This document shows, in pieces, positions 1-61,794 of a stretch of 61,794 bases of DNA. This DNA is from an uncultured Clostridium sp. (GTDB lineage Bacteria; Bacillota; Clostridia; TANB77; CAG-508). A program made the translations under genes and the position numbers. The stretch covers positions 1 to 61,794 of the forward strand of contig CANAUI010000005.1 of NCBI GenBank assembly GCA_947364715.1. The letters run 5' to 3'. How positions within the stretch are numbered: the stretch's first letter is position 1; each line of letters opens with the position of its first letter. Below the pieces are notes generated by a model. It made no database searches. It saw only the letters and a program-made list of their open reading frames with translations, and had not been told where the DNA came from.

Positions 1-8143: not shown

Positions 8144-9373
8144 CTATTTTTCTCTTCTAATAATCCAATCTCTTTCACATTTTATTGGTAAATTTATCAA
8201 AACCTTTTGTCCTTTAACACCTGGACTTACTGCTTGTATTTCTTCTTTAGTATCATAATCCCATAAATTATCAATTGTGAATTGTACAGGCTCTAATTGA
8301 TATGGAATTAGTATTTCCATTTTATCTCCCACTTGAAGTTTATTTTTTATTTCGATAACAGATTTTGCTTCATCATATTCTACTACTTTTCCTCCAAATT
8401 CGTATTTTTCATTATATTGTCTTCCTCCATATTCTTGTATATCTTTATTACTTCTGTCATTAAAATAAAATGTAGTTAGTCCTCTTGTTTTCACTTTTTC
8501 TAATTCTTTTAAATATTTTGTATAATCATAATGTTCTGGGTCTTTATAATAATCATCTATCGCATTTCTATAAGCACCTATTACACTTGCTAAATAGTAT
8601 TCTGTTTTTAATCTTCCTTCTATTTTTAAGCTATCTACTCCCATGTCAAGAATTTCTGGTATTTCTTTTATTAAACATAAATCTTTGGAAGAGAAAATAC
8701 TTGTCCCATATTCACTAGTTTCAATTGGCATAAATTCTCCTGGATTATTTTTTTCTTCTGCATATAAATTATATGACCATCTACAACTTTGTGCACAGTC
8801 TCCTAAATTTGCACTTCTACATGATAGAAAATCACTTAAAAAACATCTTCCTGAAAAAGCAAAACATATTGCTCCATGAACAAATATTTCAATTTCCATT
8901 CCTTCTGGCTTGTTTTCCATAATGTATTTTAATTGTTCTTTGTTCATTTCTCTTGCCATAATCATTCTTTTAGCTCCATTATTATACCAAAAGTTTGCAG
9001 AATGAATGCTTACAATATTTGCTTGTGTACTAATATTTATGGTTACATTTGGTGCATATTGTTCTAGTATATTTATAACTCCTCCATCAGCTACAATTAT
9101 TCCATCTGGTTTTAATTCTTCTAGTTTTTTTGCCATTTCTATAATTTCTTCATATTTTTCGTCCCATGCAAAAATGTTTAAGGTAACATATACTTTTTTT
9201 CCAATACTATGTGCATATTTAATTGTTTTTTCTAAATCGTCATCTTTCATATCTGCTCTTGTTCTTAATGATAATGATGATGTTCCACAATATATTGCAT
9301 CTGCCCCATATAAAAATGCTATTTTGGCTTTTTCATATGAGCCTGCTGGGGCTAATAATTCTACTTTTTTCAT
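8144..9373 (-). CDS. Peptidase U32 family protein (YrrN/YrrO/TrhP-like)
   Basis: MKKVELLAPAGSYEKAKIAFLYGADAIYCG and the U32 core E.FVHGA.C...SGRC.LS. Start taken at the second ATG (9373). Confidence 0.8.
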   Translation of the reverse strand: MKKVELLAPAGSYEKAKIAFLYGADAIYCGTSSLSLRTRADMKDDDLEKTIKYAHSIGKKVYVTLNIFAWDEKYEEIIEMAKKLEELKPDGIIVADGGVINILEQYAPNVTINISTQANIVSIHSANFWYNNGAKRMIMAREMNKEQLKYIMENKPEGMEIEIFVHGAICFAFSGRCFLSDFLSCRSANLGDCAQSCRWSYNLYAEEKNNPGEFMPIETSEYGTSIFSSKDLCLIKEIPEILDMGVDSLKIEGRLKTEYYLASVIGAYRNAIDDYYKDPEHYDYTKYLKELEKVKTRGLTTFYFNDRSNKDIQEYGGRQYNEKYEFGGKVVEYDEAKSVIEIKNKLQVGDKMEILIPYQLEPVQFTIDNLWDYDTKEEIQAVSPGVKGQKVLINLPIKCERDWIIRREK

Positions 9374-9616
9374 ATTTAATCTCATTCCTTACTTTTAATT
9401 CTTTTCTATATCTTTTTGCATTCATATTATACAATCTACAATTGTTTATGTCAATCAAAAAACAATTTAAGATTCTAAAAGTTATGTTACAATTCACAGT
9501 TGATAAATATTATCTTTTTTGAATTGTAACAAATTTATGTCTGAAATTAACTTTTTCAAGTAATTTTATTCCTTTTTATGTAAATATATGTTATAATTAT
9601 AAATGAGGTGAGCTTT

Positions 9617-11713
9617 ATGGCCTATTATATGAAAAAAAGAGAGGAATTTTTAGAACACTTACAAAATGTTAAAATAAATGAACTTCCCAAAAAACAATTA
9701 ATTGAAGACTTTAGAGGTAATGGATTATCTGATTTGTATGAACTCTTCATGAAATTAAAAGATTTTTTTATGACTGATAAACAATATTATCATTTATATG
9801 AAATAATATCTAATAATTATAGTCAAGAAATTTTAAAATTATTAAATAATCCTATATCTGTTTATGAAATTAATCAATTATTAGATTTAATAAAAATAAC
9901 TTATCTACAAATTGTTACACAAGATAATAATCTGGAGAATATACCAAAAGATGAAATAAATAGTCTCAAAATGATTGTCAATCAACATTTCCCTGATACA
10001 TTTCCATCTCTTATTAAATCTCCTATTAGTGCAGAAGAATACTCTAAACAACAGGAACTTATTAGAAAAACTGTTTGTGACCTTTCTGATAATTATTATT
10101 ATCAAGCTTCTTCACATGGTCAAAAAAATTCTGATTATTTAGGTAGTGCAATTTATTTAATTTACCGAAAATTACACCCTGAATTTTCCATTTCGGTACC
10201 AGGTCGTACAAAAGGTTTTCAAAGTTTTGTTACTAATATTCACAAAGAACTTGACCATTCTGTTAAAGATATGGTAGCTAGTGATATAAATAAAGGAATC
10301 ACTTTATCTGATGAAGAAAAATATATTATCTCAAATCTAGATAACCCTAAAAATTTCACTGATAAAACTAATTCAGATTTTTCTGGGATAACAATTGTTT
10401 TACATCATATGAATGATACTGTTTATTTTGATGAAAAAGACTCTGATAACGTGCAAATTTTAGAATTGAGAAGACAAAGAAATAAACATTTGCATTTTAT
10501 CCATAACATAAAAAGATTTTTAAGTGAAAATGATATTTTTCTATCACAAGAAGAATATTTCCAAATTTCCATACAACTGTTAGAATATCTACAAGATTCT
10601 ACCTATCCAGAATGTACACATGAAATTAAAGAAGGTTCTTATTCTTCAAAATTAAAACTAGCTATTGAAAATCACCAAAAACACTTAAAAGAAAATTCTT
10701 TTTGTTCTAGTGCAACTAATGAAGAGATAGAAGAATTATATAGTCTAATAGACTGTTTAAACAAAAATTTGGATGACAAATTACAACATGAAATATTAAA
10801 AGTTACTTTTCCTCATGTATTAGAAGATTCTTTACTTACTGATGATTTTAAAATAAAAGGAAAGTTCATAAAAGATGTTAAAAAAGCTAATGGTTTTTGT
10901 GCTATTTATTTCGAATTAACAGATGCATATAATAGAAAAACAGAAGTACAACTTCAATCTAACATGAGATATAAAGAAACAAAAAATGGATTATCTGCAC
11001 ATAATCATATTCAAAACAAAACACTTGATATTAGACATTTTTTTGAATTATCTGATGGTAGTGATAATCCTGAACTTTTAGAACGTTATCTTACTATTTT
11101 GGATAGAACTTCTCACATCCAAACTCATTATTTAAATAATAGACTATACTCTAAAAAAAGTAAATTGAATTATGCAGAATCACCAAAAGAAAAAAGAGAC
11201 TTACAAATTTCCATTGGAAGATTAGAACAAAAACTTAAACTCATTGAAATCGCTAAAAACAGTGTAAAAATTAAAGATGAATTTATAGAAGAACATGATA
11301 TGATAGATATGGATGCAACCAAAAAAGATGATAATTACGAATTAAGAACTATTGGCGATAAGACTATTAAGTTATATAATACTGTTACCAAAAAACGTAT
11401 TGAAAAATATCGTATTGAAAATTATCTTCCTAATTTCGCAAAATGCCACTCTCCTGTAAATATGAATGTTATCAGTTCTGCACATGCTACAGCTCCAGAA
11501 GCCCATATTAATAATAAAACTCTAATAGAAAGTTTTACTGAAATTTTAAGAGATGGTGACGAAGTTTCTTATCTTTCAGAAATATTAATAAATAAATTAG
11601 AAGAAATATTAAACATTAAAAATAGTAGCCAAATTTCCTATGAAGAATTAAGTAATTATGCTAAAGAAAATTTTTACAATGATAAAAATATCGATAATAA
11701 TTTGGAAATATAA
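9617..11713 (+). CDS. Large divergent RelA/SpoT-homolog (nucleotidyltransferase) domain protein
   Basis: RBS GAGGTGA then ATG at 9617. Motifs align loosely to RSH synthetase blocks: PGRTKGFQSFVTNIHKEL, DFSGITIVL, GFCAIYFEL..EVQLQSNMRY..SAHNHIQNK. Long flanking and inserted regions are unassigned. Confidence 0.45.
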   Translation: MAYYMKKREEFLEHLQNVKINELPKKQLIEDFRGNGLSDLYELFMKLKDFFMTDKQYYHLYEIISNNYSQEILKLLNNPISVYEINQLLDLIKITYLQIVTQDNNLENIPKDEINSLKMIVNQHFPDTFPSLIKSPISAEEYSKQQELIRKTVCDLSDNYYYQASSHGQKNSDYLGSAIYLIYRKLHPEFSISVPGRTKGFQSFVTNIHKELDHSVKDMVASDINKGITLSDEEKYIISNLDNPKNFTDKTNSDFSGITIVLHHMNDTVYFDEKDSDNVQILELRRQRNKHLHFIHNIKRFLSENDIFLSQEEYFQISIQLLEYLQDSTYPECTHEIKEGSYSSKLKLAIENHQKHLKENSFCSSATNEEIEELYSLIDCLNKNLDDKLQHEILKVTFPHVLEDSLLTDDFKIKGKFIKDVKKANGFCAIYFELTDAYNRKTEVQLQSNMRYKETKNGLSAHNHIQNKTLDIRHFFELSDGSDNPELLERYLTILDRTSHIQTHYLNNRLYSKKSKLNYAESPKEKRDLQISIGRLEQKLKLIEIAKNSVKIKDEFIEEHDMIDMDATKKDDNYELRTIGDKTIKLYNTVTKKRIEKYRIENYLPNFAKCHSPVNMNVISSAHATAPEAHINNKTLIESFTEILRDGDEVSYLSEILINKLEEILNIKNSSQISYEELSNYAKENFYNDKNIDNNLEI

Positions 11714-11717
11714 TGGA

Positions 11718-11749
11718 ACAAAAAGCATGAACTAAATCATGCTTTTTGT
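11718..11749. terminator. Bidirectional terminator between convergent genes
   Basis: ACAAAAAGCATGA-actaaa-TCATGCTTTTTGT (13-bp stem) followed by a T-rich tract. Confidence 0.6.
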
Positions 11750-11754
11750 TATTT

Positions 11755-12342
11755 TTATTTAATTTTACTAACAGCAAGTCCATCTCCAACTTCTAAAATC
11801 TCAGTCTCAATATTTGAATTTTCTGTTACTTGTTTAATATATTCTCTTAGATTTCTAACTGCTGTACGTTGTTTATGCTTATTATAATCACTCATAACAT
11901 AGCCCTTATATAAAACATTATCTGCAAAAATAATACCATCAGGTTTAATCATTCTTAATGACTCTTTTAAGAAAAAAGGATACTTCCCTTTAGCTGCATC
12001 AATAAATACAACATCATATTGTTGATTTAATGTTGGTAAAATTTCTACTGCATCTCCTTCATAAATATGTATTTTGTCTTCCACTTCTGCTAATTTGATA
12101 TTTATTTTTGCCTCTTTTACCCTTTCTTTTTCTCTTTCAATAGTATCAATTACACCATTTTCATCTAAAAAACTTGTAAAACATATAGCAGAATATCCAA
12201 CAGCTGTTCCAATTTCTAATATTCTATTAGGCTTATTTTTATTCAAATATTTTTCAATTACTTCTAGTGTTTCATCCATGATAATTGGAATATGTTCTTC
12301 TAATGCTTTTTTCTTTATTTTTTCTAATTCTTGCTTATTCAT
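11755..12342 (-). CDS. Class I SAM-dependent O-methyltransferase (YrrM/TrmR-like)
   Basis: ILEIGTAVGYSAI (SAM motif I), DVVFIDAAKGKY, FADNVLYKG. Typical of the catechol/tRNA O-methyltransferase family 3. Confidence 0.75.
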   Translation of the reverse strand: MNKQELEKIKKKALEEHIPIIMDETLEVIEKYLNKNKPNRILEIGTAVGYSAICFTSFLDENGVIDTIEREKERVKEAKINIKLAEVEDKIHIYEGDAVEILPTLNQQYDVVFIDAAKGKYPFFLKESLRMIKPDGIIFADNVLYKGYVMSDYNKHKQRTAVRNLREYIKQVTENSNIETEILEVGDGLAVSKIK

Positions 12343-12428
12343 TTTTTCCTCTTATATATCTAACTTTGTTTTATTTATATATAAATTAAATTGTATATTT
12401 ACAATTTTAATGCATACTAAGTTTGCTT

Positions 12429-12758
12429 TTATCTACCATTATCTCTATTATTAGATTTATTTTTATTTTTATAATTCACTAAATTTTTTATACATTCTCT
12501 AACATCTACATGATTATTTTTCCAATATTCAAACGCTTTCATAATATTAGCATCTTGTATAACTAAATCTATTGCTTCTTCAAGACTCATACCACTTTCT
12601 ATTAATTCATTAACTTTACTAACCAACTTTTGTCTATTTTTAGAATCTTCAGATAGACCTTTTTGATTTTTTTCCTCTTGTGATTTTTTCTGAGTTACAT
12701 CTCTCATTGCAAAATCAGAAGCTAAACCTGGTTGCCATTTCTTATAACCTCTCCCCAT
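12429..12758 (-). CDS. Hypothetical small basic protein
   Basis: ORF with RBS AAAGGAA before the ATG at 12758. No recognisable motif. Confidence 0.4.
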   Translation of the reverse strand: MGRGYKKWQPGLASDFAMRDVTQKKSQEEKNQKGLSEDSKNRQKLVSKVNELIESGMSLEEAIDLVIQDANIMKAFEYWKNNHVDVRECIKNLVNYKNKNKSNNRDNGR

Positions 12759-12799
12759 TTTTATCATTCCTTTCTCAAGACACAGAATTTTACTATCTT

Positions 12800-14614
12800 C
12801 TATTTATTTCTATTAGCTCTTTCTCTTTCCTTTGTATCTAAAATCTTCTTTCTTAATCTAATTGTTTTTGGTGTTATTTCTACTAATTCATCATCTTGAA
12901 TAAATTCAATTGCTTTTTCTAATGACATTTGGATTGGTGGTACTAGACGTAATGCTTCATCTGAACCAGAAGCTCTTGTATTTGTTAAATGTTTTTCTTT
13001 ACATACATTAATTGCTAAATCTTCTCCTCTTGAGTTTAACCCAACAATCATACCTTCATATACTTCTACACCAGGGCCAATGAATAAATCACCTTTATCT
13101 TGTGCATTGTATAATCCATATGTTACAGATTTTCCATTTTCAAAAGCAACAATAGTTCCTCTAACACGAGCTTGAATATCACCTTTATATGCCTGATATG
13201 AATCAAATATATGATTCATTGTTCCTTCTCCTTTAGTATCTGTTAAAAATTCTGTTCTATATCCAATTAGACCTCTAGCTGGAATTTTAAATTCTATTTT
13301 TGTATGTCCTGCCTCTGCTGGCTCCATATTTACCATTTCTGCTTTTCTTCTTCCTAATTTTTCAATAACATTTCCTACACAATCATCAGGAACATTAACT
13401 ACTAAATCTTCAATTGGCTCACATTTCACTTCATCAATTTCTTTAAAAATAACTTTTGGACGAGATACTAATAATTCGAAACCTTCTCTTCTCATTGTTT
13501 CAATTAATACAGATAAATGTAATTCACCTCTTCCTGACACTTCAAAAGAGTCTGGTGAATCTGTTTCTTTTACTCTTAATGATACATTTCTTTCTAACTC
13601 TTTAAATAATCTATCACGAATATGACGAGAAGTAATAAATTGACCTTCTTTTCCTGCAAATGGCCCATTATTTACACTAAAAGTCATAGATACTGTTGGC
13701 TCATCAATATCTACAAATGGTATTTTTTCTGGATTATTAAAATCACAAATAGTATCTCCAATATTAATACCTGGTAACCCTGCTAATTCAATAATATCTC
13801 CTGCTTTTCCTTCTTCTACTTCTACTTTATTTAATCCAACATGTGTATACACTTTTGCAATTCTACCTTGTGAAATTTTGTCTTCTTTTCCGCAAATTGC
13901 AACAGGCATCCCAACTTTTATTATTCCTCTTTCTACTCTTCCAACTGCAATTCTTCCTACATAATCATCATAATCAATGTTAGAAACTAACATTTGAGCA
14001 GGTCCCTCTTCATCACAGTTAGGTGCTTGAATTGTATTAATAATAGTTTCAAATAAACAATCTAAGTTATCTGATTCATCTGCTAAATCTGTTTTTGCAA
14101 TTCCATTTTTTGCTGATGCATATACAACTGGAAAGTCTAATTGTTCATCATTAGCATCTAATTCTATAAATAATTCTATTACTTGGTCAACTACTTTTTC
14201 TGGTGTTGCTCCTGGTCTGTCTATTTTATTAATAACAACAATTGGTTTTAACCCTAATGCTAAAGATTTTTTCAATACTTCTCTTGTTTGTGGCATTGCC
14301 CCTTCAAATGCATCTACTAAAAGTACAACACCATCTACTGTTTTTAAAACTCTTTCTACTTCTCCACCAAAGTCAGCATGTCCAGGTGTATCCACAATAT
14401 TAATTTTAATATCATCATGCATAACTGATGTATTTTTAGCAAGAATTGTAATTCCTCTTTCTTTTTCTTGGTCATTTGAATCCATAATTCTTTCTTGTAT
14501 TTGTTCATTTTCCCTAAAAATATGACTTTGTCTTAATAATGCATCTACTAATGTAGTTTTTCCATGGTCTACGTGTGCAATAATTGCAATATTTCTAATT
14601 TTTTCGTTGTTCAT
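12800..14614 (-). CDS. typA: Translational GTPase TypA/BipA
   Basis: AIIAHVDHGKTTLVD, DTPGHADFGGEVER, NKIDR. Full-length 604 aa, collinear with BipA. Confidence 0.95.
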   Translation of the reverse strand: MNNEKIRNIAIIAHVDHGKTTLVDALLRQSHIFRENEQIQERIMDSNDQEKERGITILAKNTSVMHDDIKINIVDTPGHADFGGEVERVLKTVDGVVLLVDAFEGAMPQTREVLKKSLALGLKPIVVINKIDRPGATPEKVVDQVIELFIELDANDEQLDFPVVYASAKNGIAKTDLADESDNLDCLFETIINTIQAPNCDEEGPAQMLVSNIDYDDYVGRIAVGRVERGIIKVGMPVAICGKEDKISQGRIAKVYTHVGLNKVEVEEGKAGDIIELAGLPGINIGDTICDFNNPEKIPFVDIDEPTVSMTFSVNNGPFAGKEGQFITSRHIRDRLFKELERNVSLRVKETDSPDSFEVSGRGELHLSVLIETMRREGFELLVSRPKVIFKEIDEVKCEPIEDLVVNVPDDCVGNVIEKLGRRKAEMVNMEPAEAGHTKIEFKIPARGLIGYRTEFLTDTKGEGTMNHIFDSYQAYKGDIQARVRGTIVAFENGKSVTYGLYNAQDKGDLFIGPGVEVYEGMIVGLNSRGEDLAINVCKEKHLTNTRASGSDEALRLVPPIQMSLEKAIEFIQDDELVEITPKTIRLRKKILDTKERERANRNK

Positions 14615-14716
14615 TTCAATTTCTCCCTTTCATTTATTTAAATATCTGATTGAGTTTTTTAGGATATTCTCACTTTATCTAATAATGATGACATTTACTA
14701 TTTTTGGAGCAATTTG

Positions 14717-14748
14717 GGACGTTTCTGTTGGACAAAACAGAAACGTCC
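14717..14748. terminator. 13-bp perfect hairpin between plsC and typA (terminator or 5'-UTR structure)
   Basis: GGACGTTTCTGTT-ggacaa-AACAGAAACGTCC. No clear U-tract on either strand. Confidence 0.3.
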
Positions 14749-14811
14749 TCAAAATCCTTCAAACTCTTAAATCTCTAAAAAATAAGCTTACAAAATTATA
14801 TACCAAATAAC

Positions 14812-15408
14812 CTATTTTGTCAACTCAACAATATTATTCATAATTTCTTCTGTTACCTTATCTAAAACATCTTTGTCTTTGCTTCCTTTATATTGACTAT
14901 AATCTAATGGTTTTCCATAAGTAATTGTGATTTTATGATTTTCTTTAGTTCCACCTTTTATACCACAAGGTACAACTTTTGCTCCACTTCTTATTGCAAA
15001 AAATGCAACACCATCTTTTACTTTTTCTCCTTTTTCTAAACCATTTCTAGTTCCTTCTGGGAATAATGCAATACATTTTCCTTCTTTTAAATCTTTTAAT
15101 GATTTTTTTATGGCAGATACATCTTTTTCATTTCTTTTAACTGGTATTGCCTCAAACGCCCAACCTAAAAATGCTAAAAATTTATTTTCGTATAAGTCTT
15201 CCTTAGCTAAAAATTTCATGTCTCTCTTGGCAGTTGCAACCATAAGTGGTGGGTCAATATAGCTTCTATGATTTCCACAAAATATAACTGCTCCATCTTG
15301 TGGAATATTTTCTAATCCTTTAATTTCTGCCTTATATACTATTTTAAACCATAAATATATTGCTCCTCTTACAATCCATTTTATAATTTCTTTTAAATTT
15401 TCTTTCAT
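14812..15408 (-). CDS. plsC: 1-acyl-sn-glycerol-3-phosphate acyltransferase
   Basis: HXXXXD motif (GNHRSYIDPP) and FPEGTR motif. Confidence 0.85.
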   Translation of the reverse strand: MKENLKEIIKWIVRGAIYLWFKIVYKAEIKGLENIPQDGAVIFCGNHRSYIDPPLMVATAKRDMKFLAKEDLYENKFLAFLGWAFEAIPVKRNEKDVSAIKKSLKDLKEGKCIALFPEGTRNGLEKGEKVKDGVAFFAIRSGAKVVPCGIKGGTKENHKITITYGKPLDYSQYKGSKDKDVLDKVTEEIMNNIVELTK

Positions 15409-15477
15409 TTTTTAATCTCATTCCTTTCCCTAGTCACAAACCTTTATCACATGTGTGTATCGAAATCTTTGATTTCG

Positions 15478-16143
15478 TTAATGAACATATTTCTTATTTT
15501 TTATTATTTCTATTATTTTTTCTACTACTTGTTCAATACTTAAATTTGTAGAATCTATATATATTGCATCTTCTGCTTTTTTTAATGGTGCAATTTCTCT
15601 AGTAGAATCTCTTTTATCTCTATCTTGTATTCCTTTTAATATTTCTTCATAAGACGCTTTTATACCCTTTTCTTCATTTTGCAACATTCTCCTTCTTGCT
15701 CTTTCTTCTGGTGTTGCATCTAAATAAATTTTTACATCTGCATTTGGAAATACAACTGTTCCAATATCTCTTCCTTCCATGATGACATTTTTTCCTTCTG
15801 CAATTTTTCTTTGTACTTGTAATAATTTATTTCTTATAATTGGTAGTACAGATACTGGTGAAACAAAATTATTAACATCATTTTCTCTAATTCTATTTGT
15901 TACTTCTTCCCCATTTAAAAATACTTTCCCATAAGAATCCATTTCAATATCAATTTTATCTAATATTTCTTTTATTTTTTCTTCTTCTTGTAATTCTATA
16001 TGTTTTTGAATCATATTTAAAGCAACACATCTAAATGTAGCACCTGTATCAATATTAACTAATCCTAATTTTTGTCCTACTAATTTTGTTATAGTTCCTT
16101 TTCCTGCTCCTGCTGGTCCATCAATTGCAACTATAAAATCCAT
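15478..16143 (-). CDS. cmk: Cytidylate kinase
   Basis: IAIDGPAGAGKGT P-loop, GRDIGTVVFP, RRR lid. Confidence 0.9.
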   Translation of the reverse strand: MDFIVAIDGPAGAGKGTITKLVGQKLGLVNIDTGATFRCVALNMIQKHIELQEEEKIKEILDKIDIEMDSYGKVFLNGEEVTNRIRENDVNNFVSPVSVLPIIRNKLLQVQRKIAEGKNVIMEGRDIGTVVFPNADVKIYLDATPEERARRRMLQNEEKGIKASYEEILKGIQDRDKRDSTREIAPLKKAEDAIYIDSTNLSIEQVVEKIIEIIKNKKYVH

Positions 16144-16222
16144 ATTATTTCCTCTTTTCTTTTTTACTTATATTATTTTATTCACATGTTTTAATTATTA
16201 AATGCTTAAATATTTTAATACT

Positions 16223-17080
16223 TTAATCTTGTTTTTCTGGTACATATATATTTTTAGCAACTACCTCTAAGTCAACTACATTCATAGCTGTTAGCTTTTC
16301 GATTTCTTTTCTTGCTTTATCTTTAAAATCTTTAATTCCGTCTATTACATTATTTCCATACATAACAGTTACTTCTACATAGATTTTTGCACCTTCTCCA
16401 TAATTTTCTACTCTTGTTTTTGATATCTTATAAATAGCTGGTGTTTTAACAGCAATATATTCTAAAATTTGTCTAAATACCAAATCAGATATTGTAAATT
16501 TACCTAAATAACTGAAAGTAGGTCTTATTATAGATTTTTCTGATATATATGGCTTTTGACCTTTTCCTTTTGATTTAAAAATTTGTAATGGGTCTAATAA
16601 ATATCCTGAAAAATCTTTTTTTATTTGAAAAGTTGGTACTGGTATAACATGTTTCCCCTCTGTTATACGAATTCTTCTTGCTGTTTCCATTTCTTGTTTT
16701 GTAGCAACATCTGTTATATATATATATTCGCTAATTTCAGGTAATCCCAAATTTGTTGCAATTTTTTGTACCATACCATCAGATGTCCCTAATATTAAAA
16801 TACTTTGTAATCTTTCTTTTTTTAATACTTTTACCACTTTATCTCTTTCTTCTTTTTCATAAAACAATGCATGTTTAACAGTACCTACTTTTGTAGGTGC
16901 TTTTTTTGCTGATTCACCAGCTAACACTTCATTATCTTTAATTAATAGTCCATCATCTATAATATAATTTATATTTCTTTCACTTGCTACCATTTGTGCA
17001 CGATAACTTTTTCCAGTCCCTGATGGTCCTACAAATGCATATACTTTTATTTTATTTCCAAATATTTCTTCTAATTTCAT
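16223..17080 (-). CDS. P-loop NTPase domain fused to an Asp23/Gls24-like C-terminal domain
   Basis: Walker A GPSGTGKS at the N-terminus. The C-terminal 110 aa (ISDLVFRQILEYIAVKTPAIYKI..YVEVTVMYGNNVIDGIKDFKDKARKEIEKLTAMNVVDLEVVAKNIY) follows the Asp23 pattern. Confidence 0.5.
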   Translation of the reverse strand: MKLEEIFGNKIKVYAFVGPSGTGKSYRAQMVASERNINYIIDDGLLIKDNEVLAGESAKKAPTKVGTVKHALFYEKEERDKVVKVLKKERLQSILILGTSDGMVQKIATNLGLPEISEYIYITDVATKQEMETARRIRITEGKHVIPVPTFQIKKDFSGYLLDPLQIFKSKGKGQKPYISEKSIIRPTFSYLGKFTISDLVFRQILEYIAVKTPAIYKISKTRVENYGEGAKIYVEVTVMYGNNVIDGIKDFKDKARKEIEKLTAMNVVDLEVVAKNIYVPEKQD

Positions 17081-17098
17081 ATCTATAAATACTTCCTT

Positions 17099-18238
17099 CT
17101 AATTTATATAATTTGTATTACTTAAATTTGGATAGCTAAATACTTTTCCACCTTCTGTAAATTGTCCACTTGGACTATGGTCTTGGTCAATCTTTTCTCT
17201 TCCTACTAAAAAATATTTATATTTAGATGTTTCACTAACAGTTCCTCCCCCTACTATAACAGGGTCATCCCAAGTAGTATCAACTGCATACCAGTTCCCA
17301 TTTAATTGTACATAATTCCAAGCATGACTTTCTGTTTCTCCTTGTGAATTTGTTCCTGTTCCAATTACCATAACACAAGGTATATCTAACACATCTAATA
17401 AATATTTGAATGCTCTTGCATATCCTTCACATACACATTCTTTATTTACCAATGCTCCATAAATATTATATATATTTTCTTTTTCTAAACTACTATCATA
17501 ATTAATTGTATCTATTAAATAGTCATGTATCATTTTAATATTTTCATAAGTATTTCCTGTCCTATTTTGTAAAATATGATTTTTTACCTGCTCAATTTGT
17601 GCAATTGCTTGATTAACTTGTTCTTTAGAATTAAATTCTTCTGTTAAATAATTTGCTTGGTTTCCAGAGTTTATATATACATTATATGTTGAATTTCCTC
17701 CTCTTGTCGTTGTTTCTATATTTAAATACATCTTTTTAGGACTTAAATAAAATACTTCTGCATTATCATATGTATATGCTTCAATTGCTGATTGATAATA
17801 TTCTCCTAATTTTTCTTGACCATTACTTTGAGATAATATATCTGAAAAACTTGTTCCTAATTCAATTTGATAAGTTCCTGTTTTCATTTGTTCTTTATTA
17901 CTTTCAAATGCTTTATATATAATTCTTGATTTTTCTTCTAGCTGATTATAAAAATATTTGTCTACTTGTACTTTTGAATAATCTGTATTGACATTATTTT
18001 TATTTTTTTCTATTGAACTGATTGGATTTTCAACAATTGCTGGTACTTCAATATTTTCTACTGTTTTTTCTTCACTTATAGCAATATTTTTTGAACTTTC
18101 TGCAAATGCTAATTTTTCATCTTCTTCTGAAAATTCTTGAATTGCAATAATACCAAAAACTATGATAACTGAAAAAATGCCTATAACAATTAAAAATAAT
18201 ATTACTGATGTAATTTTATCAATGATTTTTTCCTTCAT
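17099..18238 (-). CDS. Membrane-anchored transglutaminase-like cysteine peptidase domain protein
   Basis: N-terminal TM helix. Transglutaminase core CVCEGYARAFKYLL ... HAWNYVQL ... DTTWDD (Cys-His-Asp). Confidence 0.75.
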   Translation of the reverse strand: MKEKIIDKITSVILFLIVIGIFSVIIVFGIIAIQEFSEEDEKLAFAESSKNIAISEEKTVENIEVPAIVENPISSIEKNKNNVNTDYSKVQVDKYFYNQLEEKSRIIYKAFESNKEQMKTGTYQIELGTSFSDILSQSNGQEKLGEYYQSAIEAYTYDNAEVFYLSPKKMYLNIETTTRGGNSTYNVYINSGNQANYLTEEFNSKEQVNQAIAQIEQVKNHILQNRTGNTYENIKMIHDYLIDTINYDSSLEKENIYNIYGALVNKECVCEGYARAFKYLLDVLDIPCVMVIGTGTNSQGETESHAWNYVQLNGNWYAVDTTWDDPVIVGGGTVSETSKYKYFLVGREKIDQDHSPSGQFTEGGKVFSYPNLSNTNYIN

Positions 18239-18389
18239 GTTATTGTTTTCCTTTCATCACACTATGTTTTTATTATATCATTTTTGTTATGTAAAAACTA
18301 GTATAAATTTAAAAAATTTAGCAATAATATACAATAATAAGTTATTATAAGAATTTTAAAAGATATTCTTTAAAATAGGAGATTTCATT

Positions 18390-20084
18390 ATGGGTTTAAA
18401 AAATTTATTATCCTCAATTTTCACTTATACACCTAATAATAAACAAACTTACAATTTTAATTTAGTAGAAGATTCAAATATTAAAATTTATCCAGACAGT
18501 AATTTAGGAAATGAAGGAAATGAAAAATCAAAAATTTTTTCTAGTGTTACTGTTAATACAGATTATTTAAAAAGTAAATATAATCTATTGATTAATTCTG
18601 ATATTATCTTTCGTGAATTTATTTTAAATGCTAGAGGAAAGCAATATAGTGCACTTCTTATCTTTATTGATGGAATGATTAATACTGAAATTATGAATGA
18701 ATTTATTTTAGAGCCTCTTATGATGAGAAATCGAAATAATTTATTTGATAGTTCTCAAAATAGAATTATTTCAGAAGCTGTTACAAACAATATTACAGTT
18801 AGAAAAGTCAAAAAATTCAATTTACCTAATTATATTTCTAGCTGTCTTATTCCTCAAAATGCAATTAAGCAAGTTTCTACTTTTGAAGAAATAATATCAG
18901 GAATAAATTCTGGAAACTGCGCCCTGTTTGTAGACACCTTAGATATCGCTTTTGATATTGAGGTAAAAGGTTTTAACCAAAGAGGAATTGAAAAACCTAG
19001 TAATGAAATTGTTATTAAAGGACCTCATGAATCCTTTGTTGAAAATATTAGAACAAATACTTCTCTTATCAGAAGATTTGTTAATAATGAAAATTTAGTT
19101 ATTGAAAACTTAAGTATTGGAAATATAACTAAAACAAAATGTGGAGTTTGTTATATTTCTAATCTTGCTAATGAAGATTTAATTGCAGAAGTAAAATTTA
19201 GAATGAATAATTTAGATGTTGACTCTTTACTTTCTGCTGGTCAATTAGAACAATTAATTTCTGATTCTAATCATCTAAATACGCCTCAACTCATCTCTAC
19301 AGAAAGGCCTGATAAAGTCGCCAGTTATTTACTAGATGGTAGAGTAGTTGTTTTAGTAAATGGTTCTCCATATGCTATTATTACACCTGGTATTTTATCT
19401 GATTTTTTAAGTTCACCTGATGACAAAAATCAAAAATCAATTTTTTCTAATTTTACAAAATTTATTAGATTAATTGCTGCTTTTATAAATTTATTATTAC
19501 CTGGTCTTTATATGGCTGTTACTAGTTTTCATCAAGAAATTTTACCTACTGAATTATTATTTTCTATTTTAGCTTCTCGTGCAAATGTACCTTTCCCTAT
19601 TATTTTCGAATTATTATTATTAGAACTATCTTTTGAATTAATACGTGAAGCTGGATTAAGAGTCCCTACTCCTATTGGACCTACAATTGGGATTGTTGGT
19701 GCTTTAGTTATGGGACAAGCTGCTGTTAGTGCTGGAATTGTAAGTCCTATTTTAATTATTATTGTTGCTATTACAGGAATTGCATCTTTTGCCATACCAG
19801 ATTATTCTTTTGGATTTCACTTAAGGGTTTATAGATTTGCCTTTATATTTTTAGGTTATCTTTGTGGATTCCTTGGAATTGCACTTGGTCTTTTTGTATA
19901 TATGGTTGCTATGTGTGATTCAAAATCTTTTGGTGTTCCTTTTACAGTTGGAATTTCTCCTATTGAAAAGGTTAAAGGTAGTTCTTATTTCTTACCACCT
20001 ATTGAAAAAAGAGAATATCGTTCTAGTTTTTTAAATTCTAAAAAAGAAAAAAAACAAGGTCATATTTCTATGAAATGGAAATAG
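18390..20084 (+). CDS. Spore germination protein, GerA-family A subunit
   Basis: GPHESFVENIRTNTSLIRRF and the C-terminal multi-TM region are typical of GerAA/GerKA. Confidence 0.9.
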   Translation: MGLKNLLSSIFTYTPNNKQTYNFNLVEDSNIKIYPDSNLGNEGNEKSKIFSSVTVNTDYLKSKYNLLINSDIIFREFILNARGKQYSALLIFIDGMINTEIMNEFILEPLMMRNRNNLFDSSQNRIISEAVTNNITVRKVKKFNLPNYISSCLIPQNAIKQVSTFEEIISGINSGNCALFVDTLDIAFDIEVKGFNQRGIEKPSNEIVIKGPHESFVENIRTNTSLIRRFVNNENLVIENLSIGNITKTKCGVCYISNLANEDLIAEVKFRMNNLDVDSLLSAGQLEQLISDSNHLNTPQLISTERPDKVASYLLDGRVVVLVNGSPYAIITPGILSDFLSSPDDKNQKSIFSNFTKFIRLIAAFINLLLPGLYMAVTSFHQEILPTELLFSILASRANVPFPIIFELLLLELSFELIREAGLRVPTPIGPTIGIVGALVMGQAAVSAGIVSPILIIIVAITGIASFAIPDYSFGFHLRVYRFAFIFLGYLCGFLGIALGLFVYMVAMCDSKSFGVPFTVGISPIEKVKGSSYFLPPIEKREYRSSFLNSKKEKKQGHISMKWK

Positions 20085-20102
20085 CTCAAGGAGGGAGTGT
20101 TT

Positions 20103-21218
20103 ATGGAAAACTCTAAAATAACTGCTGTTGAAGCAATTAGTATTGTACTTGGAATTTTTGTTGCTTATACATTAGTTGCTCTTCCAAGAAGTATGCTTGA
20201 AACAACAAAAACAACTACTTTAATTAATCTTGTCTATGTTGGTATTATAGCATTATTCATTACTTTTTTAATTTATAAATTACTTATAAAATTTCCTGGT
20301 AATGATATTATTGATATTGCAGAATATCTTGGTGGAAAAACTTTAAAAACATTAATTGGTATTATCTTTATTTTTTATTTTTTATTTAGTAGTAGTATTC
20401 TTATTAGAAATTTTTGTGAATGTTTAAAAATTGTATATTATCCTATGACAAGTTTAATTTTTATTATATTAACTTTTATTATTGTCATTTGTATTGCTCT
20501 ACATTACCGTTTTTCATCAATTGCTAAGGTTAACTTATTTATTATTCCTTTAGTTATCATTAGTATAATTTTCTTATTTGTTGCAAACATAAGAAACTTT
20601 TCTTTGGATAATATTTTTCCGATTTTTGGAGATAACCTATTTAATACTTTTGTAACAGGCTTAGGTAATTTAGGTGCTTTTGGTGGTATTACCTTATTAT
20701 ATTTTCTTCCTCCATATTTGAAAGAGCCTCAAAAGATGAAAAAGATTTATATAACATCTATTATTGGTGGAATTATATACTTTTTGTTATGTGTTTCTAT
20801 TATTTTATTTATGTTTATCTCTTTAATGTACACAAATCAAATTATGCCTTTATATTATGCTGCAAGATATATTGAATTTGGAAACTTCTTCCAAAGACTT
20901 GAATCAATATTCCTTTTAATATGGATTTTACAAATGGTCTGTTATTTAAGTATTGTTACTAAAATATCTCTTTCTATATTTAAAAAAATCACCAATATTG
21001 GTGATGAAAAGCCACTCATTCTTGTATTTGGATTATTGATTTTCGCAGTTAGTTTACTACCGAAAAATTATGCAGTTTCAAAATTTATTGAAGATTATAT
21101 TTATCATTATATGGTAATTATTGTTTCCATATTTTTAGGTGTATCTCTTTTAATACTTGCATATTTTAAAAAAAGAAAGAAAAAGGAGTTGAATACAAAT
21201 GGGCAAAAAACTGTTTAA
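20103..21218 (+). CDS. Spore germination permease, GerAB-family B subunit
   Basis: About 10-TM APC-like protein directly after the A subunit. RBS GGAGGGAG before the ATG at 20103. Confidence 0.85.
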   Translation: MENSKITAVEAISIVLGIFVAYTLVALPRSMLETTKTTTLINLVYVGIIALFITFLIYKLLIKFPGNDIIDIAEYLGGKTLKTLIGIIFIFYFLFSSSILIRNFCECLKIVYYPMTSLIFIILTFIIVICIALHYRFSSIAKVNLFIIPLVIISIIFLFVANIRNFSLDNIFPIFGDNLFNTFVTGLGNLGAFGGITLLYFLPPYLKEPQKMKKIYITSIIGGIIYFLLCVSIILFMFISLMYTNQIMPLYYAARYIEFGNFFQRLESIFLLIWILQMVCYLSIVTKISLSIFKKITNIGDEKPLILVFGLLIFAVSLLPKNYAVSKFIEDYIYHYMVIIVSIFLGVSLLILAYFKKRKKKELNTNGQKTV

Positions 21219-22425
21219 GAAAATTTTTATTGTCATTTTAATTATAATGCTTCTTTTTGCTTTTTCTAAATCTTATTCTACTTTAAATATTGACAATTTA
21301 AGTGTAATTGTTGCAATAGGTATAGATGTTTCTGAAAAAAATCGTTTACAGATTAGCTTTCAATTTACTAACCCTTCTTCTGTTTCTGAATCAGGAACTT
21401 CTGAACAAGCCCCTTCTATAATTTATTCTTTAGATGCTTCTTCTATTAGTTCTGGAATTAATTTAATTAATACGTATATAGGAAAATCTGTTAATCTTTC
21501 ACATTGTAAGGTTATTGCATTTTCAGAAGAATTTGCAAGTAAAGGAATTGCTGACGAAATTTATACTTTAATTAATAATGCACAAATTAGACCTTCTACC
21601 AATATTGTTATTTCAAAAACTTCTGCTAGATATTATTTAGAACATTCAAAACCTTTATTTGAAAATCTAATTACAAAATATTATGAAGTTTTCTCTGCTT
21701 CAAGTAATTACACAGGTTTTACAGCAGATGCTAATATTGGAAATTTTTTTGATAGCCTAATTTGTCATGCTTGCAATCCTTTTGCTATATTAGGTGGTGT
21801 TACTAATAATTCTACTGAATATTCTGGTACTACTAACTCTGAAAATGATTCTACTACAAAATCAAATAAATCCTCTTTATCTGGTCAATCTACTGCTGAA
21901 AATACAGGTCTTGCTGTATTTAAAGAAGATGTTTTAGTTGGAGAACTAAATGCTATAGAAACTTTATGTTTTTCAATTATTCGAAATAAAGTAGATGGTT
22001 TCTTGGTTTCTGTTCCAAATCCTAATAAATCTAATTCTTATTTAGATTTGTATGTTACTCCACTATCTTCTCCAAAAATTAATGTAGATATATTAAATGG
22101 GACTCCATATATTACTATAGATTGTAAATTTACAGGAAAAATTTATTCTATGGAAAATAATTCTGATTATTTAAGTGATGAGATATTAAATAAAATTTCA
22201 GCTTCTTGTAATAGCTATTTAGAATCTATTTTAACAGAATATTTATATAAAACTTCTAAAGCTTTGAATTCTGATATAAATGCTTTTGGAAAAATTGCTA
22301 AACATAACTTTTTTACCCTTAATGAATTTTATGATTATAATTGGAATCATAAATATAGAGATAGCTTTTTTAAAGTAACTGTTGATTCTTCAATTCGTTC
22401 TTCTTCATTGTTAACAGAAAGCTAA
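21199..22425 (+). CDS. Ger(x)C-family germination protein (C subunit)
   Basis: Overlaps the B subunit by 20 nt. N-terminal signal then VIVAIGIDV motif and overall GerAC layout. No Cys near the signal peptide. Confidence 0.8.
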   Translation: MGKKLFKKIFIVILIIMLLFAFSKSYSTLNIDNLSVIVAIGIDVSEKNRLQISFQFTNPSSVSESGTSEQAPSIIYSLDASSISSGINLINTYIGKSVNLSHCKVIAFSEEFASKGIADEIYTLINNAQIRPSTNIVISKTSARYYLEHSKPLFENLITKYYEVFSASSNYTGFTADANIGNFFDSLICHACNPFAILGGVTNNSTEYSGTTNSENDSTTKSNKSSLSGQSTAENTGLAVFKEDVLVGELNAIETLCFSIIRNKVDGFLVSVPNPNKSNSYLDLYVTPLSSPKINVDILNGTPYITIDCKFTGKIYSMENNSDYLSDEILNKISASCNSYLESILTEYLYKTSKALNSDINAFGKIAKHNFFTLNEFYDYNWNHKYRDSFFKVTVDSSIRSSSLLTES

Positions 22426-22532
22426 GTCTTAAATTGTAGGTTTATAGGTAAATCCTTTAATTAAAAACCTAAATTTATTATATAAGGAGTTGAAAGATAT
22501 ATTTTTTATATAATATATCTTTCATAATATAT

Positions 22533-22709
22533 ATGATTAGTTTTTTAGAATTTTTAGTTTTTATTTTATTTTGCTTATATGTGTTTAAAGAAGCTATTAG
22601 TTATGGTATTTATGAATATAAAAATGAAAATCAATTTGGTGGTATATTTGTAATGGTTTTATCTTTATTTTCTGTGATATTAAGTATAGTTGCTTTATGT
22701 ATTTCTTAA
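22533..22709 (+). CDS. Small (58-aa) two-TM membrane protein
   Basis: ATG at 22533, TAA at 22707-22709. MISFLEFLVFILFCLYVF...GGIFVMVLSLFSVILSIVALCIS. Under the track size cut-off. Confidence 0.3.
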   Translation: MISFLEFLVFILFCLYVFKEAISYGIYEYKNENQFGGIFVMVLSLFSVILSIVALCIS

Positions 22710-22729
22710 ATTAGAAATTATTGTTATGA

Positions 22730-22780
22730 TTCACAGCCAATAAATATTATTTTTTTCAAATAATATTTATTGACTGTGAA
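22730..22780. terminator. Long bidirectional hairpin between the small ORF and rnr
   Basis: TTCACAGCCAATAAATATTATTT / AAATAATATTTATTGACTGTGAA. 23-bp stem with 1 mismatch. Confidence 0.6.
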
Positions 22781-22823
22781 TTGTAATAATAAACTATCAT
22801 ATTAACATATTAGTGACCAAAAT

Positions 22824-25007
22824 TTATATTTTTTCAAAATCAACTGTTCTCATTAATTTACTAGCATCTTTTACTCTAATATTAATTTTATCTCCTATTT
22901 TATAAGTAATGTTAGTATGTTCACCAATCAGTCTTTTGCAGTCTTCATCATATATAAAATATTCATCTCCTAAATCATCAAATCTAATTAACCCTTCTAC
23001 TGTATTTTCTAATTCTACAAAAATACCAAATGAAGTTACAGAAGAAATAATTCCCTCATATTCTTCTCCAATTTTACCTTCCATATATTCTGCTTTTTTA
23101 ATATCTTCACTTTCTCTTTCTACTTTTGTTGCAATCTTTTCTCTTTCAGAAGATTGCTTTGCTTTTTCTTCTGCCTGTTGCTTATATTCTTCTATAAACT
23201 TTTCTTCTACATCATAATTATTTTCCAAATATTTTGAAATAATTCTATGAATAAATAAATCTGGATATCTTCTAATTGGTGATGTAAAATGACAATAATA
23301 TTTACTTGCAATCCCAAAATGACCTTGATTTTCTGATTCATATCTAGCTATTTTTAATGTTCTTAATACTAAATTTGAAACAACTTTTTCCTCTTCTTTT
23401 CCACATACTTCTTCTAAAATTTTTGAAAATTCTTTTGAATATATATTATCTTTATTTGCTTTAATTTTCAATCCAAAATTAAATAAAAATTTATTTAGTT
23501 CTTGTACTTTTTCATAATCTGGTTTTTCATGTACACGATATATAAATGGAGCATCTAACCAGAAAAATTTTTCTGCAATGGTTTCATTTGCAGTTAACAT
23601 GAATTGTTCTATAATTTCATTTGCAAAATTAGTTTCATATTTTTTTATATTTGTAACTCTTCCATCAATATCTAATTCTATTTTACTTTCTGGAATGTCT
23701 AAATTTAAGTAACCTTGTTCTAATCGTTTATGTTTTAAAATTAATGCCAATTCTTCCATTGCTTTAAATTCTGGAATATATGCCTTATATTTTTTAACAA
23801 CATCTTTATCTATATCATCTAGTGTTTTTAAATCCATTTGTTCTTCTATATTTAATGTTTTTGTTTGATTTACATAATTTAATATTTTTTGTACATTTGT
23901 ATATGTCATTCTCTCTTTCACATTAATAACTGCTTTATAAACATCTGATGAAATAACTTCTCCTTTTGCATTAATTTCCATACTACAAGATAATGTAAAT
24001 CTATCCTCTCCAACATTTAAACTACAAATTCCATTTGATAATTCTCTTGGTAACATAGGAATTACTCTTCCCAACATATAAATACTAGTACCTCTAATTA
24101 AAGCTTCTTGGTCTAATAAACTATTTGGTTTTACATAGTAACTAACATCTGCAATATGCACATCTAATTTATAATTGCCATTTTCTAATTTAGTTACCTT
24201 TACTGCATCATCTAAGTCTTTTGCATCTTCTCCATCAATAGTAAATATAATGTCTTTCCTCAAATCTCTCCTTTTGAAAATATCTCTTTCATCAATTTTA
24301 TTACCACATTTTTTTGCCTCTTCTACTACTGTTTCTGGAAATTTTGATGGTAAATTATGTTCTTTTATTAAAGATAACATATCAACTCCTGCTTGATTAA
24401 CATTTCCTAATACTTCTAAAATTTTTCCTTCTGCCTTTTTTCCTTTTTCAGGATATTTTATAATTTTTACTAATACTTTATGATTATTTCTTGCTTTTCC
24501 AAAATTCTTTTTTGATATAAAAATATCTGTTCCAAAATTTTTATCATCTGGTACTACAAATCCAAAATTTTTACTGTTTTCAAATATTCCTACAATAGTA
24601 TCTTTTTCATGTTTTAGGATTTTTATAACCTTTCCCTCTGCTTTTTTTACTTTGTTCTTTTCTTCAATTATTTCGATTAAAACTCTATCTCCATTTAAAG
24701 CATTTTTTGCATTTTCTTTTGCAATATAAATTTCATCTTCTTGCTCTTCTATTTTTACAAATCCAAATCCTTTTTGGTTTTTTCTGTAAATACCATCATA
24801 ATAGATTTCTTCTACTAATCTATATTGATTTTTTCTGTTTTTTTGAATTTTTAATTCCATTTCTAGTTTTCCTAATATTCTTAAAAATTCATTATATTCA
24901 TTTTTTGGTACATGCATCATTATGGCAATTTCCTTTGCTTTCATTGGTGCATAATCCTTATCTTTTATTAAATTTAAAACTTTAATTTCCTGTTCTTCCA
25001 TTAACAT
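22824..25007 (-). CDS. rnr: Ribonuclease R
   Basis: Cold-shock/OB N-terminal region, RNB catalytic motifs (DGEDAKDLDDAV, HFGIASKYYCHFTSPIRRYPD), C-terminal S1 domain. Confidence 0.95.
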   Translation of the reverse strand: MLMEEQEIKVLNLIKDKDYAPMKAKEIAIMMHVPKNEYNEFLRILGKLEMELKIQKNRKNQYRLVEEIYYDGIYRKNQKGFGFVKIEEQEDEIYIAKENAKNALNGDRVLIEIIEEKNKVKKAEGKVIKILKHEKDTIVGIFENSKNFGFVVPDDKNFGTDIFISKKNFGKARNNHKVLVKIIKYPEKGKKAEGKILEVLGNVNQAGVDMLSLIKEHNLPSKFPETVVEEAKKCGNKIDERDIFKRRDLRKDIIFTIDGEDAKDLDDAVKVTKLENGNYKLDVHIADVSYYVKPNSLLDQEALIRGTSIYMLGRVIPMLPRELSNGICSLNVGEDRFTLSCSMEINAKGEVISSDVYKAVINVKERMTYTNVQKILNYVNQTKTLNIEEQMDLKTLDDIDKDVVKKYKAYIPEFKAMEELALILKHKRLEQGYLNLDIPESKIELDIDGRVTNIKKYETNFANEIIEQFMLTANETIAEKFFWLDAPFIYRVHEKPDYEKVQELNKFLFNFGLKIKANKDNIYSKEFSKILEEVCGKEEEKVVSNLVLRTLKIARYESENQGHFGIASKYYCHFTSPIRRYPDLFIHRIISKYLENNYDVEEKFIEEYKQQAEEKAKQSSEREKIATKVERESEDIKKAEYMEGKIGEEYEGIISSVTSFGIFVELENTVEGLIRFDDLGDEYFIYDEDCKRLIGEHTNITYKIGDKINIRVKDASKLMRTVDFEKI

Positions 25008-25155
25008 TCCTTTCTTTTTTATTCAAGATTTTATGTTTAAAGTTATTATTCTCTTTTTTAGTTACTTTTATTAATATGTTACATAGATTATAAATAACTT
25101 AAAAATTCAAAAAAAGGGAAAATGAGTTCATCCCCAAAAATCCCTTTTCTTTGTT

Positions 25156-25404
25156 TTATGCCATATATACAATTCCTAATGCAATTGTCAATATTGCAAA
25201 TACGATTGATAATATAATTGTCCATCTTTTTTGCTTTCCTTCTTTTGTTCTACCTTTATTTTTTTCAAAGAAGTTATTAGTTGATGAACCTGTAATTGTT
25301 GAAGATAATCCTGAATCTTCTTTTGATTGTATTAAAGATAATATTATTAATACTATTGCTACTATAAAATATATAACAACCAATATCTTTTTTGCTATTT
25401 CCAT
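25156..25404 (-). CDS. secG: Preprotein translocase subunit SecG
   Basis: 82 aa, two TM helices, LIQSKEDSGLSSTITG loop typical of SecG. The 25151-25411 plus-strand ORF is its antisense shadow. Confidence 0.8.
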   Translation of the reverse strand: MEIAKKILVVIYFIVAIVLIILSLIQSKEDSGLSSTITGSSTNNFFEKNKGRTKEGKQKRWTIILSIVFAILTIALGIVYMA

Positions 25405-25503
25405 TTATTAATTCCTCCTAACGGTTTCTCTCAATTTATTCTTTGCTATTTTAACATATATTTCTTTAAAATGCAAATACTTTTTTTACTCTTATTTTTC
25501 TCA

Positions 25504-26463
25504 TTATTTTTCATTTATAATTTTGTCAATTGATTGTTTTCTCATCTCTTTTATAACTTGACAACTATGATTTAATTTTTCTTTATCTTTTTCATTTAAT
25601 TCTAACTCTACTAATTCTCTTACACCATTTTTATTAATAATTGCTGGTATACCAATATAAATATCATTTTGTCCATATGCATTATTATCTAAATATGTAG
25701 ATACTGTTAAGATAGAATTTTCATCATCTAAAATTGCTCTTACTAATCTATTTAATGCTACACCAATTCCATAATAAGTAGCTTTTTTCTTTTCTATTAT
25801 TTCGTAAGCTGCATTTACTACTTGTTTATGCATGTCATTTAATTTGTCAATTTGATTATCTCCATGTTTTACAACATCTGTTATTTTCTTACATCCTACA
25901 TAGCAATGTTCCCATGGTACAAATGAAGAATCACCATGTTCTCCCATGATATAAGCATGTATATTTTTACTTGATATTTTTAAGTTTTGTCCTACAATAT
26001 ATCTTAATCTTGCTGTATCTAAAACAGTCCCAGAGCCAATAACTTGATTTTTTGGTAATCCTGAAACTTTTGCCACTACATATGTCATTAAGTCTACTGG
26101 ATTGCTTGCTACCACAATTATCCCATTAAATCCACTGGCCATAATACTTTTCGTTATGTCTTTCATGATTTTTGCATTTACTTCTGCTAATTCTAATCTT
26201 GTTTGTCCTGGTTTTTGTGCAATACCTGCAGTTATAACAACAACTTGTGCATCTTTACATTCATTATAATCTCCTGCTCTAATAATCATTTTTTGTGGTG
26301 CATATGGTAATCCATGTGATAAATCCATTTCTTCTCCAATTGTCTTATTTTTATCAATATCTATTAAAATAAGTTCTTGTATACCGCCTCTATTTAACAT
26401 AGAATATGCCATACTCATACCTACAAATCCTGTTCCTACTAAGACAACTTTTCCTTTTTTCAT
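25504..26463 (-). CDS. ldh: L-lactate dehydrogenase
   Basis: VVLVGTGFVGMSMAYS (NAD fold), GEHGDS, DTARLR. Confidence 0.9.
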   Translation of the reverse strand: MKKGKVVLVGTGFVGMSMAYSMLNRGGIQELILIDIDKNKTIGEEMDLSHGLPYAPQKMIIRAGDYNECKDAQVVVITAGIAQKPGQTRLELAEVNAKIMKDITKSIMASGFNGIIVVASNPVDLMTYVVAKVSGLPKNQVIGSGTVLDTARLRYIVGQNLKISSKNIHAYIMGEHGDSSFVPWEHCYVGCKKITDVVKHGDNQIDKLNDMHKQVVNAAYEIIEKKKATYYGIGVALNRLVRAILDDENSILTVSTYLDNNAYGQNDIYIGIPAIINKNGVRELVELELNEKDKEKLNHSCQVIKEMRKQSIDKIINEK

Positions 26464-26610
26464 ATAACACTTTCCTTTCTTTTTTTAAATTCCTACAATA
26501 GTATACTACTTTTTTGTTGGAATTTAAAGTTTTTTTTAACATTTATTTTACTTTTTTCCATACTTATGATATAATTTAGCAAAAATAAATCAAAGTAAGG
26601 AGTGCTATTT

Positions 26611-27150
26611 ATGAGTTCAAATTCAAATAATACTACTACTTTGGCTGAAAATAAGGTGTTAATCCTATATATTTTAAATCTAATTGATGGAGATATTATA
26701 CAAGATGGATTGTTTAAAATTATTTCTTCTATTAATAATTTAAATTACTTTTATTTTAAACAACTCTTGACAGATTTAATTGATTCAAAGCTAGTAGGTG
26801 TATATACAAAAGATGATGAACAAGTTTTAAAAATCACTGGTGAAGGAAAAAATGCATACATTTTAACCAAAGATGTAATGCCTGGAATATTAAAATTAAA
26901 AGCAGATAGTGTTTTCAAACAAGAATTTTCTAACATTGAAGAAGCTTCTTCTGTTATTGCTGAATTTACACCAAAAGATGAAAATAATTATACTGTAACC
27001 TTAAAAATCGTAGAAAATAATGAAACAATTTTTGAGTTAAAAACATATGCTGGCTCAAGAGAAAGAGCTAAAAAAATTGTAGAAAATTGGAAAAATCATG
27101 CTAATACCATATATCCTAGTATTTTGAATACTTTATTTAAAGAAGAATAA
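26611..27150 (+). CDS. DUF4364-like hypothetical protein
   Basis: RBS AAGGAG 8 nt before the ATG at 26611. ENKVLILYILN.. N-terminus resembles the clostridial DUF4364 family. Confidence 0.45.
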   Translation: MSSNSNNTTTLAENKVLILYILNLIDGDIIQDGLFKIISSINNLNYFYFKQLLTDLIDSKLVGVYTKDDEQVLKITGEGKNAYILTKDVMPGILKLKADSVFKQEFSNIEEASSVIAEFTPKDENNYTVTLKIVENNETIFELKTYAGSRERAKKIVENWKNHANTIYPSILNTLFKEE

Positions 27151-27206
27151 AGATACAGAAAAAATCTTAAATATAGTAAAGATAAAAGTCGATTTTTCTA
27201 TACACT

Positions 27207-27237
27207 AAAAACACATCCATATAGATGTGTTTTTTTT
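27207..27237. terminator. Bidirectional rho-independent terminator marking the low-coordinate (3') border of the accessory locus
   Basis: AAAAACACATC-catata-GATGTGTTTTTTTT. Confidence 0.6.
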
Positions 27238-28915
27238 AGAATATTGTCATTCTAAATCCTATACTCCAGTATGATTGTATACTAGTATTATTACTTCTAC
27301 TATTTACATTTAGTTCAGAAGAAGCACTACTTTCAAATGAGCCCCCTCTTATAACACATGGTTGAGAATTTATATTTGAATTTTCTAAAGTCCATTCCCA
27401 AACATTTCCTGCTAAGTCAAATATATTTTGTTTTTCAAACACACTATTTGCTCCTGTTGATAATAATATAGCTCTTACTGAAGTTTTATCATAAGGTGCT
27501 TGTAACCATTGTGCCCCATTATTTAATGAATATAATGCATTTTCATTTACAATATTGTATATACTTGGTTGATAATTTCCCCAAGATGTACTATTATTGA
27601 TTAATTGAGATTGAATAGTTCCAATTTCTGTTCCTTGTACTACTCCTTTTGCTTCTATATATTTTTGTACTAAATCCCATTGAATACCAAACATTAAACT
27701 TCCTGAATATCCATTTGTGCTAGATTTACTTGCTAATGTTTGTGCTTCACTACAAGTTACCCAATTTATTGGATATTTATTTGGTTGTGACATTGGAACT
27801 AAGTCTGTAATAGCTGTATGTCCATTTCTCTTTATATTTGTTCCTGCTTCATATCTTGAAATATAGAATCCGCCATGTTGATAAACACTTTTTAACATTT
27901 TTTGTTTTAATTCCATATATCTACTACTTGATAGTCCTAAGGTTTCATCTGAGAAATATGTATCAGTTGCAGATGTTCCATTTCTATATATTGAAGTATA
28001 TGTATGTAAATCATCTTCAATTTTTTGATATTCTTGTTCTGTAAACTCTGTTATGCTTATTCCAGCTGTCGGATATACATTTGCAAGTTTTGGTACTTCT
28101 ATCCATACATATTCATTTTCATCTAAATCTTTAATAACTAAACCTGTTTCTAATGTTGTTCCTTCTACTTGAGCAAAGTTAGAATTTGGTAAAAATGGTC
28201 TTGTACCAGGTCCATTTGGTAAAATTCCTGCTCCCCCTATAATTTCATCATTTGCTTGATATGAATCAATACTTAAAGTAATATCCATTGCTGAAATAGC
28301 ATCTGGATTATCTACAAAATATTGTCCAACTATATATCCCCACTCTGTATCTAATTCATCATTATCTCCAGCCCATCTAGCTGTAACTTTTAAATATGCA
28401 TCATCTTTTGCTGGTACTTGCAAAGAATGTTCAATATTTAGTGTAAATGGAAATCTATCTGAATCATCTATTATTATTCCTTTTGATATGAGTTCTCCTG
28501 TTTCTGGATTTGATTCTAATATTGGATTTGTTATTGTTATATAATTTTCAGTTGTAGGTTGTTCACCTTCTGTTATTAATTCATAAGAAACTCCAACAAT
28601 TGATATTGCCTGTATTCGATAGCTTAAATCTACTAATGCTTCTCCATTATTTAAAATATCTACTTTAATAACTTGCTCTTCCATTTGTGGATATAATGTT
28701 GGAAATTCTATTCCTATAGGATTTTCTTTTTCTTCTCCATCTATATAATATTCCATATCCCATGAAGCTATATGTATATCTAAATTAGAATTTAATATTT
28801 TTGTATAGGCAAACCATGCAAATGTTGTCATAATAAGGGTAAAAATAAGTGCCACAGATTTTTTAAATTCATTTTTTTTATTTGATTTTCTACGTTTACG
28901 CAATATATTACTCAT
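27236..28915 (-). CDS. Secreted TasA/camelysin-class N-terminal module fused to an FGE-sulfatase (SUMF1)-like domain
   Basis: Basic N-region, H-region, then TFAWFAY (SipW-class signal) and IASWDMEYY. The C-terminal ~230 aa carry FYISRYEAG, FGIQWDLV, GNVWEWT, RGGSF and a terminal GFR. Confidence 0.7.
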   Translation of the reverse strand: MSNILRKRRKSNKKNEFKKSVALIFTLIMTTFAWFAYTKILNSNLDIHIASWDMEYYIDGEEKENPIGIEFPTLYPQMEEQVIKVDILNNGEALVDLSYRIQAISIVGVSYELITEGEQPTTENYITITNPILESNPETGELISKGIIIDDSDRFPFTLNIEHSLQVPAKDDAYLKVTARWAGDNDELDTEWGYIVGQYFVDNPDAISAMDITLSIDSYQANDEIIGGAGILPNGPGTRPFLPNSNFAQVEGTTLETGLVIKDLDENEYVWIEVPKLANVYPTAGISITEFTEQEYQKIEDDLHTYTSIYRNGTSATDTYFSDETLGLSSSRYMELKQKMLKSVYQHGGFYISRYEAGTNIKRNGHTAITDLVPMSQPNKYPINWVTCSEAQTLASKSSTNGYSGSLMFGIQWDLVQKYIEAKGVVQGTEIGTIQSQLINNSTSWGNYQPSIYNIVNENALYSLNNGAQWLQAPYDKTSVRAILLSTGANSVFEKQNIFDLAGNVWEWTLENSNINSQPCVIRGGSFESSASSELNVNSRSNNTSIQSYWSIGFRMTIF

Positions 28916-28995
28916 ATATCTCTTGTACCCTCCTATTTCTTCATTTGTATATTCCTATTTTACACCATTTTTATAATTAGTACAATATAATATAA

Positions 28996-29044
28996 TAAAA
29001 AAACCATAGTTACCAAATTATATTTTTTTGGTAATTATGGTTTT
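28996..29044 (-). terminator. Strong rho-independent terminator after the putative major subunit gene
   Basis: Minus-strand sense: AAACCATAATTACCAA-loop-TTGGTAACTATGGTTT followed by TTTTT. Confidence 0.65.
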
Positions 29045-29088
29045 AATTAATATATATATAATTCAAATTTATTTATTAATTTATGGAA

Positions 29089-30351
29089 TTAATTTCCTCC
29101 TACCTCATCAGTTGCTGAACCTGGTTTGCTTAATCCTACATCAATTGTTAATGCACCACCTAGTGAAGCATAGTTGATACAGTCAACATCTTGACCTTCT
29201 AGCCATACATACATTCTCATATGAATATATTTACCTGGAGCTACTGAGAAGTCAGATGTTCCATCTTCAGCACTTTGTAATTGTATTGGGTCTGCTCCTA
29301 TACCTCTATTAGATGTTTGGTTTGTATATTGTCTTTTTAATCCATTTGCTGTTGCTCCTGTATCCCAATTATATATATCATCTATAGTTCCCTTTGTTAC
29401 AGAAGCTCCTGTTAAAGCATATGTAGGTATAGCACTATCTGCTGTAAATCTGTTTGTTGCTGGTATAGTAAATTCTGTTCTATCTGCATTTGAGAATGTT
29501 ACTTTATTATTGTTTTGTAATATGTAATTAACATGAGCAGCATATTTTGTTATTGCTGTACTAATATCTCCTTCTTGTGCACCACTTGCATTTGGTTCCC
29601 AAATAGCTACATCTGATATCTTACGAGCATCACCAGTAGTTGCAGCTAAGATTTGGTCTTGTGTTGGTGTTTTACTAACTAATGTGTTATCTTCTAAGTC
29701 AGGATCTTCATCATAAATAGCAAATGCTACTCTTAATGTATTTTGTAAACCTGTTGATTCTTTTGTAGTATCATTTAATACTATTGCTGAATTTCCTTCA
29801 AGTTGAAGTATGTCAGCTATATTTCCATCAATTGAAGTTTGAGCAGATGAGTTTTGTAAGAAGAAATCAATTGCATAATATCCTGCATTACTATCAGCAA
29901 CAAGTTTTGCAATAGTATTTAATTTCTTTCCTCCCTCAATTTCTCCTCTATACATATTGAAATCACTTAATCCAATACCTTCCCCAGTTTGTGCTGTTGT
30001 AGAAACTGGTAATAATTCACTTGGTACCAAGTTTGTACGTCCAGCATAAGGTTTTGCTAATGATCTCATTTGATCTGGGTCAGTAAGACCTAAGTCAGCA
30101 TTTGTTTGTCTAAAATACTCTATTGCATTATTTGATAAATCAATTTCATTTGCCCAGTTTAAAGCATCTAATGAAATTTGTAGACCTTCTGCTACATTTA
30201 CTCTACCTTCTAATCCACCTAATGTTACGTTTCTCTGTGTAGAAAACCATGCATATGTTGATACAATCAATAAGATTGCTGTAAATGCTACTAATAAAAT
30301 TAATGCATTTAATTTTTTTCTTGAGTTTCTTTTAATATTTTCTTCTCTCAT
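29089..30351 (-). CDS. SipW-signal (TYAWFS) secreted protein; probable major TasA/BsaA-like fibre subunit
   Basis: KKLNALILLVAFTAILLIVSTYAWFSTQ, matching the T[FY]A[YW]F[SN] signal class of TasA/CalY. RBS AAGGAG. Consensus promoter upstream of its two-gene unit and a strong terminator downstream. Confidence 0.7.
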   Translation of the reverse strand: MREENIKRNSRKKLNALILLVAFTAILLIVSTYAWFSTQRNVTLGGLEGRVNVAEGLQISLDALNWANEIDLSNNAIEYFRQTNADLGLTDPDQMRSLAKPYAGRTNLVPSELLPVSTTAQTGEGIGLSDFNMYRGEIEGGKKLNTIAKLVADSNAGYYAIDFFLQNSSAQTSIDGNIADILQLEGNSAIVLNDTTKESTGLQNTLRVAFAIYDEDPDLEDNTLVSKTPTQDQILAATTGDARKISDVAIWEPNASGAQEGDISTAITKYAAHVNYILQNNNKVTFSNADRTEFTIPATNRFTADSAIPTYALTGASVTKGTIDDIYNWDTGATANGLKRQYTNQTSNRGIGADPIQLQSAEDGTSDFSVAPGKYIHMRMYVWLEGQDVDCINYASLGGALTIDVGLSKPGSATDEVGGN

Positions 30352-30407
30352 TTTTTTCTCCTTTTCTTTTTTTAAATAAATTTATATATATAAGCTTATA
30401 AACAATT

Positions 30408-31205
30408 TTATCTTTCATCTTGTGGTAGTTCATCTTCTTGCAATATGTGTTCTTCTGTAAGAGTCATATGCATTTTAATTTCTCCACCTATCAAATCATC
30501 TAAACATTCTGGGTCATCTCCCTCTACCCAAACTACAACTGTCCATTTATCAATATCACCTACTTTGAAGTTTTCTGTTAATTCTAACATAACAGTATCT
30601 TCATCTTTAAATGCTGTTGTTTCAGGCTCAGGTTTTCCTGTTTGTCTATTATTTTTTGCATAAACGATTTTTTCACCATTTTTAAAAACCATTACTCTAA
30701 TTGCTTCATCTACATTTTTTACAACATCATCTATTTTTATGGTTGTCCAATAATTTATAACATCTTGTCCCATATTTTCTGCATAAAATGTGTATGCTAT
30801 GTAATTTCTACCATTATGTGAGCCATTTCCTTCATTATCTATGTTTTCTGGTAACCAATTTATAGATATATCTGTAAAAAATTCAATGTCATCTGACCTT
30901 AAAAATGTTCTTGTATATTTATTTTCAGGCTCTTCATATATAACTAGCCCACTTTCTCTTCCATATTCACTATCTAGTGTTACTGTAAAATTTTCTCCTT
31001 TATAAAATATGGATAATACAATATATACATTAATTACAAGTAATATAATAAGTATTAAAAATATTTCAAAGGCAATTCGTCTTTTATTTTTTCTTTTTTC
31101 CTTTTTTGCTTTTTTTTCTAATTTTTGCCCTAATGTTGTTTCATTAATTTGTTCTTCTAGTGTTGGTGCATTTTGTAATTGTATATTTGTTTCTTCATTT
31201 GCCAT
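30408..31205 (-). CDS. TM-anchored paralog of the fibre subunit (TapA-like anchor/nucleator candidate)
   Basis: Lys-rich cytoplasmic N-terminus, one TM helix, no YAWF cleavage motif. C-terminal VVVWVEGDDPECLDDLIGGEIKM aligns with MYVWLEGQDVDCINYASLGGALTI of the 29089-30351 product. Confidence 0.5.
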   Translation of the reverse strand: MANEETNIQLQNAPTLEEQINETTLGQKLEKKAKKEKRKNKRRIAFEIFLILIILLVINVYIVLSIFYKGENFTVTLDSEYGRESGLVIYEEPENKYTRTFLRSDDIEFFTDISINWLPENIDNEGNGSHNGRNYIAYTFYAENMGQDVINYWTTIKIDDVVKNVDEAIRVMVFKNGEKIVYAKNNRQTGKPEPETTAFKDEDTVMLELTENFKVGDIDKWTVVVWVEGDDPECLDDLIGGEIKMHMTLTEEHILQEDELPQDER

Positions 31206-31254
31206 AATTTCACCTAGTTCCCTTAAAATATCTTTTTCAACATTTTACATTGAA

Positions 31255-31283
31255 ATTATACTTAATCTTTTATTTTTTGTCAA
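31255..31283 (-). promoter_or_regulatory. Consensus sigma-A promoter
   Basis: Minus-strand TTGACA (31278-31283), exactly 17 nt spacer, TATAAT (31255-31260). About 50 nt upstream of the ATG at 31205. Confidence 0.7.
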
Positions 31284-31292
31284 CGAATTTGT

Positions 31293-31321
31293 TGTTACAT
31301 TTATGTTACAATTTTGTTACA
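31293..31321 (-). promoter_or_regulatory. Three direct TGTAACA boxes phased at 11 bp, immediately upstream of the -35
   Basis: Plus-strand tgttaca at 31293-31299, 31304-31310 and 31315-31321. The spacing and TTAACA-like core resemble OmpR/PhoB-family response-regulator sites. Confidence 0.5.
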
Positions 31322-31346
31322 TTTTTCCAGTTTTTTTATCATTTTT

Positions 31347-32045
31347 TTATGTATTTGACCTTATCATTGAGCTTGTTATTTTTACAGTTATTTCTATTGC
31401 TTTAGAAGGATTATTATTTTGATTTTGATAATATTCATAAGCATCTTTTCCAAATCTTGTATCTAATATGTCTTTTGCTAAATTTTCATCTTCTGTTCCA
31501 GTTCCTTGATAATCCCAACTAGATTTAAATTTGAAAGTTGCTCCAGACATTGGAGTTGTTGTATCATCTACATATTCTCCATCTAATCTAGTTCTATCAT
31601 AAGTATATTCTATTTTAAAAGGATATTTTGTATCATCTGCAAATATATTTACTGTATTCCCTTCAGTATGAATTATATTATTTTCTTCTAATTGGTCTAA
31701 TATTTCTCTACCAAAAATTTTTACAGAGGTTAACTCATAATTTATGCTTGTACTTGTTGTACTCATATTATATATGCGTACAATGTCTTCTCTATCAGGC
31801 ATTCCTGGATATAATTCATCTATTGTAAATGTAACATTTTCATCTAATACTTCTTTATCATCTACATAATATCTAATATCCCAAGGTGTTACATCAGCTT
31901 CTAATCCTTGAAGGTCAACTGGCGAATTTGCATTAAACCATGCATATGTATTTATTATTAATATTACAGAAAATGTCAAAATCAATAAAATTCTAAATGT
32001 CATACTTTGTTTTTTGACTCGTCTAAGTTCACGTAATATATTCAT
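31347..32045 (-). CDS. SipW-signal (TYAWFN) secreted TasA-like protein
   Basis: FRILLILTFSVILIINTYAWFNANSP then VTPWDIRYY. 232 aa. RBS GGAGG. Confidence 0.65.
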   Translation of the reverse strand: MNILRELRRVKKQSMTFRILLILTFSVILIINTYAWFNANSPVDLQGLEADVTPWDIRYYVDDKEVLDENVTFTIDELYPGMPDREDIVRIYNMSTTSTSINYELTSVKIFGREILDQLEENNIIHTEGNTVNIFADDTKYPFKIEYTYDRTRLDGEYVDDTTTPMSGATFKFKSSWDYQGTGTEDENLAKDILDTRFGKDAYEYYQNQNNNPSKAIEITVKITSSMIRSNT

Positions 32046-32105
32046 AATACCTCCATTCTATCTTTTGTTTTTCCCTTCTATTTCTTTTTTACTTTTATCT
32101 TCTAA

Positions 32106-32822
32106 TTAAGTGTTATCCTCATCTTCTATATCTTCATCTATATATTCCTCAAATTCTTCTATGTCTTCTTCAACTTCTTCCATATCTTCATCTATTTCTT
32201 CGTCTATTTCTTCTTCATAATTTTCTTCATAAATATCTTCTTCTAATTCATCATATGTATTGGCAATTTTTCTTACTTTATGTTTTTTTGCTTTTTTTGG
32301 TGTATTAAATGCTACAAATACATTTAATACTAAAACAATAATTATAAAAAATACTGAATATATGTTAGTAGCTAAATCATATAATATTGTTAACAGAGCA
32401 GATTTATATTTTACAATACCATATATTTGTTCTTCTCTAATGTTAGGGTCTTCAAAACTGTCACTTTGTAAACCTTTTGCATGAAAAATTAAATCTCCAT
32501 TTTCTTCTTTATCAATTCCAATAACATTATGCATGATAACTCTGTCACCTAAATATACAATATCATCTCCAATTTTAATATCTTTAGGAGATATTTGTTT
32601 ACTTATAACAACTTCTCCAACTTGATATTCTGGCTCCATACTTCCTGTAATAACTCTAAAAATTCTATATCCACCTATTGATTTATTACTATTGCTTACT
32701 TTTTGTAAAACAATTACTAATGTCAAAAGTAAAGCTATTATTACAAGTACTTGATACAATATTACAAATATGACTTTTATTATTTTTTTTGGATTAATTT
32801 TTGGTCCATCATCTTTACTCAT
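32106..32822 (-). CDS. SipW-type (S26B) signal peptidase paralog 5, with long acidic C-terminal tail
   Basis: TGSMEPEY (Ser motif), IMHNVIG (His), AKGLQSDSFEDP in place of KGDNN. C-terminal TM then a ~55-aa D/E-rich tail. Confidence 0.75.
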   Translation of the reverse strand: MSKDDGPKINPKKIIKVIFVILYQVLVIIALLLTLVIVLQKVSNSNKSIGGYRIFRVITGSMEPEYQVGEVVISKQISPKDIKIGDDIVYLGDRVIMHNVIGIDKEENGDLIFHAKGLQSDSFEDPNIREEQIYGIVKYKSALLTILYDLATNIYSVFFIIIVLVLNVFVAFNTPKKAKKHKVRKIANTYDELEEDIYEENYEEEIDEEIDEDMEEVEEDIEEFEEYIDEDIEDEDNT

Positions 32823-32825
32823 AAT

Positions 32826-33446
32826 TTACTCCTCTACTTTATAATTATCTCTCAATTTCTTTATTTCATATTTTTTCCTTTTGATTTTTCTATTATTTAT
32901 CACATTTTCTCTAAAGTTAGCTAAAATACATATAATTACAATTAGAATAAATATATTTATAAATCCTGTTACATTTTGTATGTAATTAACTATTTTTCCT
33001 ATTTTAGGAATAACATATACCACTTTACCAAATATATCTTGTGTATTTACTGACTCTATATCTTCTACTTTATTATTATCCCCCTTAGTAATAAATTGTT
33101 TCTCATTTTTGTTTTTTACAATTTTTGAAATTCTATGTGATATTATTCTATCATCTTGCTTAAAAGTTATAATATCTCCTTTTTGTAATTCTTCATAATA
33201 ATAACTTTTTACAATTGCTAAATCATCTTTATAAAATGTTGGTTCCATACTTTCTGAAACTATATTAAACATATATATTCCAAAAATATGTGTTTTTTCT
33301 TCTATTGTTAACATTAAATTAACAATAAAAAGGAAGATTAAACTAATTAGTATAATAAATTTTATTATTTTTTTAGTTCTTTTTTTATTTTTTATTTTAT
33401 GAGAGATTTTTTTAACATCATATTCCAATTTTGTTCTCAGCTCCAT
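32826..33446 (-). CDS. sipW: SipW-type signal peptidase paralog 4 (canonical motifs)
   Basis: SESMEPTF, ISHRI, TKGDNNKVED. N- and C-terminal TM helices. Stop lies 3 nt before the next paralog's start. Confidence 0.85.
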   Translation of the reverse strand: MELRTKLEYDVKKISHKIKNKKRTKKIIKFIILISLIFLFIVNLMLTIEEKTHIFGIYMFNIVSESMEPTFYKDDLAIVKSYYYEELQKGDIITFKQDDRIISHRISKIVKNKNEKQFITKGDNNKVEDIESVNTQDIFGKVVYVIPKIGKIVNYIQNVTGFINIFILIVIICILANFRENVINNRKIKRKKYEIKKLRDNYKVEE

Positions 33447-33463
33447 AATTTTCTTTTGCAGTG

Positions 33464-35083
33464 TTATTTTTTTAACATTTCTTTTACACTTATAATATAT
33501 TCTAAATCTTTAACAGAAAATTTACTTTTTTGAATATTATTATAATTGTTTATAATTTTTACTTTTCTAATTAAATCTTCTATACTATCTTCTTCAAAAT
33601 TTTCTTTTGAAATTTGCATTCCTAATAGTTTATATTTATCTTTAATTATAATTGATAATTCTTTTGTATCACTTATTTTTACATGATTGATAACTGTGAA
33701 ATCAGAAAAATTAATAAATTTTCTAATTTTTTTAGCATTTTCTCCAATCTCTTTGTCTGTTATATCTTCATTATGTTTTATCATTGCTTTAGCCATATAT
33801 CCATAATAACTACTTGCAAATTTTAATACATCAAATAATGATGATGTTTCATCTAAGTGTTCAAGTATTTTTTGTTTTATAATTTCTTCATCTAATTCCA
33901 TATATTTTTTCTTTAAGTCTAAAACTAAATTATTTCTTTGTAAAATAGAAATATTATCTTTCTTTCCATTTGATTTTTTTCTATCAAAAAATAATTTATT
34001 TGGTTTATCAATTTTAGAATTTAATTTAAATATTTCTATTTGTAATTTTTTTATTTCTTCTTGTATTAACTCATATTGTGTTTTTTTGACTTTTTTATCT
34101 TTATTTGCTTGATTATTTTTTAATAATTCTTGTCTTATTTGTAATACTTCTTCTACTAAAAATTTATATTCCAAATATTTTGCATATTCTTCTAAATTAG
34201 TATTTAATTTATAAATGTTTTCATTTATTTCATTTTTTTCAATATCTGATAAATCTTCCACATCTTTATCTATTAATTCTATATAGATTTTTTTATAATT
34301 TTCTTCTTTATAATCATTTATATTTAAGCTACCTGTGTAAAATTTATCAAGAATATTTTTGTTGTCTATATCTTCTATTTTATTCTTTTTTTTGATTAAT
34401 TCTGCCTTTTTATCAGCAACACCTTCTACTGTTAAAGAAAGATTTCTTAAAATCTCTTGTGCTTTTTCATTATAAAATTTGTCTATTTGTTTTTCATATT
34501 TATCATAAATATATCTTATATTTACATATAAATGTGATACTACATCTGAACATGCCCAATATACTTTTTCAAACTGATTTTTTACAGCTTCTGAATTTAT
34601 ATCTCCATTATAGGCTTCTTTTAATAAGACTTCCATATATTTTTTTGAATATTCACTTATACAAAAATCTTCTGCTGTTAATTTTATTCCTACTTTTTCA
34701 AATTGTTTAATACTAAAAATCAGTTCTTTGTTTAATCTTTCTAAGTTACTTTTATAATAACCATTTACATTATATATAGTACGGTCTAACTCCATTTTTT
34801 CAAATGAAGAACGTATATCTGTATTTTTTTCTGCAATATTATATTGCAATATTTCTTGTTCTATTTGAGGAATCTCTACATTTTCTTCTACTGTTGTTAG
34901 TTCATTATATCTATTTTCTATTTCTTCTAATAATTTTTGATTTAAGTTTTCATATTTTTCAATCATGTCATTTATTGTTTTTGATAATGTTTTGATTGCC
35001 TTTATACCATTTCTTGGTAATACAGAAATAACTTCTTTATCTGTTGTTATTTGTTTTTCTATATTTTCTACTAACTCTTTCAC
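33464..35083 (-). CDS. Cytoplasmic coiled-coil protein of unknown function (539 aa)
   Basis: No signal or TM segment. K/E/L-rich heptad-like text throughout. The GTG start overlaps the stop of the upstream 45-aa ORF (TCGTGA). Confidence 0.5.
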   Translation of the reverse strand: MKELVENIEKQITTDKEVISVLPRNGIKAIKTLSKTINDMIEKYENLNQKLLEEIENRYNELTTVEENVEIPQIEQEILQYNIAEKNTDIRSSFEKMELDRTIYNVNGYYKSNLERLNKELIFSIKQFEKVGIKLTAEDFCISEYSKKYMEVLLKEAYNGDINSEAVKNQFEKVYWACSDVVSHLYVNIRYIYDKYEKQIDKFYNEKAQEILRNLSLTVEGVADKKAELIKKKNKIEDIDNKNILDKFYTGSLNINDYKEENYKKIYIELIDKDVEDLSDIEKNEINENIYKLNTNLEEYAKYLEYKFLVEEVLQIRQELLKNNQANKDKKVKKTQYELIQEEIKKLQIEIFKLNSKIDKPNKLFFDRKKSNGKKDNISILQRNNLVLDLKKKYMELDEEIIKQKILEHLDETSSLFDVLKFASSYYGYMAKAMIKHNEDITDKEIGENAKKIRKFINFSDFTVINHVKISDTKELSIIIKDKYKLLGMQISKENFEEDSIEDLIRKVKIINNYNNIQKSKFSVKDLEYIISVKEMLKK

Positions 35084-35217
35084 GAATTTTCCTCCTCTAG
35101 TTTTTTAACTGTTTCATATTCTCCATTTAAAAATTTTAAAAAGCTTTCTACTTGTTTTTTAGTATCTAACAATTCACCATTTTCTAAATCAGATGTTTTT
35201 ATATTTTTTAATTCCAC
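35080..35217 (-). CDS. 45-aa ORF translationally coupled to the coiled-coil protein gene
   Basis: RBS GAGGTGA 5 nt before the GTG at 35217. VELKNIKTSDLENGELLDTKKQVESFLKFLNGEYETVKKLEEENS. Its stop overlaps the next start. Confidence 0.35.
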   Translation of the reverse strand: MELKNIKTSDLENGELLDTKKQVESFLKFLNGEYETVKKLEEENS

Positions 35218-35243
35218 AATGCTCACCTCTTTTTTTATCTTTT

Positions 35244-35906
35244 TTAAGTTGTTGTTTCTTCTTCTGGTAGTATATATTGTGTAAATGTCATCATTGCTTT
35301 ATATTTTAAAGTAGTATGTAAATTATCTTCTTGTTGTTCTCCTCTAAATTGTGTATCAGCTTTATTATCCATACTATTTTCTTCACCATCATTCCATCTA
35401 AATAAGATTCTATATTCTCTTTTCTTTTCTCCTACACTATTTACTTCATCTATTGGATTAATAATACCTTTTATTTCTGAAGTTTGATTTGTTTCTATTA
35501 TAGTCTTTGTTCCATCAACTATATCCCATATCTCGTATCCATAAATCTCAAAATCTTCTAATGGTGTTTCATTTAATTGTTCTATAGAAAATTCATATTC
35601 AAAAGTCACATCTACATCTGTATAATCAATTAACATTTCGAAATATCCAGTTTGCCCTGGTACTAATATATCAGGATTTATATTATCACTTCTTGTAAAA
35701 ATTGGCTCTATAACTTCATTTAGTGTTTCTGTATCATGTATAACCATATCATTTACTTTAACTAACCATCTTTTGATATTAGTATTATATGTAGTATCAA
35801 CTTGTTCAAAATATCTTGCATAGGTTTTTTGTATAAAAAAGATAGTAATAATTAAAGAGATTAAACATAATATTTGAATAATTTTAATCTTATTTTTTTC
35901 TTTCAT
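35244..35906 (-). CDS. Secreted protein with class-2 SipW-like signal (TYARY)
   Basis: IIQILCLISLIITIFFIQKTYARYFEQ then RWLVKVND. C-terminal FRWNDGEENSMDN motif is shared with the other cargo proteins. Confidence 0.55.
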   Translation of the reverse strand: MKEKNKIKIIQILCLISLIITIFFIQKTYARYFEQVDTTYNTNIKRWLVKVNDMVIHDTETLNEVIEPIFTRSDNINPDILVPGQTGYFEMLIDYTDVDVTFEYEFSIEQLNETPLEDFEIYGYEIWDIVDGTKTIIETNQTSEIKGIINPIDEVNSVGEKKREYRILFRWNDGEENSMDNKADTQFRGEQQEDNLHTTLKYKAMMTFTQYILPEEETTT

Positions 35907-35928
35907 TAATTTTTCCTTTCTATCTTTT

Positions 35929-36612
35929 TCATTTTTTTCTTCTAAAAATTCTAAAGGCTACATATATTGTTAATGGCAATATTCCACAAAAATAGAAAAT
36001 ATATTTATTATTTAGTAACATACAAATTAATGATAAAATATACATTTTTGTTTGAACAACACCATTAATTTGCTCTGCTTTTATAACAGGGTCTTTTGTA
36101 GTCCCAATGGCAATTCCTTGTGTTTGAAAGCTTTTTTGACCATTTACTTCTTTTATATCTATCACTCTATGTGTAACAAGCTTTCCTTGCATTGCTCCTA
36201 CTTCTCCTTGATATGTTACATCATCACCAATTTGAATTTTATTTGGGTCTACTTCTTTAACAAGTATAACATCACCAATTTGATATTTAGGAATCATACT
36301 TCCTGTTTGTACTCTAAATACCCTAAATCCTAAAAATGATTCTTCATTATTTGTTACTTTTTGTACTACTATGATTATAGAAATAAATATGACAATACAT
36401 GTTAATATTTGGGTAAATATTTTCCATATAATTTTTAAACCTTTACTAGCAAATCTTCCTTTTCTTTTTTGTTCTGCATTTTTGGTATTTTTTTGTTGAT
36501 TATTTTTTATTTTGTCTTCACTTTTTTCAGTAACTTTTTTATTACTTTTTTCCTCTTTGTTTATAATATTGTTACTTTCTTTTTCTTCTCTTTTGTCATT
36601 GATTTTTTTCAT
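35929..36612 (-). CDS. SipW-type signal peptidase paralog 3, with Lys-rich N-terminal extension
   Basis: TGSMIPKY, VTHRVI, QGIAIGTTKDP. About 60-aa K/E/N-rich cytoplasmic N-terminus. The start codon abuts the stop of the upstream gene (36612/36613). Confidence 0.75.
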   Translation of the reverse strand: MKKINDKREEKESNNIINKEEKSNKKVTEKSEDKIKNNQQKNTKNAEQKRKGRFASKGLKIIWKIFTQILTCIVIFISIIIVVQKVTNNEESFLGFRVFRVQTGSMIPKYQIGDVILVKEVDPNKIQIGDDVTYQGEVGAMQGKLVTHRVIDIKEVNGQKSFQTQGIAIGTTKDPVIKAEQINGVVQTKMYILSLICMLLNNKYIFYFCGILPLTIYVAFRIFRRKK

Positions 36613-37734
36613 TTATTTTAACCTCACTTCTTTTGCTTGTATCATATATTTTTCAATTCTTTCTTTAAATCTATCTTCTATTGGTTTTAAAGAAATTATT
36701 TTTTTGGTTTTCATCATTAAAATCTTTTCTGAAATTAATTTATTAATGTCTTTTTCTGTCATATCAGGATTTAATTCTATAATCCTTTCAATCATGGCAT
36801 CTGTTAGTTCTTTTGCCATTTTATTATCTTCTAATGCTGATTTTGCTTTTCTTTTTAAGGTATTACTATCATCTGTTTTTTTGAAGATAGAATATAGTAA
36901 AAATATGTCTTCATCTACTAATTCTTTTATCATTCCTTTTTCTTCATATTGACTATTTTCATTTATTGTTTTGTCTTTTAATTCCATTTGCTCATTTAGA
37001 TAATTCCATAGTTTTACAGCATACTGAAAATTAACATTTTTTAACAAAACATTTGTCATTTTTAATGGTGATTTTACATATGTTGCTTTTTTTGCAACTA
37101 ATATTTGATAAACTTCAGTCTGTTTTAACATTTTTAATGAATTTGTTATGTTTGCTATTTTTTCTGATGTTTTATCTGCCTTTGTTATTCCTGTTATTCT
37201 TTCAGAATCATATTCCATTTTTATATTAATTTTTTCTCTACCTAATTTAATATCTGCTTGGTAATTTGCTCTTTGATGACTTTTTCCTTTGTATTCTTCA
37301 TCTTTTTCTTTTCCTCTTATATATATAAAGTCTTCTATTAATTTAATTAAAGTATATAAAAATCTATTTTCATAATTAAGAAAGGTTTCTTCTTTATATG
37401 CATTTAAAATCTTTTTTGGAATTACTTCTCCAGTTTGTTGATTATACTTATCCACAAGATTTACATTTTTTGATAAATGTTTTACACTTTCTACTGTTAC
37501 TTTTTTTATTAATTCGATTTTTATAATTTCTTCTTCTGTTATAATATTTTTTATTTCTTTTGTTAATGCTTTTTCTAAATATGGAATGGTAAATTCAACC
37601 ATGTTTATCCATTCATCATTTTCTACAACATGACTTTTATCTACATCCATTATTAATTTTGAATCAATTTTATTAAGAAATTTTGTTGAATTTTCCTTTT
37701 CCATATTTGCAAATCTTACAATATTTAAGTCCAT
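36613..37734 (-). CDS. Cytoplasmic protein of unknown function, partner of the McrB-like NTPase
   Basis: RBS GGAGGAG before the ATG at 37734 (the track start at 37755 is a TTG inside the repeat). 373 aa, no TM. Contains YENRFLYTLIKLIEDF. No PD-(D/E)xK motif recognised. Confidence 0.5.
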   Translation of the reverse strand: MDLNIVRFANMEKENSTKFLNKIDSKLIMDVDKSHVVENDEWINMVEFTIPYLEKALTKEIKNIITEEEIIKIELIKKVTVESVKHLSKNVNLVDKYNQQTGEVIPKKILNAYKEETFLNYENRFLYTLIKLIEDFIYIRGKEKDEEYKGKSHQRANYQADIKLGREKINIKMEYDSERITGITKADKTSEKIANITNSLKMLKQTEVYQILVAKKATYVKSPLKMTNVLLKNVNFQYAVKLWNYLNEQMELKDKTINENSQYEEKGMIKELVDEDIFLLYSIFKKTDDSNTLKRKAKSALEDNKMAKELTDAMIERIIELNPDMTEKDINKLISEKILMMKTKKIISLKPIEDRFKERIEKYMIQAKEVRLK

Positions 37735-37745
37735 TTTCTCCTCCG

Positions 37746-37853
37746 AAGTTGCCAAAAGGGACGTGTTTATTTGGCAACTTTTATAAATTTTTAAAATTTA
37801 CCTTATATCATTTTACAGAAGTTGCCAAATAGACACGTCCCTTTTGGCAACTT
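37746..37853. repeat. 35-bp inverted repeat pair flanking a 38-bp AT-rich spacer
   Basis: 37746-37780 AAGTTGCCAAAAGGGACGTGTTTATTTGGCAACTT versus the reverse complement of 37819-37853: 34/35 identical. Each arm is itself palindromic at its ends (GTTGCCAAA...TTTGGCAAC). Confidence 0.85.
37802..37828 (-). promoter_or_regulatory. Candidate extended -10 promoter inside the inverted-repeat cassette, facing the downstream genes
   Basis: Minus-strand TTGGCA (37823-37828), 15 nt, TGaTATAAG (37802-37810). Confidence 0.35.
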
Positions 37854-37915
37854 TGGCGACTTTGGCAACGCTGGCGACTCTGGCGACTTTTGGCAACCTT
37901 GACAACCTTGGCAAC
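37844..37915. repeat. Eight tandem 9-bp units YTGRCRAC (TTGGCAAC/TTGGCGAC/CTGGCGAC/TTGACAAC)
   Basis: Unit starts at 37844, 37853, 37862, 37871, 37880, 37890, 37899 and 37908 (spacing 9,9,9,9,10,9,9). Locally much more GC-rich than the surroundings. Lies between the NTPase stop (37933) and the IR cassette. Confidence 0.85.
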
Positions 37916-37932
37916 TTTTGGAAATTTATCAA

Positions 37933-39486
37933 TTAAGACATCTTTTTAAGTCTTAATAAAAATTCTATACATTCACTCATTTTGCCTTTTCCAAAATTTT
38001 TATCTAAGAAATCAATATATCCATCAATTTCATCTCTAATTAATGTTAAGTTTAATCCTTCAAATTTTCTTAATACTTTTTTTGCCATGAAATAATCTAC
38101 TGCTTCTGTTTCGTCTCCTCCACATGCTACATATACTGGCACAAATTTTCTCATATGTTTTACAATACGGTTACCAAATGCAACTCTAAAATGTTTGATT
38201 GTATAATCATCCATATCTTCTATCTTTTTCAGAGTTGATGGTGATATTGCATAATCTGTCATTGCTTTTTCAAATAGTCCATTTAAATATGAATAATTTA
38301 CATCAAGAGCATCTACATCGTCTGGTTCAAATGCTATACCTTTTTCATTAATATCTATAGGCATTGCTCTATCATATACCTTATCTGTTACCATAAATGT
38401 TGAGTCATCATTATTAATTGTTCCTATATACCATGCATTAGGTGGAATTTGTAGTTTTCCTTTTATTAATTTTTTTGGGTCAGTTGGCCATGAACTTTGT
38501 ACTATTTCAATTTTCCAATCTTTTGTACTGTGCATTTCTAGAATAGATAACATTTCTGCAAAATAATATTCCACACGTGCTAAGTTCATTTCATCAAGTA
38601 TTACTGTATATATTTCGTCTGTATATCCTGATTCATATAAATATGCTAAAAAGTCTGTTTCATTAAACTTTTTGGTAAATTCATTTAAATATCCAAAGAT
38701 ATCTGTTCTATCTCTCCAAGAGGGTTGTACAGATGCAACACATGATGGATGTTTTACAAAGTTACCCCATGCTAGTGATATAGATGTTTTACCAGTACCA
38801 GAAATACCTTGTAAAATAACAAGTTTTGTTGAGGCAATTGCTGATACAAATAGTCTAATCATTTTTTCACTATAATATAATCTTAATTTGCTTGCAGCAA
38901 AATGTCTAAACATATAACAGAATTCTGGTAATGTAAAATTATTACGATAATCTTTTTGTTTATATTTTGCAAATTCTTCGTCTAACATTGTTAATTTAGA
39001 GAATCTACTTTGACTATTTGGGTCAATTTGTTCTTCATCATTAGATTCTGCTTGTGTAGCCCCCATTCCAGCTCTCTCTAGTCCTGTACTAATTCCATTT
39101 GGATTTACACCTAATTCTGGTGTTTTCATAGATAATAATTTTAATTTTTCATCTACTAATTCTTCTACTTGTCCATTTAATGTATCAATTTGTTTTAATA
39201 ATTCTTCTTGATTAATAATCTTTTTTCTCCATTTTATATGTCTTTTTAAGAAAAATAAAATTATGCCAGCAATTCCACCAATAATAATAAACATACATAT
39301 AATTGCTATTCCTGTTAATAACCATTCTGATACATTAAAATCATTTGCATAATGTTTAATAATTCCCCAATACTCTGGTATATTAAATATATTTACAATC
39401 CCATTCCATAATCCACCAAATATTTCTTTAATTCCAGAAAAAAACTGGTTTAAAAATTCAAATAAAAATCTTCCATATGTTTCCAT
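37933..39486 (-). CDS. Membrane-tethered McrB/COG1401-family AAA+ NTPase
   Basis: One TM helix (LLTGIAIICMFIIIGGIAGIILFFL) and a coiled coil (EELLKQIDTLNGQVEELVDEKLKLL). Walker A GISGTGKTS, Walker B/signature ILDEMNLARVEYYFAEMLSILE, GTINNDDSTFMVTDKVYDRA. Confidence 0.8.
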   Translation of the reverse strand: METYGRFLFEFLNQFFSGIKEIFGGLWNGIVNIFNIPEYWGIIKHYANDFNVSEWLLTGIAIICMFIIIGGIAGIILFFLKRHIKWRKKIINQEELLKQIDTLNGQVEELVDEKLKLLSMKTPELGVNPNGISTGLERAGMGATQAESNDEEQIDPNSQSRFSKLTMLDEEFAKYKQKDYRNNFTLPEFCYMFRHFAASKLRLYYSEKMIRLFVSAIASTKLVILQGISGTGKTSISLAWGNFVKHPSCVASVQPSWRDRTDIFGYLNEFTKKFNETDFLAYLYESGYTDEIYTVILDEMNLARVEYYFAEMLSILEMHSTKDWKIEIVQSSWPTDPKKLIKGKLQIPPNAWYIGTINNDDSTFMVTDKVYDRAMPIDINEKGIAFEPDDVDALDVNYSYLNGLFEKAMTDYAISPSTLKKIEDMDDYTIKHFRVAFGNRIVKHMRKFVPVYVACGGDETEAVDYFMAKKVLRKFEGLNLTLIRDEIDGYIDFLDKNFGKGKMSECIEFLLRLKKMS

Positions 39487-39601
39487 GTTTTATTTCTCCT
39501 GTTTCTTTATATTGTTTTTTCCTATTGTCTTTGATTTATTTTTTGCTATTTATCTTATGTTTTTTTATTACACTACATTTTTTGTTTTAAGTGCTTTATT
39601 T

Positions 39602-40648
39602 TTATATGAATAGCACATTATTGAACATTTCTTTATGAGTTTTTATTTCTCTACACAATGCCAATTTTTGAGGTACAATTACTATTTTAAACATTTTTAA
39701 TTTTTCTACATCTTCTATACTTTTTACCATATTATCTAATGTAATTGTAAAATTGTATCCTTTTTTTATGTATTCCAATACTATTTTTTGATTGTGAATA
39801 TAATCAGAATATAAAATATTTAAATTAATTTTATCTTGTAATGCTTGATTTGCAAGAATAGATAAAATACTATCTAATTTTTGTTTCTTTTTTAATAAAG
39901 TACTTGCAAATTCTGCAATATATGTATCTACAAAATTCCCATTTATAATGTCTGAAATAACTACCAAACTTAGCAATATATATTCTACTTTTAACTTGTC
40001 TTCTGCTATAATTCCTTCGTGATATACTTTTTCTATGGCTGTTTGACTATATTGCATTGGCATTTTTACCTTTTGTTTCAAAGTAGCAAAATAAATTTCA
40101 TCATTATTTTTGCTATTTTCAAATTCTAATACAAATTCATCTGTATCAAATTTATCTAAAAATATTTCTTTTTCAAGCATGTCATGTTTTATATCTTCAT
40201 ATAGTTTTTTTTCTACACTTTGTGAAATATCTATTTTAAATAGTTTTTTTGCTGTTTCTACCATTTTAGCAATAATTTCTTTTATATTATCAATTGTTTT
40301 AAAGTTTTCTACATTTCTAACATTGTCAAAAAACAAAATATATGAAAATAATTCTTTTAAATTATGAATTTTGTTTAAATTGTTTCTCTTCTCGTCTAAA
40401 GTCTCTGCCTCTTCTTCACATTTTTTCATTAAAATATCTTCTTTATATTCTAGTTCTTCTAATATTCTTAAATAAAATGCTCTGGCAGGTGTATCTGTAT
40501 TTTGAATATTATAATATCTTGCATTAATATATGTTTTTAAATATTCATCTACTAATTCTTCATCATATTCTTTTACTAATAATGTCTTTATATATTTTTT
40601 TATTTTCTTTTTTGTAAATGTTATATATGTATCCATTAAATTATTCAT
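39602..40648 (-). CDS. Cytoplasmic protein of unknown function (348 aa)
   Basis: No TM or signal segment, helical K/E-rich text. No motif recognised. Confidence 0.45.
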   Translation of the reverse strand: MNNLMDTYITFTKKKIKKYIKTLLVKEYDEELVDEYLKTYINARYYNIQNTDTPARAFYLRILEELEYKEDILMKKCEEEAETLDEKRNNLNKIHNLKELFSYILFFDNVRNVENFKTIDNIKEIIAKMVETAKKLFKIDISQSVEKKLYEDIKHDMLEKEIFLDKFDTDEFVLEFENSKNNDEIYFATLKQKVKMPMQYSQTAIEKVYHEGIIAEDKLKVEYILLSLVVISDIINGNFVDTYIAEFASTLLKKKQKLDSILSILANQALQDKINLNILYSDYIHNQKIVLEYIKKGYNFTITLDNMVKSIEDVEKLKMFKIVIVPQKLALCREIKTHKEMFNNVLFI

Positions 40649-40732
40649 TTATTATATCATCCCTTTCTCTATGCACAAATCAAATTGCAAAAGAATTAAA
40701 TCTTAGCAAAATAATGAGGTCAACACAAGGTA

Positions 40733-41305
40733 TTATATAATTTGTTCTGCATTAATATCTAATTTTATATATTCAATTAAATCAGAATATTCTGCATTTG
40801 TATCATTTTCTTTTGGAAATGTTACTTTAATAACATAATTATCTGTCAAATCTTCTCCTTGTATCATTTGTGATGGTTCTATTATAATTTCTTTGTAATG
40901 TGTACCATCTTCATCTGTAATTATATCTTGTTGTGTGGTTAAAATTTCACCATTTTTTTCTATTATATATTCTAATGGTAAATTTGTTGTTGTTGTTATT
41001 TTTAAATTATATTCTAAATCTGTTTCTGCTCTTTTTCTTATTGTTCCTTCTTCATTTGCTTCAAAATTTGATACTGAAAAAGAATAGTCAAATGAATTAT
41101 TTGATGGATATACATCTTCTATAATTATACTTGCTGTTTGAAAATCATCTTTAAACATCCAAAAAGCAATATCTACGTCTTTTTGTGACATTGCCATTGT
41201 TTCATATCTTGATAATGTATTTTTTATAAAAATAATAGCTATTATAATAATTGCTATTAAAAAAAGTATTATAATACTTTTTTTTAATTTTTTCTTATCC
41301 AACAT
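40733..41305 (-). CDS. Secreted protein with class-2 SipW-like signal (TLSRY)
   Basis: RBS GGTGAG before the ATG at 41305. KKSIIILFLIAIIIIAIIFIKNTLSRYET then DIAFWMF. Overlaps the 3' end of SipW paralog 2. Confidence 0.55.
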   Translation of the reverse strand: MLDKKKLKKSIIILFLIAIIIIAIIFIKNTLSRYETMAMSQKDVDIAFWMFKDDFQTASIIIEDVYPSNNSFDYSFSVSNFEANEEGTIRKRAETDLEYNLKITTTTNLPLEYIIEKNGEILTTQQDIITDEDGTHYKEIIIEPSQMIQGEDLTDNYVIKVTFPKENDTNAEYSDLIEYIKLDINAEQII

Positions 41306-41819
41306 CTTTTTTCTCACCTATTTTTTCTTTATATGAAATCAATAATATAAATAATATAATTGTTATTACTATTGATATAATAACATATTTATCTGAAAAT
41401 ACTTTTTTCCAGACTTCTACATTATTAAAAATGTATACAGATTTACCTATAACTTGACTTTTTTCTATTGGCTCATCCTGAATATTATTATAATCACCTT
41501 TTGTAATAATCATATCTCCATCTATTTTTTCTATTCTATGTGTAATTAGTACATTATCTTGCTTATATGTTATAATATCTTTTTCCTTTATTTCATCACC
41601 TATTTTAATTATTATAATATCACCTTTTTTTATTGTTGGTGACATACTACCAGTTTCTGTACTAAGTATAGAAAATCCAAATATATTTATATATTCTTTA
41701 TTTTGTATGTTTAATTGTATAAATCCCCATATTGCAAGAATAGCAATGACACTTAATACAAAAATTATTAGATTTATAATTACTTTTTTAATAATTTTTA
41801 ATATTTTATCCGTTTTCAT
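41295..41819 (-). CDS. sipW: SipW-type signal peptidase paralog 2 (canonical motifs)
   Basis: TGSMSPTI, ITHRI, TKGDYNNIQDEP. N- and C-terminal TM helices. Overlaps both neighbours. Confidence 0.85.
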   Translation of the reverse strand: MKTDKILKIIKKVIINLIIFVLSVIAILAIWGFIQLNIQNKEYINIFGFSILSTETGSMSPTIKKGDIIIIKIGDEIKEKDIITYKQDNVLITHRIEKIDGDMIITKGDYNNIQDEPIEKSQVIGKSVYIFNNVEVWKKVFSDKYVIISIVITIILFILLISYKEKIGEKKDVG

Positions 41820-42450
41820 CGCTTATCACTTCTCCTGTATATTGTTTTAAATTAATTTCTAATGGTATAGATATTTTTGCATTTTCTATTTTTCCTAATT
41901 CTGAATCAGTTTCATTATTTTCTTCTAAATTTTCCCACTCAAAATATAACCTTACATAATTTATATATTTATCATTTATCTTTTCTAGTGGAATTATTGC
42001 TTTATGTTCATTACTTTCATTATTTGTATATATATTATCATTTAAAACTTGTTCTGTTTCTTCATTTTTTTTAAAATAATTTTCTACATTTACTAATTTA
42101 AAATTAGCAGTTGTTACCATGTCTAATTTTATGTTAAGTGTGTATAAAACTGATACATCTGTATTTGTTGGGTCTATAGCAATTTCAAAATATGCTTGTG
42201 ACCCTGGTGCTATTTTTTGACTTTTAACATGTTCAGAATTTATATATATAAGGTTGTCCTCTGTCATGTTAAAAGTCAAATTTTCGTCACCTGAAGATAG
42301 GTCTGATTCATTTACTTTTATAGACCATACTCCTAATAAATTTCTATATTCCCCTTCTAATTTGTCTTTATATAAAGCATACATATTAGTTATTCGGAAT
42401 ATAGTTATTATTAGCATTATTAATACTAGAATTCTTAATAATTTCTTCAT
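41806..42450 (-). CDS. Secreted protein with class-2 SipW-like signal (MYALY)
   Basis: LRILVLIMLIITIFRITNMYALYKDK then GVWSIKVNESD. C-terminal YFEWENLEENNETD motif. Confidence 0.55.
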   Translation of the reverse strand: MKKLLRILVLIMLIITIFRITNMYALYKDKLEGEYRNLLGVWSIKVNESDLSSGDENLTFNMTEDNLIYINSEHVKSQKIAPGSQAYFEIAIDPTNTDVSVLYTLNIKLDMVTTANFKLVNVENYFKKNEETEQVLNDNIYTNNESNEHKAIIPLEKINDKYINYVRLYFEWENLEENNETDSELGKIENAKISIPLEINLKQYTGEVISDENG

Positions 42451-42453
42451 TTA

Positions 42454-43461
42454 CTATTCCTCTTTTGATGATTTTGTAGCTCTTGGTTTACGAGTACTTG
42501 TGGCTGTAGCTGTTGATGTTTTTCTTGTTGTTCCTGTTTTTGTTGCTGTACTAGCTTTTGTAGTTGTTCCTGTTCTTTTTGCTGTACTAGTTTTTGTAGT
42601 TGCTCCTGTTCCTTTTGCTGTACTAGTTTTTGCAGTTGCTCCTGTTCTTTTTGTTGTACTAGTTTTTGCAGTTGCTCCTGTTCCTTTTGCTGTACTAGTT
42701 TTTGTAGTTGTTCCTGTTGTTTTTGTTGTACCAGTTTTTGTAGTTGTTCCTGTTTTTCTTGCTGTGCTAGTTTTTGCAGTTGTTCTTGTTTTAGTATTTG
42801 TTCTTGTAGCTGTATTTGTTTTTGGACTTGTTTTTCTAGTTTTTACAACTGGCTCTTCATATTCTTCCTCGTCATATTCCTCTTCTTCATATTCTTCTTC
42901 ATCATAATATTCTTCTGATTCAATTTCTATTGCATTTTTCTTCTTTTGCTTGTTAAGATATTTAATTTCCATAACTAATTCAAATACTTCTTGTAAGAAT
43001 AGTAATAATGATACAACTACTATACAGAATAAATATCCCCATTTAGATTCTAATATATTTAATATATATCCCCAACCTTCTATAACAATTGTATCTTCAA
43101 CTTTTCCTATAAAATAGTCACTTGCATAACTTTCTTCATCATCTACAATATATACATTATGTCTTCCTTGTTGAGTTTTTGCTTGTAATGTTGTATTTAT
43201 AACTTCATATTCTGAACTATTCAGTACTTTATACATGAATACTTCATCTCCAATTTGTACATTTTTGTCATTTGTTTCTTTTATTAATAATATAGACCCT
43301 TGTTTATATTCAGGCTCTAATGAATCATCTGTAACTATATATATTGTGTATTCTCCAATTACACTATTGTTATAATCATTATATGATAATAATAAAACTG
43401 TAACTGTAATAGCAATAATCGCATATATTACAAATAATATAGTTCCTAGTACTTTTTTCAT
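42454..43461 (-). CDS. Divergent SipW-like paralog 1 with long acidic plus Thr/Lys-repeat C-terminal tail
   Basis: N-terminal TM, DDSLEPEY (Ser motif with M to L), GRHNVY in place of THR(I/V), no KGDNN. Second TM, then EEYYDEEEYEEEEYDEEEYEE and ~130 aa of (T/A)KTSTAKxTGxT repeats. Start taken at the second ATG (43461, RBS GGAAGAG). Confidence 0.55.
   Translation of the reverse strand: MKKVLGTILFVIYAIIAITVTVLLLSYNDYNNSVIGEYTIYIVTDDSLEPEYKQGSILLIKETNDKNVQIGDEVFMYKVLNSSEYEVINTTLQAKTQQGRHNVYIVDDEESYASDYFIGKVEDTIVIEGWGYILNILESKWGYLFCIVVVSLLLFLQEVFELVMEIKYLNKQKKKNAIEIESEEYYDEEEYEEEEYDEEEYEEPVVKTRKTSPKTNTATRTNTKTRTTAKTSTARKTGTTTKTGTTKTTGTTTKTSTAKGTGATAKTSTTKRTGATAKTSTAKGTGATTKTSTAKRTGTTTKASTATKTGTTRKTSTATATSTRKPRATKSSKEE
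42500..42800. repeat. In-frame 36-bp tandem repeats (at least 7 units) encoding the Thr/Lys-rich tail
   Basis: Plus-strand units such as gttgctcctgttccttttgctgtactagtttttgca recur head-to-tail with few substitutions. Confidence 0.8.
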
Positions 43462-43521
43462 TTTTTCTCTTCCTTGCATTTTTTATTTAGGTTTTTATAT
43501 GGTTTTGCCTATAAACCTTTT

Positions 43522-43962
43522 TTAATTTTTTACTTTTTGTAATTGTATTGATTGTGTACCTGTCAAATTCCCATTTAATATAACACTAATATCATATTGC
43601 TCACCAACTCCTAAACTTTGTATCCAAGTTGGCATTTGTCCTAATGTCTTTCCTTTAGCATCTAATAAAATTGCATTTAAACTTTCGTTTTCTACAATAT
43701 TTGTTCTTGTATTTACAATAGACATTGACACCATAGTTTTATCTTGTTCTTCTAAATATTCCATATAGATATCTTTTACTTCCATACCACTATATGTTGT
43801 ATCTGGTAATGGTATTGTTGTTTGTTGTTCTCCTACTGTTTCATCTTTATCTTTGTTTCCTTTTTTTACAATAATAATCACAATAGATACTATAATAATA
43901 ATTGCTATAAGGGCTATTAATAATATTCTCATCATTTTTTTACCTTTTCTTGCTCTTCTCAT
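43522..43962 (-). CDS. Small TM-anchored extracytoplasmic protein (146 aa)
   Basis: RBS AAGGAGG. Basic N-terminus, one TM helix, then a ~100-aa beta-rich domain. Confidence 0.5.
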   Translation of the reverse strand: MRRARKGKKMMRILLIALIAIIIIVSIVIIIVKKGNKDKDETVGEQQTTIPLPDTTYSGMEVKDIYMEYLEEQDKTMVSMSIVNTRTNIVENESLNAILLDAKGKTLGQMPTWIQSLGVGEQYDISVILNGNLTGTQSIQLQKVKN

Positions 43963-44051
43963 ATTATCCTCCTTTTCTACATTTTTTTATAATTTTCTAC
44001 TTTATTTTATATCATAACTTTTTTTCAAAGTCTATACTTTTAGCGAAAAAT

Positions 44052-44086
44052 AAAAAAATAGTATGTTTGTTAATAAAACATACTAT
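44052..44086 (-). terminator. Rho-independent terminator after the frameshifted gene
   Basis: Minus-strand ATAGTATGTTT-tattaac-AAACATACTAT followed by TTTTTT. Confidence 0.55.
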
Positions 44087-44091
44087 TTTTA

Positions 44092-44962
44092 TCATTCATC
44101 ACTTACTATAATAACAGATGTTGTATCACCTGAAGGATATGTATAATCCTGAGACATGTCTACTTTATAAAATTTAATTTTTTTAGCAGACTCCTTATTC
44201 ATAGAAAAAACAAACTTTTTCACATATCCATTTGAATCAAGTTCTTCACTACCATCTACTCTATTAATATATGCCTCATCATTTAAGTCTATTCTAACCA
44301 CATTAGTATCAAATCTTAATGAAACATTTCCTCCTGTTTCATGAGTATTAACCATATTTAACATCAAATAATTTCTATTAGCAACATCTTCTATGTTGTA
44401 ACTATTTGCTAAAATTTGTTGTATTCTTAACGAAATCTCACAAGAAATTTCTTTTTTGTATGGTTCTTGTGTACTAGCCTTAATTTTTATAGTAACAATA
44501 TCATTTTGTTCAATTTGTGTTTTAGGTTTTACTACAATCTTAATTCTGCTAACATTATCTGGTGTATCAGCATTCCTAGAATAGATAATTCCTGTTGTTT
44601 CTGTTGGTCCATCTTCTTCATTAATTCCGTAATGTTATTTTATCTGTATCTGGTGTTTCACACGAAAGTTGATATTCTAAGTCATATTCTAATCTTAATA
44701 ATGTATTTTGATAACTATATAAATCAAAATTGATTTCATAATTATCAACACCACCCCAATTTTCATATTGATATGTTGCATTATCAAGAGTTAACAAATC
44801 ACTTGTAAAATAGAATGCTTTTGAAGTAAAATATGCTTCTCTTGCTTGATAATATACATATCTTCCAAATACAGAACATGTTATAACTAGTACTATTGCC
44901 AAAAATAGTATTATAATATTTCTTATTTTATTAAACTTTCTGATTCTTGCATGTTTTTTCAT
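44092..44962 (-). pseudogene. Secreted protein with class-2 signal (FGRY), split by a frameshift near 44621-44635
   Basis: ORF 44621-44962 ends ...DTDKITLRN*. The adjacent frame is open from CAT TAC GGA ATT AAT GAA... (INEEDGPTETTG...) straight into ORF 44092-44367. Joined product would be about 290 aa. Confidence 0.6.
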
Positions 44963-45074
44963 TTTTTATCTTTCTTGTATATTATATTTAGGTTTTTAGG
45001 TCACCTATAAACCTTTTCTGTTTTAACTTTATTAAAATTATTCTTTAAGTTTGAATAATTTTAATATATACTTC

Positions 45075-45094
45075 CTGGGACATTTCTGTCCCAG
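45075..45094 (-). terminator. Weak hairpin after the giant gene
   Basis: CTGGGACA-tttc-TGTCCCAG, no clean U-tract. Confidence 0.3.
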
Positions 45095-45120
45095 TTGTAT
45101 AATATTTCTGTTATTAGTCT

Positions 45121-48100
45121 TTATGGTGTAATTATGAATGATTTTCTAATAGATTGTATTAATGTATTATGATAATATGCTTTAAATACTAATTTATATT
45201 CACCTGTACTAATACCTTCTTTAATTTCCTTTTTAAAGGCTATTGTTTCAATATTTTCTCCTTCTTCTGGCATTTGATGTTCTTTTTTCTCCATAATTAC
45301 ATATTCTTTAGAGCCCTCTGCTGTAGTTAATCCTTGACCTTCATATTCTTCTGGAGTTTTCCATTCTGTACCATCAGGGTTTTCTAAATAATCCTTTAAA
45401 TCAATTGGTGTATATGTAATTTGATTATATATATTTGTTCCATCATCTTCTTGAGTATATGTGTCATTTCTTTTATATAATTCTACTCTTATATTTGTTT
45501 CATCTGTAGGTGAGCCGACTTTTACTGTTAAGTCTAAACCTCTACTTCCATCAAGGTTTTTTCCAGTATCTTTATTGATAACCCTAGTACCATCTACTGA
45601 TTCTACACCTGCTAATCCTAATAGTTTATTAATAAATGTTATATAAATTTCTTGTTCTTGTTTTATTTCTCCTCCATAATATGAGCCATTATCTGATGCA
45701 AAGAAATAAATTTTTGCAGTATATAATCCAGCTGGCACACTACTTTGACTTACTTCTAGTCTATATTGATTTTGTATTGTTGCTAAACCATCTGCAAGTG
45801 GAATTCTAATAACTCCATCTGCTCCTACTCCATATACTTTTGATGTTGTTTCATCTATTACTCTAAAGTTTTGTATTGCTGGTATTCTAATTCTTTCTCC
45901 ATGTTCATCTACAATTTCAACTGCCATACCTGTAAATTTATCATAATATTTTGTATCTTGAATTATTGCTTCATCTTGTGTTGTCTGTTCTTTAATACTT
46001 GCATCAAACTTAAATGGAATTGCTAAATTCTCATATACAGAATATGATGTTTTACCATCAGTTGTTTCAACTGTTTCAGACATAATTGCATTTTGATTAT
46101 ATAAGTCATATACTAAGTCTTTTTCTCCATTGTCATATTTCATAGTTCCATTTGAATTTCTTAATTCTAAATAAGTATCTTGTTCTAATTGATTTGTATT
46201 TATATTAGAATCTTTGAAATCTATTGAAACATCATATTTTTCTAGTACATATCCATTTCCTTGTGAGTCATTATGATAATATAGACTGTTATTATTTGAA
46301 TATTTATTAGTTGTATCTGTTCCACCCATTTCTACAAAGTCAGATAAATTATATAAGTATCTTGTGTTTTCAGTTGTATTATCAATTGAATCATAATCTG
46401 TATTACTTGTTGTTTGATAATAATATACTTTATTAACATTATCACCTTGTCCATAGTCTCTTATTGTAATTCCTGTGCCTTGTGGTAAAGGCATAGATGT
46501 TGATAATACTCTATAATCTCCTGATTCATAAATATCTGCTTGTCTTATAATTCCAGATTTATATAATACATAAGTAATATCAATTTTACTATCTGTTGTG
46601 TAATTTAGTTTTGTATTACTACTATTTGTAAATCTTGGTATATAGTTTTCAACATATTGTTCATATAATGATTGAATATTTACTGCTATAACAACCTTAA
46701 ATGTGTTTCCAACACTTGCATCTTCTCCTGATTTTGCTTTTCCTGTTAATACAATATTTATATATCCTAAATCTTTTGTTTCAGAAACATTTACAGAATT
46801 AAATATATTAAATCTTAATGTTCCAGCAGTATTTGAATTATCTGTTTTAAATATTGTATCTCCATCAAATGAGCCATTTTCATCTGTATAGATATTTGTT
46901 TCACCTGATTGTAACCATCCAGAATTTATTGTTTGCATTGTTAGTCCAAAAGTATTATTTGCATTTTCACTATATGTTGGTATTGTTAATTTATTTATTA
47001 AATTAACATCTGTATTTAATGCATTTGTACTTATTCTATCAATACTAAATATTGTTCCATCATATGTTGCATTATTTACAAATTTATTAAAGTCTAATGT
47101 TAATTCTGCTGTTGCATCTGTTCCATAAGTTGATGCAATAACTTGTGTATTATAGTTTACAATATCTGCATTTATAATCCAATCATAATATGTTCCATAA
47201 TCTGTAACCTCTATCACTTGTGGTATTGCTGTATTTGAATCATTTACAATATTTGTATAGAATCCATCAACTGTAATATCATGATTTGCTTTATGTCTTC
47301 CTTCTATATATGTACCATTTGCAAACATATTTGTTGTAACTGCTCCATTATAATTTGGTGCATAAATATCATATTCTTTGTTTCCTGTACTTCTATTAAA
47401 TCTATACATTCCAAAGAATGCCATACCATTTATATCTCCCCAAATATCTTCACTATTTCTTTCTGTTAAATCTCCTTCTGCTTTGGCAAATATTAGGTTT
47501 ACACCTTCTAAACTATATAATCTGTTGTCAACATTTTGTGTAACATTATTATCTGTAATTTCTACTGTTTGTTTTGTTGTTGTACCATCTTCATTTGTTA
47601 ATAAGCTTTCAAATCCTCCAACCATGTTAAATCCTCTTTGTGTGTATAAAGTTGAATTATCTAGTAAAGCTAATCCATTTGTAATTCTATTTAAAGTATA
47701 ACTTGTTTTTGTATAATAATTGTTTTTATCTTGTGCACCTAATAACTCTAAATATGAATTTTGTATAGATACTTTTCCTGTTCTTTCTATTGAAGTGATT
47801 GTATAGCTTTGTGATGAACTTCCAAAGTCTTTTAATTCTACTGTTGATTTGTCTTTTCCATCGTTTGTTGTAGGTAAATAGGTTGTTCCTTTTCCAGCCC
47901 CAAAGATTTTTCCAGTAAATCTGATTGGAGATTCTTCACTATTGTCCATTAAAATATGTGTATCTCCATAGACACTTATTGTATTGTAATCTTCGTTAAT
48001 TGAATTTCCTGAGCCATATATATTTCCTTTAATTACAATATTTCCGACTGTAAAAGTATCATCTGTTACAGCATCTTTACCAATATTAACATTTGTTGTT

Positions 48101-51100
48101 CCATAAACAGTTGATTCTTTTGACCCTCCATTTATATCTTTTTCTATTGTTCCACCTGTTATATTGATTGTTGTAGAGCCTGATTCATCATTTTTACCAA
48201 TTTCAGTACCAAATCCTCCACCATAAAGTTCTCCTTTAATTACTGAATCACCTTTAATATTGATAGTTGTATGTTTTGTAATTCCTTTATTTTTGTTTCC
48301 TCCATAGATGTTTTGGGCTATTGCACTTTCAATATTAATTGTTGCATTTGTGGTTTCTCCACCATCACCTGTTCCACCTTGGTTTCCTCCAAAAATATTT
48401 TCTACATTTGCACCATTTTGTGTTACTTTTGCATTTGTTACACCTACATCATATCCTCCTCCGAAAATATTAGTTGCATTTCCTGAGTTTAATATAACAT
48501 TTGTATTTGTTGTAATTCCTGCATTTTTAGAACCACCATACATTGTATCTACAGTAATACCATCTAATATTACATTAGAAGTACCTACTCCTGCATTATT
48601 TCCACCACCAAATACAACCATTGTTGTTCCAGATTTTAAGTTAACATTTGATGTGACTACATTTCCATTTGTATTTGAGCCACCATAGATGTTTGTAGCT
48701 ATTGCGGTACCTTCTAGTATTATGTTAGAAGTTGTGGTTGTTCCATTATAACCTCCTCCATAAACATCTATTACAGTTCCTTCTTGTAAATATATATTTG
48801 AAGTTGTAACAGTTCCATTTGCTTTTGGTCCACCATAAATTGCATTTGCTGTCATTCCTTTTAAATAAATATCTACTTGATTTGTTATTCCTATTTCATC
48901 AGCTCCACCATAAATTGTTGGCCTATTTGCACATTTTACTAACTCAATATTTACAGTTCCAACTCTTTCATATTTTCCACTACCATATACTGTTCCATTT
49001 ATTGTTGCTTCTATATCTTTTGTAGAATCTCCTATTATAATATTTACATTTTGACTTGTTATATCTGTATTTTGTTGTGCTTGTGTTGTTAAAATATTTC
49101 CACCATAAATATTATTTAGAATTCCTCCAAAGATATTTATATTACTTGAATTTTTAACTTGGTTTTGATAAGCACCACCATAAATATTTCCACTTATTTG
49201 TGCAATATTTACAGTAATGTTACTATTACCTGTTACTCCAGAATTATATCCTCCACCATAAATATCTCCTGTAATAATTGCTCCATTTGTTAAATCTATA
49301 TTGGTATCTCCTATTATTGCTCCTGTATTTGCATTAATATTTGTTTCATTTAAAGCTCCATTGCTTCCACCATAAATTGTTCCATTTAGAGTAATCATAC
49401 TATTGATTGCAATATGTGTGTTTCCTGTTATTCTTCCTTCTGTTGTTGCATTTGAGCCCCCATAAATATCTCCTGTTATTTGTGTAGCTCCTTGAAGGTT
49501 TATTCTTGAATTTCCTGTTGATGCATCATTTCCACCATGACCAAATATATTACCATTTATTTGACCACTATAGAAGTTCAATATATTTACATCTGGTTGT
49601 CCTGCTGTACTTTCATCTTTCGAAGTTGCCATCCTTGCTCCACCATAAATATTTCCTGTTATATTTCCACCATACATGTCTAATTGTGTTTTACCATCAT
49701 TAAATCCATTTATAGACCTTAGGTATATAACTGCTTCTTCAGATGTTTTATTAAATTTATTTTCTCCTGTAAATGTTCCACTAAGTATTTGTGTATTTGC
49801 ATAATATCTATTATAACTTAGTGTTGTGTCTTGTGCACCTTCATTATTATATGGATAACATCTGTCTTCAAGTTCTCCCATTGCTAAATATCCTGTTATT
49901 ACTAAGTTGTCATTTCTAGCAATTACTGATTCTTTCATTGTACCAATAACTACTTGATGTGAAACATATTTTCTTGTTGTAGTTTGGTTATTTAAGCTAC
50001 TTCCTACAATAATATTATTATATCTACCTGCTTCTACAATTACTTTATGATTTCCGATTGTTCCTCTTGTTTCTTCTTCTTTATAATTACCTCCAATAAT
50101 TCCTCCAAATGTATATTTGTCTTCTGGTGTAGAAACACCTCTTCCAAGTGTTATGTCTCCATAGTTGGTAATTAAAAGATTTGAATAATCACCTTTTGCT
50201 AAATAATCACTACCATCACTAACTATTGTAGAATCTGCATATATTTCTATATTATCAAATGCAATATTACCTTTTACATCCATATTAGATGAAATCTTTA
50301 ATTCAGCACCATTTTTTCTATAATCAATACCTGCATACAAACTTGTAATTGTACTATTACCTATTAGTTGTTCATTACTATCCCATTCTACTGCATCCAT
50401 AATAACAATAATATTATTTGATGCTTCTTCTGTAGTATTTAATTTACTATATGCTGTGGTTAAGTCTTGAACTGACGTTGTAGGTGATAAACCATCATTT
50501 GCATTATTACCATCTTTTGATACAAATATTACAGTTGCTTGTTCCCATACTGCTCTTAGGTCTGTTACTGTGCTTGGGATATCTGTATATAAATCATAGA
50601 TTGTTGCATTTTCTGCTTGGAATCCTTTTTCGCTTGCTACAGCCCATCCTCCAAAGCTATATGCTGTTTGTACTCCATTTTCATATTTGAATGGTTCTGC
50701 AAATAAGTTGTTATCTCCTTTACCATAAATTTCTCCTATTGAACTTGCTCTAAAAGTACTACTTCCTTCATTTGTACCACTATCATTAACATTCATTAAT
50801 TCATGTACATATGATTGATGCATTTGTTCAAAATCTGGAGTTATATGATATGTAACCATTGTATAATTGTCTGTATTACCTGTTAATGCTGATTTAGAAA
50901 AACTGATAGTTGTTGCATTACTTAAATTGTCAAATTCATCAACTAATGTTTCTTTTTCTATTACCAATGAATATGTTCCAATTTCTGTTAAGCCTGTTAC
51001 ATCAATTTGATAAGTTTTTGATATTTCTGTATCATTTTGTTCAATAGCTTGTACAGTAATATTATCACTATTTGTGATTTCAACACCATCTTTTATGATT

Positions 51101-54100
51101 TTTATATCTGGTACTTCTAAGTTGCTATTTTCTAAATCTAAGAAAGTATCTTGACCTTTTATTGTAAAGTGTATTGTTCCATTTGTTTCAAATTCTGAAG
51201 TATCTGTATTAATATATTTCCAAACTGGCTTTTTATTGTCTAAGTCAACAAATATATCTGTTGCCTCATTTGTATGTCCTTCTGTATCACTAATTTTACC
51301 AGCTGGTATACTTATTTTTAATTTTTTAAATTCTTCTTCAAATTCGTCAAGTTTAACAATAAAATCATAACCATATTGTGTTCTAACTGGTGTTATTGTA
51401 ATTGGTAAATCTGTTCTTTGGATATATTGATTATCTCTATTTAGTTCATATATAGAAATATCTTCTGCTAATATTTTTGTATTAAAGTCATAAAATCTAT
51501 CTGTACCTGAGATTGTTACTGTTGCATATCTTTCAGAATAACTTATAAATTTCTCTTTTAAATACAATTTTGGATTAATAAAGTCTGCTCTAATATAGTT
51601 ATTTTCATCATTACCATCATCATTATCTACTATTATTTTTGTTTCAATGTTCGCATTTCCTGATGTATCTTTTACTTTATTTTCTTCAATTACAAATTCT
51701 ATTTTACCACTATGTCTTCTAAATACTTCATTTTCTAAGTTTTCATTTAATTCAAAACCAGATAATTTTAAAGTATATCTTATACCATTTCCAGTTCCAT
51801 CTGTTATGTCTGAACTTGTTAATTCTTTTGTTAAAGTATTTGTTACATCCATTTCATCAACAAGTATTTGTTTAATATCATCAATAGTTAAGATATCACT
51901 TTCTAAGAAGTTTGTATCTACTACATCAAATATAATTGTTACTTGTTTATTTTCTTGGTCAATAATTGGGTTTATTCCATCTTGATATTTATATTTTATT
52001 GTTGGTTTTATAAAGTCTACTATGTTATTTCTAAATGCTGTATATTTTGGATTGTTTGCATTATCTCCAATATCTGTTTCAACCCAATTTGGATTTCCAA
52101 CAGGAATTTTTGTTACTATATTTCCAATTCCAGATGTATCTTTAATAGTATTTTCTGAAATTTCCATTGTAACTGCACCATCATAGTTTCCGAAATTTCC
52201 TAATGTTATTTCATATCCTACATTTGCACCATTAAGTTCTGCTGGGTCTGTTATTCTAGTTATTTGTTTTGTAATTGTTGTAATAGGTGTATTAGGATTT
52301 TGACTGTTGTCTACATATATATTAATATTATTTGTTGTTAACATATCTTTTAAGAAGTAATCATCTTGTCCTAATATTTTAACTGTTACAGTTCCTGTTT
52401 CTTCATCTCTATTTCTTGTTATACTGCTTGTAGAATATTTCCATGTAGGTCTTGTAAAGTCTACTATACTTTGTTTAAATGCTGTGTATTCTCCATTTAC
52501 ATCTCCTGGCTCTATCCATGTTGAATTTCCTACTAAAAGTTCTGTTTCTTTATTTGTATTTCCATATCTGTCAATAATTACTCCTCTTGGAATAATTATA
52601 CTTGTTATACCTTGATTGTCTTCAAAATTACTTAATGTAATTTGATATGTAATAGAAGTTGCATCTCTACTTACTTGTGAAACTTGTTTTATAATATTAT
52701 CTGGGTATACTATTTCTCCATTAGCTTTTACAACTTTGACTCTCATATTTGAAATACTTTCTACATCTTGTAATGTTCCTTGAGCTAAGTATTTATCTGA
52801 TGCTCTAATTCTAATTGATACACTTCCTGTTTCATTTTCTAAATTTCTATTAATTCCATTACTTGAGTTTAAAATACTTAAATTGTCTTGTGTTTTTTCA
52901 ATTAATGGGTCTATTACGTCTACTATTATTGGATTATCTGTATCATCTCCATCATCATAATCTAAAGTAATTGTTGTTGCTATATTTTTGTTTCCTGATG
53001 TATCATCTACTTTTCCTTCTGCAAATATAAAGTCTACTGCACCACTATAATCTAGGTATCTTTGTCCTTCATTATATACTAATTCAAAGTTTGATATAAC
53101 AAAAGTATATTCTGTTCCATTAGGTATTTGTCTTGATGTTACAGTTGTATTTAACTGTTCTGTTAAATCTGTTCCTGCTACTTTGATTTTGATGTTTTGT
53201 TTATTCATAGTGCCATCAGGATTTATGATTATATCTTCTCTAATATATTTGTCTGTTACTGTAAACTTAACTGTTAATGTTTTTGCAATATGGTTAATAT
53301 CTGGATTTTCTTCATTTTCAACATCTGAATATGTATAACGAATAGCTGGTTTTATAAAGTCTACAATATTATTTCTAAATGCTGTATAGATTGGATTTTC
53401 TGCATCATCATTTTCTTCTACCCATTCTGGATTTCCTACTGGAATTTCTGTTTCTATATTCATGTTTCCACTTGTATCTGTAATAGTTCCTGCATCTAAT
53501 ACTACTTTTGTAGCACCACTTAGTTCTTCATAATTACCTAATACAAGTTTATATGCAATACCAATGTTTTCAATTCCTTTTGTTCTTGCTTGTTCTAATA
53601 TGTTTGTATATTCTTCACTTGATTGGTCTACTTCTGTTAAGGATTTTGAGATTGTTGTAACTTCATTATTTGGTGTTTCACTATCTGTTAGATATACTTT
53701 TATTTTACCTGTTGTTAATGTATTTTCTTTATAGTATTTGTCTGTTCCAAGTATAGTAACTGTTACTGTTTCGCTTTCTCTATCAATACTACTTGTTAGA
53801 TATTTCCATACAGGATTTACTACGTCTACAATAATTGGTTCATCATGTTCTGGGTGTTCTTCATTTTCTGGCTCGTCAATTCCTAATGTAATAGTTTTTG
53901 CTGAATTTTGGTTTCCTGATGTATCTGTTACAATATTTGCTGGGAAACCTAATGACATTGGCCCACTGTATCCTTCTCCATCTGTTGTTTCTAATCCTTC
54001 TACTAATAGTTCATATCTTTCTCCAACTTTTTTACTAATACCATTTATTGTATAATAAATATCTCCATTTGTTTTATATGTAATGTCTCCTTCTACTACT

Positions 54101-57100
54101 TCTTGGTCTAAAGTTACTTTTGTTAGTGTTTTTGTAATATTTGCATCTTCTGCTAAATTTGTTTCATCAACTTTAACTGTTATAAGGTCATTTGTTATTG
54201 TTGTACTTTCGAAATATTTATCTGTTACATCAAATATTATTCTTACATTTTTTTGGTTATAATCAATTGTTGTATTTGAAGTTTCATATGTAAATTCAGG
54301 TTTGATATAGTCTGTAAACATAGTTCCATCTGTGTTTTCATTAGTTGTTTGGTCTTTTAATTCAATATTAATCCATTCTCCTGCTTCATTATCTATTGCT
54401 TGCATATTTTTATTTCCATAGTCATCTATTAAAGTTCCTTTTGTTGGTTGAATAGAAATATTACCACTCCATTCTTTGAAGTTCTTTCCGTTTTTACGTA
54501 ATGCTTCTTCAAAGTTTGATAATGTAATTGTATATTGGACTGATTTCTTTCCTGTTGTTTGGTCAATTGTTTCTATTACATTATTTACTGATTTTGTAAT
54601 TTCTTCTGCTAACTCTCCATCAATATATATATTTAATAGTTTTGCTTGTTCTTCTGTTAATATTCCTTCTGGTAGTTGACCATTTGCATTACTTGTATAT
54701 ATATTTGTATCAACTTGTCCTTTTATTACAATACTTATTTCTTGTTCTTCTTCATCTATTGTACTTGATATTTTTTTCCATTCTGGTTTGTATTTTGGAT
54801 TTATAGTTCCATTTGTAAATTCTATTGTTTGTGTTGAATCTGTATTTAGTTTAAAGTTTGTTCTGTTATTGTAAATTGATTCTGGTGCTTGGATTACTAT
54901 TTCTCCTGGTTTACCTGTCCTATTAAATATATCACCATTGTCTGATGCTATATTTGTAAATGCTGGTCCTAAGTCTAAATTTGTCATTGATTTAGCTCCT
55001 GCAATATTAAACATATCTACCATGTTTGTTACATTAGTTGTATCAAATTTTTCTCCTAAATCTAAACTTGTTAGTGTTTCATATCCTACTCCTTCAAACA
55101 TCCTAGCCATGTTTGTTACATTGCTTGTATCAAATTTATTTCCTAAATTTAAACTTGTCATTGCTTCTTTACCAGCTGACCAAAACATACCACTCATATC
55201 TGTTACATTGCTTGTATCAAATTTTTCTCCTAAATCTAAACTTGTTAAGGCTGTTGTAGACCTAAACATACAACTCATGTTTGTTACATTTCTTGTGTCA
55301 AATTTATCTTTTAAATTTAAACTTGTCATTAAACATCCATCAAACATATACATCATATTTGTTACATTAGTTGTGTCAAATTTATCCCCTAAGTCTAAAT
55401 TTGTTTTAATACCTGTACCAGCAAACATATTATTCATATATGTTACATTAGTTGTATCAAATTTGTCTCCTAAGTCTAAACTTGTCATTTTAGTCCATCC
55501 TGTAGCACCAAACATACCACTCATATCTATTACATTACTTGTATCAAATTTATCCCCTAAGTCTAAATTTGTCATTTTAGTGTATCCTGTACCACTAAAC
55601 ATCTTACTCATGTTTGTTGCTTTTCTTGTATCAAAGTTTTCTCTTAAGTCTAAACTTGTCATTGCATTTCTACCTGTGCTATTAAACATCGCTATCATGT
55701 TTGTTATATTACTTGTATTTAATAAATTTAAATTTGTTATGGTTTGTGTTGATGTACAATTTCTTGAACTTCCTATATAACTAAACAATTCAGTTGAATT
55801 TACATTTCCAAATATCTCATTATCACTTCCAATATATACTTTTACAGTTTCATTTTCATTTTGTTCATACCAAGCAATAATTGTTTTATCTCCTTGTGCT
55901 GATACATCCCATGCTGTGTTATCAATATATTGGTTTTCTGCAATATCATATACATCTTCTGGTATGTTATCTACAAATGTAACATTATCTATATTTTGTC
56001 TTTGTATATTAGTATTTCCTAAGAAAGGTCCTGTTACATTGTATTCTGTTTCTTCTGCTAAGATTTCCTTTGCTTCTCCTGTAGTTTCTTTTAATGTGTT
56101 ATATACAATAATGTCTGTTTCTTTATTTCCATTTCCTGATTCATCTAATATTAGTCCTTCTGGTATTCTTACTTTTATTTGATTTACTGCTATATTAATT
56201 CCTGTAAGTTTTAATGTATATTGTAGTCCATATTGTACAGTTCTATTTACTCCATTTACAACTCTTTGTTCATTTAATGGTGTACTTGTTAATTGTTTTG
56301 TAATTCCTGCTGTTGTTTCTGTTCCATTTACTAAGATTTTTATATTTTGATTTGTCAATGTACTATTAGCAAAATACTTATCTGTTGCTTTAAATTGTAT
56401 TTCTGCACTTGTATTTACTGTATCTACTTTTGATGTTATTTTTTCTATTAGTGGGTCTACTACATCAACTATTTCTTCATTATTTGGATTTCCTCCTGGT
56501 AAGTTTATTCCTGATGTAATTGTTGTTGCATTATTTGTATTTCCTTCTGTATCTGTAATTTTGTCTCTTGGAATTGCTACTGTTACAACACCACTATAAT
56601 CTAAGTAATTATCTCCTTCTTTTATTTGTAATTGTTCTAAATTAGATAATGTTAATAGATATCTTTTTCCTATTATTTTGCTTTCTCCATTTACTGTTTT
56701 TATTATGTCTTCTGTTCGTAATCCCTTATTTACTTCTGTCCAGTCTGGCTCTTTTCCATCTATTCTTATTGTTAAATCTTCTATTGCTAATGTTCCTGAT
56801 TCATAGAATTTATCTATTACATCAAATTCCATTGTAAATTCTTTTCCTTCATGGTTTATATCTGATGTACTAAATCTATATTTTACTTCTGGTTTTATAA
56901 AGTCTATAAAATCTGTGATAGTTGTTTTTTGTTCATTAATAATATTTCCTTTCATATCTTTTGATGCACTAGGATTTATTTTAACTTCTAAGTTACCACT
57001 AAATTCTCTATATTCTCTTCTAGAATTTATAAATTCCACATCTGTTTCTATAAAATCACTAAGTTCTAATGTGTATTGATGTCCTAAAACTTGCACTTCT

Positions 57101-60100
57101 CCATTAACATTTGCTTTAATTTCTACTGTATTAACAATATTTTTTGTTATTTTATTATCAATTTGTAAACCATCTATCCATACTGTTAATTCATCTACTG
57201 TAACTGTATCTGTTGGGTCATAGTTTTTATCTGTTACATTAAAGATAATTGTTTCTTTTCCAAGTGTTTTATCTTTATTTTTTTGCACATCATACACTTC
57301 TGGTCCTGTTCCATCAAGATAGTCAATTTCAAAAGTTTGCTCATTTGAAGTGTTTTGATTCTCATCTGTTATTACTCCTCCTGCAATTTTTAATACAACA
57401 TATCCACCATTTTCGTTTCTATATTTTGCTGTTCCGCCCACAATAGGCTCTACTGGTGTAAATTCAGTATATCCATCTTGTTCTGGTATTATATTTGTTA
57501 AACTTAATGTATACTCATATTCTTCATTTGGAATAATTTCTACTGGTCCACTTAATACTTTTCCAACTTCTGTTGATTGTTGTTTATTAACAATAACAGT
57601 TATATCATCTTCTGTTAAATTAAAAATACTGTTTTCTTCATTTAAGAATTTGTCTTTTATTCTTAATTTTACAATTCCTTGTTCTCTATCAATGTCTCCT
57701 AATGTCCATACTGGGTCTACAACGTCAACTATTTCTTTGTCTCCTTCTCCTCCTCCTGGTTCATCTTTTCCAATAGTAATAGATTTTGCATTGCTTAAAT
57801 TTCCAGATTTATCTTTTATTGTTCCTTCTGCAAATGATAATGTCATATATCCACTATATGTGTAACCATCTCCAACTCCATTTTCATCTTCTTGGTCTAA
57901 TCCTGTAATAACTAATTGATATCTTTCTCCTATTTTTGTGTTTTCTACACCTTCTACAGTTGTAGTTAAATCTTCTATTTTTGTTAATTGTTTGTTAATG
58001 GCATTATTTAGTTCTGTTACATCATAATCATCTATTTGTACCATTATTTGGCTACCATCTAAATTAGATAAAGTTGTACTTTCGAAGAATTTGTCTACTA
58101 CATCAAATACTATTGTTACTTTTTCTTCATCTCCATGAACAATTTCTGTATTTGAACTATAATATGTGAATTCTGGAGCTATAAAGTCTGCAAATATAGA
58201 ATTTTCTGTATTTTTGTCTACTTTTGTTTCGTTTTTTATTTGATGATTTGCTCTACTTCCATCATCTGCTAATTCCATATTTTTGTTTCCATAAGCTATT
58301 CTTTTTCCGTTTTCATCTGCTGGTCCTGTGGTATCTGTTAATGTCTTTTCTGCTACTTCTATTCTTATATTTCCACTCCACTCTTTATAGTCTTTTCCAG
58401 TTCTTCTTGTTACTTCTTCAAAGTTTGATAGTGTTAAATCTTTTAATACATCTTTTGCTCCTGTTCTTGGGTTTGCTGTTTGTACTGATGTTCCTATTTC
58501 TTTTGTTATAATGTCTGTTATTTCTGTATTTTCTATAAATACCTTTATATCATTTACTTCTAATGAACTTATTACATCACTTATGTATTCTTCTGCATTT
58601 ACTTCTGTGTTTGTTGTTCCTCTTAATGTGATTTTTAGCTTTGGATTATTTTCTTCTGTTTCATCTATCTCTGTTCCTTCTTTTATCCATTCTGTTCTGT
58701 ATTTTGGATTTATAGTTCCATTTGTAAATCCTATTGTTTGTGTTGAGCCTGTATTTAGTTTAAAGTTTGTTCTGTTATTGTAAATTGATTCTGGTGCTTG
58801 AATTACAATTTCTCCTTTTTTACCTAAATCATTAAATATCATCATTCTTTCTGTTGCTATTTTTGTAAATGCTGGTCCTAAATCTAGATTTGTGATTGAT
58901 GTGCTTCCTGTACTCTCAAACATCATTGTCATTCTTTCTACATTACTTGTATTAAATTTGTCTCCTAAATCTAAATTTGTCATTGATGATGCCATTCCTA
59001 CACCACTGAACATTGCTGTCATATTTCTTACATTGCTTGTGTCAAATTTATCCCCTAAGTCTAAACTTATTATATTTTCCAAATTAGCAAACATATATCC
59101 CATATCTGTTACATTACTTGTGTCAAATTTGTCTCCTAAGTACAAACTTGTCATTGATTCCATACCTGTAGCATTAAACATATTACTCATATTGGTTACA
59201 TTGCTTGTATCAAATTTATCTCCTAAGTCTAAACTTGTCATTGATGTATGACCTGTATGCCAAAACATATTATTCATATCTGTTACATTACTTGTATCAA
59301 ATTTATCTCCTAAGTTTAAACTTGTCATTGATGTTTGACCTGTAGCTAAAAACATGAATTCCATATTTGTTACATTACTTGTGTCAAATTTATCTTTTAA
59401 GTCTAAACTTGTCATTGTGTCATAACCTGTATTATTAAACATATTGCTCATATTTATTACATTAGTTGTATCAAATTTGTCTCCTAAGTTTAAGCTTGTC
59501 ATATTACTATGACCTGTATTCTCAAACATATTGCTCATATTTATTACATTACTTGTATCAAAGTTTTCTCCTAAGTCTAAACTTGTCATTGCATTTGTAC
59601 CTGTATTAGCAAACATATAGCTCATGTTTGTTACCTTACTAATATTTAATAACTCTATATTAGTTATTGTCTCTATTGCTGTACAATTTTCTGAATCTCC
59701 TATACAACTAAATAATTCACTTGAATCTATATTTCCAAATATCTCATTATCACTTCCAATATATACTTTTACAGTTCCATTTGAATTTTGTTCATACCAA
59801 GCAATAATTGAATTATCTTGTTGTGCTGATACATCCCATGCTGTGTTATCAATATATTGGTTTTCTGCAACATCATATACATCTTCTGGTATGTTATCTA
59901 CAAATGTAACATTATCTATGTTTTGTCTTTGTATATTTGTATTTCCTAAGAAAGGTCCTTCTTTATCATAATTTGGTATTCCTCCTATTGTTTTTAATGC
60001 TTCTTTATATGTCTTTTTTAATGTATTATACACAATAATGTCTGTTTGTTTATTTCTATTTCCTGCTGTATCTAATACTACTCCTTCTGGTATTCTTACT

Positions 60101-61794: not shown

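Follow-up and report, generated by a model that had tools for sequence, protein, structure and literature searches.

The described class closest to the locus analyzed here is CoCoPALM, named by Bell et al. in 2024 in one paragraph that deferred its analysis (PMC11090510). Its GTPase is McrB-like, with a shortened NxD signature that is usually followed by D or E, and is N-terminally fused to an FtsB-like transmembrane (TM) helix and a coiled coil (PMC11090510). Adjacent to it is the gene for an McrC homolog (DUF2357) that usually has a coiled coil, and the class is tied to genes of the signal peptidase family; a link to pilus assembly was predicted (PMC11090510). No follow-up paper on CoCoPALM was found in the literature searched, and the text supplements of the CoCoNuT paper hold nothing on CoCoPALM, on peptidases, or on the one accession named. 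An earlier sequence-only reading of this DNA had not recognized the locus as a described system; the class does have a name, and what has been described under it is that single paragraph.

Other comparisons come from fibers whose subunits are cut by signal peptidases. SipW-type systems include B. subtilis tapA-sipW-tasA, B. cereus sipW-tasA-calY, and C. perfringens sipW-bsaABC, and TasA systems comprise 3 to 5 genes. Archaeal fibers (AbpA bundling pili, cannulae, and threads) use Sec or Tat export, a signal peptidase I cut, and an N-terminal donor strand. According to the archaeal bundling pilus (ABP) paper, bundling-pilus subunits are processed by the generic signal peptidase and no gene for a dedicated peptidase lies close by; the polymerization of cannulae is chaperone-free according to the title of the paper describing it. 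In the TasA, bundling-pilus, and cannula literature examined, no NTPase is described in assembly.

The window, that is, the whole 61,794-nucleotide stretch analyzed, has every open reading frame (ORF) from 27236 to its end at 61794 (about 34 kb) on the minus strand, forming a single block with intergenic gaps of -23 to 253 nt. The sequence-only reading had counted about 22 consecutive minus-strand genes here, many overlapping or abutting, and inspection of the ORFs bore out the strand and the junctions (gap of 0 at 36612/36613, overlaps of 23 nt at 41295-41317 and 14 nt at 41806-41819). The same gene order occurs in the independent assemblies L002 to L009 and L011; the locus is thus not an assembly chimera. 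Scans of the window for tRNAs and Rfam families were empty. The features of the block are as follows, with ↓ marking the predicted cut within a motif.

27236..28915, minus strand: g1, pilin-like N-terminal domain (motif TFA↓WF) and C-terminal domain resembling FGE-sulfatase, from paralogy and PF03781
28996..29044, minus strand: intrinsic terminator after g2 (17-bp stem and U-run, fold z -3.25)
29089..30351, minus strand: g2, probable major structural subunit, motif TYA↓WF, from conservation pattern and promoter/terminator
30408..31205, minus strand: g3, uncleaved membrane-anchored paralog of g2 (basic cytoplasmic tail, TM 40-71, no cleavage motif)
31255..31283, minus strand: perfect sigma-70-type promoter (TTGACA, 17 nt, TATAAT) upstream of g3-g2
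31347..32045, minus strand: g4, pilin-like protein, motif TYA↓WF, paralog of g1
32106..32822, minus strand: g5, S26B signal peptidase with acidic tail, paralog of g9 (TIGR02228, 58.8 bits)
32826..33446, minus strand: g6, canonical S26B signal peptidase, extra copy (TIGR02228, 106.7 bits)
33464..35083, minus strand: g7, long cytoplasmic helical protein with coiled-coil-like segments, no TM
35080..35226, minus strand: small 48-aa ORF overlapping the g7 gene by 4 nt; a 45-aa ORF holds the equivalent place in L002 to L004
35244..35906, minus strand: g8, pilin-like protein, motif TYA↓RY, universal core member
35929..36612, minus strand: g9, S26B signal peptidase of a divergent subfamily (TIGR02228, 71.3 bits)
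36613..37755, minus strand: g10, McrC-like partner (DUF2357), likely true start at ATG 37734
37735..37932, minus strand: structured spacer between the GTPase and partner genes (array and hairpin)
37933..39486, minus strand: g11, membrane-tethered McrB-type GTPase (E. coli McrB, 6hz4, E 4.6e-5)
39602..40648, minus strand: g12, cytoplasmic helical protein encoded directly upstream of the GTPase, no TM
40733..41317, minus strand: g13, pilin-like protein, motif TLS↓RY, from profile links
41295..41819, minus strand: g14, canonical S26B signal peptidase (TIGR02228, 70.8 bits)
41806..42450, minus strand: g15, pilin-like protein, motif MYA↓LY, paralog of g8
42454..43479, minus strand: g16, S26B-like predicted pseudo-peptidase with an acidic, then Thr/Lys-rich repeat tail (SipW model, E 3.7e-11)
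43522..43962, minus strand: g17, small TM-anchored protein, lineage-specific (TM 6-38)
44092..44962, minus strand: g19/g18, frameshifted pilin-like gene, motif VFG↓RYVYY (ORFs 44621-44962 and 44092-44367)
45121..61794, minus strand: giant surface protein of at least 5,557 aa, ORF open to the window end with its N terminus beyond

The best-conserved gene of the locus encodes g11 (identity of 89-94% among close relatives and a median of 60% for distant relatives). The protein consists, in order, of a conserved N-terminal segment, a TM segment (around residues 50-84), a basic stretch leading into a coiled coil (heptad-compatible at 92-119), and an AAA+ GTPase domain with Walker A motif GISGTGKTS, Walker B motif ILDEMN, and signature N358-N-D360-D361. 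The TM segment together with the McrB match confirms the membrane-tethered McrB-family NTPase of the sequence-only reading. Relatives at 34-44% identity carry NNDD, NHDE, NSDQ, or NKDE at the signature, and these variants identify the Asp at +2 as its invariant residue. The protein also matches the PADLOC model PDC-M26A (E 1.3e-36). Homology of its N terminus to FtsB/DivIC was not detected with Pfam at E values up to 10.

Directly downstream of the GTPase gene, in 37/37 distant loci, lies the gene for g10. DUF2357 matched residues 48-167 with 29.1 bits, above the 23.3 cutoff, while Pfam and PDB searches detected nothing in the C-terminal half, including no nuclease domain, and the PDB search returned no McrC match. 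A crude scan marked a heptad segment at 298-329. Translation most likely starts at ATG 37734 and not at 37755, as a ribosome-binding site (GGAGGAG) precedes this ATG; the L002 ortholog has 373 aa. The spacer before it holds an array of the 9-mer GTTGCCAAA, of which there are 6 exact copies, all in the spacer, against 0.27 expected, and a hairpin of about 40 bp ending at the ribosome-binding site. It folds with a minimum free energy of -73.7 kcal/mol (z -8.9) and is confined to the window's close clade; elsewhere the gap between g11 and g10 is 0-30 nt.

Two further cytoplasmic proteins accompany this pair. The g12 protein matched no NCBIfam family and, even at E values up to 10, no Pfam family, and is present in 36/37 distant loci; its gene also adjoins the GTPase gene in L090. 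We rejected a degenerate EAL domain as its identity, as the EAL protein encoded between McrB and McrC in L085 has no blastp match to g12. The longer g7 matched no Pfam or NCBIfam family and has many heptad-compatible segments in a crude scan; it was seen in 15/37 distant loci, a count that may be too low given limited flanks.

The locus encodes five S26B peptidase paralogs, the number given by the sequence-only reading. Four of them (g5, g6, g9, and g14) pass the TIGR02228 cutoff and have catalytic Ser and His, and one is degenerate, so the status of enzyme does not extend to all five. The canonical g6 has Ser, His, and a GDNN...D box. The g14 family keeps Ser58, His94, and Asp109 in 49/49 members and Asp115 in 48/49, and g14 has one N-terminal and one C-terminal TM segment. 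In the g9 family, Ser105, His148, and Asp174 are invariant in 73/73 members, with G-I-A-N in place of the usual GDNN box; g5 is 39% identical to g9. The degenerate paralog, g16, scores 38 bits on TIGR02228 (cutoff, 51.85), and its family retains the catalytic Ser in 6/65 members and has no conserved His, which marks it as a predicted pseudo-enzyme. It is present in 33/37 distant loci, and its region contains a 36-nt tandem repeat of 7.6 copies at 42518-42790. Thus, two predicted active S26B subfamilies are conserved, plus one S26B-like protein predicted to be inactive. The peptidases score at most 87 bits on the Bacillus SipW equivalog model, and none reaches its cutoff of 190, so they are not SipW orthologs. 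In the distant loci L085, L087, L088, and L089, a peptidase gene adjoins the GTPase gene.

Seven proteins begin with a signal helix followed by the motif (S/T)(Y/F)(A/G/S)↓(W/K/R/L)(F/Y), which is conserved across 80 loci, obeys the -3/-1 rule, and places an aromatic residue at P2'. An eighth paralog, g3 (30408-31205), is TM-anchored and lacks the cleavage motif, in agreement with the earlier count of seven signal-bearing proteins and one anchored paralog. Profile links unite all of the pilin-like families, and these predicted secreted paralogs, with their shared signal helix and motif, form one superfamily. No Pfam or NCBIfam model exists for any of the families. Among them, g15 is a paralog of g8 (blastp 2.75e-16; family profiles, 99.9% probability); g13 is linked to g8 (97.3%), g15 (96.1%), g19 (95.7%), and g4 (95.3%), and g4 is linked to g15 over its full length (95.2% over 174 columns). 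Residues 3-218 of g1 are a paralog of g4 (blastp 2.6e-10), and its residues 497-556 score 23.2 bits on PF03781, just under the 23.3 cutoff; L002 has a 559-aa ortholog at the matching position. All of the distant loci (37/37) carry g4 or g1, and all carry g8, which lies there on the opposite strand. The g19/g18 family occurs in 36/37. A three-frame reading identified 44621-44962 and 44092-44367 as halves of one frameshifted gene; the split recurs in L005 to L009, and L011 and distant loci carry the gene unbroken (285-352 aa).

The probable major structural subunit is g2. Its homologs number at least 1,800, all lacking a Pfam domain, and its gene evolves fastest of the locus among close relatives, at 41-71% identity where the GTPase is at 89-94%. 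Conservation peaks at residues 31-40, 51-60, and 381-390 around a variable middle. Its AF2 model reached a pLDDT of 85, and Foldseek of this model against PDB gave no match at E <= 0.001. Its gene sits between a strong promoter and a terminator. The sequence-only reading had assigned both elements to 29089-30351 itself; the terminator was confirmed, while the promoter is located upstream of 30408-31205, in the 141-nt gap before g3, where 31283-31255 is the only 12/12 match in 27000-46000. The g3 protein is the second best-conserved of the locus (median 51%), its C-terminal WVEGDDPEC region corresponds to WLEGQDVDC of g2, and we propose it as a base or anchor.

The pilin-like proteins had been called TasA class in the sequence-only reading, an assignment that comparison with family models, profiles, and structures did not establish. 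On TIGR04088 (cutoff, 19 bits), g2 scored 12.8 bits (E 0.11) and a TasA control 38 bits, and the other six cargo proteins had no match. Pfam showed no Peptidase_M73 in the cargo proteins, and Pfam and NCBIfam searches at E up to 10 found no TasA, camelysin, or BsaA family in these proteins or in 22 members of the g8 family. Searches of PDB with the g2 sequence and with g2 and g8 family profiles returned nothing. With a TasA query verified against 8aur (mature N terminus A↓AF), hhalign gave nothing significant for the g2 and g8 alignments, and the best of seven broader family profiles reached E 0.035 at a probability of 1.5%. One weak fold match was found: the AF2 model of g8, a beta-sandwich with pLDDT 68, matched the TasA fiber 8aur (E 1.4e-3, TM 0.31) amid generic jelly-rolls, as well as 7ueg, the archaeal bundling pilus (E 9e-3). 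The likeness of this low-confidence model is no more than suggestive of a TasA-type fold. By eye, the small P1 and aromatic P2' residues of the cargo resemble the SipW-cognate signal. The TasA PDB entry 5of1 bears the title "Spore coat-associated protein N."

Sortase pili and type IV pili were considered and rejected because their defining parts are absent. A regular-expression search found no [LIS]PX[TAS]G sorting motif in the cluster proteins or the in-window giant protein, and no sortase family appeared among the cluster proteins at the E-value thresholds of the Pfam and NCBIfam scans. The same kinds of scan found no prepilin peptidase or PilB-type ATPase family among the 19 products, and the conserved motif follows the hydrophobic helix instead of preceding it, unlike a class III signal.

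Upstream of all these genes is the giant surface protein, for which the sequence-only reading had claimed more than 5,550 aa with leucine-rich repeats (LRR). Both points are upheld: its length is a lower bound because the ORF runs off the window end, and it contains six stretches of DUF285, the BspA-type LRR (E 1.5e-56). The in-window part has no LPXTG motif. In most of the 80 loci, a codirectional homolog of its C-terminal ~1,500 aa is encoded right beside the system, and the N termini of giant-protein homologs carry a related motif, e.g., TYFKTYSD. It is probably an adhesin cargo or the tip of the system. The small g17 has a weak FxLYD domain (E 4.7e-4) and is confined to close relatives (0/37 distant loci).

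The locus core is present in at least 539 species-level genomes, all of small, low-GC, uncultured Bacillota. Gene-set conservation was assessed in 80 loci from these genomes plus distant loci, and it is deep: core genes occur in 32-37/37 distant loci. The sequence-only reading had also named a recent chimera, or scattering of the genes into independent operons in relatives, as grounds for abandoning its proposal, and both gene order and gene set are kept. Even in L085, L087, L088, and L089, where McrB identity is 34-44% and DNA GC is 45-57%, a pilin-like protein, a peptidase, McrB, and McrC stay together. In at least 539 species the gene set is a fixed part of the chromosomal core, and the conservation and genomic setting of the GTPase are those of a core cellular function. 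A mobile or defense island was rejected, as housekeeping genes flank the locus and no other gene in it is as conserved as that of the GTPase. GerA germination genes lie near the locus in the window's organism. In L090, phage lysis genes neighbor a relative of the GTPase trio, and the short contig shows no peptidase.

Set against the described systems, the locus resembles CoCoPALM most closely. The NxD signature of g11 (N358-N-D360-D361) matches that of the class, as do the DUF2357 partner and the S26B genes; a TM helix and a heptad-compatible segment precede the GTPase domain, in an FtsB-like arrangement for which Pfam detected no FtsB homology. This version is expanded, with five peptidases and eight paralogs, and the CoCoPALM paper does not contain the pilin-like superfamily, the inactive peptidase, g12, the giant adhesin, or the spread through small-genome gut Bacillota. 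With McrBC and CoCoNuT systems, the locus shares a McrB-family AAA+ GTPase with Walker A, Walker B, and signature Asn and a DUF2357 partner encoded directly downstream, and with CoCoNuTs also the NxD branch and coiled coil. Unlike in those systems, a TM anchor replaces the N-terminal DNA- or RNA-binding domain of the GTPase, and Pfam, NCBIfam, and PDB searches found no PD-(D/E)xK, HEPN, or other nuclease in g10 or its neighbors. The resemblance to B. subtilis tapA-sipW-tasA lies in S26B peptidases with Ser/His and two TM segments, a small P1 and aromatic P2' after the signal helix (TWA↓AF in TasA, TYA↓WF here), a major subunit plus accessory paralogs, and the weakly jelly-roll-like g8. However, TasA systems have no NTPase, McrC-like protein, pseudo-peptidase, or giant adhesin, and this locus has about 20 genes. 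With archaeal fibers, the locus would share Sec-type export, a signal peptidase cut, and polymerization by an N-terminal donor strand, and the g8 model weakly matches 7ueg; no sequence relationship of strand-donation fibers to the locus proteins was detected.

We lean slightly toward reading the locus as an expanded CoCoPALM in which a domesticated McrBC-type GTPase is combined with signal-peptidase-dependent assembly of a surface fiber or adhesin. The best reading of this uncharacterized machine is GTPase-assisted or GTPase-regulated assembly of a fiber plus adhesin. The general idea of the sequence-only reading, a multi-subunit, NTPase-linked fiber or adhesin machine, is thus retained in view of the deep gene-set conservation and the adjacent giant genes, and its TasA class is not established. 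In such a machine, precursors would enter the membrane via Sec and be cleaved just behind the small residue in the motif, leaving an aromatic residue at P2'. TasA owes its dependence on SipW to a P2' aromatic. The new N-terminal strands would link subunits, probably by strand donation, with g2 as the abundant, antigenically variable major subunit, g3 as the uncleaved membrane base, and g4/g1, g8, g13, g15, and g19 as minor or adaptor subunits; the giant protein would be carried on the fiber. At the cytoplasmic face, g10 may plug a hexamer of g11, with g12 (and g7) attached, and the six TM/coiled-coil stalks of this hexamer could relay GTP-dependent movement or a checkpoint signal to the site of processing and assembly. 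Polymerization of TasA, ABP, and cannula fibers is extracellular and uses no NTP, which leaves unexplained why a motor would be needed. As counterpoints to the fiber reading, the g2 model, though confident, resembles neither TasA nor any known pilin in fold, the cargo failed the comparisons with TasA, TIGR04088, and Peptidase_M73, no FtsB homology was detected in the GTPase by Pfam, and the L090 relative neighbors phage genes. A bolder form, which we consider possible yet doubtful, is a new filament class of unrecognized-fold subunits that are cut by dedicated archaeal-type peptidases and joined through their new N termini, with a McrBC-derived hexameric GTPase driving assembly, gating, or retraction, and a multi-thousand-residue adhesin, as a core trait of uncultured small-genome gut Bacillota.

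The locus could also make no filament at all and serve instead to export, process, and anchor the giant adhesin or a surface coat, with the GTPase gating secretion of a very large substrate; g2 would then make up a wall-spanning scaffold or an S-layer-like sheet that g3 holds in place, with the paralogs as adaptors. Nearly all loci have a giant protein alongside, g2 is hypervariable and predicted from its signals to be highly expressed, like S-layer proteins, and it resembles no known pilin fold. The in-window giant protein also has no LPXTG or other anchor, so that another retention device is needed. However, one major and five or six minor paralogs sharing a conserved new N terminus make the pattern of a pilus system, the g8 fold leans toward strand-donation fiber subunits, and L087 and L088 have the four-gene core with no giant gene in view, albeit on short contigs. 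We consider this alternative unlikely.

We judge two other alternatives less probable still. The FtsB-like TM and coiled-coil architecture pointed out by Bell et al. (PMC11090510) raises an envelope, division, or spore-surface machine, whose GTPase would tie the deposition of surface proteins, e.g., spore appendages, to events at the septum or spore coat. The housekeeping-level conservation of g11, the spore coat name of TasA entry 5of1, and the GerA genes nearby fit this idea, but the conserved block has no division or sporulation gene and FtsB/DivIC homology was not detected, so we regard it as improbable. Least credible is an anti-phage or restriction module, a membrane-tethered, CoCoNuT-like McrBC that merely sits among independent SipW-type fiber operons. 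Its McrB/McrC ancestry, the match to the defense-candidate model PDC-M26A, and the L090 relative beside phage lysis genes speak for defense; no nuclease or DNA-binding domain was detected, and the conservation of the GTPase (far above that of g2) is the reverse of that expected for defense genes. Fixation as a chromosomal core set, and a linkage to peptidase and pilin-like genes that outlasts divergence to 34-44% identity, further make a defense role very improbable.

If the preferred reading of GTPase-linked fiber and adhesin assembly is true, it would be a rare takeover of a defense motor (McrBC) for building a cell-surface structure and the first nucleotide-dependent assembly route for a signal peptidase I-cut fiber. 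For annotation, the PDC-M26A match means that defense-finding tools can mislabel this GTPase. Since CoCoPALM has a name but no description in print, structural or genetic work of any kind on it would be new. The system belongs to the conserved core of hundreds of uncultured, reduced-genome gut Bacillota species, and its hypervariable g2 and giant adhesins are therefore likely to be the main interface of these little-known bacteria with host, mucus, phages, or partner cells.

The locus lies on one strand, and its setting is that of a chromosome and not of a mobile island. From 27236 to the window end at 61794, the minus strand holds every sizeable ORF (g1 to g19, numbered upward from 27236, plus a giant ORF), and the spacers between block genes measure -23 to 253 nt. 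The window has a GC content of 26%, and its left flank carries DUF4364, lactate dehydrogenase (Ldh), RNase R, GerA germination operon and BipA genes; on the co-linear contig L001, SecG sits between Ldh and RNase R. The sequence-only reading had described this single-strand block, with five S26B peptidase paralogs and a giant LRR surface-protein gene beside it, and these are borne out. Overall, its observation is confirmed, with corrections, and its interpretation is partly supported.

Features of the locus and its surroundings (window positions)
9608-11713, plus: 701-aa ORF outside the cluster, no Pfam match at E <= 0.001
27236-28915, minus: g1, signal-bearing pilin-like (cargo) protein
29089-30351, minus: g2, proposed major subunit
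30408-31205, minus: g3, membrane-anchored paralog
32106-32822, minus: g5, S26B peptidase
35080-35226: 48-aa ORF, 4-nt overlap with the g7 start
37735-37932, minus: spacer between g11 and g10
37933-39486, minus: g11, membrane-tethered McrB-type GTPase
42454-43479, minus: g16, S26B family
44092-44962, minus: g19/g18 pilin-like gene (g19, 44621-44962)
45121-61794, minus: giant ORF, running past the window end

Family searches identified five S26B (archaeal/ER-type) signal peptidases in the window: g5, g6, g9, g14 and g16. Four pass the TIGR02228 cutoff of 51.85 bits (g5, 58.8; g6, 106.7; g9, 71.3; g14, 70.8); g16 falls under it at 38 bits, and its match to the Bacillus SipW model, with E 3.7e-11, likewise stays far short of the cutoff set for that model. 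All five have N-terminal and C-terminal hydrophobic segments. The Ser, His and downstream Asp are invariant in the g9 family (73/73 sequences), as are Ser58, His94 and Asp109 in the g14 family (49/49, with Asp115 kept in 48/49); the g16 family keeps Ser in 6/65 and has no His. By these catalytic-residue patterns, the conserved system comprises a pair of active peptidase subfamilies plus a pseudo-peptidase, with g5 and g6 as additional copies in the window's clade. Both g16 and g5 have unusual tails beyond the C-terminal TM segment. In g16 the tail begins with an acidic run and continues as a Thr/Lys-rich repeat (36-nt tandem repeat, 7.6 copies, 42518-42790), and the g5 tail is very acidic, with Glu/Asp (12-27-nt repeats at 32122-32248). 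Most members of these families elsewhere are shorter (g16 family median, 176 aa).

At the N terminus of seven products, a basic stretch precedes a hydrophobic helix, and a motif comes directly after it (cleavage position marked by a slash): g1 TFA/WF, g2 TYA/WF, g4 TYA/WF, g8 TYA/RY, g13 TLS/RY, g15 MYA/LY and g19 VFG/RY. The motif fits the -3/-1 rule for signal peptidase I, has an aromatic residue at P2', and is kept in every family over 80 related loci. The cargo families are paralogous: blastp links g1-g4-g2 and g8-g15-g13, and family profiles derived from those 80 loci connect g8-g15 (99.9%), g8-g13 (97.3%), g4-g15 (95.2% over 174 columns), g13-g19 (95.7%), g2-g4 (97.2%) and, via the C-terminal W-x-EG-x-D-x-x-C region of g2, g2-g3 (91.2%). 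Since g3 has a basic cytoplasmic tail and TM helix but lacks the cleavage motif, it is an anchored paralog. The g19/g18 gene is split by a frameshift after ...DKITLRN, at the same point in the window and five related species (L005-L009), and is intact in L011 and all distant loci; inherited pseudogene formation, programmed frameshifting and a true split into two genes are the candidate explanations.

The cargo proteins had also been assigned to the TasA class, and the tests do not support this assignment. None reaches the TIGR04088 cutoff of 19 bits (g2, 12.8; TasA control, 38), family searches gave no Peptidase_M73, BsaA or TIGR04089 match, and profile-profile comparison with TasA found nothing. 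The confident AlphaFold model of g2 (pLDDT 85.1, pTM 0.83) has no PDB match at E <= 0.001. The weaker g8 model (pLDDT 68.3) is a beta-sandwich whose best matches are generic jelly-rolls, with the TasA fibre 8aur at rank 4 (E 1.4e-3, TM 0.31) and the archaeal bundling pilus 7ueg at rank 12 (E 9e-3). TasA has the same layout as the cargo, its mature chain in 8aur beginning at A28 of ...GGGTWA/AFNDIK, and its need for SipW has been attributed, in one published study, to the P2' aromatic (PMC10269814). It is reasonable that the cargo works like TasA, given the dedicated S26B peptidases, the P2' aromatic and a new N terminus that is disordered in monomer models. In comparison, no dedicated peptidase gene is reported to lie near the archaeal bundling-pilus operon, whose products are apparently processed by generic signal peptidase (PMC9245690).

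At least 1,800 homologs of g2 were found, none with a Pfam domain. Among close relatives g2 is 41-71% identical, compared with 89-94% for g11; conservation is concentrated in the cleavage motif, residues 51-60 and a C-terminal W-x-EG-x-D strand, and the middle is variable, a profile that would be expected of an exposed polymer subunit. W-x-E-G-x-D-x-x-C (g2 residues 381-391, g3 residues 226-234) is the best-conserved part of both families (block identity 0.81), and persists in relatives of 45-57% GC (WLEGQDPRC, WLEGKDGDC, WIEGFDIDG). With its acidic residues and lone conserved Cys, this motif may be a site of metal binding or of contact between subunits. The claim that g2 has its own promoter and terminator holds for the terminator, a 17-bp hairpin and U-run downstream of g2; the promoter (31283-31255, the only 12/12 consensus match within 27000-46000) lies one gene further upstream, in the gap before g3. 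Together with the 56-nt g3-g2 gap, these elements make g3-g2 a strongly signalled two-gene unit.

In the PDB, the GTPase g11, which has no Pfam match, finds E. coli McrB (E 4.6e-5); it carries the Walker A and Walker B motifs and the signature Asn. Its McrC-like partner g10 has the McrC N-terminal domain DUF2357 (29.1 bits, cutoff 23.3). At least 8,000 g11 homologs were found at E <= 0.001, including one in the MAG 'Clostridium sp. 28_12'; the best 120 of 8,000 are at least 73% identical. g11 matches the PADLOC candidate-defence model PDC-M26A (E 1.3e-36) and not Pfam AAA_5, so automated annotation could call a housekeeping-like gene defence. The g11/g10 spacer contains an array of the 9-mer GTTGCCAAA, with 6 exact copies, all inside the spacer (0.27 expected), and a near-perfect hairpin of ~40 bp extends up to the ribosome-binding site (MFE -73.7 kcal/mol, z -8.9). 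The close relatives L002, L005, L006 and L011 have different, likewise strongly structured inserts here; in most other loci the distance is 0-30 nt. One possibility is that the spacer tunes the ratio of McrB to McrC expression; another is that it is a small mobile element of palindromic type.

In a scan of one genome per species, at least 539 genomes have a g11 relative. Those listed are all MAGs, labelled Clostridia, Bacilli, Tenericutes, Mycoplasma or Erysipelotrichaceae, with two closed chromosomes of 1.26 and 1.55 Mb. Window proteins mapped on 80 loci (GC, 24 to 37%) gave the common order g16 g15 g14 g13 g19 g12 g11 g10 g9 g4 g3 g2, with g8 on the opposite strand between g4 and g3 and sometimes g7 and g6 at the end. 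Compared with the window, g11 has a median identity of 60% and g3 one of 51%; the remaining core has 26-41%.

Component counts among the 37 distant loci whose flanks are complete
g8, g10, g11: 37/37
g9 or g5: 37/37
g4 or g1: 37/37
g12, g19: 36/37
g2: 33/37
g16: 33/37
g3: 32/37
g13-g14-g15 module: 23-24 of 37

The 48-aa ORF may encode a genuine small protein belonging to the system, as a 45-aa ORF occupies the same position in L002-L004.

At E <= 1e-30, an exhaustive search with g11 gave 735 clusters. Relatives that keep the full length, with TM, coiled coil and GTPase, reach identities as low as 34%, and every one has N-x-D-(D/E/Q). On the short contigs of these deeper relatives, gene orders point to a deep core of pilin-like protein, S26B, TM-McrB and McrC.

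Gene content of deeper relatives
L085 (g11 44%, GC 49%): g2-like, S26B, McrB, EAL-domain protein, McrC-like
L087 (g11 40%, GC 57%): g2-like (RIWLEGQDPRC), S26B, McrB, McrC
L088 (g11 34%, GC 49%): g3-like, g2-like (AFA/WF ... VWLEGKDGDC), McrB, S26B
L089 (g11 44%, GC 45%): S26B, McrB, McrC (756 aa), S26B

In the lineage whose GTPase is 44% identical and whose GC is 49%, a gene for an EAL-domain protein (c-di-GMP phosphodiesterase family) separates the McrB-like gene from the McrC-like one (L085, 3396-4373; L086, 3255-4232), a hint that c-di-GMP controls the system there. In L090 (721-8695), 37%-identical TM-McrB, g12-like and McrC-like genes directly follow phage-type lysis genes (DUF859, holin, probable endolysin with LysM-like repeats), with no peptidase in view on the short contig. 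The system may adjoin a prophage in this case, or the role of this subfamily may differ.

Being open at the window end, the giant ORF encodes at least 5,557 aa, with six DUF285 (BspA-type LRR) stretches. For the C-terminal ~1,500 aa, homologs that share 59-78% identity in close relatives and 24-45% in distant loci adjoin the system co-directionally in most loci. Some lie on the upstream side, which is the window's arrangement, and others follow g2 or g7 on the downstream side. The homolog N termini in view have a signal helix and related motif (TYFKTYSD, TYFNTYSD, AFTYGALKTS, SYALFSS). The giant protein thus probably belongs to the system. Its part within the window has no LPXTG-type motif, and its C terminus has no hydrophobic stretch. 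Two arrays of 87-nt (29-aa) tandem repeats (54967-55718 and 58876-59640; ~9 copies each, 73-76% identity) presumably represent DUF285/LRR units.

CoCoPALM was named by Bell, Makarova, Wolf and Koonin (eLife 2024), who deferred its analysis to a later paper, as a large McrB GTPase clade with an NxD signature and fusion to an FtsB-like TM and coiled coil (PMC11090510). A literature search found no follow-up paper. The NxD signature, an adjacent McrC homolog and signal-peptidase genes are all present at the window's locus, which therefore very probably belongs to this named, uncharacterised class, and is an unusually elaborate member.

Alongside the observed parts list, paralogy, catalytic-residue patterns and co-inheritance of genes, we propose a mechanism in which cargo would be inserted via Sec and cleaved at the motif. 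Subunits would then polymerise via the N-terminal strands that cleavage exposes: g2 would be the major subunit and g3 the base, the remaining paralogs would serve as minor subunits or adaptors, and the giant protein would be displayed on the assembled structure. A g11 hexamer, plugged by g10, would sit at the inner membrane face with g12 (its cytoplasmic partner) and g7, and would link the hydrolysis of GTP with assembly, gating or retraction. We hold this overall reading, fibre or adhesin assembly, with modest confidence, and we doubt that the GTPase works as a mechanical motor in the true sense, as opposed to a regulator. That the locus instead encodes a non-filamentous coat or secretion system is unlikely; a division or spore-surface machine is less probable still, and a role in defence very improbable.

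The interest of the locus is that our literature search found no account of how CoCoPALM works. Beyond the paragraph in PMC11090510, the pilin-like superfamily, the pseudo-peptidase, the g12 partner, the giant-adhesin linkage and the taxonomic setting are new here.

Follow-up and report, generated by a model that had tools for sequence, protein, structure and literature searches.

The window, meaning the whole 61,794-nt stretch of uncultured Clostridium DNA that was analysed, carries five open reading frames (ORFs) of the ER-type (SipW/Sec11) signal peptidase family, all on the minus strand. The first-pass annotation had recognised five SipW paralogs here; all five ORFs were recovered at the same positions, and all match TIGR02228, the NCBIfam model 'signal peptidase I, archaeal/ER type' (MEROPS S26B; curated cutoff 51.85 bits).

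42454-43479, minus strand: P1, 341 aa, SipW-like protein, predicted to be catalytically dead (TIGR02228 38.1 bits, E 1e-9, below the cutoff; catalytic His absent, box E deleted)
42518-42790, minus strand: 36-bp tandem repeat in 7.6 copies with 89% match (Tandem Repeats Finder), source of the 12-aa T/K repeats in the tail of P1
41295-41819, minus strand: P2, 174 aa, canonical ER-type signal peptidase with short tails (TIGR02228 70.8 bits, E 1e-19)
35929-36612, minus strand: P3, 227 aa, variant peptidase with 'GIA' for 'GD' and a Lys-rich cytoplasmic N-terminus (TIGR02228 71.3 bits, E 8e-20; ortholog alignment)
32826-33446, minus strand: P4, 206 aa, canonical ER-type signal peptidase (TIGR02228 106.7 bits, E 1e-30; SEC11C E 2.6e-11)
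32106-32822, minus strand: P5, 238 aa, variant peptidase that duplicates the P3 type (40% identity), in which HN stands for HR and the C-tail is acidic (TIGR02228 58.8 bits, E 6e-16; orthologs; SEC11)

We judge all five matches, including that of P1, to be far beyond chance. Human SEC11A and SEC11C can be aligned with P4 and P5, and P1 matches ER-type models only, not the P-type model TIGR02227.

The catalytic triad of human SEC11A consists of S56, H96 and D122, while D116, the Asp of the GD motif, is only salt-bridged to R97, and D116 mutants keep activity. The Methanococcus voltae enzyme behaves in the same way, with a structural GD Asp and a catalytic distal Asp. The catalytic Ser (box B, SEC11A S56) is present in all five window proteins. 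Mapping of the catalytic residues against SEC11A, a check that the first-pass annotation had suggested, indicates that the five are not all intact, P1 being the dead member. P2 (GSMSP/THRI/KGDYN) and P4 (ESMEP/SHRI/KGDNN) retain the three S26B blocks, the motifs first quoted for them being correct. Their orthologs always keep HR and GD, nor does any of them vary at Ser, His or the distal Asp; for P2 the constancy of all these residues extends over 43 orthologs. P2 and P4 are classed as predicted canonical ER-type Ser-His-Asp peptidases, and P2 belongs to the universal core of the system.

P3 and P5 are set apart from this pair because the SEC11A-type D116-R97 salt bridge, present in P2 and P4, is lost in them. 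The third block reads QGIAIGTTKDP in P3 and AKGLQSDSFEDP in P5, and a 'KGIA-N..EDP' motif is found in all 38 P3 orthologs. The GD Asp is missing from every P3 and P5 ortholog, its position being taken by Ile in all P3 orthologs and by Leu in P5, and its Arg partner is relaxed to Q/N/S/E (variable in P3, Asn/Ser/Glu in P5). Ser, His and the D122-equivalent Asp, however, are retained in all 38 P3 and 33 P5 orthologs. The Ser and His blocks had thus been quoted correctly at the outset, but KGDNN is not wholly lost: only its first Asp is gone, and the distal Asp stays. Nor can P3 and P5 be grouped with P1 as divergent or degenerate copies, since they carry the full SEC11A-type Ser-His-Asp triad, invariant in orthologs. 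They constitute a conserved sub-type that has the triad but not the buried Asp-Arg salt bridge, and they are probably active variants.

P1 is organised as a first transmembrane (TM) helix, a signal-peptidase-like ectodomain, a second TM helix and a cytoplasmic tail in which an acidic EEY block precedes T/K repeats. It carries the motifs DSLEP and GRHNVY, as originally quoted; GRHNVY, however, aligns to the strand just before box E and is not a His block. The position of the catalytic His (SEC11A H96) is occupied by Tyr/Glu, and the sole His of P1 is not conserved among orthologs. The box E region, including the site of the distal Asp, is deleted in the alignment, in agreement with the initial observation that the third block is missing. 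Because the catalytic His is absent from the window protein, from the orthologs (0/40) and from 120 distant representatives, P1 is not classed as a peptidase. Relatives of P1 form 621 clusters in a library of 1.84 billion proteins; the family at E<=1e-10 comprises 137 clusters at 50% identity, every one labelled "hypothetical". In distant orthologs the Ser position drifts to G/T/D/E/K, and both Ser and His are missing from 115 of 124 P1-like proteins (the best 124 full-length representatives of the 621 clusters). A PDB search with a profile of distant members matched SEC11A/C and nothing else, and neither of the two catalytic positions in the profile bears a catalytic residue. P1 is thus a predicted pseudo-peptidase from a large, unannotated SipW-fold family without catalytic residues, a clearer case than the tentative suggestion first made.

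Long low-complexity tails had been described on P1, P3 and P5, and all three are borne out by measurement. The N-terminus of P3 is 60 aa long, Lys-rich and has a net charge of +10; the C-tail of P5 comprises 66 aa, 48% of them D/E (net -25); and in P1 the acidic EEY block (net -15) is followed by a 126-aa T/K block (net +26). P4 has conserved basic tails at both ends, about 25-30 aa each, with a net charge of +6 to +9 and constant length. Across orthologs, lengths range from 14 to 181 aa for the P1 tail, from 8 to 117 aa for the P3 N-terminus and from 19 to 194 aa for the P5 tail, which is acidic in nearly all orthologs (net -8 to -40 in most). End motifs persist around the variable spacers (..TKS(S/A)KEE(E) at the P1 C-end, M.xK.D(E/K)REE at the P3 start), and 39 of 110 distant P1-like proteins have a tail of at least 50 aa, many opening with an acidic block. 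The long P1 tail is essentially absent from a distant clade of orthologs and is therefore not required for the core role of P1. The tails do recur in relatives, then, with a conservation that extends to composition, charge pattern and end motifs but not to sequence or length.

The remaining genes of the operon, all on the minus strand, are as follows.

45121-61746, minus strand: first gene of the operon, encoding a giant 5541-aa adhesin-like surface protein that contains DUF285/BspA-type repeats
43522-44962, minus strand: g146 (TM-anchored), g113 and g91
41806-42450, minus strand: g214, class A secreted β-sandwich protein, signal end M-Y-A|L-Y (AF2 pLDDT 74.6)
40733-41317, minus strand: g194, class A secreted protein, signal end T-L-S|R-Y
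39602-40648, minus strand: g348, cytoplasmic protein, fused to a P2-type peptidase in other lineages
37933-39486, minus strand: McrB-like AAA+ NTPase, carrying a TM helix at its N-terminus and also a coiled-coil segment (PDB McrB profile E 6e-5)
36613-37755, minus strand: McrC-N-terminal-like protein, DUF2357 (Pfam E 7.6e-7); its real start is probably at 37734, judging from ortholog starts
35244-35906, minus strand: g220, class A secreted paralog of g214 (30% identity, E 6e-16), signal end T-Y-A|R-Y
33464-35083, minus strand: cc539, cytoplasmic helical (coiled-coil-like) accessory protein, missing from some lineages
31347-32045, minus strand: g232, class B secreted protein, signal end T-Y-A|W-F
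30408-31205, minus strand: g265, membrane-anchored or secreted core member with a WVEGDDPEC motif; a perfect match to a sigma-70-type promoter lies by it at 31283-31255
29089-30351, minus strand: g420, class B secreted protein and largest substrate, signal end S-T-Y-A|W-F, WLEGQDVDC motif (AF2 pLDDT 79.9)
27236-28915, minus strand: g559, class B signal T-F-A|W-F, g232-like N-domain and FGE-sulfatase-like C-terminus

About eight of these genes encode secreted β-sandwich proteins with TasA-like signal ends, which are conserved, of the small-x-small type, and read T-Y-A|(K/R/L)-Y or T-(Y/F)-A|W-F. In other lineages g113 and g91 form a single class A-like gene of ~300 aa with the signal end V-F-G|R-Y. 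In a Foldseek search the g214 model weakly resembled CanA, TasA and pilin/adhesin domains of Gram-positive bacteria (TM 0.3-0.47); these matches include the TasA fibre 8aur (E 5.6e-3, TM 0.3) and CanA (TM 0.40-0.45). The g420 protein, a candidate major subunit, has 1483 homologs, none of them named, and its AF2 model found no fold match in the PDB. Its N-terminus has TIGR04088, 'SipW-dependent-type signal peptide', as best match, below threshold (15.7 vs 19 bits, E 0.012); the remaining substrates did not match this model. Neither Pfam Peptidase_M73 (TasA/camelysin) nor a PDB sequence search returned a match for the substrates, sortase models matched none of the operon proteins scanned, and co-occurrence did not resolve which enzyme cuts which substrate.

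On the cytoplasmic side, a profile of 22 NTPase orthologs matches E. coli McrB structures (E 6e-5) over Walker A, Walker B and the signature region, and the NTPase also matches PDC-M26A, a PADLOC candidate phage-defence model (E 1e-36). Its TM helix spans residues ~57-80 and is followed by a heptad-like helical segment at ~88-125. The invariant signature I-N-N-D-D-S aligns without gaps to N-T-A-D of McrB and is compatible both with NxD followed by D and with NxxD. No nuclease domain was detected in the DUF2357 protein here or in distant loci, and g348 had no match in the PDB or Pfam. Two other lineages (L048 and L051) have a fusion protein in which a K/E-rich linker joins a g348-like domain to the P2-type peptidase. 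These fusions lend indirect support to the docking role first suggested for the tails, and the charged, disordered tails probably tether the peptidases to the McrB-like motor inside the cell.

The same gene order is found in 46 species-level genomes of gut Clostridia, with the five peptidase-family genes at the same operon positions and the NTPase 56-94% identical across the 46 loci. Five more distant loci, including one in a Bacilli MAG, retain a minimal core of P1, P2, the NTPase, the DUF2357 protein, P3 and g232/g220/g420/g265. The McrB-like NTPase and the McrC-like protein are accompanied, in every lineage examined, by P1 and by genes of the P2 and P3 types. Complete related loci contain three to five signal-peptidase-family genes, the window having five, and P4 and P5 are later duplicates. 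The operon, of 20 genes, is conserved and is predicted to build a surface fibre.

The operon is very probably the same system as CoCoPALM, judging from shared features: a McrB-like NTPase with TM helix and coiled coil, a nuclease-less DUF2357 partner, signal-peptidase-family genes and occurrence in Bacillota. CoCoPALM was named in a single sentence by Bell et al. 2024, who read the clade as pilus-linked and deferred its description; no follow-up account was found in the literature searched. Bell et al. say nothing of more than one class of peptidase, of a dead paralog, of tails and substrates, or of fusions between a peptidase and g348. Two further CoCoPALM features are matched less clearly: the signature NxD, which there replaces NxxD, reads NNDD here and would fit either form, and the TM helix and helical segment at the N-terminus of the NTPase gave no match to FtsB/DivIC models in hmmscan.

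The operon also resembles the biofilm-fibre operons tapA-sipW-tasA of B. subtilis and sipW-bsaABC of C. perfringens, in which a SipW peptidase lies beside secreted β-sandwich subunits and in which, as here, the T-(W/Y/F)-A that closes the signal peptide precedes an aromatic residue. The TasA signal ends in T-W-A|A-F, which T-Y-A|W-F resembles. However, each of them encodes a single peptidase and lacks an NTPase, whereas the present one has five family members, one of them predicted to be dead, and a McrB-like motor; its substrates lack a TasA/camelysin Pfam match and show a weak likeness to the TasA fold. In SipW fibre operons the cytoplasmic C-tail of SipW has a second role; the first-pass annotation had rightly cited as precedent that this role, in B. 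subtilis, is independent of peptidase activity (PMC8767453). Pyrobaculum bundling pili and Pyrodictium CanA cannulae are likewise built from donor-strand-exchange β-sandwich subunits processed by an ER-type peptidase, and CanA is among the best, though weak, fold matches of g214 (TM about 0.4); yet archaeal TasA-like fibres assemble without a chaperone or NTPase, while the operon here encodes an NTPase. SEC11A and SEC11C share with the paralogs the fold, the Ser-His-Asp triad and the existence of catalytic subunits as paralogs, but they have one TM helix and no long tails, and the accessory subunits of their complex (SPC) are non-homologous, whereas here the accessory member would be a dead paralog. 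For P1 the best functional precedent, by analogy, is SipA/LepA of Streptococcus pyogenes, a pilus-operon protein that has a signal-peptidase fold but not the catalytic residues, and without which pili do not polymerise (PMC4049620). SipA is P-type (S26A, Ser-Lys) and works with sortases, whereas P1 is ER-type (S26B) with two TM helices, a long tail and no sortase among the operon proteins scanned; P1 is thus an analogue of SipA and not a member of its family.

Taken together, we favour, with a probability of about 0.55, the reading that the five genes form the signal-peptidase module of a conserved, pilus-like surface-fibre assembly operon of the type of Bell et al. The long tails may nevertheless be functionless, neutral slippage expansions of low complexity that an AT-rich genome produces and disordered cytoplasmic ends tolerate, a possibility that we regard as real but the less probable one. 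The P1 T/K block is a recent 36-bp tandem repeat of 89% identity, as expected of neutral slippage in a genome of 25% GC, K/T/N/E are residues of A/T-rich codons, and the lengths vary widely in P1, P3 and P5, down to the near absence of the P1 tail in a distant clade. Moreover, within one clade the lengths of the three tails rise in step (Spearman 0.74 and 0.54, without phylogenetic correction), as a lineage-wide mutational bias would give. Against this, the terminal motifs of P1 and P3 survive changes of the spacer, the charge pattern is maintained in the membrane-adjacent acidic block of P1 and in most P5 tails, the P4 tails hold their length and charge, and in L048 and L051 the equivalent linker bears a folded g348-like domain. 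Loss of activity in P3 and P5, which would leave two enzymes and three pseudo-peptidases, seems unlikely to us. It draws on B. subtilis SipW, in which Asp106 is reported to be essential and part of the triad; by its spacing (His+19) this residue would be the GD Asp, and if so P3 and P5, all of whose orthologs lack it, could be inactive. In SEC11A/C, however, the GD Asp is structural and the distal Asp catalytic, and about 70 P3/P5 orthologs over distant clades show no change at Ser, His or the distal Asp, while the same positions drift in P1.

Derivation from McrBC leads to quite a different view, that of a phage-defence or conflict system whose peptidase-like proteins act as membrane effectors or sensors. 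The McrB-like NTPase with its PDC-M26A match, a partner carrying the McrC N-terminal domain DUF2357, and the sister clade CoCoNuT, predicted as a defence system (Bell et al. 2024), all fit it. We nonetheless consider it improbable: no nuclease domain was found, the chromosomal position and gene order are constant in dozens of species, unlike those of a mobile defence island, the operon consists mostly of secreted β-sandwich proteins plus the 5541-aa adhesin-like protein, and the authors who defined the clade also see a pilus link. That the paralogs are simply redundant, supplying extra signal-peptidase capacity for heavy secretion, is suggested by their common fold and topology and their single operon, but appears very improbable, as every paralog keeps, in at least 46 genomes, a set of conserved motifs, a kind of tail and a place in the operon that are peculiar to it, P1 is predicted to be dead, and the P1/P2/P3 trio persists even in minimal systems.

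If the five genes do serve fibre assembly, the four triad-bearing enzymes would share out the secreted substrates, class A probably being cut by P2 and class B by the P3/P5 type, judging from adjacency. The subunits released by cleavage at the outer face of the membrane would then form polymers, and donor-strand exchange of the kind seen in TasA or CanA is a possible mechanism. P1 would be a non-catalytic partner that, like streptococcal SipA, may retain signal peptides or subunits, or else arrange the peptidases within the membrane. The oppositely charged, disordered cytoplasmic tails would serve as flexible tethers joining the peptidases to a complex of g348 with the McrB-like and McrC-like proteins, and through them NTP hydrolysis inside the cell would be coupled to processing and assembly outside.

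All five genes of the SipW/Sec11 (ER-type) signal-peptidase family, P1 to P5, were found where the first-pass annotation had placed them; its observation that these paralogs diverge in their active-site blocks and tails was confirmed with two corrections, and its interpretation was borne out in part. Each of the five proteins matches TIGR02228 (ER-type signal peptidase; E 1e-9 to 1e-30), with P1 alone falling below the curated cutoff, and P4 and P5 align directly with human SEC11A/C. In pairwise comparisons P3 pairs with P5 (40% identity, E 3e-38) and P2 with P4 (39% identity, E 2e-15), and the nearest paralog of P1 is P5 (E 1e-9). A match of the neighbouring gene g146 to the peptidase profile was discarded as due solely to its transmembrane (TM) helix. 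By hydropathy all five have the SipW topology (short N-terminus inside, TM1, ectodomain, TM2, C-terminus inside), which therefore places the N-terminal extension of P3 and the C-terminal tails of P1 and P5 in the cytoplasm.

Signal-peptidase-family genes of the window, with residues classified from alignments with SEC11A/C and ortholog sets (GD Asp, SEC11A D116; distal Asp, SEC11A D122)
42454-43479, minus strand: P1 (40 orthologs), Ser present in near relatives and gone in distant ones, His never present, GD Asp partly kept, distal-Asp region deleted
41295-41819, minus strand: P2, Ser, His, the Arg after His, GD Asp and distal Asp all invariant
35929-36612, minus strand: P3 (38 orthologs), Ser, His and distal Asp ('EDP') invariant, Arg position R/Q/S/E, GD Asp replaced by Ile ('KGIA-N') in all
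32826-33446, minus strand: P4, all five residues invariant as in P2
32106-32822, minus strand: P5 (33 orthologs), Ser, His and distal Asp invariant, Arg position N/S/E/R/K, GD Asp replaced by Leu in most

In human SEC11A, the catalytic triad is S56/H96/D122, and D116, the Asp of 'KGDNN', is buried in a salt bridge to R97; D116 mutants are destabilised and keep their activity, which D122 mutants lose entirely (bioRxiv 10.1101/2020.11.11.378711). Both partners of this structural salt bridge have gone from P3 and P5, which retain the triad; the GD position of divergent P5 members is Ile, Thr or Val. Such a pattern of substitution looks like a functional sub-type rather than decay. The essential triad of Bacillus subtilis SipW, quoted as S47/H87/D106 (PMC8767453), leaves room for a different view: judged from the spacing, D106 would be the GD Asp, the residue missing from P3 and P5, and these two could therefore be inactive. 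We consider this improbable, given that SEC11A withstands the loss of D116 with its activity intact and that the triad is invariant in P3 and P5. The two proteins also represent a natural experiment on which Asp of the ER-type signal peptidases is catalytic. Separately, loci of a far clade (L030-L036, L040 and L046, at ~3700-4000) have a further member of the family, bearing the motifs 'K-x-N-S-M', 'K-Y-H-R' and 'T-K-A-D', adjoining the P4-type gene; its L032 copy has neither Ser nor His.

P1 is without the catalytic His under both alignments used. 'FMYKV', which lay under the His block in the initial MAFFT alignment, moved one strand upstream once SEC11A/C and more orthologs were aligned. Tyr or Glu stands at the catalytic His position, and a deletion has removed box E together with the distal Asp. 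The sole His of P1, in the 'GRHNVY' segment that the first-pass annotation had listed among its peptidase blocks, lies one strand earlier and is N, S, R, T or E in orthologs; GRHNVY is ruled out as the His block, since it aligns ahead of box E and is unconserved. Near relatives keep the 'DDSLEP' Ser, apart from Gly or Thr in two of them, and the far clade has Asp, Glu or Lys. No record in the assembly index matched P1 exactly. A search of the P1 core against 1.84 billion cluster representatives retrieved 621 clusters at E<=1e-3, of which 137 reached E<=1e-10. Among the best 150 P1-like sequences 124 are full-length; 115 of these lack both Ser and His, nine have Ser only, and His is found in essentially none. 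Against the PDB, a profile built from 14 distant members retrieved SEC11A/C alone, and the residues at the Ser and His sites were both non-catalytic. There is thus an entire family of SipW-like proteins that are catalytically dead, and the members checked have no Pfam domain and no name beyond 'hypothetical protein'. Its conserved positions are those of the β-scaffold, both TM helices (Y19, T27, L30, L31 and N34; P156) and a juxtamembrane cytoplasmic E-(I/V)-K-Y-G, a pattern suggesting that the family serves for interactions in or at the membrane and not for catalysis.

Using the NTPase of the operon (37933-39486) as query retrieved 46 related loci from species-level gut metagenome-assembled genomes (MAGs) of uncultured Clostridia, including one closed 1.55-Mb chromosome and 'Clostridium sp. 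CAG:780'. Gene order is conserved, and in the clades near and middle in relatedness to the window each of the five peptidase positions holds an ortholog; the far clade (NTPase ~62% identical) has four to five family members, just one of them of the P3/P5 type. Five distant P1-like loci, one from a Bacilli MAG, all encode P1, a canonical P2-type peptidase, the NTPase, a DUF2357 protein and a P3-type peptidase, together with homologs of the neighbouring genes g232, g220, g420 and g265. The ancestral peptidase set is therefore the trio that these loci share, P1, P2 and P3, with P4 and P5 added later.

The 517-aa NTPase is a McrB-like AAA+ protein that has a TM helix at its N-terminus and a coiled-coil stretch (E 6e-5 for its profile against PDB McrB; E 1e-36 to PADLOC PDC-M26A). 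The gene that follows encodes a nuclease-less protein with the N-terminal domain of McrC, DUF2357. This combination is mentioned in one sentence by Bell et al. (eLife 2024, PMC11090510), who name it CoCoPALM and defer the account to a later paper; none was found in the searchable literature, nor anything on CoCoPALM in the supplementary files consulted for the eLife paper. Four of the five features that define CoCoPALM are present in, or compatible with, the window locus, the NxD motif being ambiguous (NNDD); FtsB homology was not detected in the window NTPase. The window locus very probably represents a system already given a name but so far no description. Nor did the searchable literature contain the division of the peptidases into canonical, salt-bridge-less and dead classes, the size of the dead family or the peptidase fusions described below.

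The source is a spore-former from the Clostridia; germination genes lie in the vicinity, as do typA, cmk and rnr, and the GC content of the window is 25%. The system lies in a tightly packed minus-strand array running from 61746 down to 27236: a 5541-aa DUF285/BspA protein, g113, g91, g146, P1, g214, P2, g194, g348 (a cytoplasmic protein, 39602-40648), the NTPase, the 380-aa DUF2357 protein, P3, g220, cc539 (coiled-coil-like), P4, P5, g232, g265, g420 and g559. Most neighbours of the peptidase genes have no match in Pfam or NCBIfam, and Rfam detects no RNA families in the window. Within the 5541-aa ORF (45121-61746) are two long blocks with internal duplication, both bearing leucine-rich repeats of the DUF285/BspA type; minimal relatives have a giant Laminin_G_3 protein upstream in its place. 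g113 and g91 (44092-44962) are separate ORFs in the window and some 15 near relatives and a single gene of ~283-316 aa in the middle and far clades, which could reflect a conserved split, a recoding event or a shared frameshift. The DUF2357 gene (36613-37755) probably starts at ATG 37734, and the gap between it and the NTPase gene holds a 9-bp tandem repeat, TTTGGCAAC (8.3 copies, 28-bp super-period, 37843-37921), that could be a regulatory array. Promoter and terminator scans of the window gave no excess over shuffled controls, apart from one perfect TTGACA-17-TATAAT (31255-31283, minus strand) directly upstream of g265 and g420; this match may represent a strong internal promoter serving these candidate major subunit genes. 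Elsewhere in the window, a sigma-E/K-like ORF (1002-1769) appears cut off abruptly within region 4 ('..GISRSYVSERFYD') near a large serine recombinase gene (2382-3743, minus strand), an arrangement (1002-3743) resembling a skin-like element interrupting sigK.

Eight co-encoded proteins have a basic start and a hydrophobic helix ending in a conserved small-x-small site, and fall into two classes by signal end (↓, predicted cleavage). Class A (g214, g220, g194 and g113) ends in T-Y-A↓(K/R/L)-Y, T-L-S↓R-Y or V-F-G↓R-Y, and class B (g232, g420 and g559) in T-(Y/F)-A↓W-F. Both resemble the signal end of TasA (T-W-A↓A-F), and the best match of the g420 N-terminus is TIGR04088, the SipW-cognate signal model, below threshold. 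The families of these likely substrates number 487-1483 homologs, are unnamed and, with a single exception, have no precomputed Pfam domain. The AF2 models (g214 and g420) are β-rich, and the stretch that directly follows the predicted cleavage site is of low confidence. Matches of the g214 model include β-sandwiches of Gram-positive adhesins and pilins, the donor-strand fibre protein CanA (E 1.4e-3, TM-score 0.40-0.45) and the TasA fibre (E 5.6e-3); the g420 model found nothing below E 0.08 by Foldseek, and g420, g232 and g214 profiles returned only noise against PDB sequences. On the g214 matches to donor-strand fibres, a strand-exchange fibre is therefore plausible. A type IV pilus-like system was rejected because the G↓F..E5 prepilin motif, PilD and PilB are all absent; a sortase pilus was likewise rejected, with no sortase match and no LPXTG seen on informal inspection of the ORF translations. 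g559 (27236-28915) joins a g232-like secreted N-domain to a C-terminal FGE-sulfatase/SUMF1 match (23.2 bits against a Pfam cutoff of 23.3); its relatives in other clades, of ~205-260 aa, are without the FGE-sulfatase-like region.

The tails vary greatly in length: 14-181 aa for the P1 C-tail, 8-117 aa for the P3 N-terminus and 19-194 aa for the P5 C-tail. P1 tails have an acidic block at their start and ..(R/K)xTKS(S/A)KEE(E) at their end, the T/K block of the window copy being a 36-bp tandem repeat (7.6 copies, 89% identity); the far clade has no long P1 tails, and among 110 distant P1-like representatives 39 have a tail of at least 50 aa, in many with the acidic block first. P3 extensions begin M-x-x-K-x-D-(E/K)-R-E-E, P5 tails are acidic in most orthologs (net -8 to -40), and the two ends of P4 are basic and constant. 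In the closest relatives (L001-L008), P5 runs an extra 40-130 aa past the acidic block to an N/T/K-rich end, with 'EKMRQYYEKT' in most; the window P5 has no such extension. Across L001-L028, in the window's own clade, the P1, P3 and P5 tails lengthen together (Spearman 0.74 for P1 C-tail against P3 N-terminus, uncorrected for phylogeny).

The strongest evidence on the tails comes from two separate lineages in which a canonical P2-type peptidase is joined through a 130-150-aa K/E-rich linker to a g348-like domain (L048, 10728-12662, 644 aa; L051, 10635-12641, 668 aa). In L047 the two proteins are separate, and both bear long low-complexity extensions. As Rosetta-stone fusions, the L048 and L051 proteins indicate physical contact between peptidase C-termini and cytoplasmic g348. 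The earlier proposal that the tails dock to cytoplasmic proteins agrees with these fusions, although the peptidase concerned is of the P2 type and not one of the divergent paralogs for which docking had been suggested. The g348 profile matches nothing in either the PDB or Pfam; an EAL match at E 0.023 by a single member out of 22 was set aside as untrustworthy.

Starting from the observed residue classes, conservation, dead paralog family, signal motifs and fusions, we infer cleavage, pairing, polymerisation and coupling to NTP hydrolysis as follows. Secreted subunits would insert via their N-terminal helix and be cut at the outer face by the triad-bearing peptidases. Adjacency suggests class A for P2 (perhaps P4) and class B for P3/P5; presence and absence across loci yielded no pairing. 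The non-cutting P1 may hold precursors or organise the enzymes through its TM helices; a parallel is SipA, a dead P-type peptidase essential for streptococcal pilus polymerisation (PMC4049620). Through the charged tails, this extracytoplasmic module would be anchored to g348 and to the McrB/McrC-like motor. Altogether, we tentatively propose, with a probability of about 0.3, that the P1/P2/P3 trio, the membrane-anchored McrB-like NTPase and its McrC-like partner form a fibre-assembly machine of an undescribed, NTP-driven class in Gram-positive bacteria of the gut. In it, signal-peptide cleavage would gate assembly, P1 would hold or hand over uncleaved subunits, and disordered charged tails, or the direct g348 fusion, would transmit motor work across the membrane.

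If true, this would be a fifth pilus route beside the chaperone-usher, type IV, sortase and type V pathways. Almost every protein of the system is labelled "hypothetical"; its peptidase-family genes now sort into three conserved functional classes, and natural gene fusions join a peptidase to the machine's cytoplasmic component, making the coupling of a restriction-enzyme-derived NTPase to signal-peptide processing and fibre assembly testable now. Commonly found among the uncultured Clostridia and Bacilli with small genomes that live in human and animal guts (the window-type operon in 46 species-level genomes, and more distant versions), the system is probably a main surface or adhesion structure of these bacteria.

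Follow-up and report, generated by a model that had tools for sequence, protein, structure and literature searches.

The 61,794-nucleotide stretch of gut-bacterial DNA analyzed here (the window) encodes a two-gene module that is probably an McrBC-derived GTPase system, tethered to the membrane and lacking a nuclease, within a cluster for the biogenesis of SipW-dependent surface proteins or fibers. Both open reading frames of the module lie on the minus strand as originally described, one of 517 residues (37933-39486) and one of 373 residues (36613-37734). The original prediction, that an McrB-type motor was co-opted and now serves an envelope process instead of DNA restriction, is supported at the sequence level by the nuclease-free partner and by the placement of the pair in SipW clusters in 80 species.

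A Membrane-Tethered McrB-Type GTPase

The following features of the GTPase are described below.

37933-39486 (-): McrB-like NxD-type AAA+ GTPase homolog, the "McrB" of CoCoPALM; 517 aa, predicted single-pass membrane protein
39247-39315 (-): transmembrane helix, residues ~58-80; Kyte-Doolittle maximum 3.0
39127-39225 (-): short heptad/coiled-coil stretch, residues ~88-120, followed by a low-conservation linker, residues 121-160
38347-38883 (-): AAA+ core, residues ~202-380, aligned to E. coli McrB
38782-38808 (-): Walker A, GISGTGKTS (G227-S235)
38407-38415 (-): NxD signature, N358-N-D360-D

The assignment of the 517-residue protein to the McrB family was made from its motifs, and phmmer, the family profile, hhalign, and the NxD signature all agree with it. 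E. coli McrB is the only match of this protein in the PDB by phmmer (6hz4, E = 4.6e-5, residues 203-375), the family profile likewise matches only McrB chains, and alignment of the family to E. coli McrB with hhalign gives a probability of 97.2% (E = 4.5e-11, 166 columns). Pfam AAA_5 is matched by 24 of 28 relatives; the window GTPase itself gives nothing in Pfam at E <= 0.1 except a weak PhoH match. The Walker B motif reads LDEMN (D298 E299). Across 80 species, 130 positions are conserved at 97% or above, including all catalytic motifs: Walker A, D298 and E299 of Walker B, N358/D360, and R373. The sequence GTINNDDST represents the shortened signature of the NxD branch of McrB GTPases. Among 150 representatives, the family consensus is GT[AI]NxD[DE]ST, in which x is N, K, T, R, Q, H, S, I, or V, and N358 and D360 are invariant.

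A transmembrane helix and a coiled coil had been proposed to replace the usual DNA-reader domain, and this proposal holds. The N-terminal 160 residues comprise an aromatic-rich exoplasmic segment, the transmembrane helix, the heptad stretch, and the linker, and no reader or DNA-binding domain was matched at the N terminus in a profile scan. Six to seven lysine and arginine residues follow the helix compared to zero to one before it, with a basic KRHIKWRKK segment on the cytoplasmic side; because these residues are concentrated after the helix, the positive-inside rule predicts a single pass with the N terminus outside and the C terminus inside. The same combination of helix and basic C-terminal flank is found in relatives with one transmembrane helix. 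The heptad stretch is composed of only four to five heptads, with 75% I/L/V/M at the a and d positions and one glycine. Conservation in the linker is 0.42, compared to 0.86 in the AAA core. As read from its sequence, the protein is a single-pass membrane protein with a cytoplasmic McrB-type AAA+ domain whose catalytic motifs are intact.

This N-terminal architecture bears on a possible role in division or sporulation, in which an FtsB-like transmembrane/coiled-coil region would direct the protein to the septum, with its association with SipW genes being secondary. The corresponding N terminus is called FtsB-like by Bell et al. in the section of their article that names the CoCoPALM class (PMC11090510), one of 28 relatives has a weak match to DivIC in Pfam (E = 0.012), and the host carries sporulation and germination genes. 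However, the window GTPase gives no DivIC or FtsB match in a Pfam profile search, a search below the sensitivity of HHpred, and the neighborhood contains no division genes, its conserved neighbors being SipW peptidases and their substrates. A division or sporulation factor is very improbable.

A Nuclease-Free McrC-Like Partner

The partner gene and its parts are as follows.

36613-37734 (-): McrC-like partner, 373 aa, with an N-terminal DUF2357 domain, a long predicted β-hairpin, and a helical C-terminal half; no nuclease
37255-37614 (-): DUF2357 (PF09823), residues 41-160; 29.1 bits versus a gathering score of 23.3
37183-37296 (-): predicted β-hairpin of 18+18 residues, residues 147-184; AF2, block pLDDT 88-93

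The partner is taken to start at the ATG at 37734, which is preceded by a GGAGGAG ribosome-binding site; the longest open reading frame begins at a TTG at 37755. Its DUF2357 domain, missed when the protein was read from sequence alone, scores 36-54 bits in orthologs (up to 53.7), and PF09823 is precomputed on 240 of 240 partner homologs among the matches listed. The apparent lack of a PD-(D/E)xK motif had been noticed at the outset and is confirmed at three levels: profile scans give no nuclease family match, a 36-species alignment contains no conserved D...(D/E)xK, and a Foldseek search of the PDB with the AF2 model retrieves no nuclease fold and nothing at E <= 1e-3. The model used was calculated from an alignment of 150 sequences collected after a profile search (pLDDT 74); a first model, from 38 close homologs, was set aside as too poor (pLDDT 52.6). 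The top Foldseek results, TolC and capping protein, have TM-scores <0.2 and were rejected as spurious.

In the AF2 model, the C-terminal half is almost wholly helical, with one short hairpin (residues 255-264) and, in place of a long coiled coil, a modest one at most. Long K/E/A-rich helical tails of ~350 aa are carried by the partner in Clostridia orthologs only. Similarity of the partner family to E. coli McrC was undetected with hhalign (0.4%) and Foldseek (no match), and the family profile gives only coiled-coil noise against the PDB. As judged from its sequence and predicted structure, the partner is a relative of McrC solely through the N-terminal DUF2357 domain and lacks the nuclease. 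By analogy with McrC, the hairpin of residues 147-184 is a candidate "finger" for the GTPase ring.

A Cluster of SipW-Type Signal Peptidases and Their Putative Substrates

Five SipW-type paralogs and a conserved protein encoded directly upstream of the GTPase surround the pair.

42454-43479 (-): divergent SipW-like protein, paralog 1; TIGR02228 38.1 bits (below cutoff), NF046067 43 bits
41295-41819 (-): SipW-type signal peptidase, paralog 2; TIGR02228 70.8 bits, Peptidase_S24
39602-40648 (-): conserved cytoplasmic 348-aa protein (p348), encoded immediately upstream of the GTPase; found in 64 of 80 loci
35929-36612 (-): SipW-type (archaeal/ER-type) signal peptidase I, paralog 3; TIGR02228 71.3 bits, cutoff 51.85
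32826-33446 (-): SipW-type signal peptidase, paralog 4; TIGR02228 106.7 bits
32106-32822 (-): SipW-type signal peptidase, paralog 5, with an acidic C-terminal tail; TIGR02228 58.8 bits

Four of the five paralogs exceed the TIGR02228 cutoff (58.8-106.7 bits). The divergent paralog 1 ends in a long C-terminal tail that is first acidic and then T/K-rich. As had been reported, the stop codon of the partner gene (36613-36615) abuts the start codon of SipW paralog 3, an ATG at 36612. The p348 family contains no known domain and has no relative in Pfam or the PDB. In about ten species, p348 is fused to a SipW peptidase, giving proteins of 650-756 aa (loci L056, L058, L066, L069-L071, L073, L074, L076, and L081). 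The SipW domain is confirmed in five of these fusions (TIGR02228, 64-70 bits, residues 11-158), and the p348-like part of the L069 fusion spans residues 360-662 (BLASTP, E = 5e-21; also read in the translation).

The remaining neighbors are proteins with signal anchors or SipW-type signals and a membrane-anchored protein.

45121-61746 (-): giant (>5541 aa) DUF285-repeat surface protein at the cluster head, reaching the window edge
41806-42450 (-): 214-aa protein with a signal anchor and an NMYALYK motif, downstream of SipW paralog 1
40733-41317 (-): signal-anchored protein of 194 aa, encoded downstream of SipW paralog 2
35244-35906 (-): signal-anchored protein of 220 aa containing KTYARYF, encoded downstream of SipW paralog 3
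31347-32045 (-): 232-aa protein with an NTYAWFN signal motif
30408-31205 (-): 265-aa membrane-anchored protein (p265), which co-occurs with the p420 family in a minimal module
29089-30351 (-): 420-aa secreted protein (p420) with a SipW-type signal (…STYAWFS…), of a family in the minimal conserved module
27236-28915 (-): 559-aa protein with a TTFAWFA signal and a C-terminal FGE-sulfatase-like domain

The giant protein matches DUF285 at 1.1e-56 in six stretches and is found at the same position in relatives; its homologs elsewhere begin with a signal anchor and a TY(F/S)xxY-like motif. The N-terminal motif (S/T)(T/S)(Y/F)AWF of p420 is kept across species. Resemblance of p420 to TasA is confined to this signal motif: the match to TIGR04088 is at E = 0.11 only, and sequence-level searches with the family give no match to TasA, Pfam, or the PDB. 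Similarity to TasA/camelysin (Peptidase_M73) is likewise undetected in the small substrates of the cluster in Pfam and the PDB. The "TasA-like" label originally given to these neighbors was dropped, and by sequence they are SipW peptidases and proteins with SipW-type signals in which TasA homology is not detected. No nuclease domain was found in any scanned protein of the cluster. The proteins of the module are labeled "hypothetical" in public databases. A search of JGI metagenomes did not find the intergenic repeat.

Distribution and Gene Linkage

Relatives are encoded in at least 594 species-level genomes, mostly of uncultured gut Bacilli and Clostridia. Linkage was surveyed in the best 80 of these, at 49-89% identity. 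The GTPase and partner genes are adjacent in 79 of the 80. Of the 50 loci flanked by at least 5 kb on each side, 49 have a SipW gene no more than 10 kb away; SipW was undetected in one full-length locus (L044). The linkage of the pair to SipW is also present at 34-42% identity. A minimal module, p265-p420-SipW-McrB-McrC, is observed in the Clostridia loci L062-L064, L067, L072, L078, and L083 and also in L087-L089.

Gene order is maintained in two classes of Bacillota, and base composition (GC) is uniform across the cluster. Because GC is uniform and synteny conserved, a horizontally inserted island was rejected. The same features bear on the possibility that the pair is an ordinary McrBC type IV restriction cassette inserted by chance into a secretion locus. 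Such a cassette would share with the window pair a GTPase core related to McrB and a DUF2357 domain in the partner. However, the window GTPase has a transmembrane helix in place of the DNA-binding domain and an NxD rather than NxxD signature, the partner lacks both the motif and the fold of PD-(D/E)xK nucleases, and uniform base composition accompanies a position within SipW clusters that is conserved in 80 species. This position and the SipW-p348 fusions therefore show that the pair is not an inserted restriction cassette, an explanation refuted to the point of having next to no probability. It had been stated that a partner that is a bona fide McrC nuclease, together with occurrence of the pair elsewhere as a stand-alone defense island, would make the pair a defense cassette; neither was found.

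A different kind of defense function is less improbable, although we consider it unlikely. In this explanation, the pair would be a membrane-associated conflict system that, similar to its CoCoNuT relatives, detects infection or damage to the envelope. Secreted or surface proteins would carry out its action or accompany it, such that the linkage to SipW reflects surface remodeling or exclusion and not routine fiber biogenesis. A relative at 37% identity sits directly after a prophage holin/endolysin (lysis) cassette, and relatives with two or four transmembrane helices occur as stand-alone two-gene pairs. The best match of the GTPase in a defense library is PADLOC PDC-M26A (1.3e-36), but this match is limited to the shared AAA+ core (residues 202-322), and the partner has no PADLOC match. 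Neither a nuclease nor another toxic effector domain is recognized in the conserved core. Whereas defense islands are patchy, the window cluster combines very high sequence conservation with stable synteny in both classes of Bacillota, and no relatives were found among the 2.9 million viral contigs of IMG/VR.

Comparison with Known Systems

Among known systems, E. coli McrBC, a type IV restriction enzyme (PDB 6hz4, 6ut6, and 7vsr), is one of the closest to the module. Both systems consist of two genes, one for an AAA+ GTPase core and one for an activator partner, which in the window module is a putative activator. The main differences are that E. coli McrB has an NxxD signature and a DNA-binding N-domain where the window family has NxD and the window GTPase a transmembrane helix, and that E. 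coli McrC carries a PD-(D/E)xK nuclease, which is absent from the window partner.

The module is of the type named CoCoPALM by Bell et al. in 2024 and described in section 7 of their article in three sentences without analysis, where the idea of co-option is already in print (PMC11090510). Similar to the window module, CoCoPALM is described there as an NxD-type McrB GTPase with an N-terminal transmembrane helix and coiled coil, an adjoining DUF2357 McrC homolog, and genes of the signal-peptidase family nearby, with a coiled coil usually also fused to the McrC homolog. That description contains neither a SipW-p348 fusion nor a nuclease-free partner with a long hairpin, both of which were found in this analysis. 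No mention of CoCoPALM was found in the supplement text of that article, and a literature search found no published follow-up.

The NxD branch of McrB GTPases also includes CoCoNuT (CnuB/CnuC; PADLOC candidate PDC-M26), a predicted defensive sister clade and a point in favor of the defense explanation (PMC11090510). Like the window module, CoCoNuT has coiled coils fused at the N terminus, and its McrC homologs are often without an active nuclease. In that article, however, the CoCoNuT GTPases are soluble, measure 700-800 aa, and contain long coiled coils, in contrast to the membrane anchor and short heptad region seen here, and systems with inactive McrC always have HEPN or other nucleases alongside, whereas the core of the window module has no recognized nuclease and SipW neighbors.

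On the secretion side, the closest comparison is the tapA-sipW-tasA operon for biofilm fibers of Bacillus subtilis, which likewise combines a SipW-type peptidase, dedicated substrates, and a membrane-anchored accessory protein, and which the p265-p420-SipW layout resembles. The window cluster differs in having five SipW paralogs, a giant adhesin, and substrates without detectable similarity to TasA/Peptidase_M73. TasA assembly is not known to need an NTPase.

A Proposed Working of the Module

The analysis shows the domain identities, the topology given by the positive-inside rule, the absence of a nuclease, the conserved gene linkage, and the gene fusion; we infer that the GTPase assembles as a hexamer, that the partner activates it, that it is coupled to SipW, and what its output is. 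In the most likely working, the GTPase would place its short N terminus outside the cell and its coiled-coil stalk, linker, and NxD GTPase domain in the cytoplasm, where a hexameric ring suspended beneath the membrane is the expected assembly. The DUF2357 partner would bind this ring via its conserved N-terminal region and long β-hairpin and activate hydrolysis of GTP in the way that McrC acts on McrB, without bringing a nuclease. Because similarity to E. coli McrC itself is undetectable, this step relies on the equation, in the literature, of DUF2357 with the N-domain of McrC. The cytoplasmic p348 may connect the ring to the SipW-type signal peptidases, and conformational work or gating driven by GTP on the cytoplasmic side would then control or power the cleavage, release, or polymerization of proteins with SipW signals, the giant DUF285 adhesin among them. 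That the McrBC-like ring, the p348 adaptor, and the SipW peptidases form one GTP-driven machine for fiber assembly or display of the giant adhesin is a tentative proposal, and we hold it with less confidence than the assignment of the module to the SipW-dependent cluster.

A ring at this location could alternatively serve quality control or clearance. It would then be an AAA+ unfoldase pulling cleaved signal peptides, uncleaved precursors, or the long low-complexity cytoplasmic tails of SipW paralogs out of the membrane, so that a heavily loaded secretion site stays clear. The GTPase domain is predicted to be cytoplasmic and next to the membrane, and the five SipW paralogs have long cytoplasmic tails that are acidic or T/K-rich. 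The cluster also encodes no fewer than seven signal-anchored substrates, one of them a protein of >5500 aa. MoxR/RavA-type AAA_5 ATPases are ring NTPases with dedicated partners that act as chaperones, their targets being membrane-associated protein complexes and not DNA. They share the Pfam clan/family AAA_5 with the GTPase family, but the window module has no VWA partner and instead has the McrB-specific NxD signature and a DUF2357 partner. Furthermore, McrB-family rings are plugged by McrC and do not thread substrates, as seen in E. coli McrBC structures. A clearance function overlaps with the proposed GTP-driven machine, from which only its output step differs, and is on balance improbable, more so than a defense function.

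Fibers of the TasA/SipW type are thought to assemble extracellularly without an energy source, a picture that would change if a conserved GTPase machine in the cytoplasm were coupled to SipW. The GTP-driven machine would represent a previously unrecognized NTP-powered route of pilus or fiber biogenesis in Gram-positive gut bacteria, derived from a domesticated restriction motor, and the module would clearly exemplify the reuse of a restriction-enzyme motor in cell-surface biology. The SipW-p348 fusion found here provides a concrete protein-protein hypothesis.

Surface-Protein Cluster and Its Signal Peptidases

The DNA of the window (G+C ~25%) comes from a spore-forming Bacillota bacterium and carries germination, sigma-factor, and housekeeping genes. 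A single minus-strand cluster of uniform base composition extends from ~27.2 kb to the right-hand window edge, with the genes for an McrB-like GTPase and its DUF2357 partner at a mid-cluster position. Five paralogs of the SipW-type (archaeal/ER-type) signal peptidase are encoded in the cluster, four of which exceed the TIGR02228 cutoff, and at least seven cluster proteins share an N-terminal arrangement of basic residues, a hydrophobic segment, and then an aromatic motif such as STYAWFS, NTYAWFN, TTFAWFA, or KTYARYF.

Features of the surface-protein cluster
27236–28915, minus strand: 559-residue protein with a SipW-type signal
29089–30351, minus strand: protein p420
30408–31205, minus strand: protein p265
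32106–32822, minus strand: SipW paralog 5
32826–33446, minus strand: SipW paralog 4
33464–35083, minus strand: 539-residue charged protein
35929–36612, minus strand: SipW paralog 3
36613–37734, minus strand: 373-residue DUF2357 partner
37735–37932: G+C-rich repeat element
37933–39486, minus strand: 517-residue McrB-like GTPase
39602–40648, minus strand: 348-residue protein (p348)
41295–41819, minus strand: SipW paralog 2
42454–43479, minus strand: SipW paralog 1
Within the cluster, minus strand: giant DUF285-repeat protein, >5541 residues

The SipW context resembles the layout of the B. subtilis tapA-sipW-tasA operon. No TasA homolog was recognized among the SipW substrates of the cluster, and the terms "fibre" and "pilus" are therefore assumptions.

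Long tails of low complexity, predicted to be cytoplasmic, are found in SipW paralogs 1 and 5; in paralog 1, an E/Y/D-rich part is followed by ~130 residues of T/K/G/A repeats, of which the plus-strand ORF 42254–42907 is merely an antisense reading. The 559-residue protein combines its signal (TTFAWFA) with a C-terminal domain similar to FGE-sulfatase/formylglycine-generating enzymes (E=6.4e-5, slightly under the Pfam cutoff), an unusual cargo for a SipW cluster. The 539-residue protein is highly charged and helical, has no TM segment and no family match, and occurs in just 22 of the 80 related loci, where its position often differs.

A Membrane-Anchored McrB-Like GTPase

The original prediction described a membrane-tethered McrB-like NTPase and a partner within a secretion cluster; this arrangement is confirmed, and the McrB motifs of the 517-residue protein are genuine. 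E. coli McrB is its sole match in a phmmer search of all PDB sequences (E=4.6e-5, residues 203–375). McrB chains are again the only PDB matches of a profile built from 28 relatives, which aligns with E. coli McrB at 97.2% probability (hhalign, E=4.5e-11). The Pfam family AAA_5 matches 24 of the 28 relatives and misses the window protein itself, for which the top defense-library match, PADLOC PDC-M26A (1.3e-36), spans only the AAA+ core. In a set of 150 representatives (50% clustering level), the post-sensor-1 signature is GT[AI]NxD[DE]ST with x freely variable; the family motif is thus a shortened NxD, in contrast to the canonical NxxD motif of McrB. In a comparison of 80 species, conservation reaches at least 97% at 130 positions, including Walker A (G227–S235), Walker B (D298 and E299), N358, D360, and R373, and the protein is predicted from this conservation to be an active, strongly constrained enzyme.

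A single hydrophobic N-terminal helix (~residues 58–80) has 6–7 Lys/Arg residues directly after it and 0–1 before it, as is also observed in the 1-TM relatives. Given this bias and the positive-inside rule, the GTPase domain is predicted to be cytoplasmic. The helix is connected to this domain by a short heptad region (~88–120) and a poorly conserved linker (121–160).

The DUF2357 Partner

The 373-residue partner matches Pfam DUF2357 with 29.1 bits (gathering score 23.3), its orthologs score 36–54 bits, and all 240 of the partner homologs listed carry a precomputed PF09823 domain. DUF2357 denotes the N-terminal domain of McrC in the usage of Bell et al. (PMC11090510). Direct comparison of the partner with E. 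coli McrC found no similarity, and DUF2357 is therefore the only link between the partner and McrC.

The partner lacks a nuclease, consistent with the original prediction, in which no PD-(D/E)xK motif was seen. In a 36-species alignment, no Asp is invariant and the D...(D/E)xK pattern is missing; full conservation is confined to W42, L87, L110, Y121-E122-N123, L129, P223, T227-N228, F236, and L242. An AF2 model from a 150-sequence alignment (pLDDT 74.4) contains a confident 18+18-residue β-hairpin (147–184), followed by helices and one short hairpin (255–264), and Foldseek found neither a PDB match at E<=1e-3 nor a nuclease fold. A first, poor model was discarded. The most conserved stretch (~64–125) is of low confidence in the model and may become ordered only when the protein binds a partner. 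Orthologs from Clostridia reach 683–821 residues through a K/E/A-rich helical tail of ~350 residues at the C terminus, composed of KEKAKEKERIAKEKA-type repeats (L062:11578–13830, L063, L067, L075, L082, and L083; L numbers designate loci of relatives in other genomes). This tail, which the window partner lacks, is probably a single α-helix or a coiled coil.

Relationship to Known McrB Systems

In section 7 of Bell, Koonin, and colleagues (eLife 2024, PMC11090510), a large clade of McrB GTPases with the NxD motif is described and the class CoCoPALM is named, with its analysis postponed to a later paper; our literature search found no such later analysis. The window locus very probably belongs to this class, with which it shares the NxD motif, a TM plus heptad region, a DUF2357 partner, and the association with signal peptidases. 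For two further CoCoPALM traits, FtsB homology of the N-terminal region and a coiled coil on the partner, the signs are mixed: Pfam gave no FtsB/DivIC match for the window GTPase and a weak DivIC match (E=0.012) for one of 28 relatives, and the C-terminal half of the partner is helical but contains no long coiled coil. None of the three defining features of canonical McrBC is present, and the nuclease required of a CoCoNuT system is lacking.

Conserved Neighborhood and SipW–p348 Fusions

Scanning a single genome per species gave at least 594 loci, of which the best 80 (49–89% identity) were analyzed for synteny, their ORFs being searched with the window's own proteins as queries. The source genomes of these 80 are gut MAGs with the labels Bacilli, "Tenericutes", Erysipelotrichaceae, and Clostridia. 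The GTPase gene adjoins the partner gene in 79 of the 80; in the remaining locus, the contig breaks off. Of the 80 loci, 77 have a SipW gene within 10 kb, and among the 50 whose flanks measure at least 5 kb on each side, the figure is 49; no SipW is detectable in the well-flanked locus L044. Distant 1-TM relatives (34–42% identity) have the gene order p265-p420-(substrate)-SipW-GTPase-partner-SipW, and the minimal conserved set in Clostridia is p265-p420-SipW-GTPase-partner.

The p348 gene lies directly upstream of the GTPase gene in the window, and 64 of the 80 loci carry it. In ~10 species, a p348-like protein forms the C-terminal half of a 650–756-residue fusion protein, encoded directly upstream of the McrB-like gene.

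SipW–p348 fusions (positions are those of each locus)
L056: 7821–10001
L069: 7842–9998
L073: 8049–10001
L076: 7953–10001
L081: 7938–9998
Other fusion loci: L058, L066, L070, L071, L074

In the five fusions scanned, the N-terminal half is a genuine SipW peptidase (64–70 bits against TIGR02228). In the fusion, an acidic linker joins this peptidase, whose catalytic domain lies between two TMs, to the p348-homologous domain; in L069, whose p348-like part gives an alignment with E=5e-21, a basic stretch separates the second TM from the acidic linker. The gene fusion suggests, more strongly than any other evidence in this study, that the cytoplasmic proteins of the module work with the signal peptidase.

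Functional Model and Alternatives

The proposal that an McrB-type motor has been co-opted for an envelope process is supported, and it is already in print as a named, unstudied class, CoCoPALM. The present analysis adds a partner explicitly found to be nuclease-free and to bear a long hairpin, synteny statistics over 80 species, a minimal module, and the SipW–adaptor fusion. A model in which a GTPase ring is coupled through p348 to SipW-dependent surface proteins is put forward tentatively, with slightly less than an even chance of being correct. Six TM/coiled-coil stalks would tether a hexameric GTPase ring beneath the membrane, and the DUF2357 partner would insert its hairpin or conserved segment to stimulate GTP hydrolysis, by analogy with McrC acting on McrB. 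The 348-residue protein would couple this assembly to SipW, such that nucleotide-driven changes could gate or power the cleavage, release, or polymerization of SipW-signal proteins, including the giant adhesin. A variant of the output step, in which the ring clears signal peptides or precursors, appears quite improbable.

A 37%-identity relative on a short contig (L086:2–8695) has the order p348-GTPase-324-residue partner, directly preceded by the lysis cassette of a prophage (DUF859, holin, and M23/LysM endolysin); its next ORF encodes a TM segment and then a TYYKY motif, and the contig does not extend far enough to cover a possible SipW gene. NxD McrB-like GTPases with two (L084, P0257) or four (L085, P0286) N-terminal TM helices also exist. 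In L084, a DUF2357-like 604-residue partner follows the first of two GTPase genes, and a 1141-residue gene without a match follows the second; L085 is an isolated two-gene module amid housekeeping genes. Neither locus has SipW neighbors, and membrane-tethered McrBC-like modules extend beyond the SipW-linked clade. These stand-alone pairs and the holin/endolysin cassette preceding the L086 module favor a conflict-related or defense-type role, as does the predicted defensive function of the sister clade CoCoNuT (PDC-M26; PMC11090510), whereas a search of 2.9 million viral contigs yielded no relatives; such a role is considered unlikely.

Repeat Element and Left Window End

The G+C-rich repeat element between the GTPase and partner genes consists of ~10 tandem 9-nt units (TTGGC[AG]AC-like) and an inverted repeat with 54-nt arms, and every exact GTTGCCAAA copy in the window falls within 37735–37932. 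Its predicted RNA fold has an energy of -73.7 kcal/mol (z = -8), and the element extends at the 3′ end into the ribosome-binding site of the partner. L001 and L004, relatives at 89% identity, lack the element and have a gap of 36–113 nt, and it was not found in the JGI metagenomes searched; relative to these, it is specific to the window strain. Two possible interpretations are a palindromic insertion of small size and a hairpin that controls translation.

Near the left window end, a large serine recombinase-like ORF (2382–3743, minus strand), apparently without its N-terminal catalytic part, adjoins a small antitoxin-like ORF (1921–2301). Judged from their translations, the two may be a mobile-element remnant unrelated to the SipW cluster.
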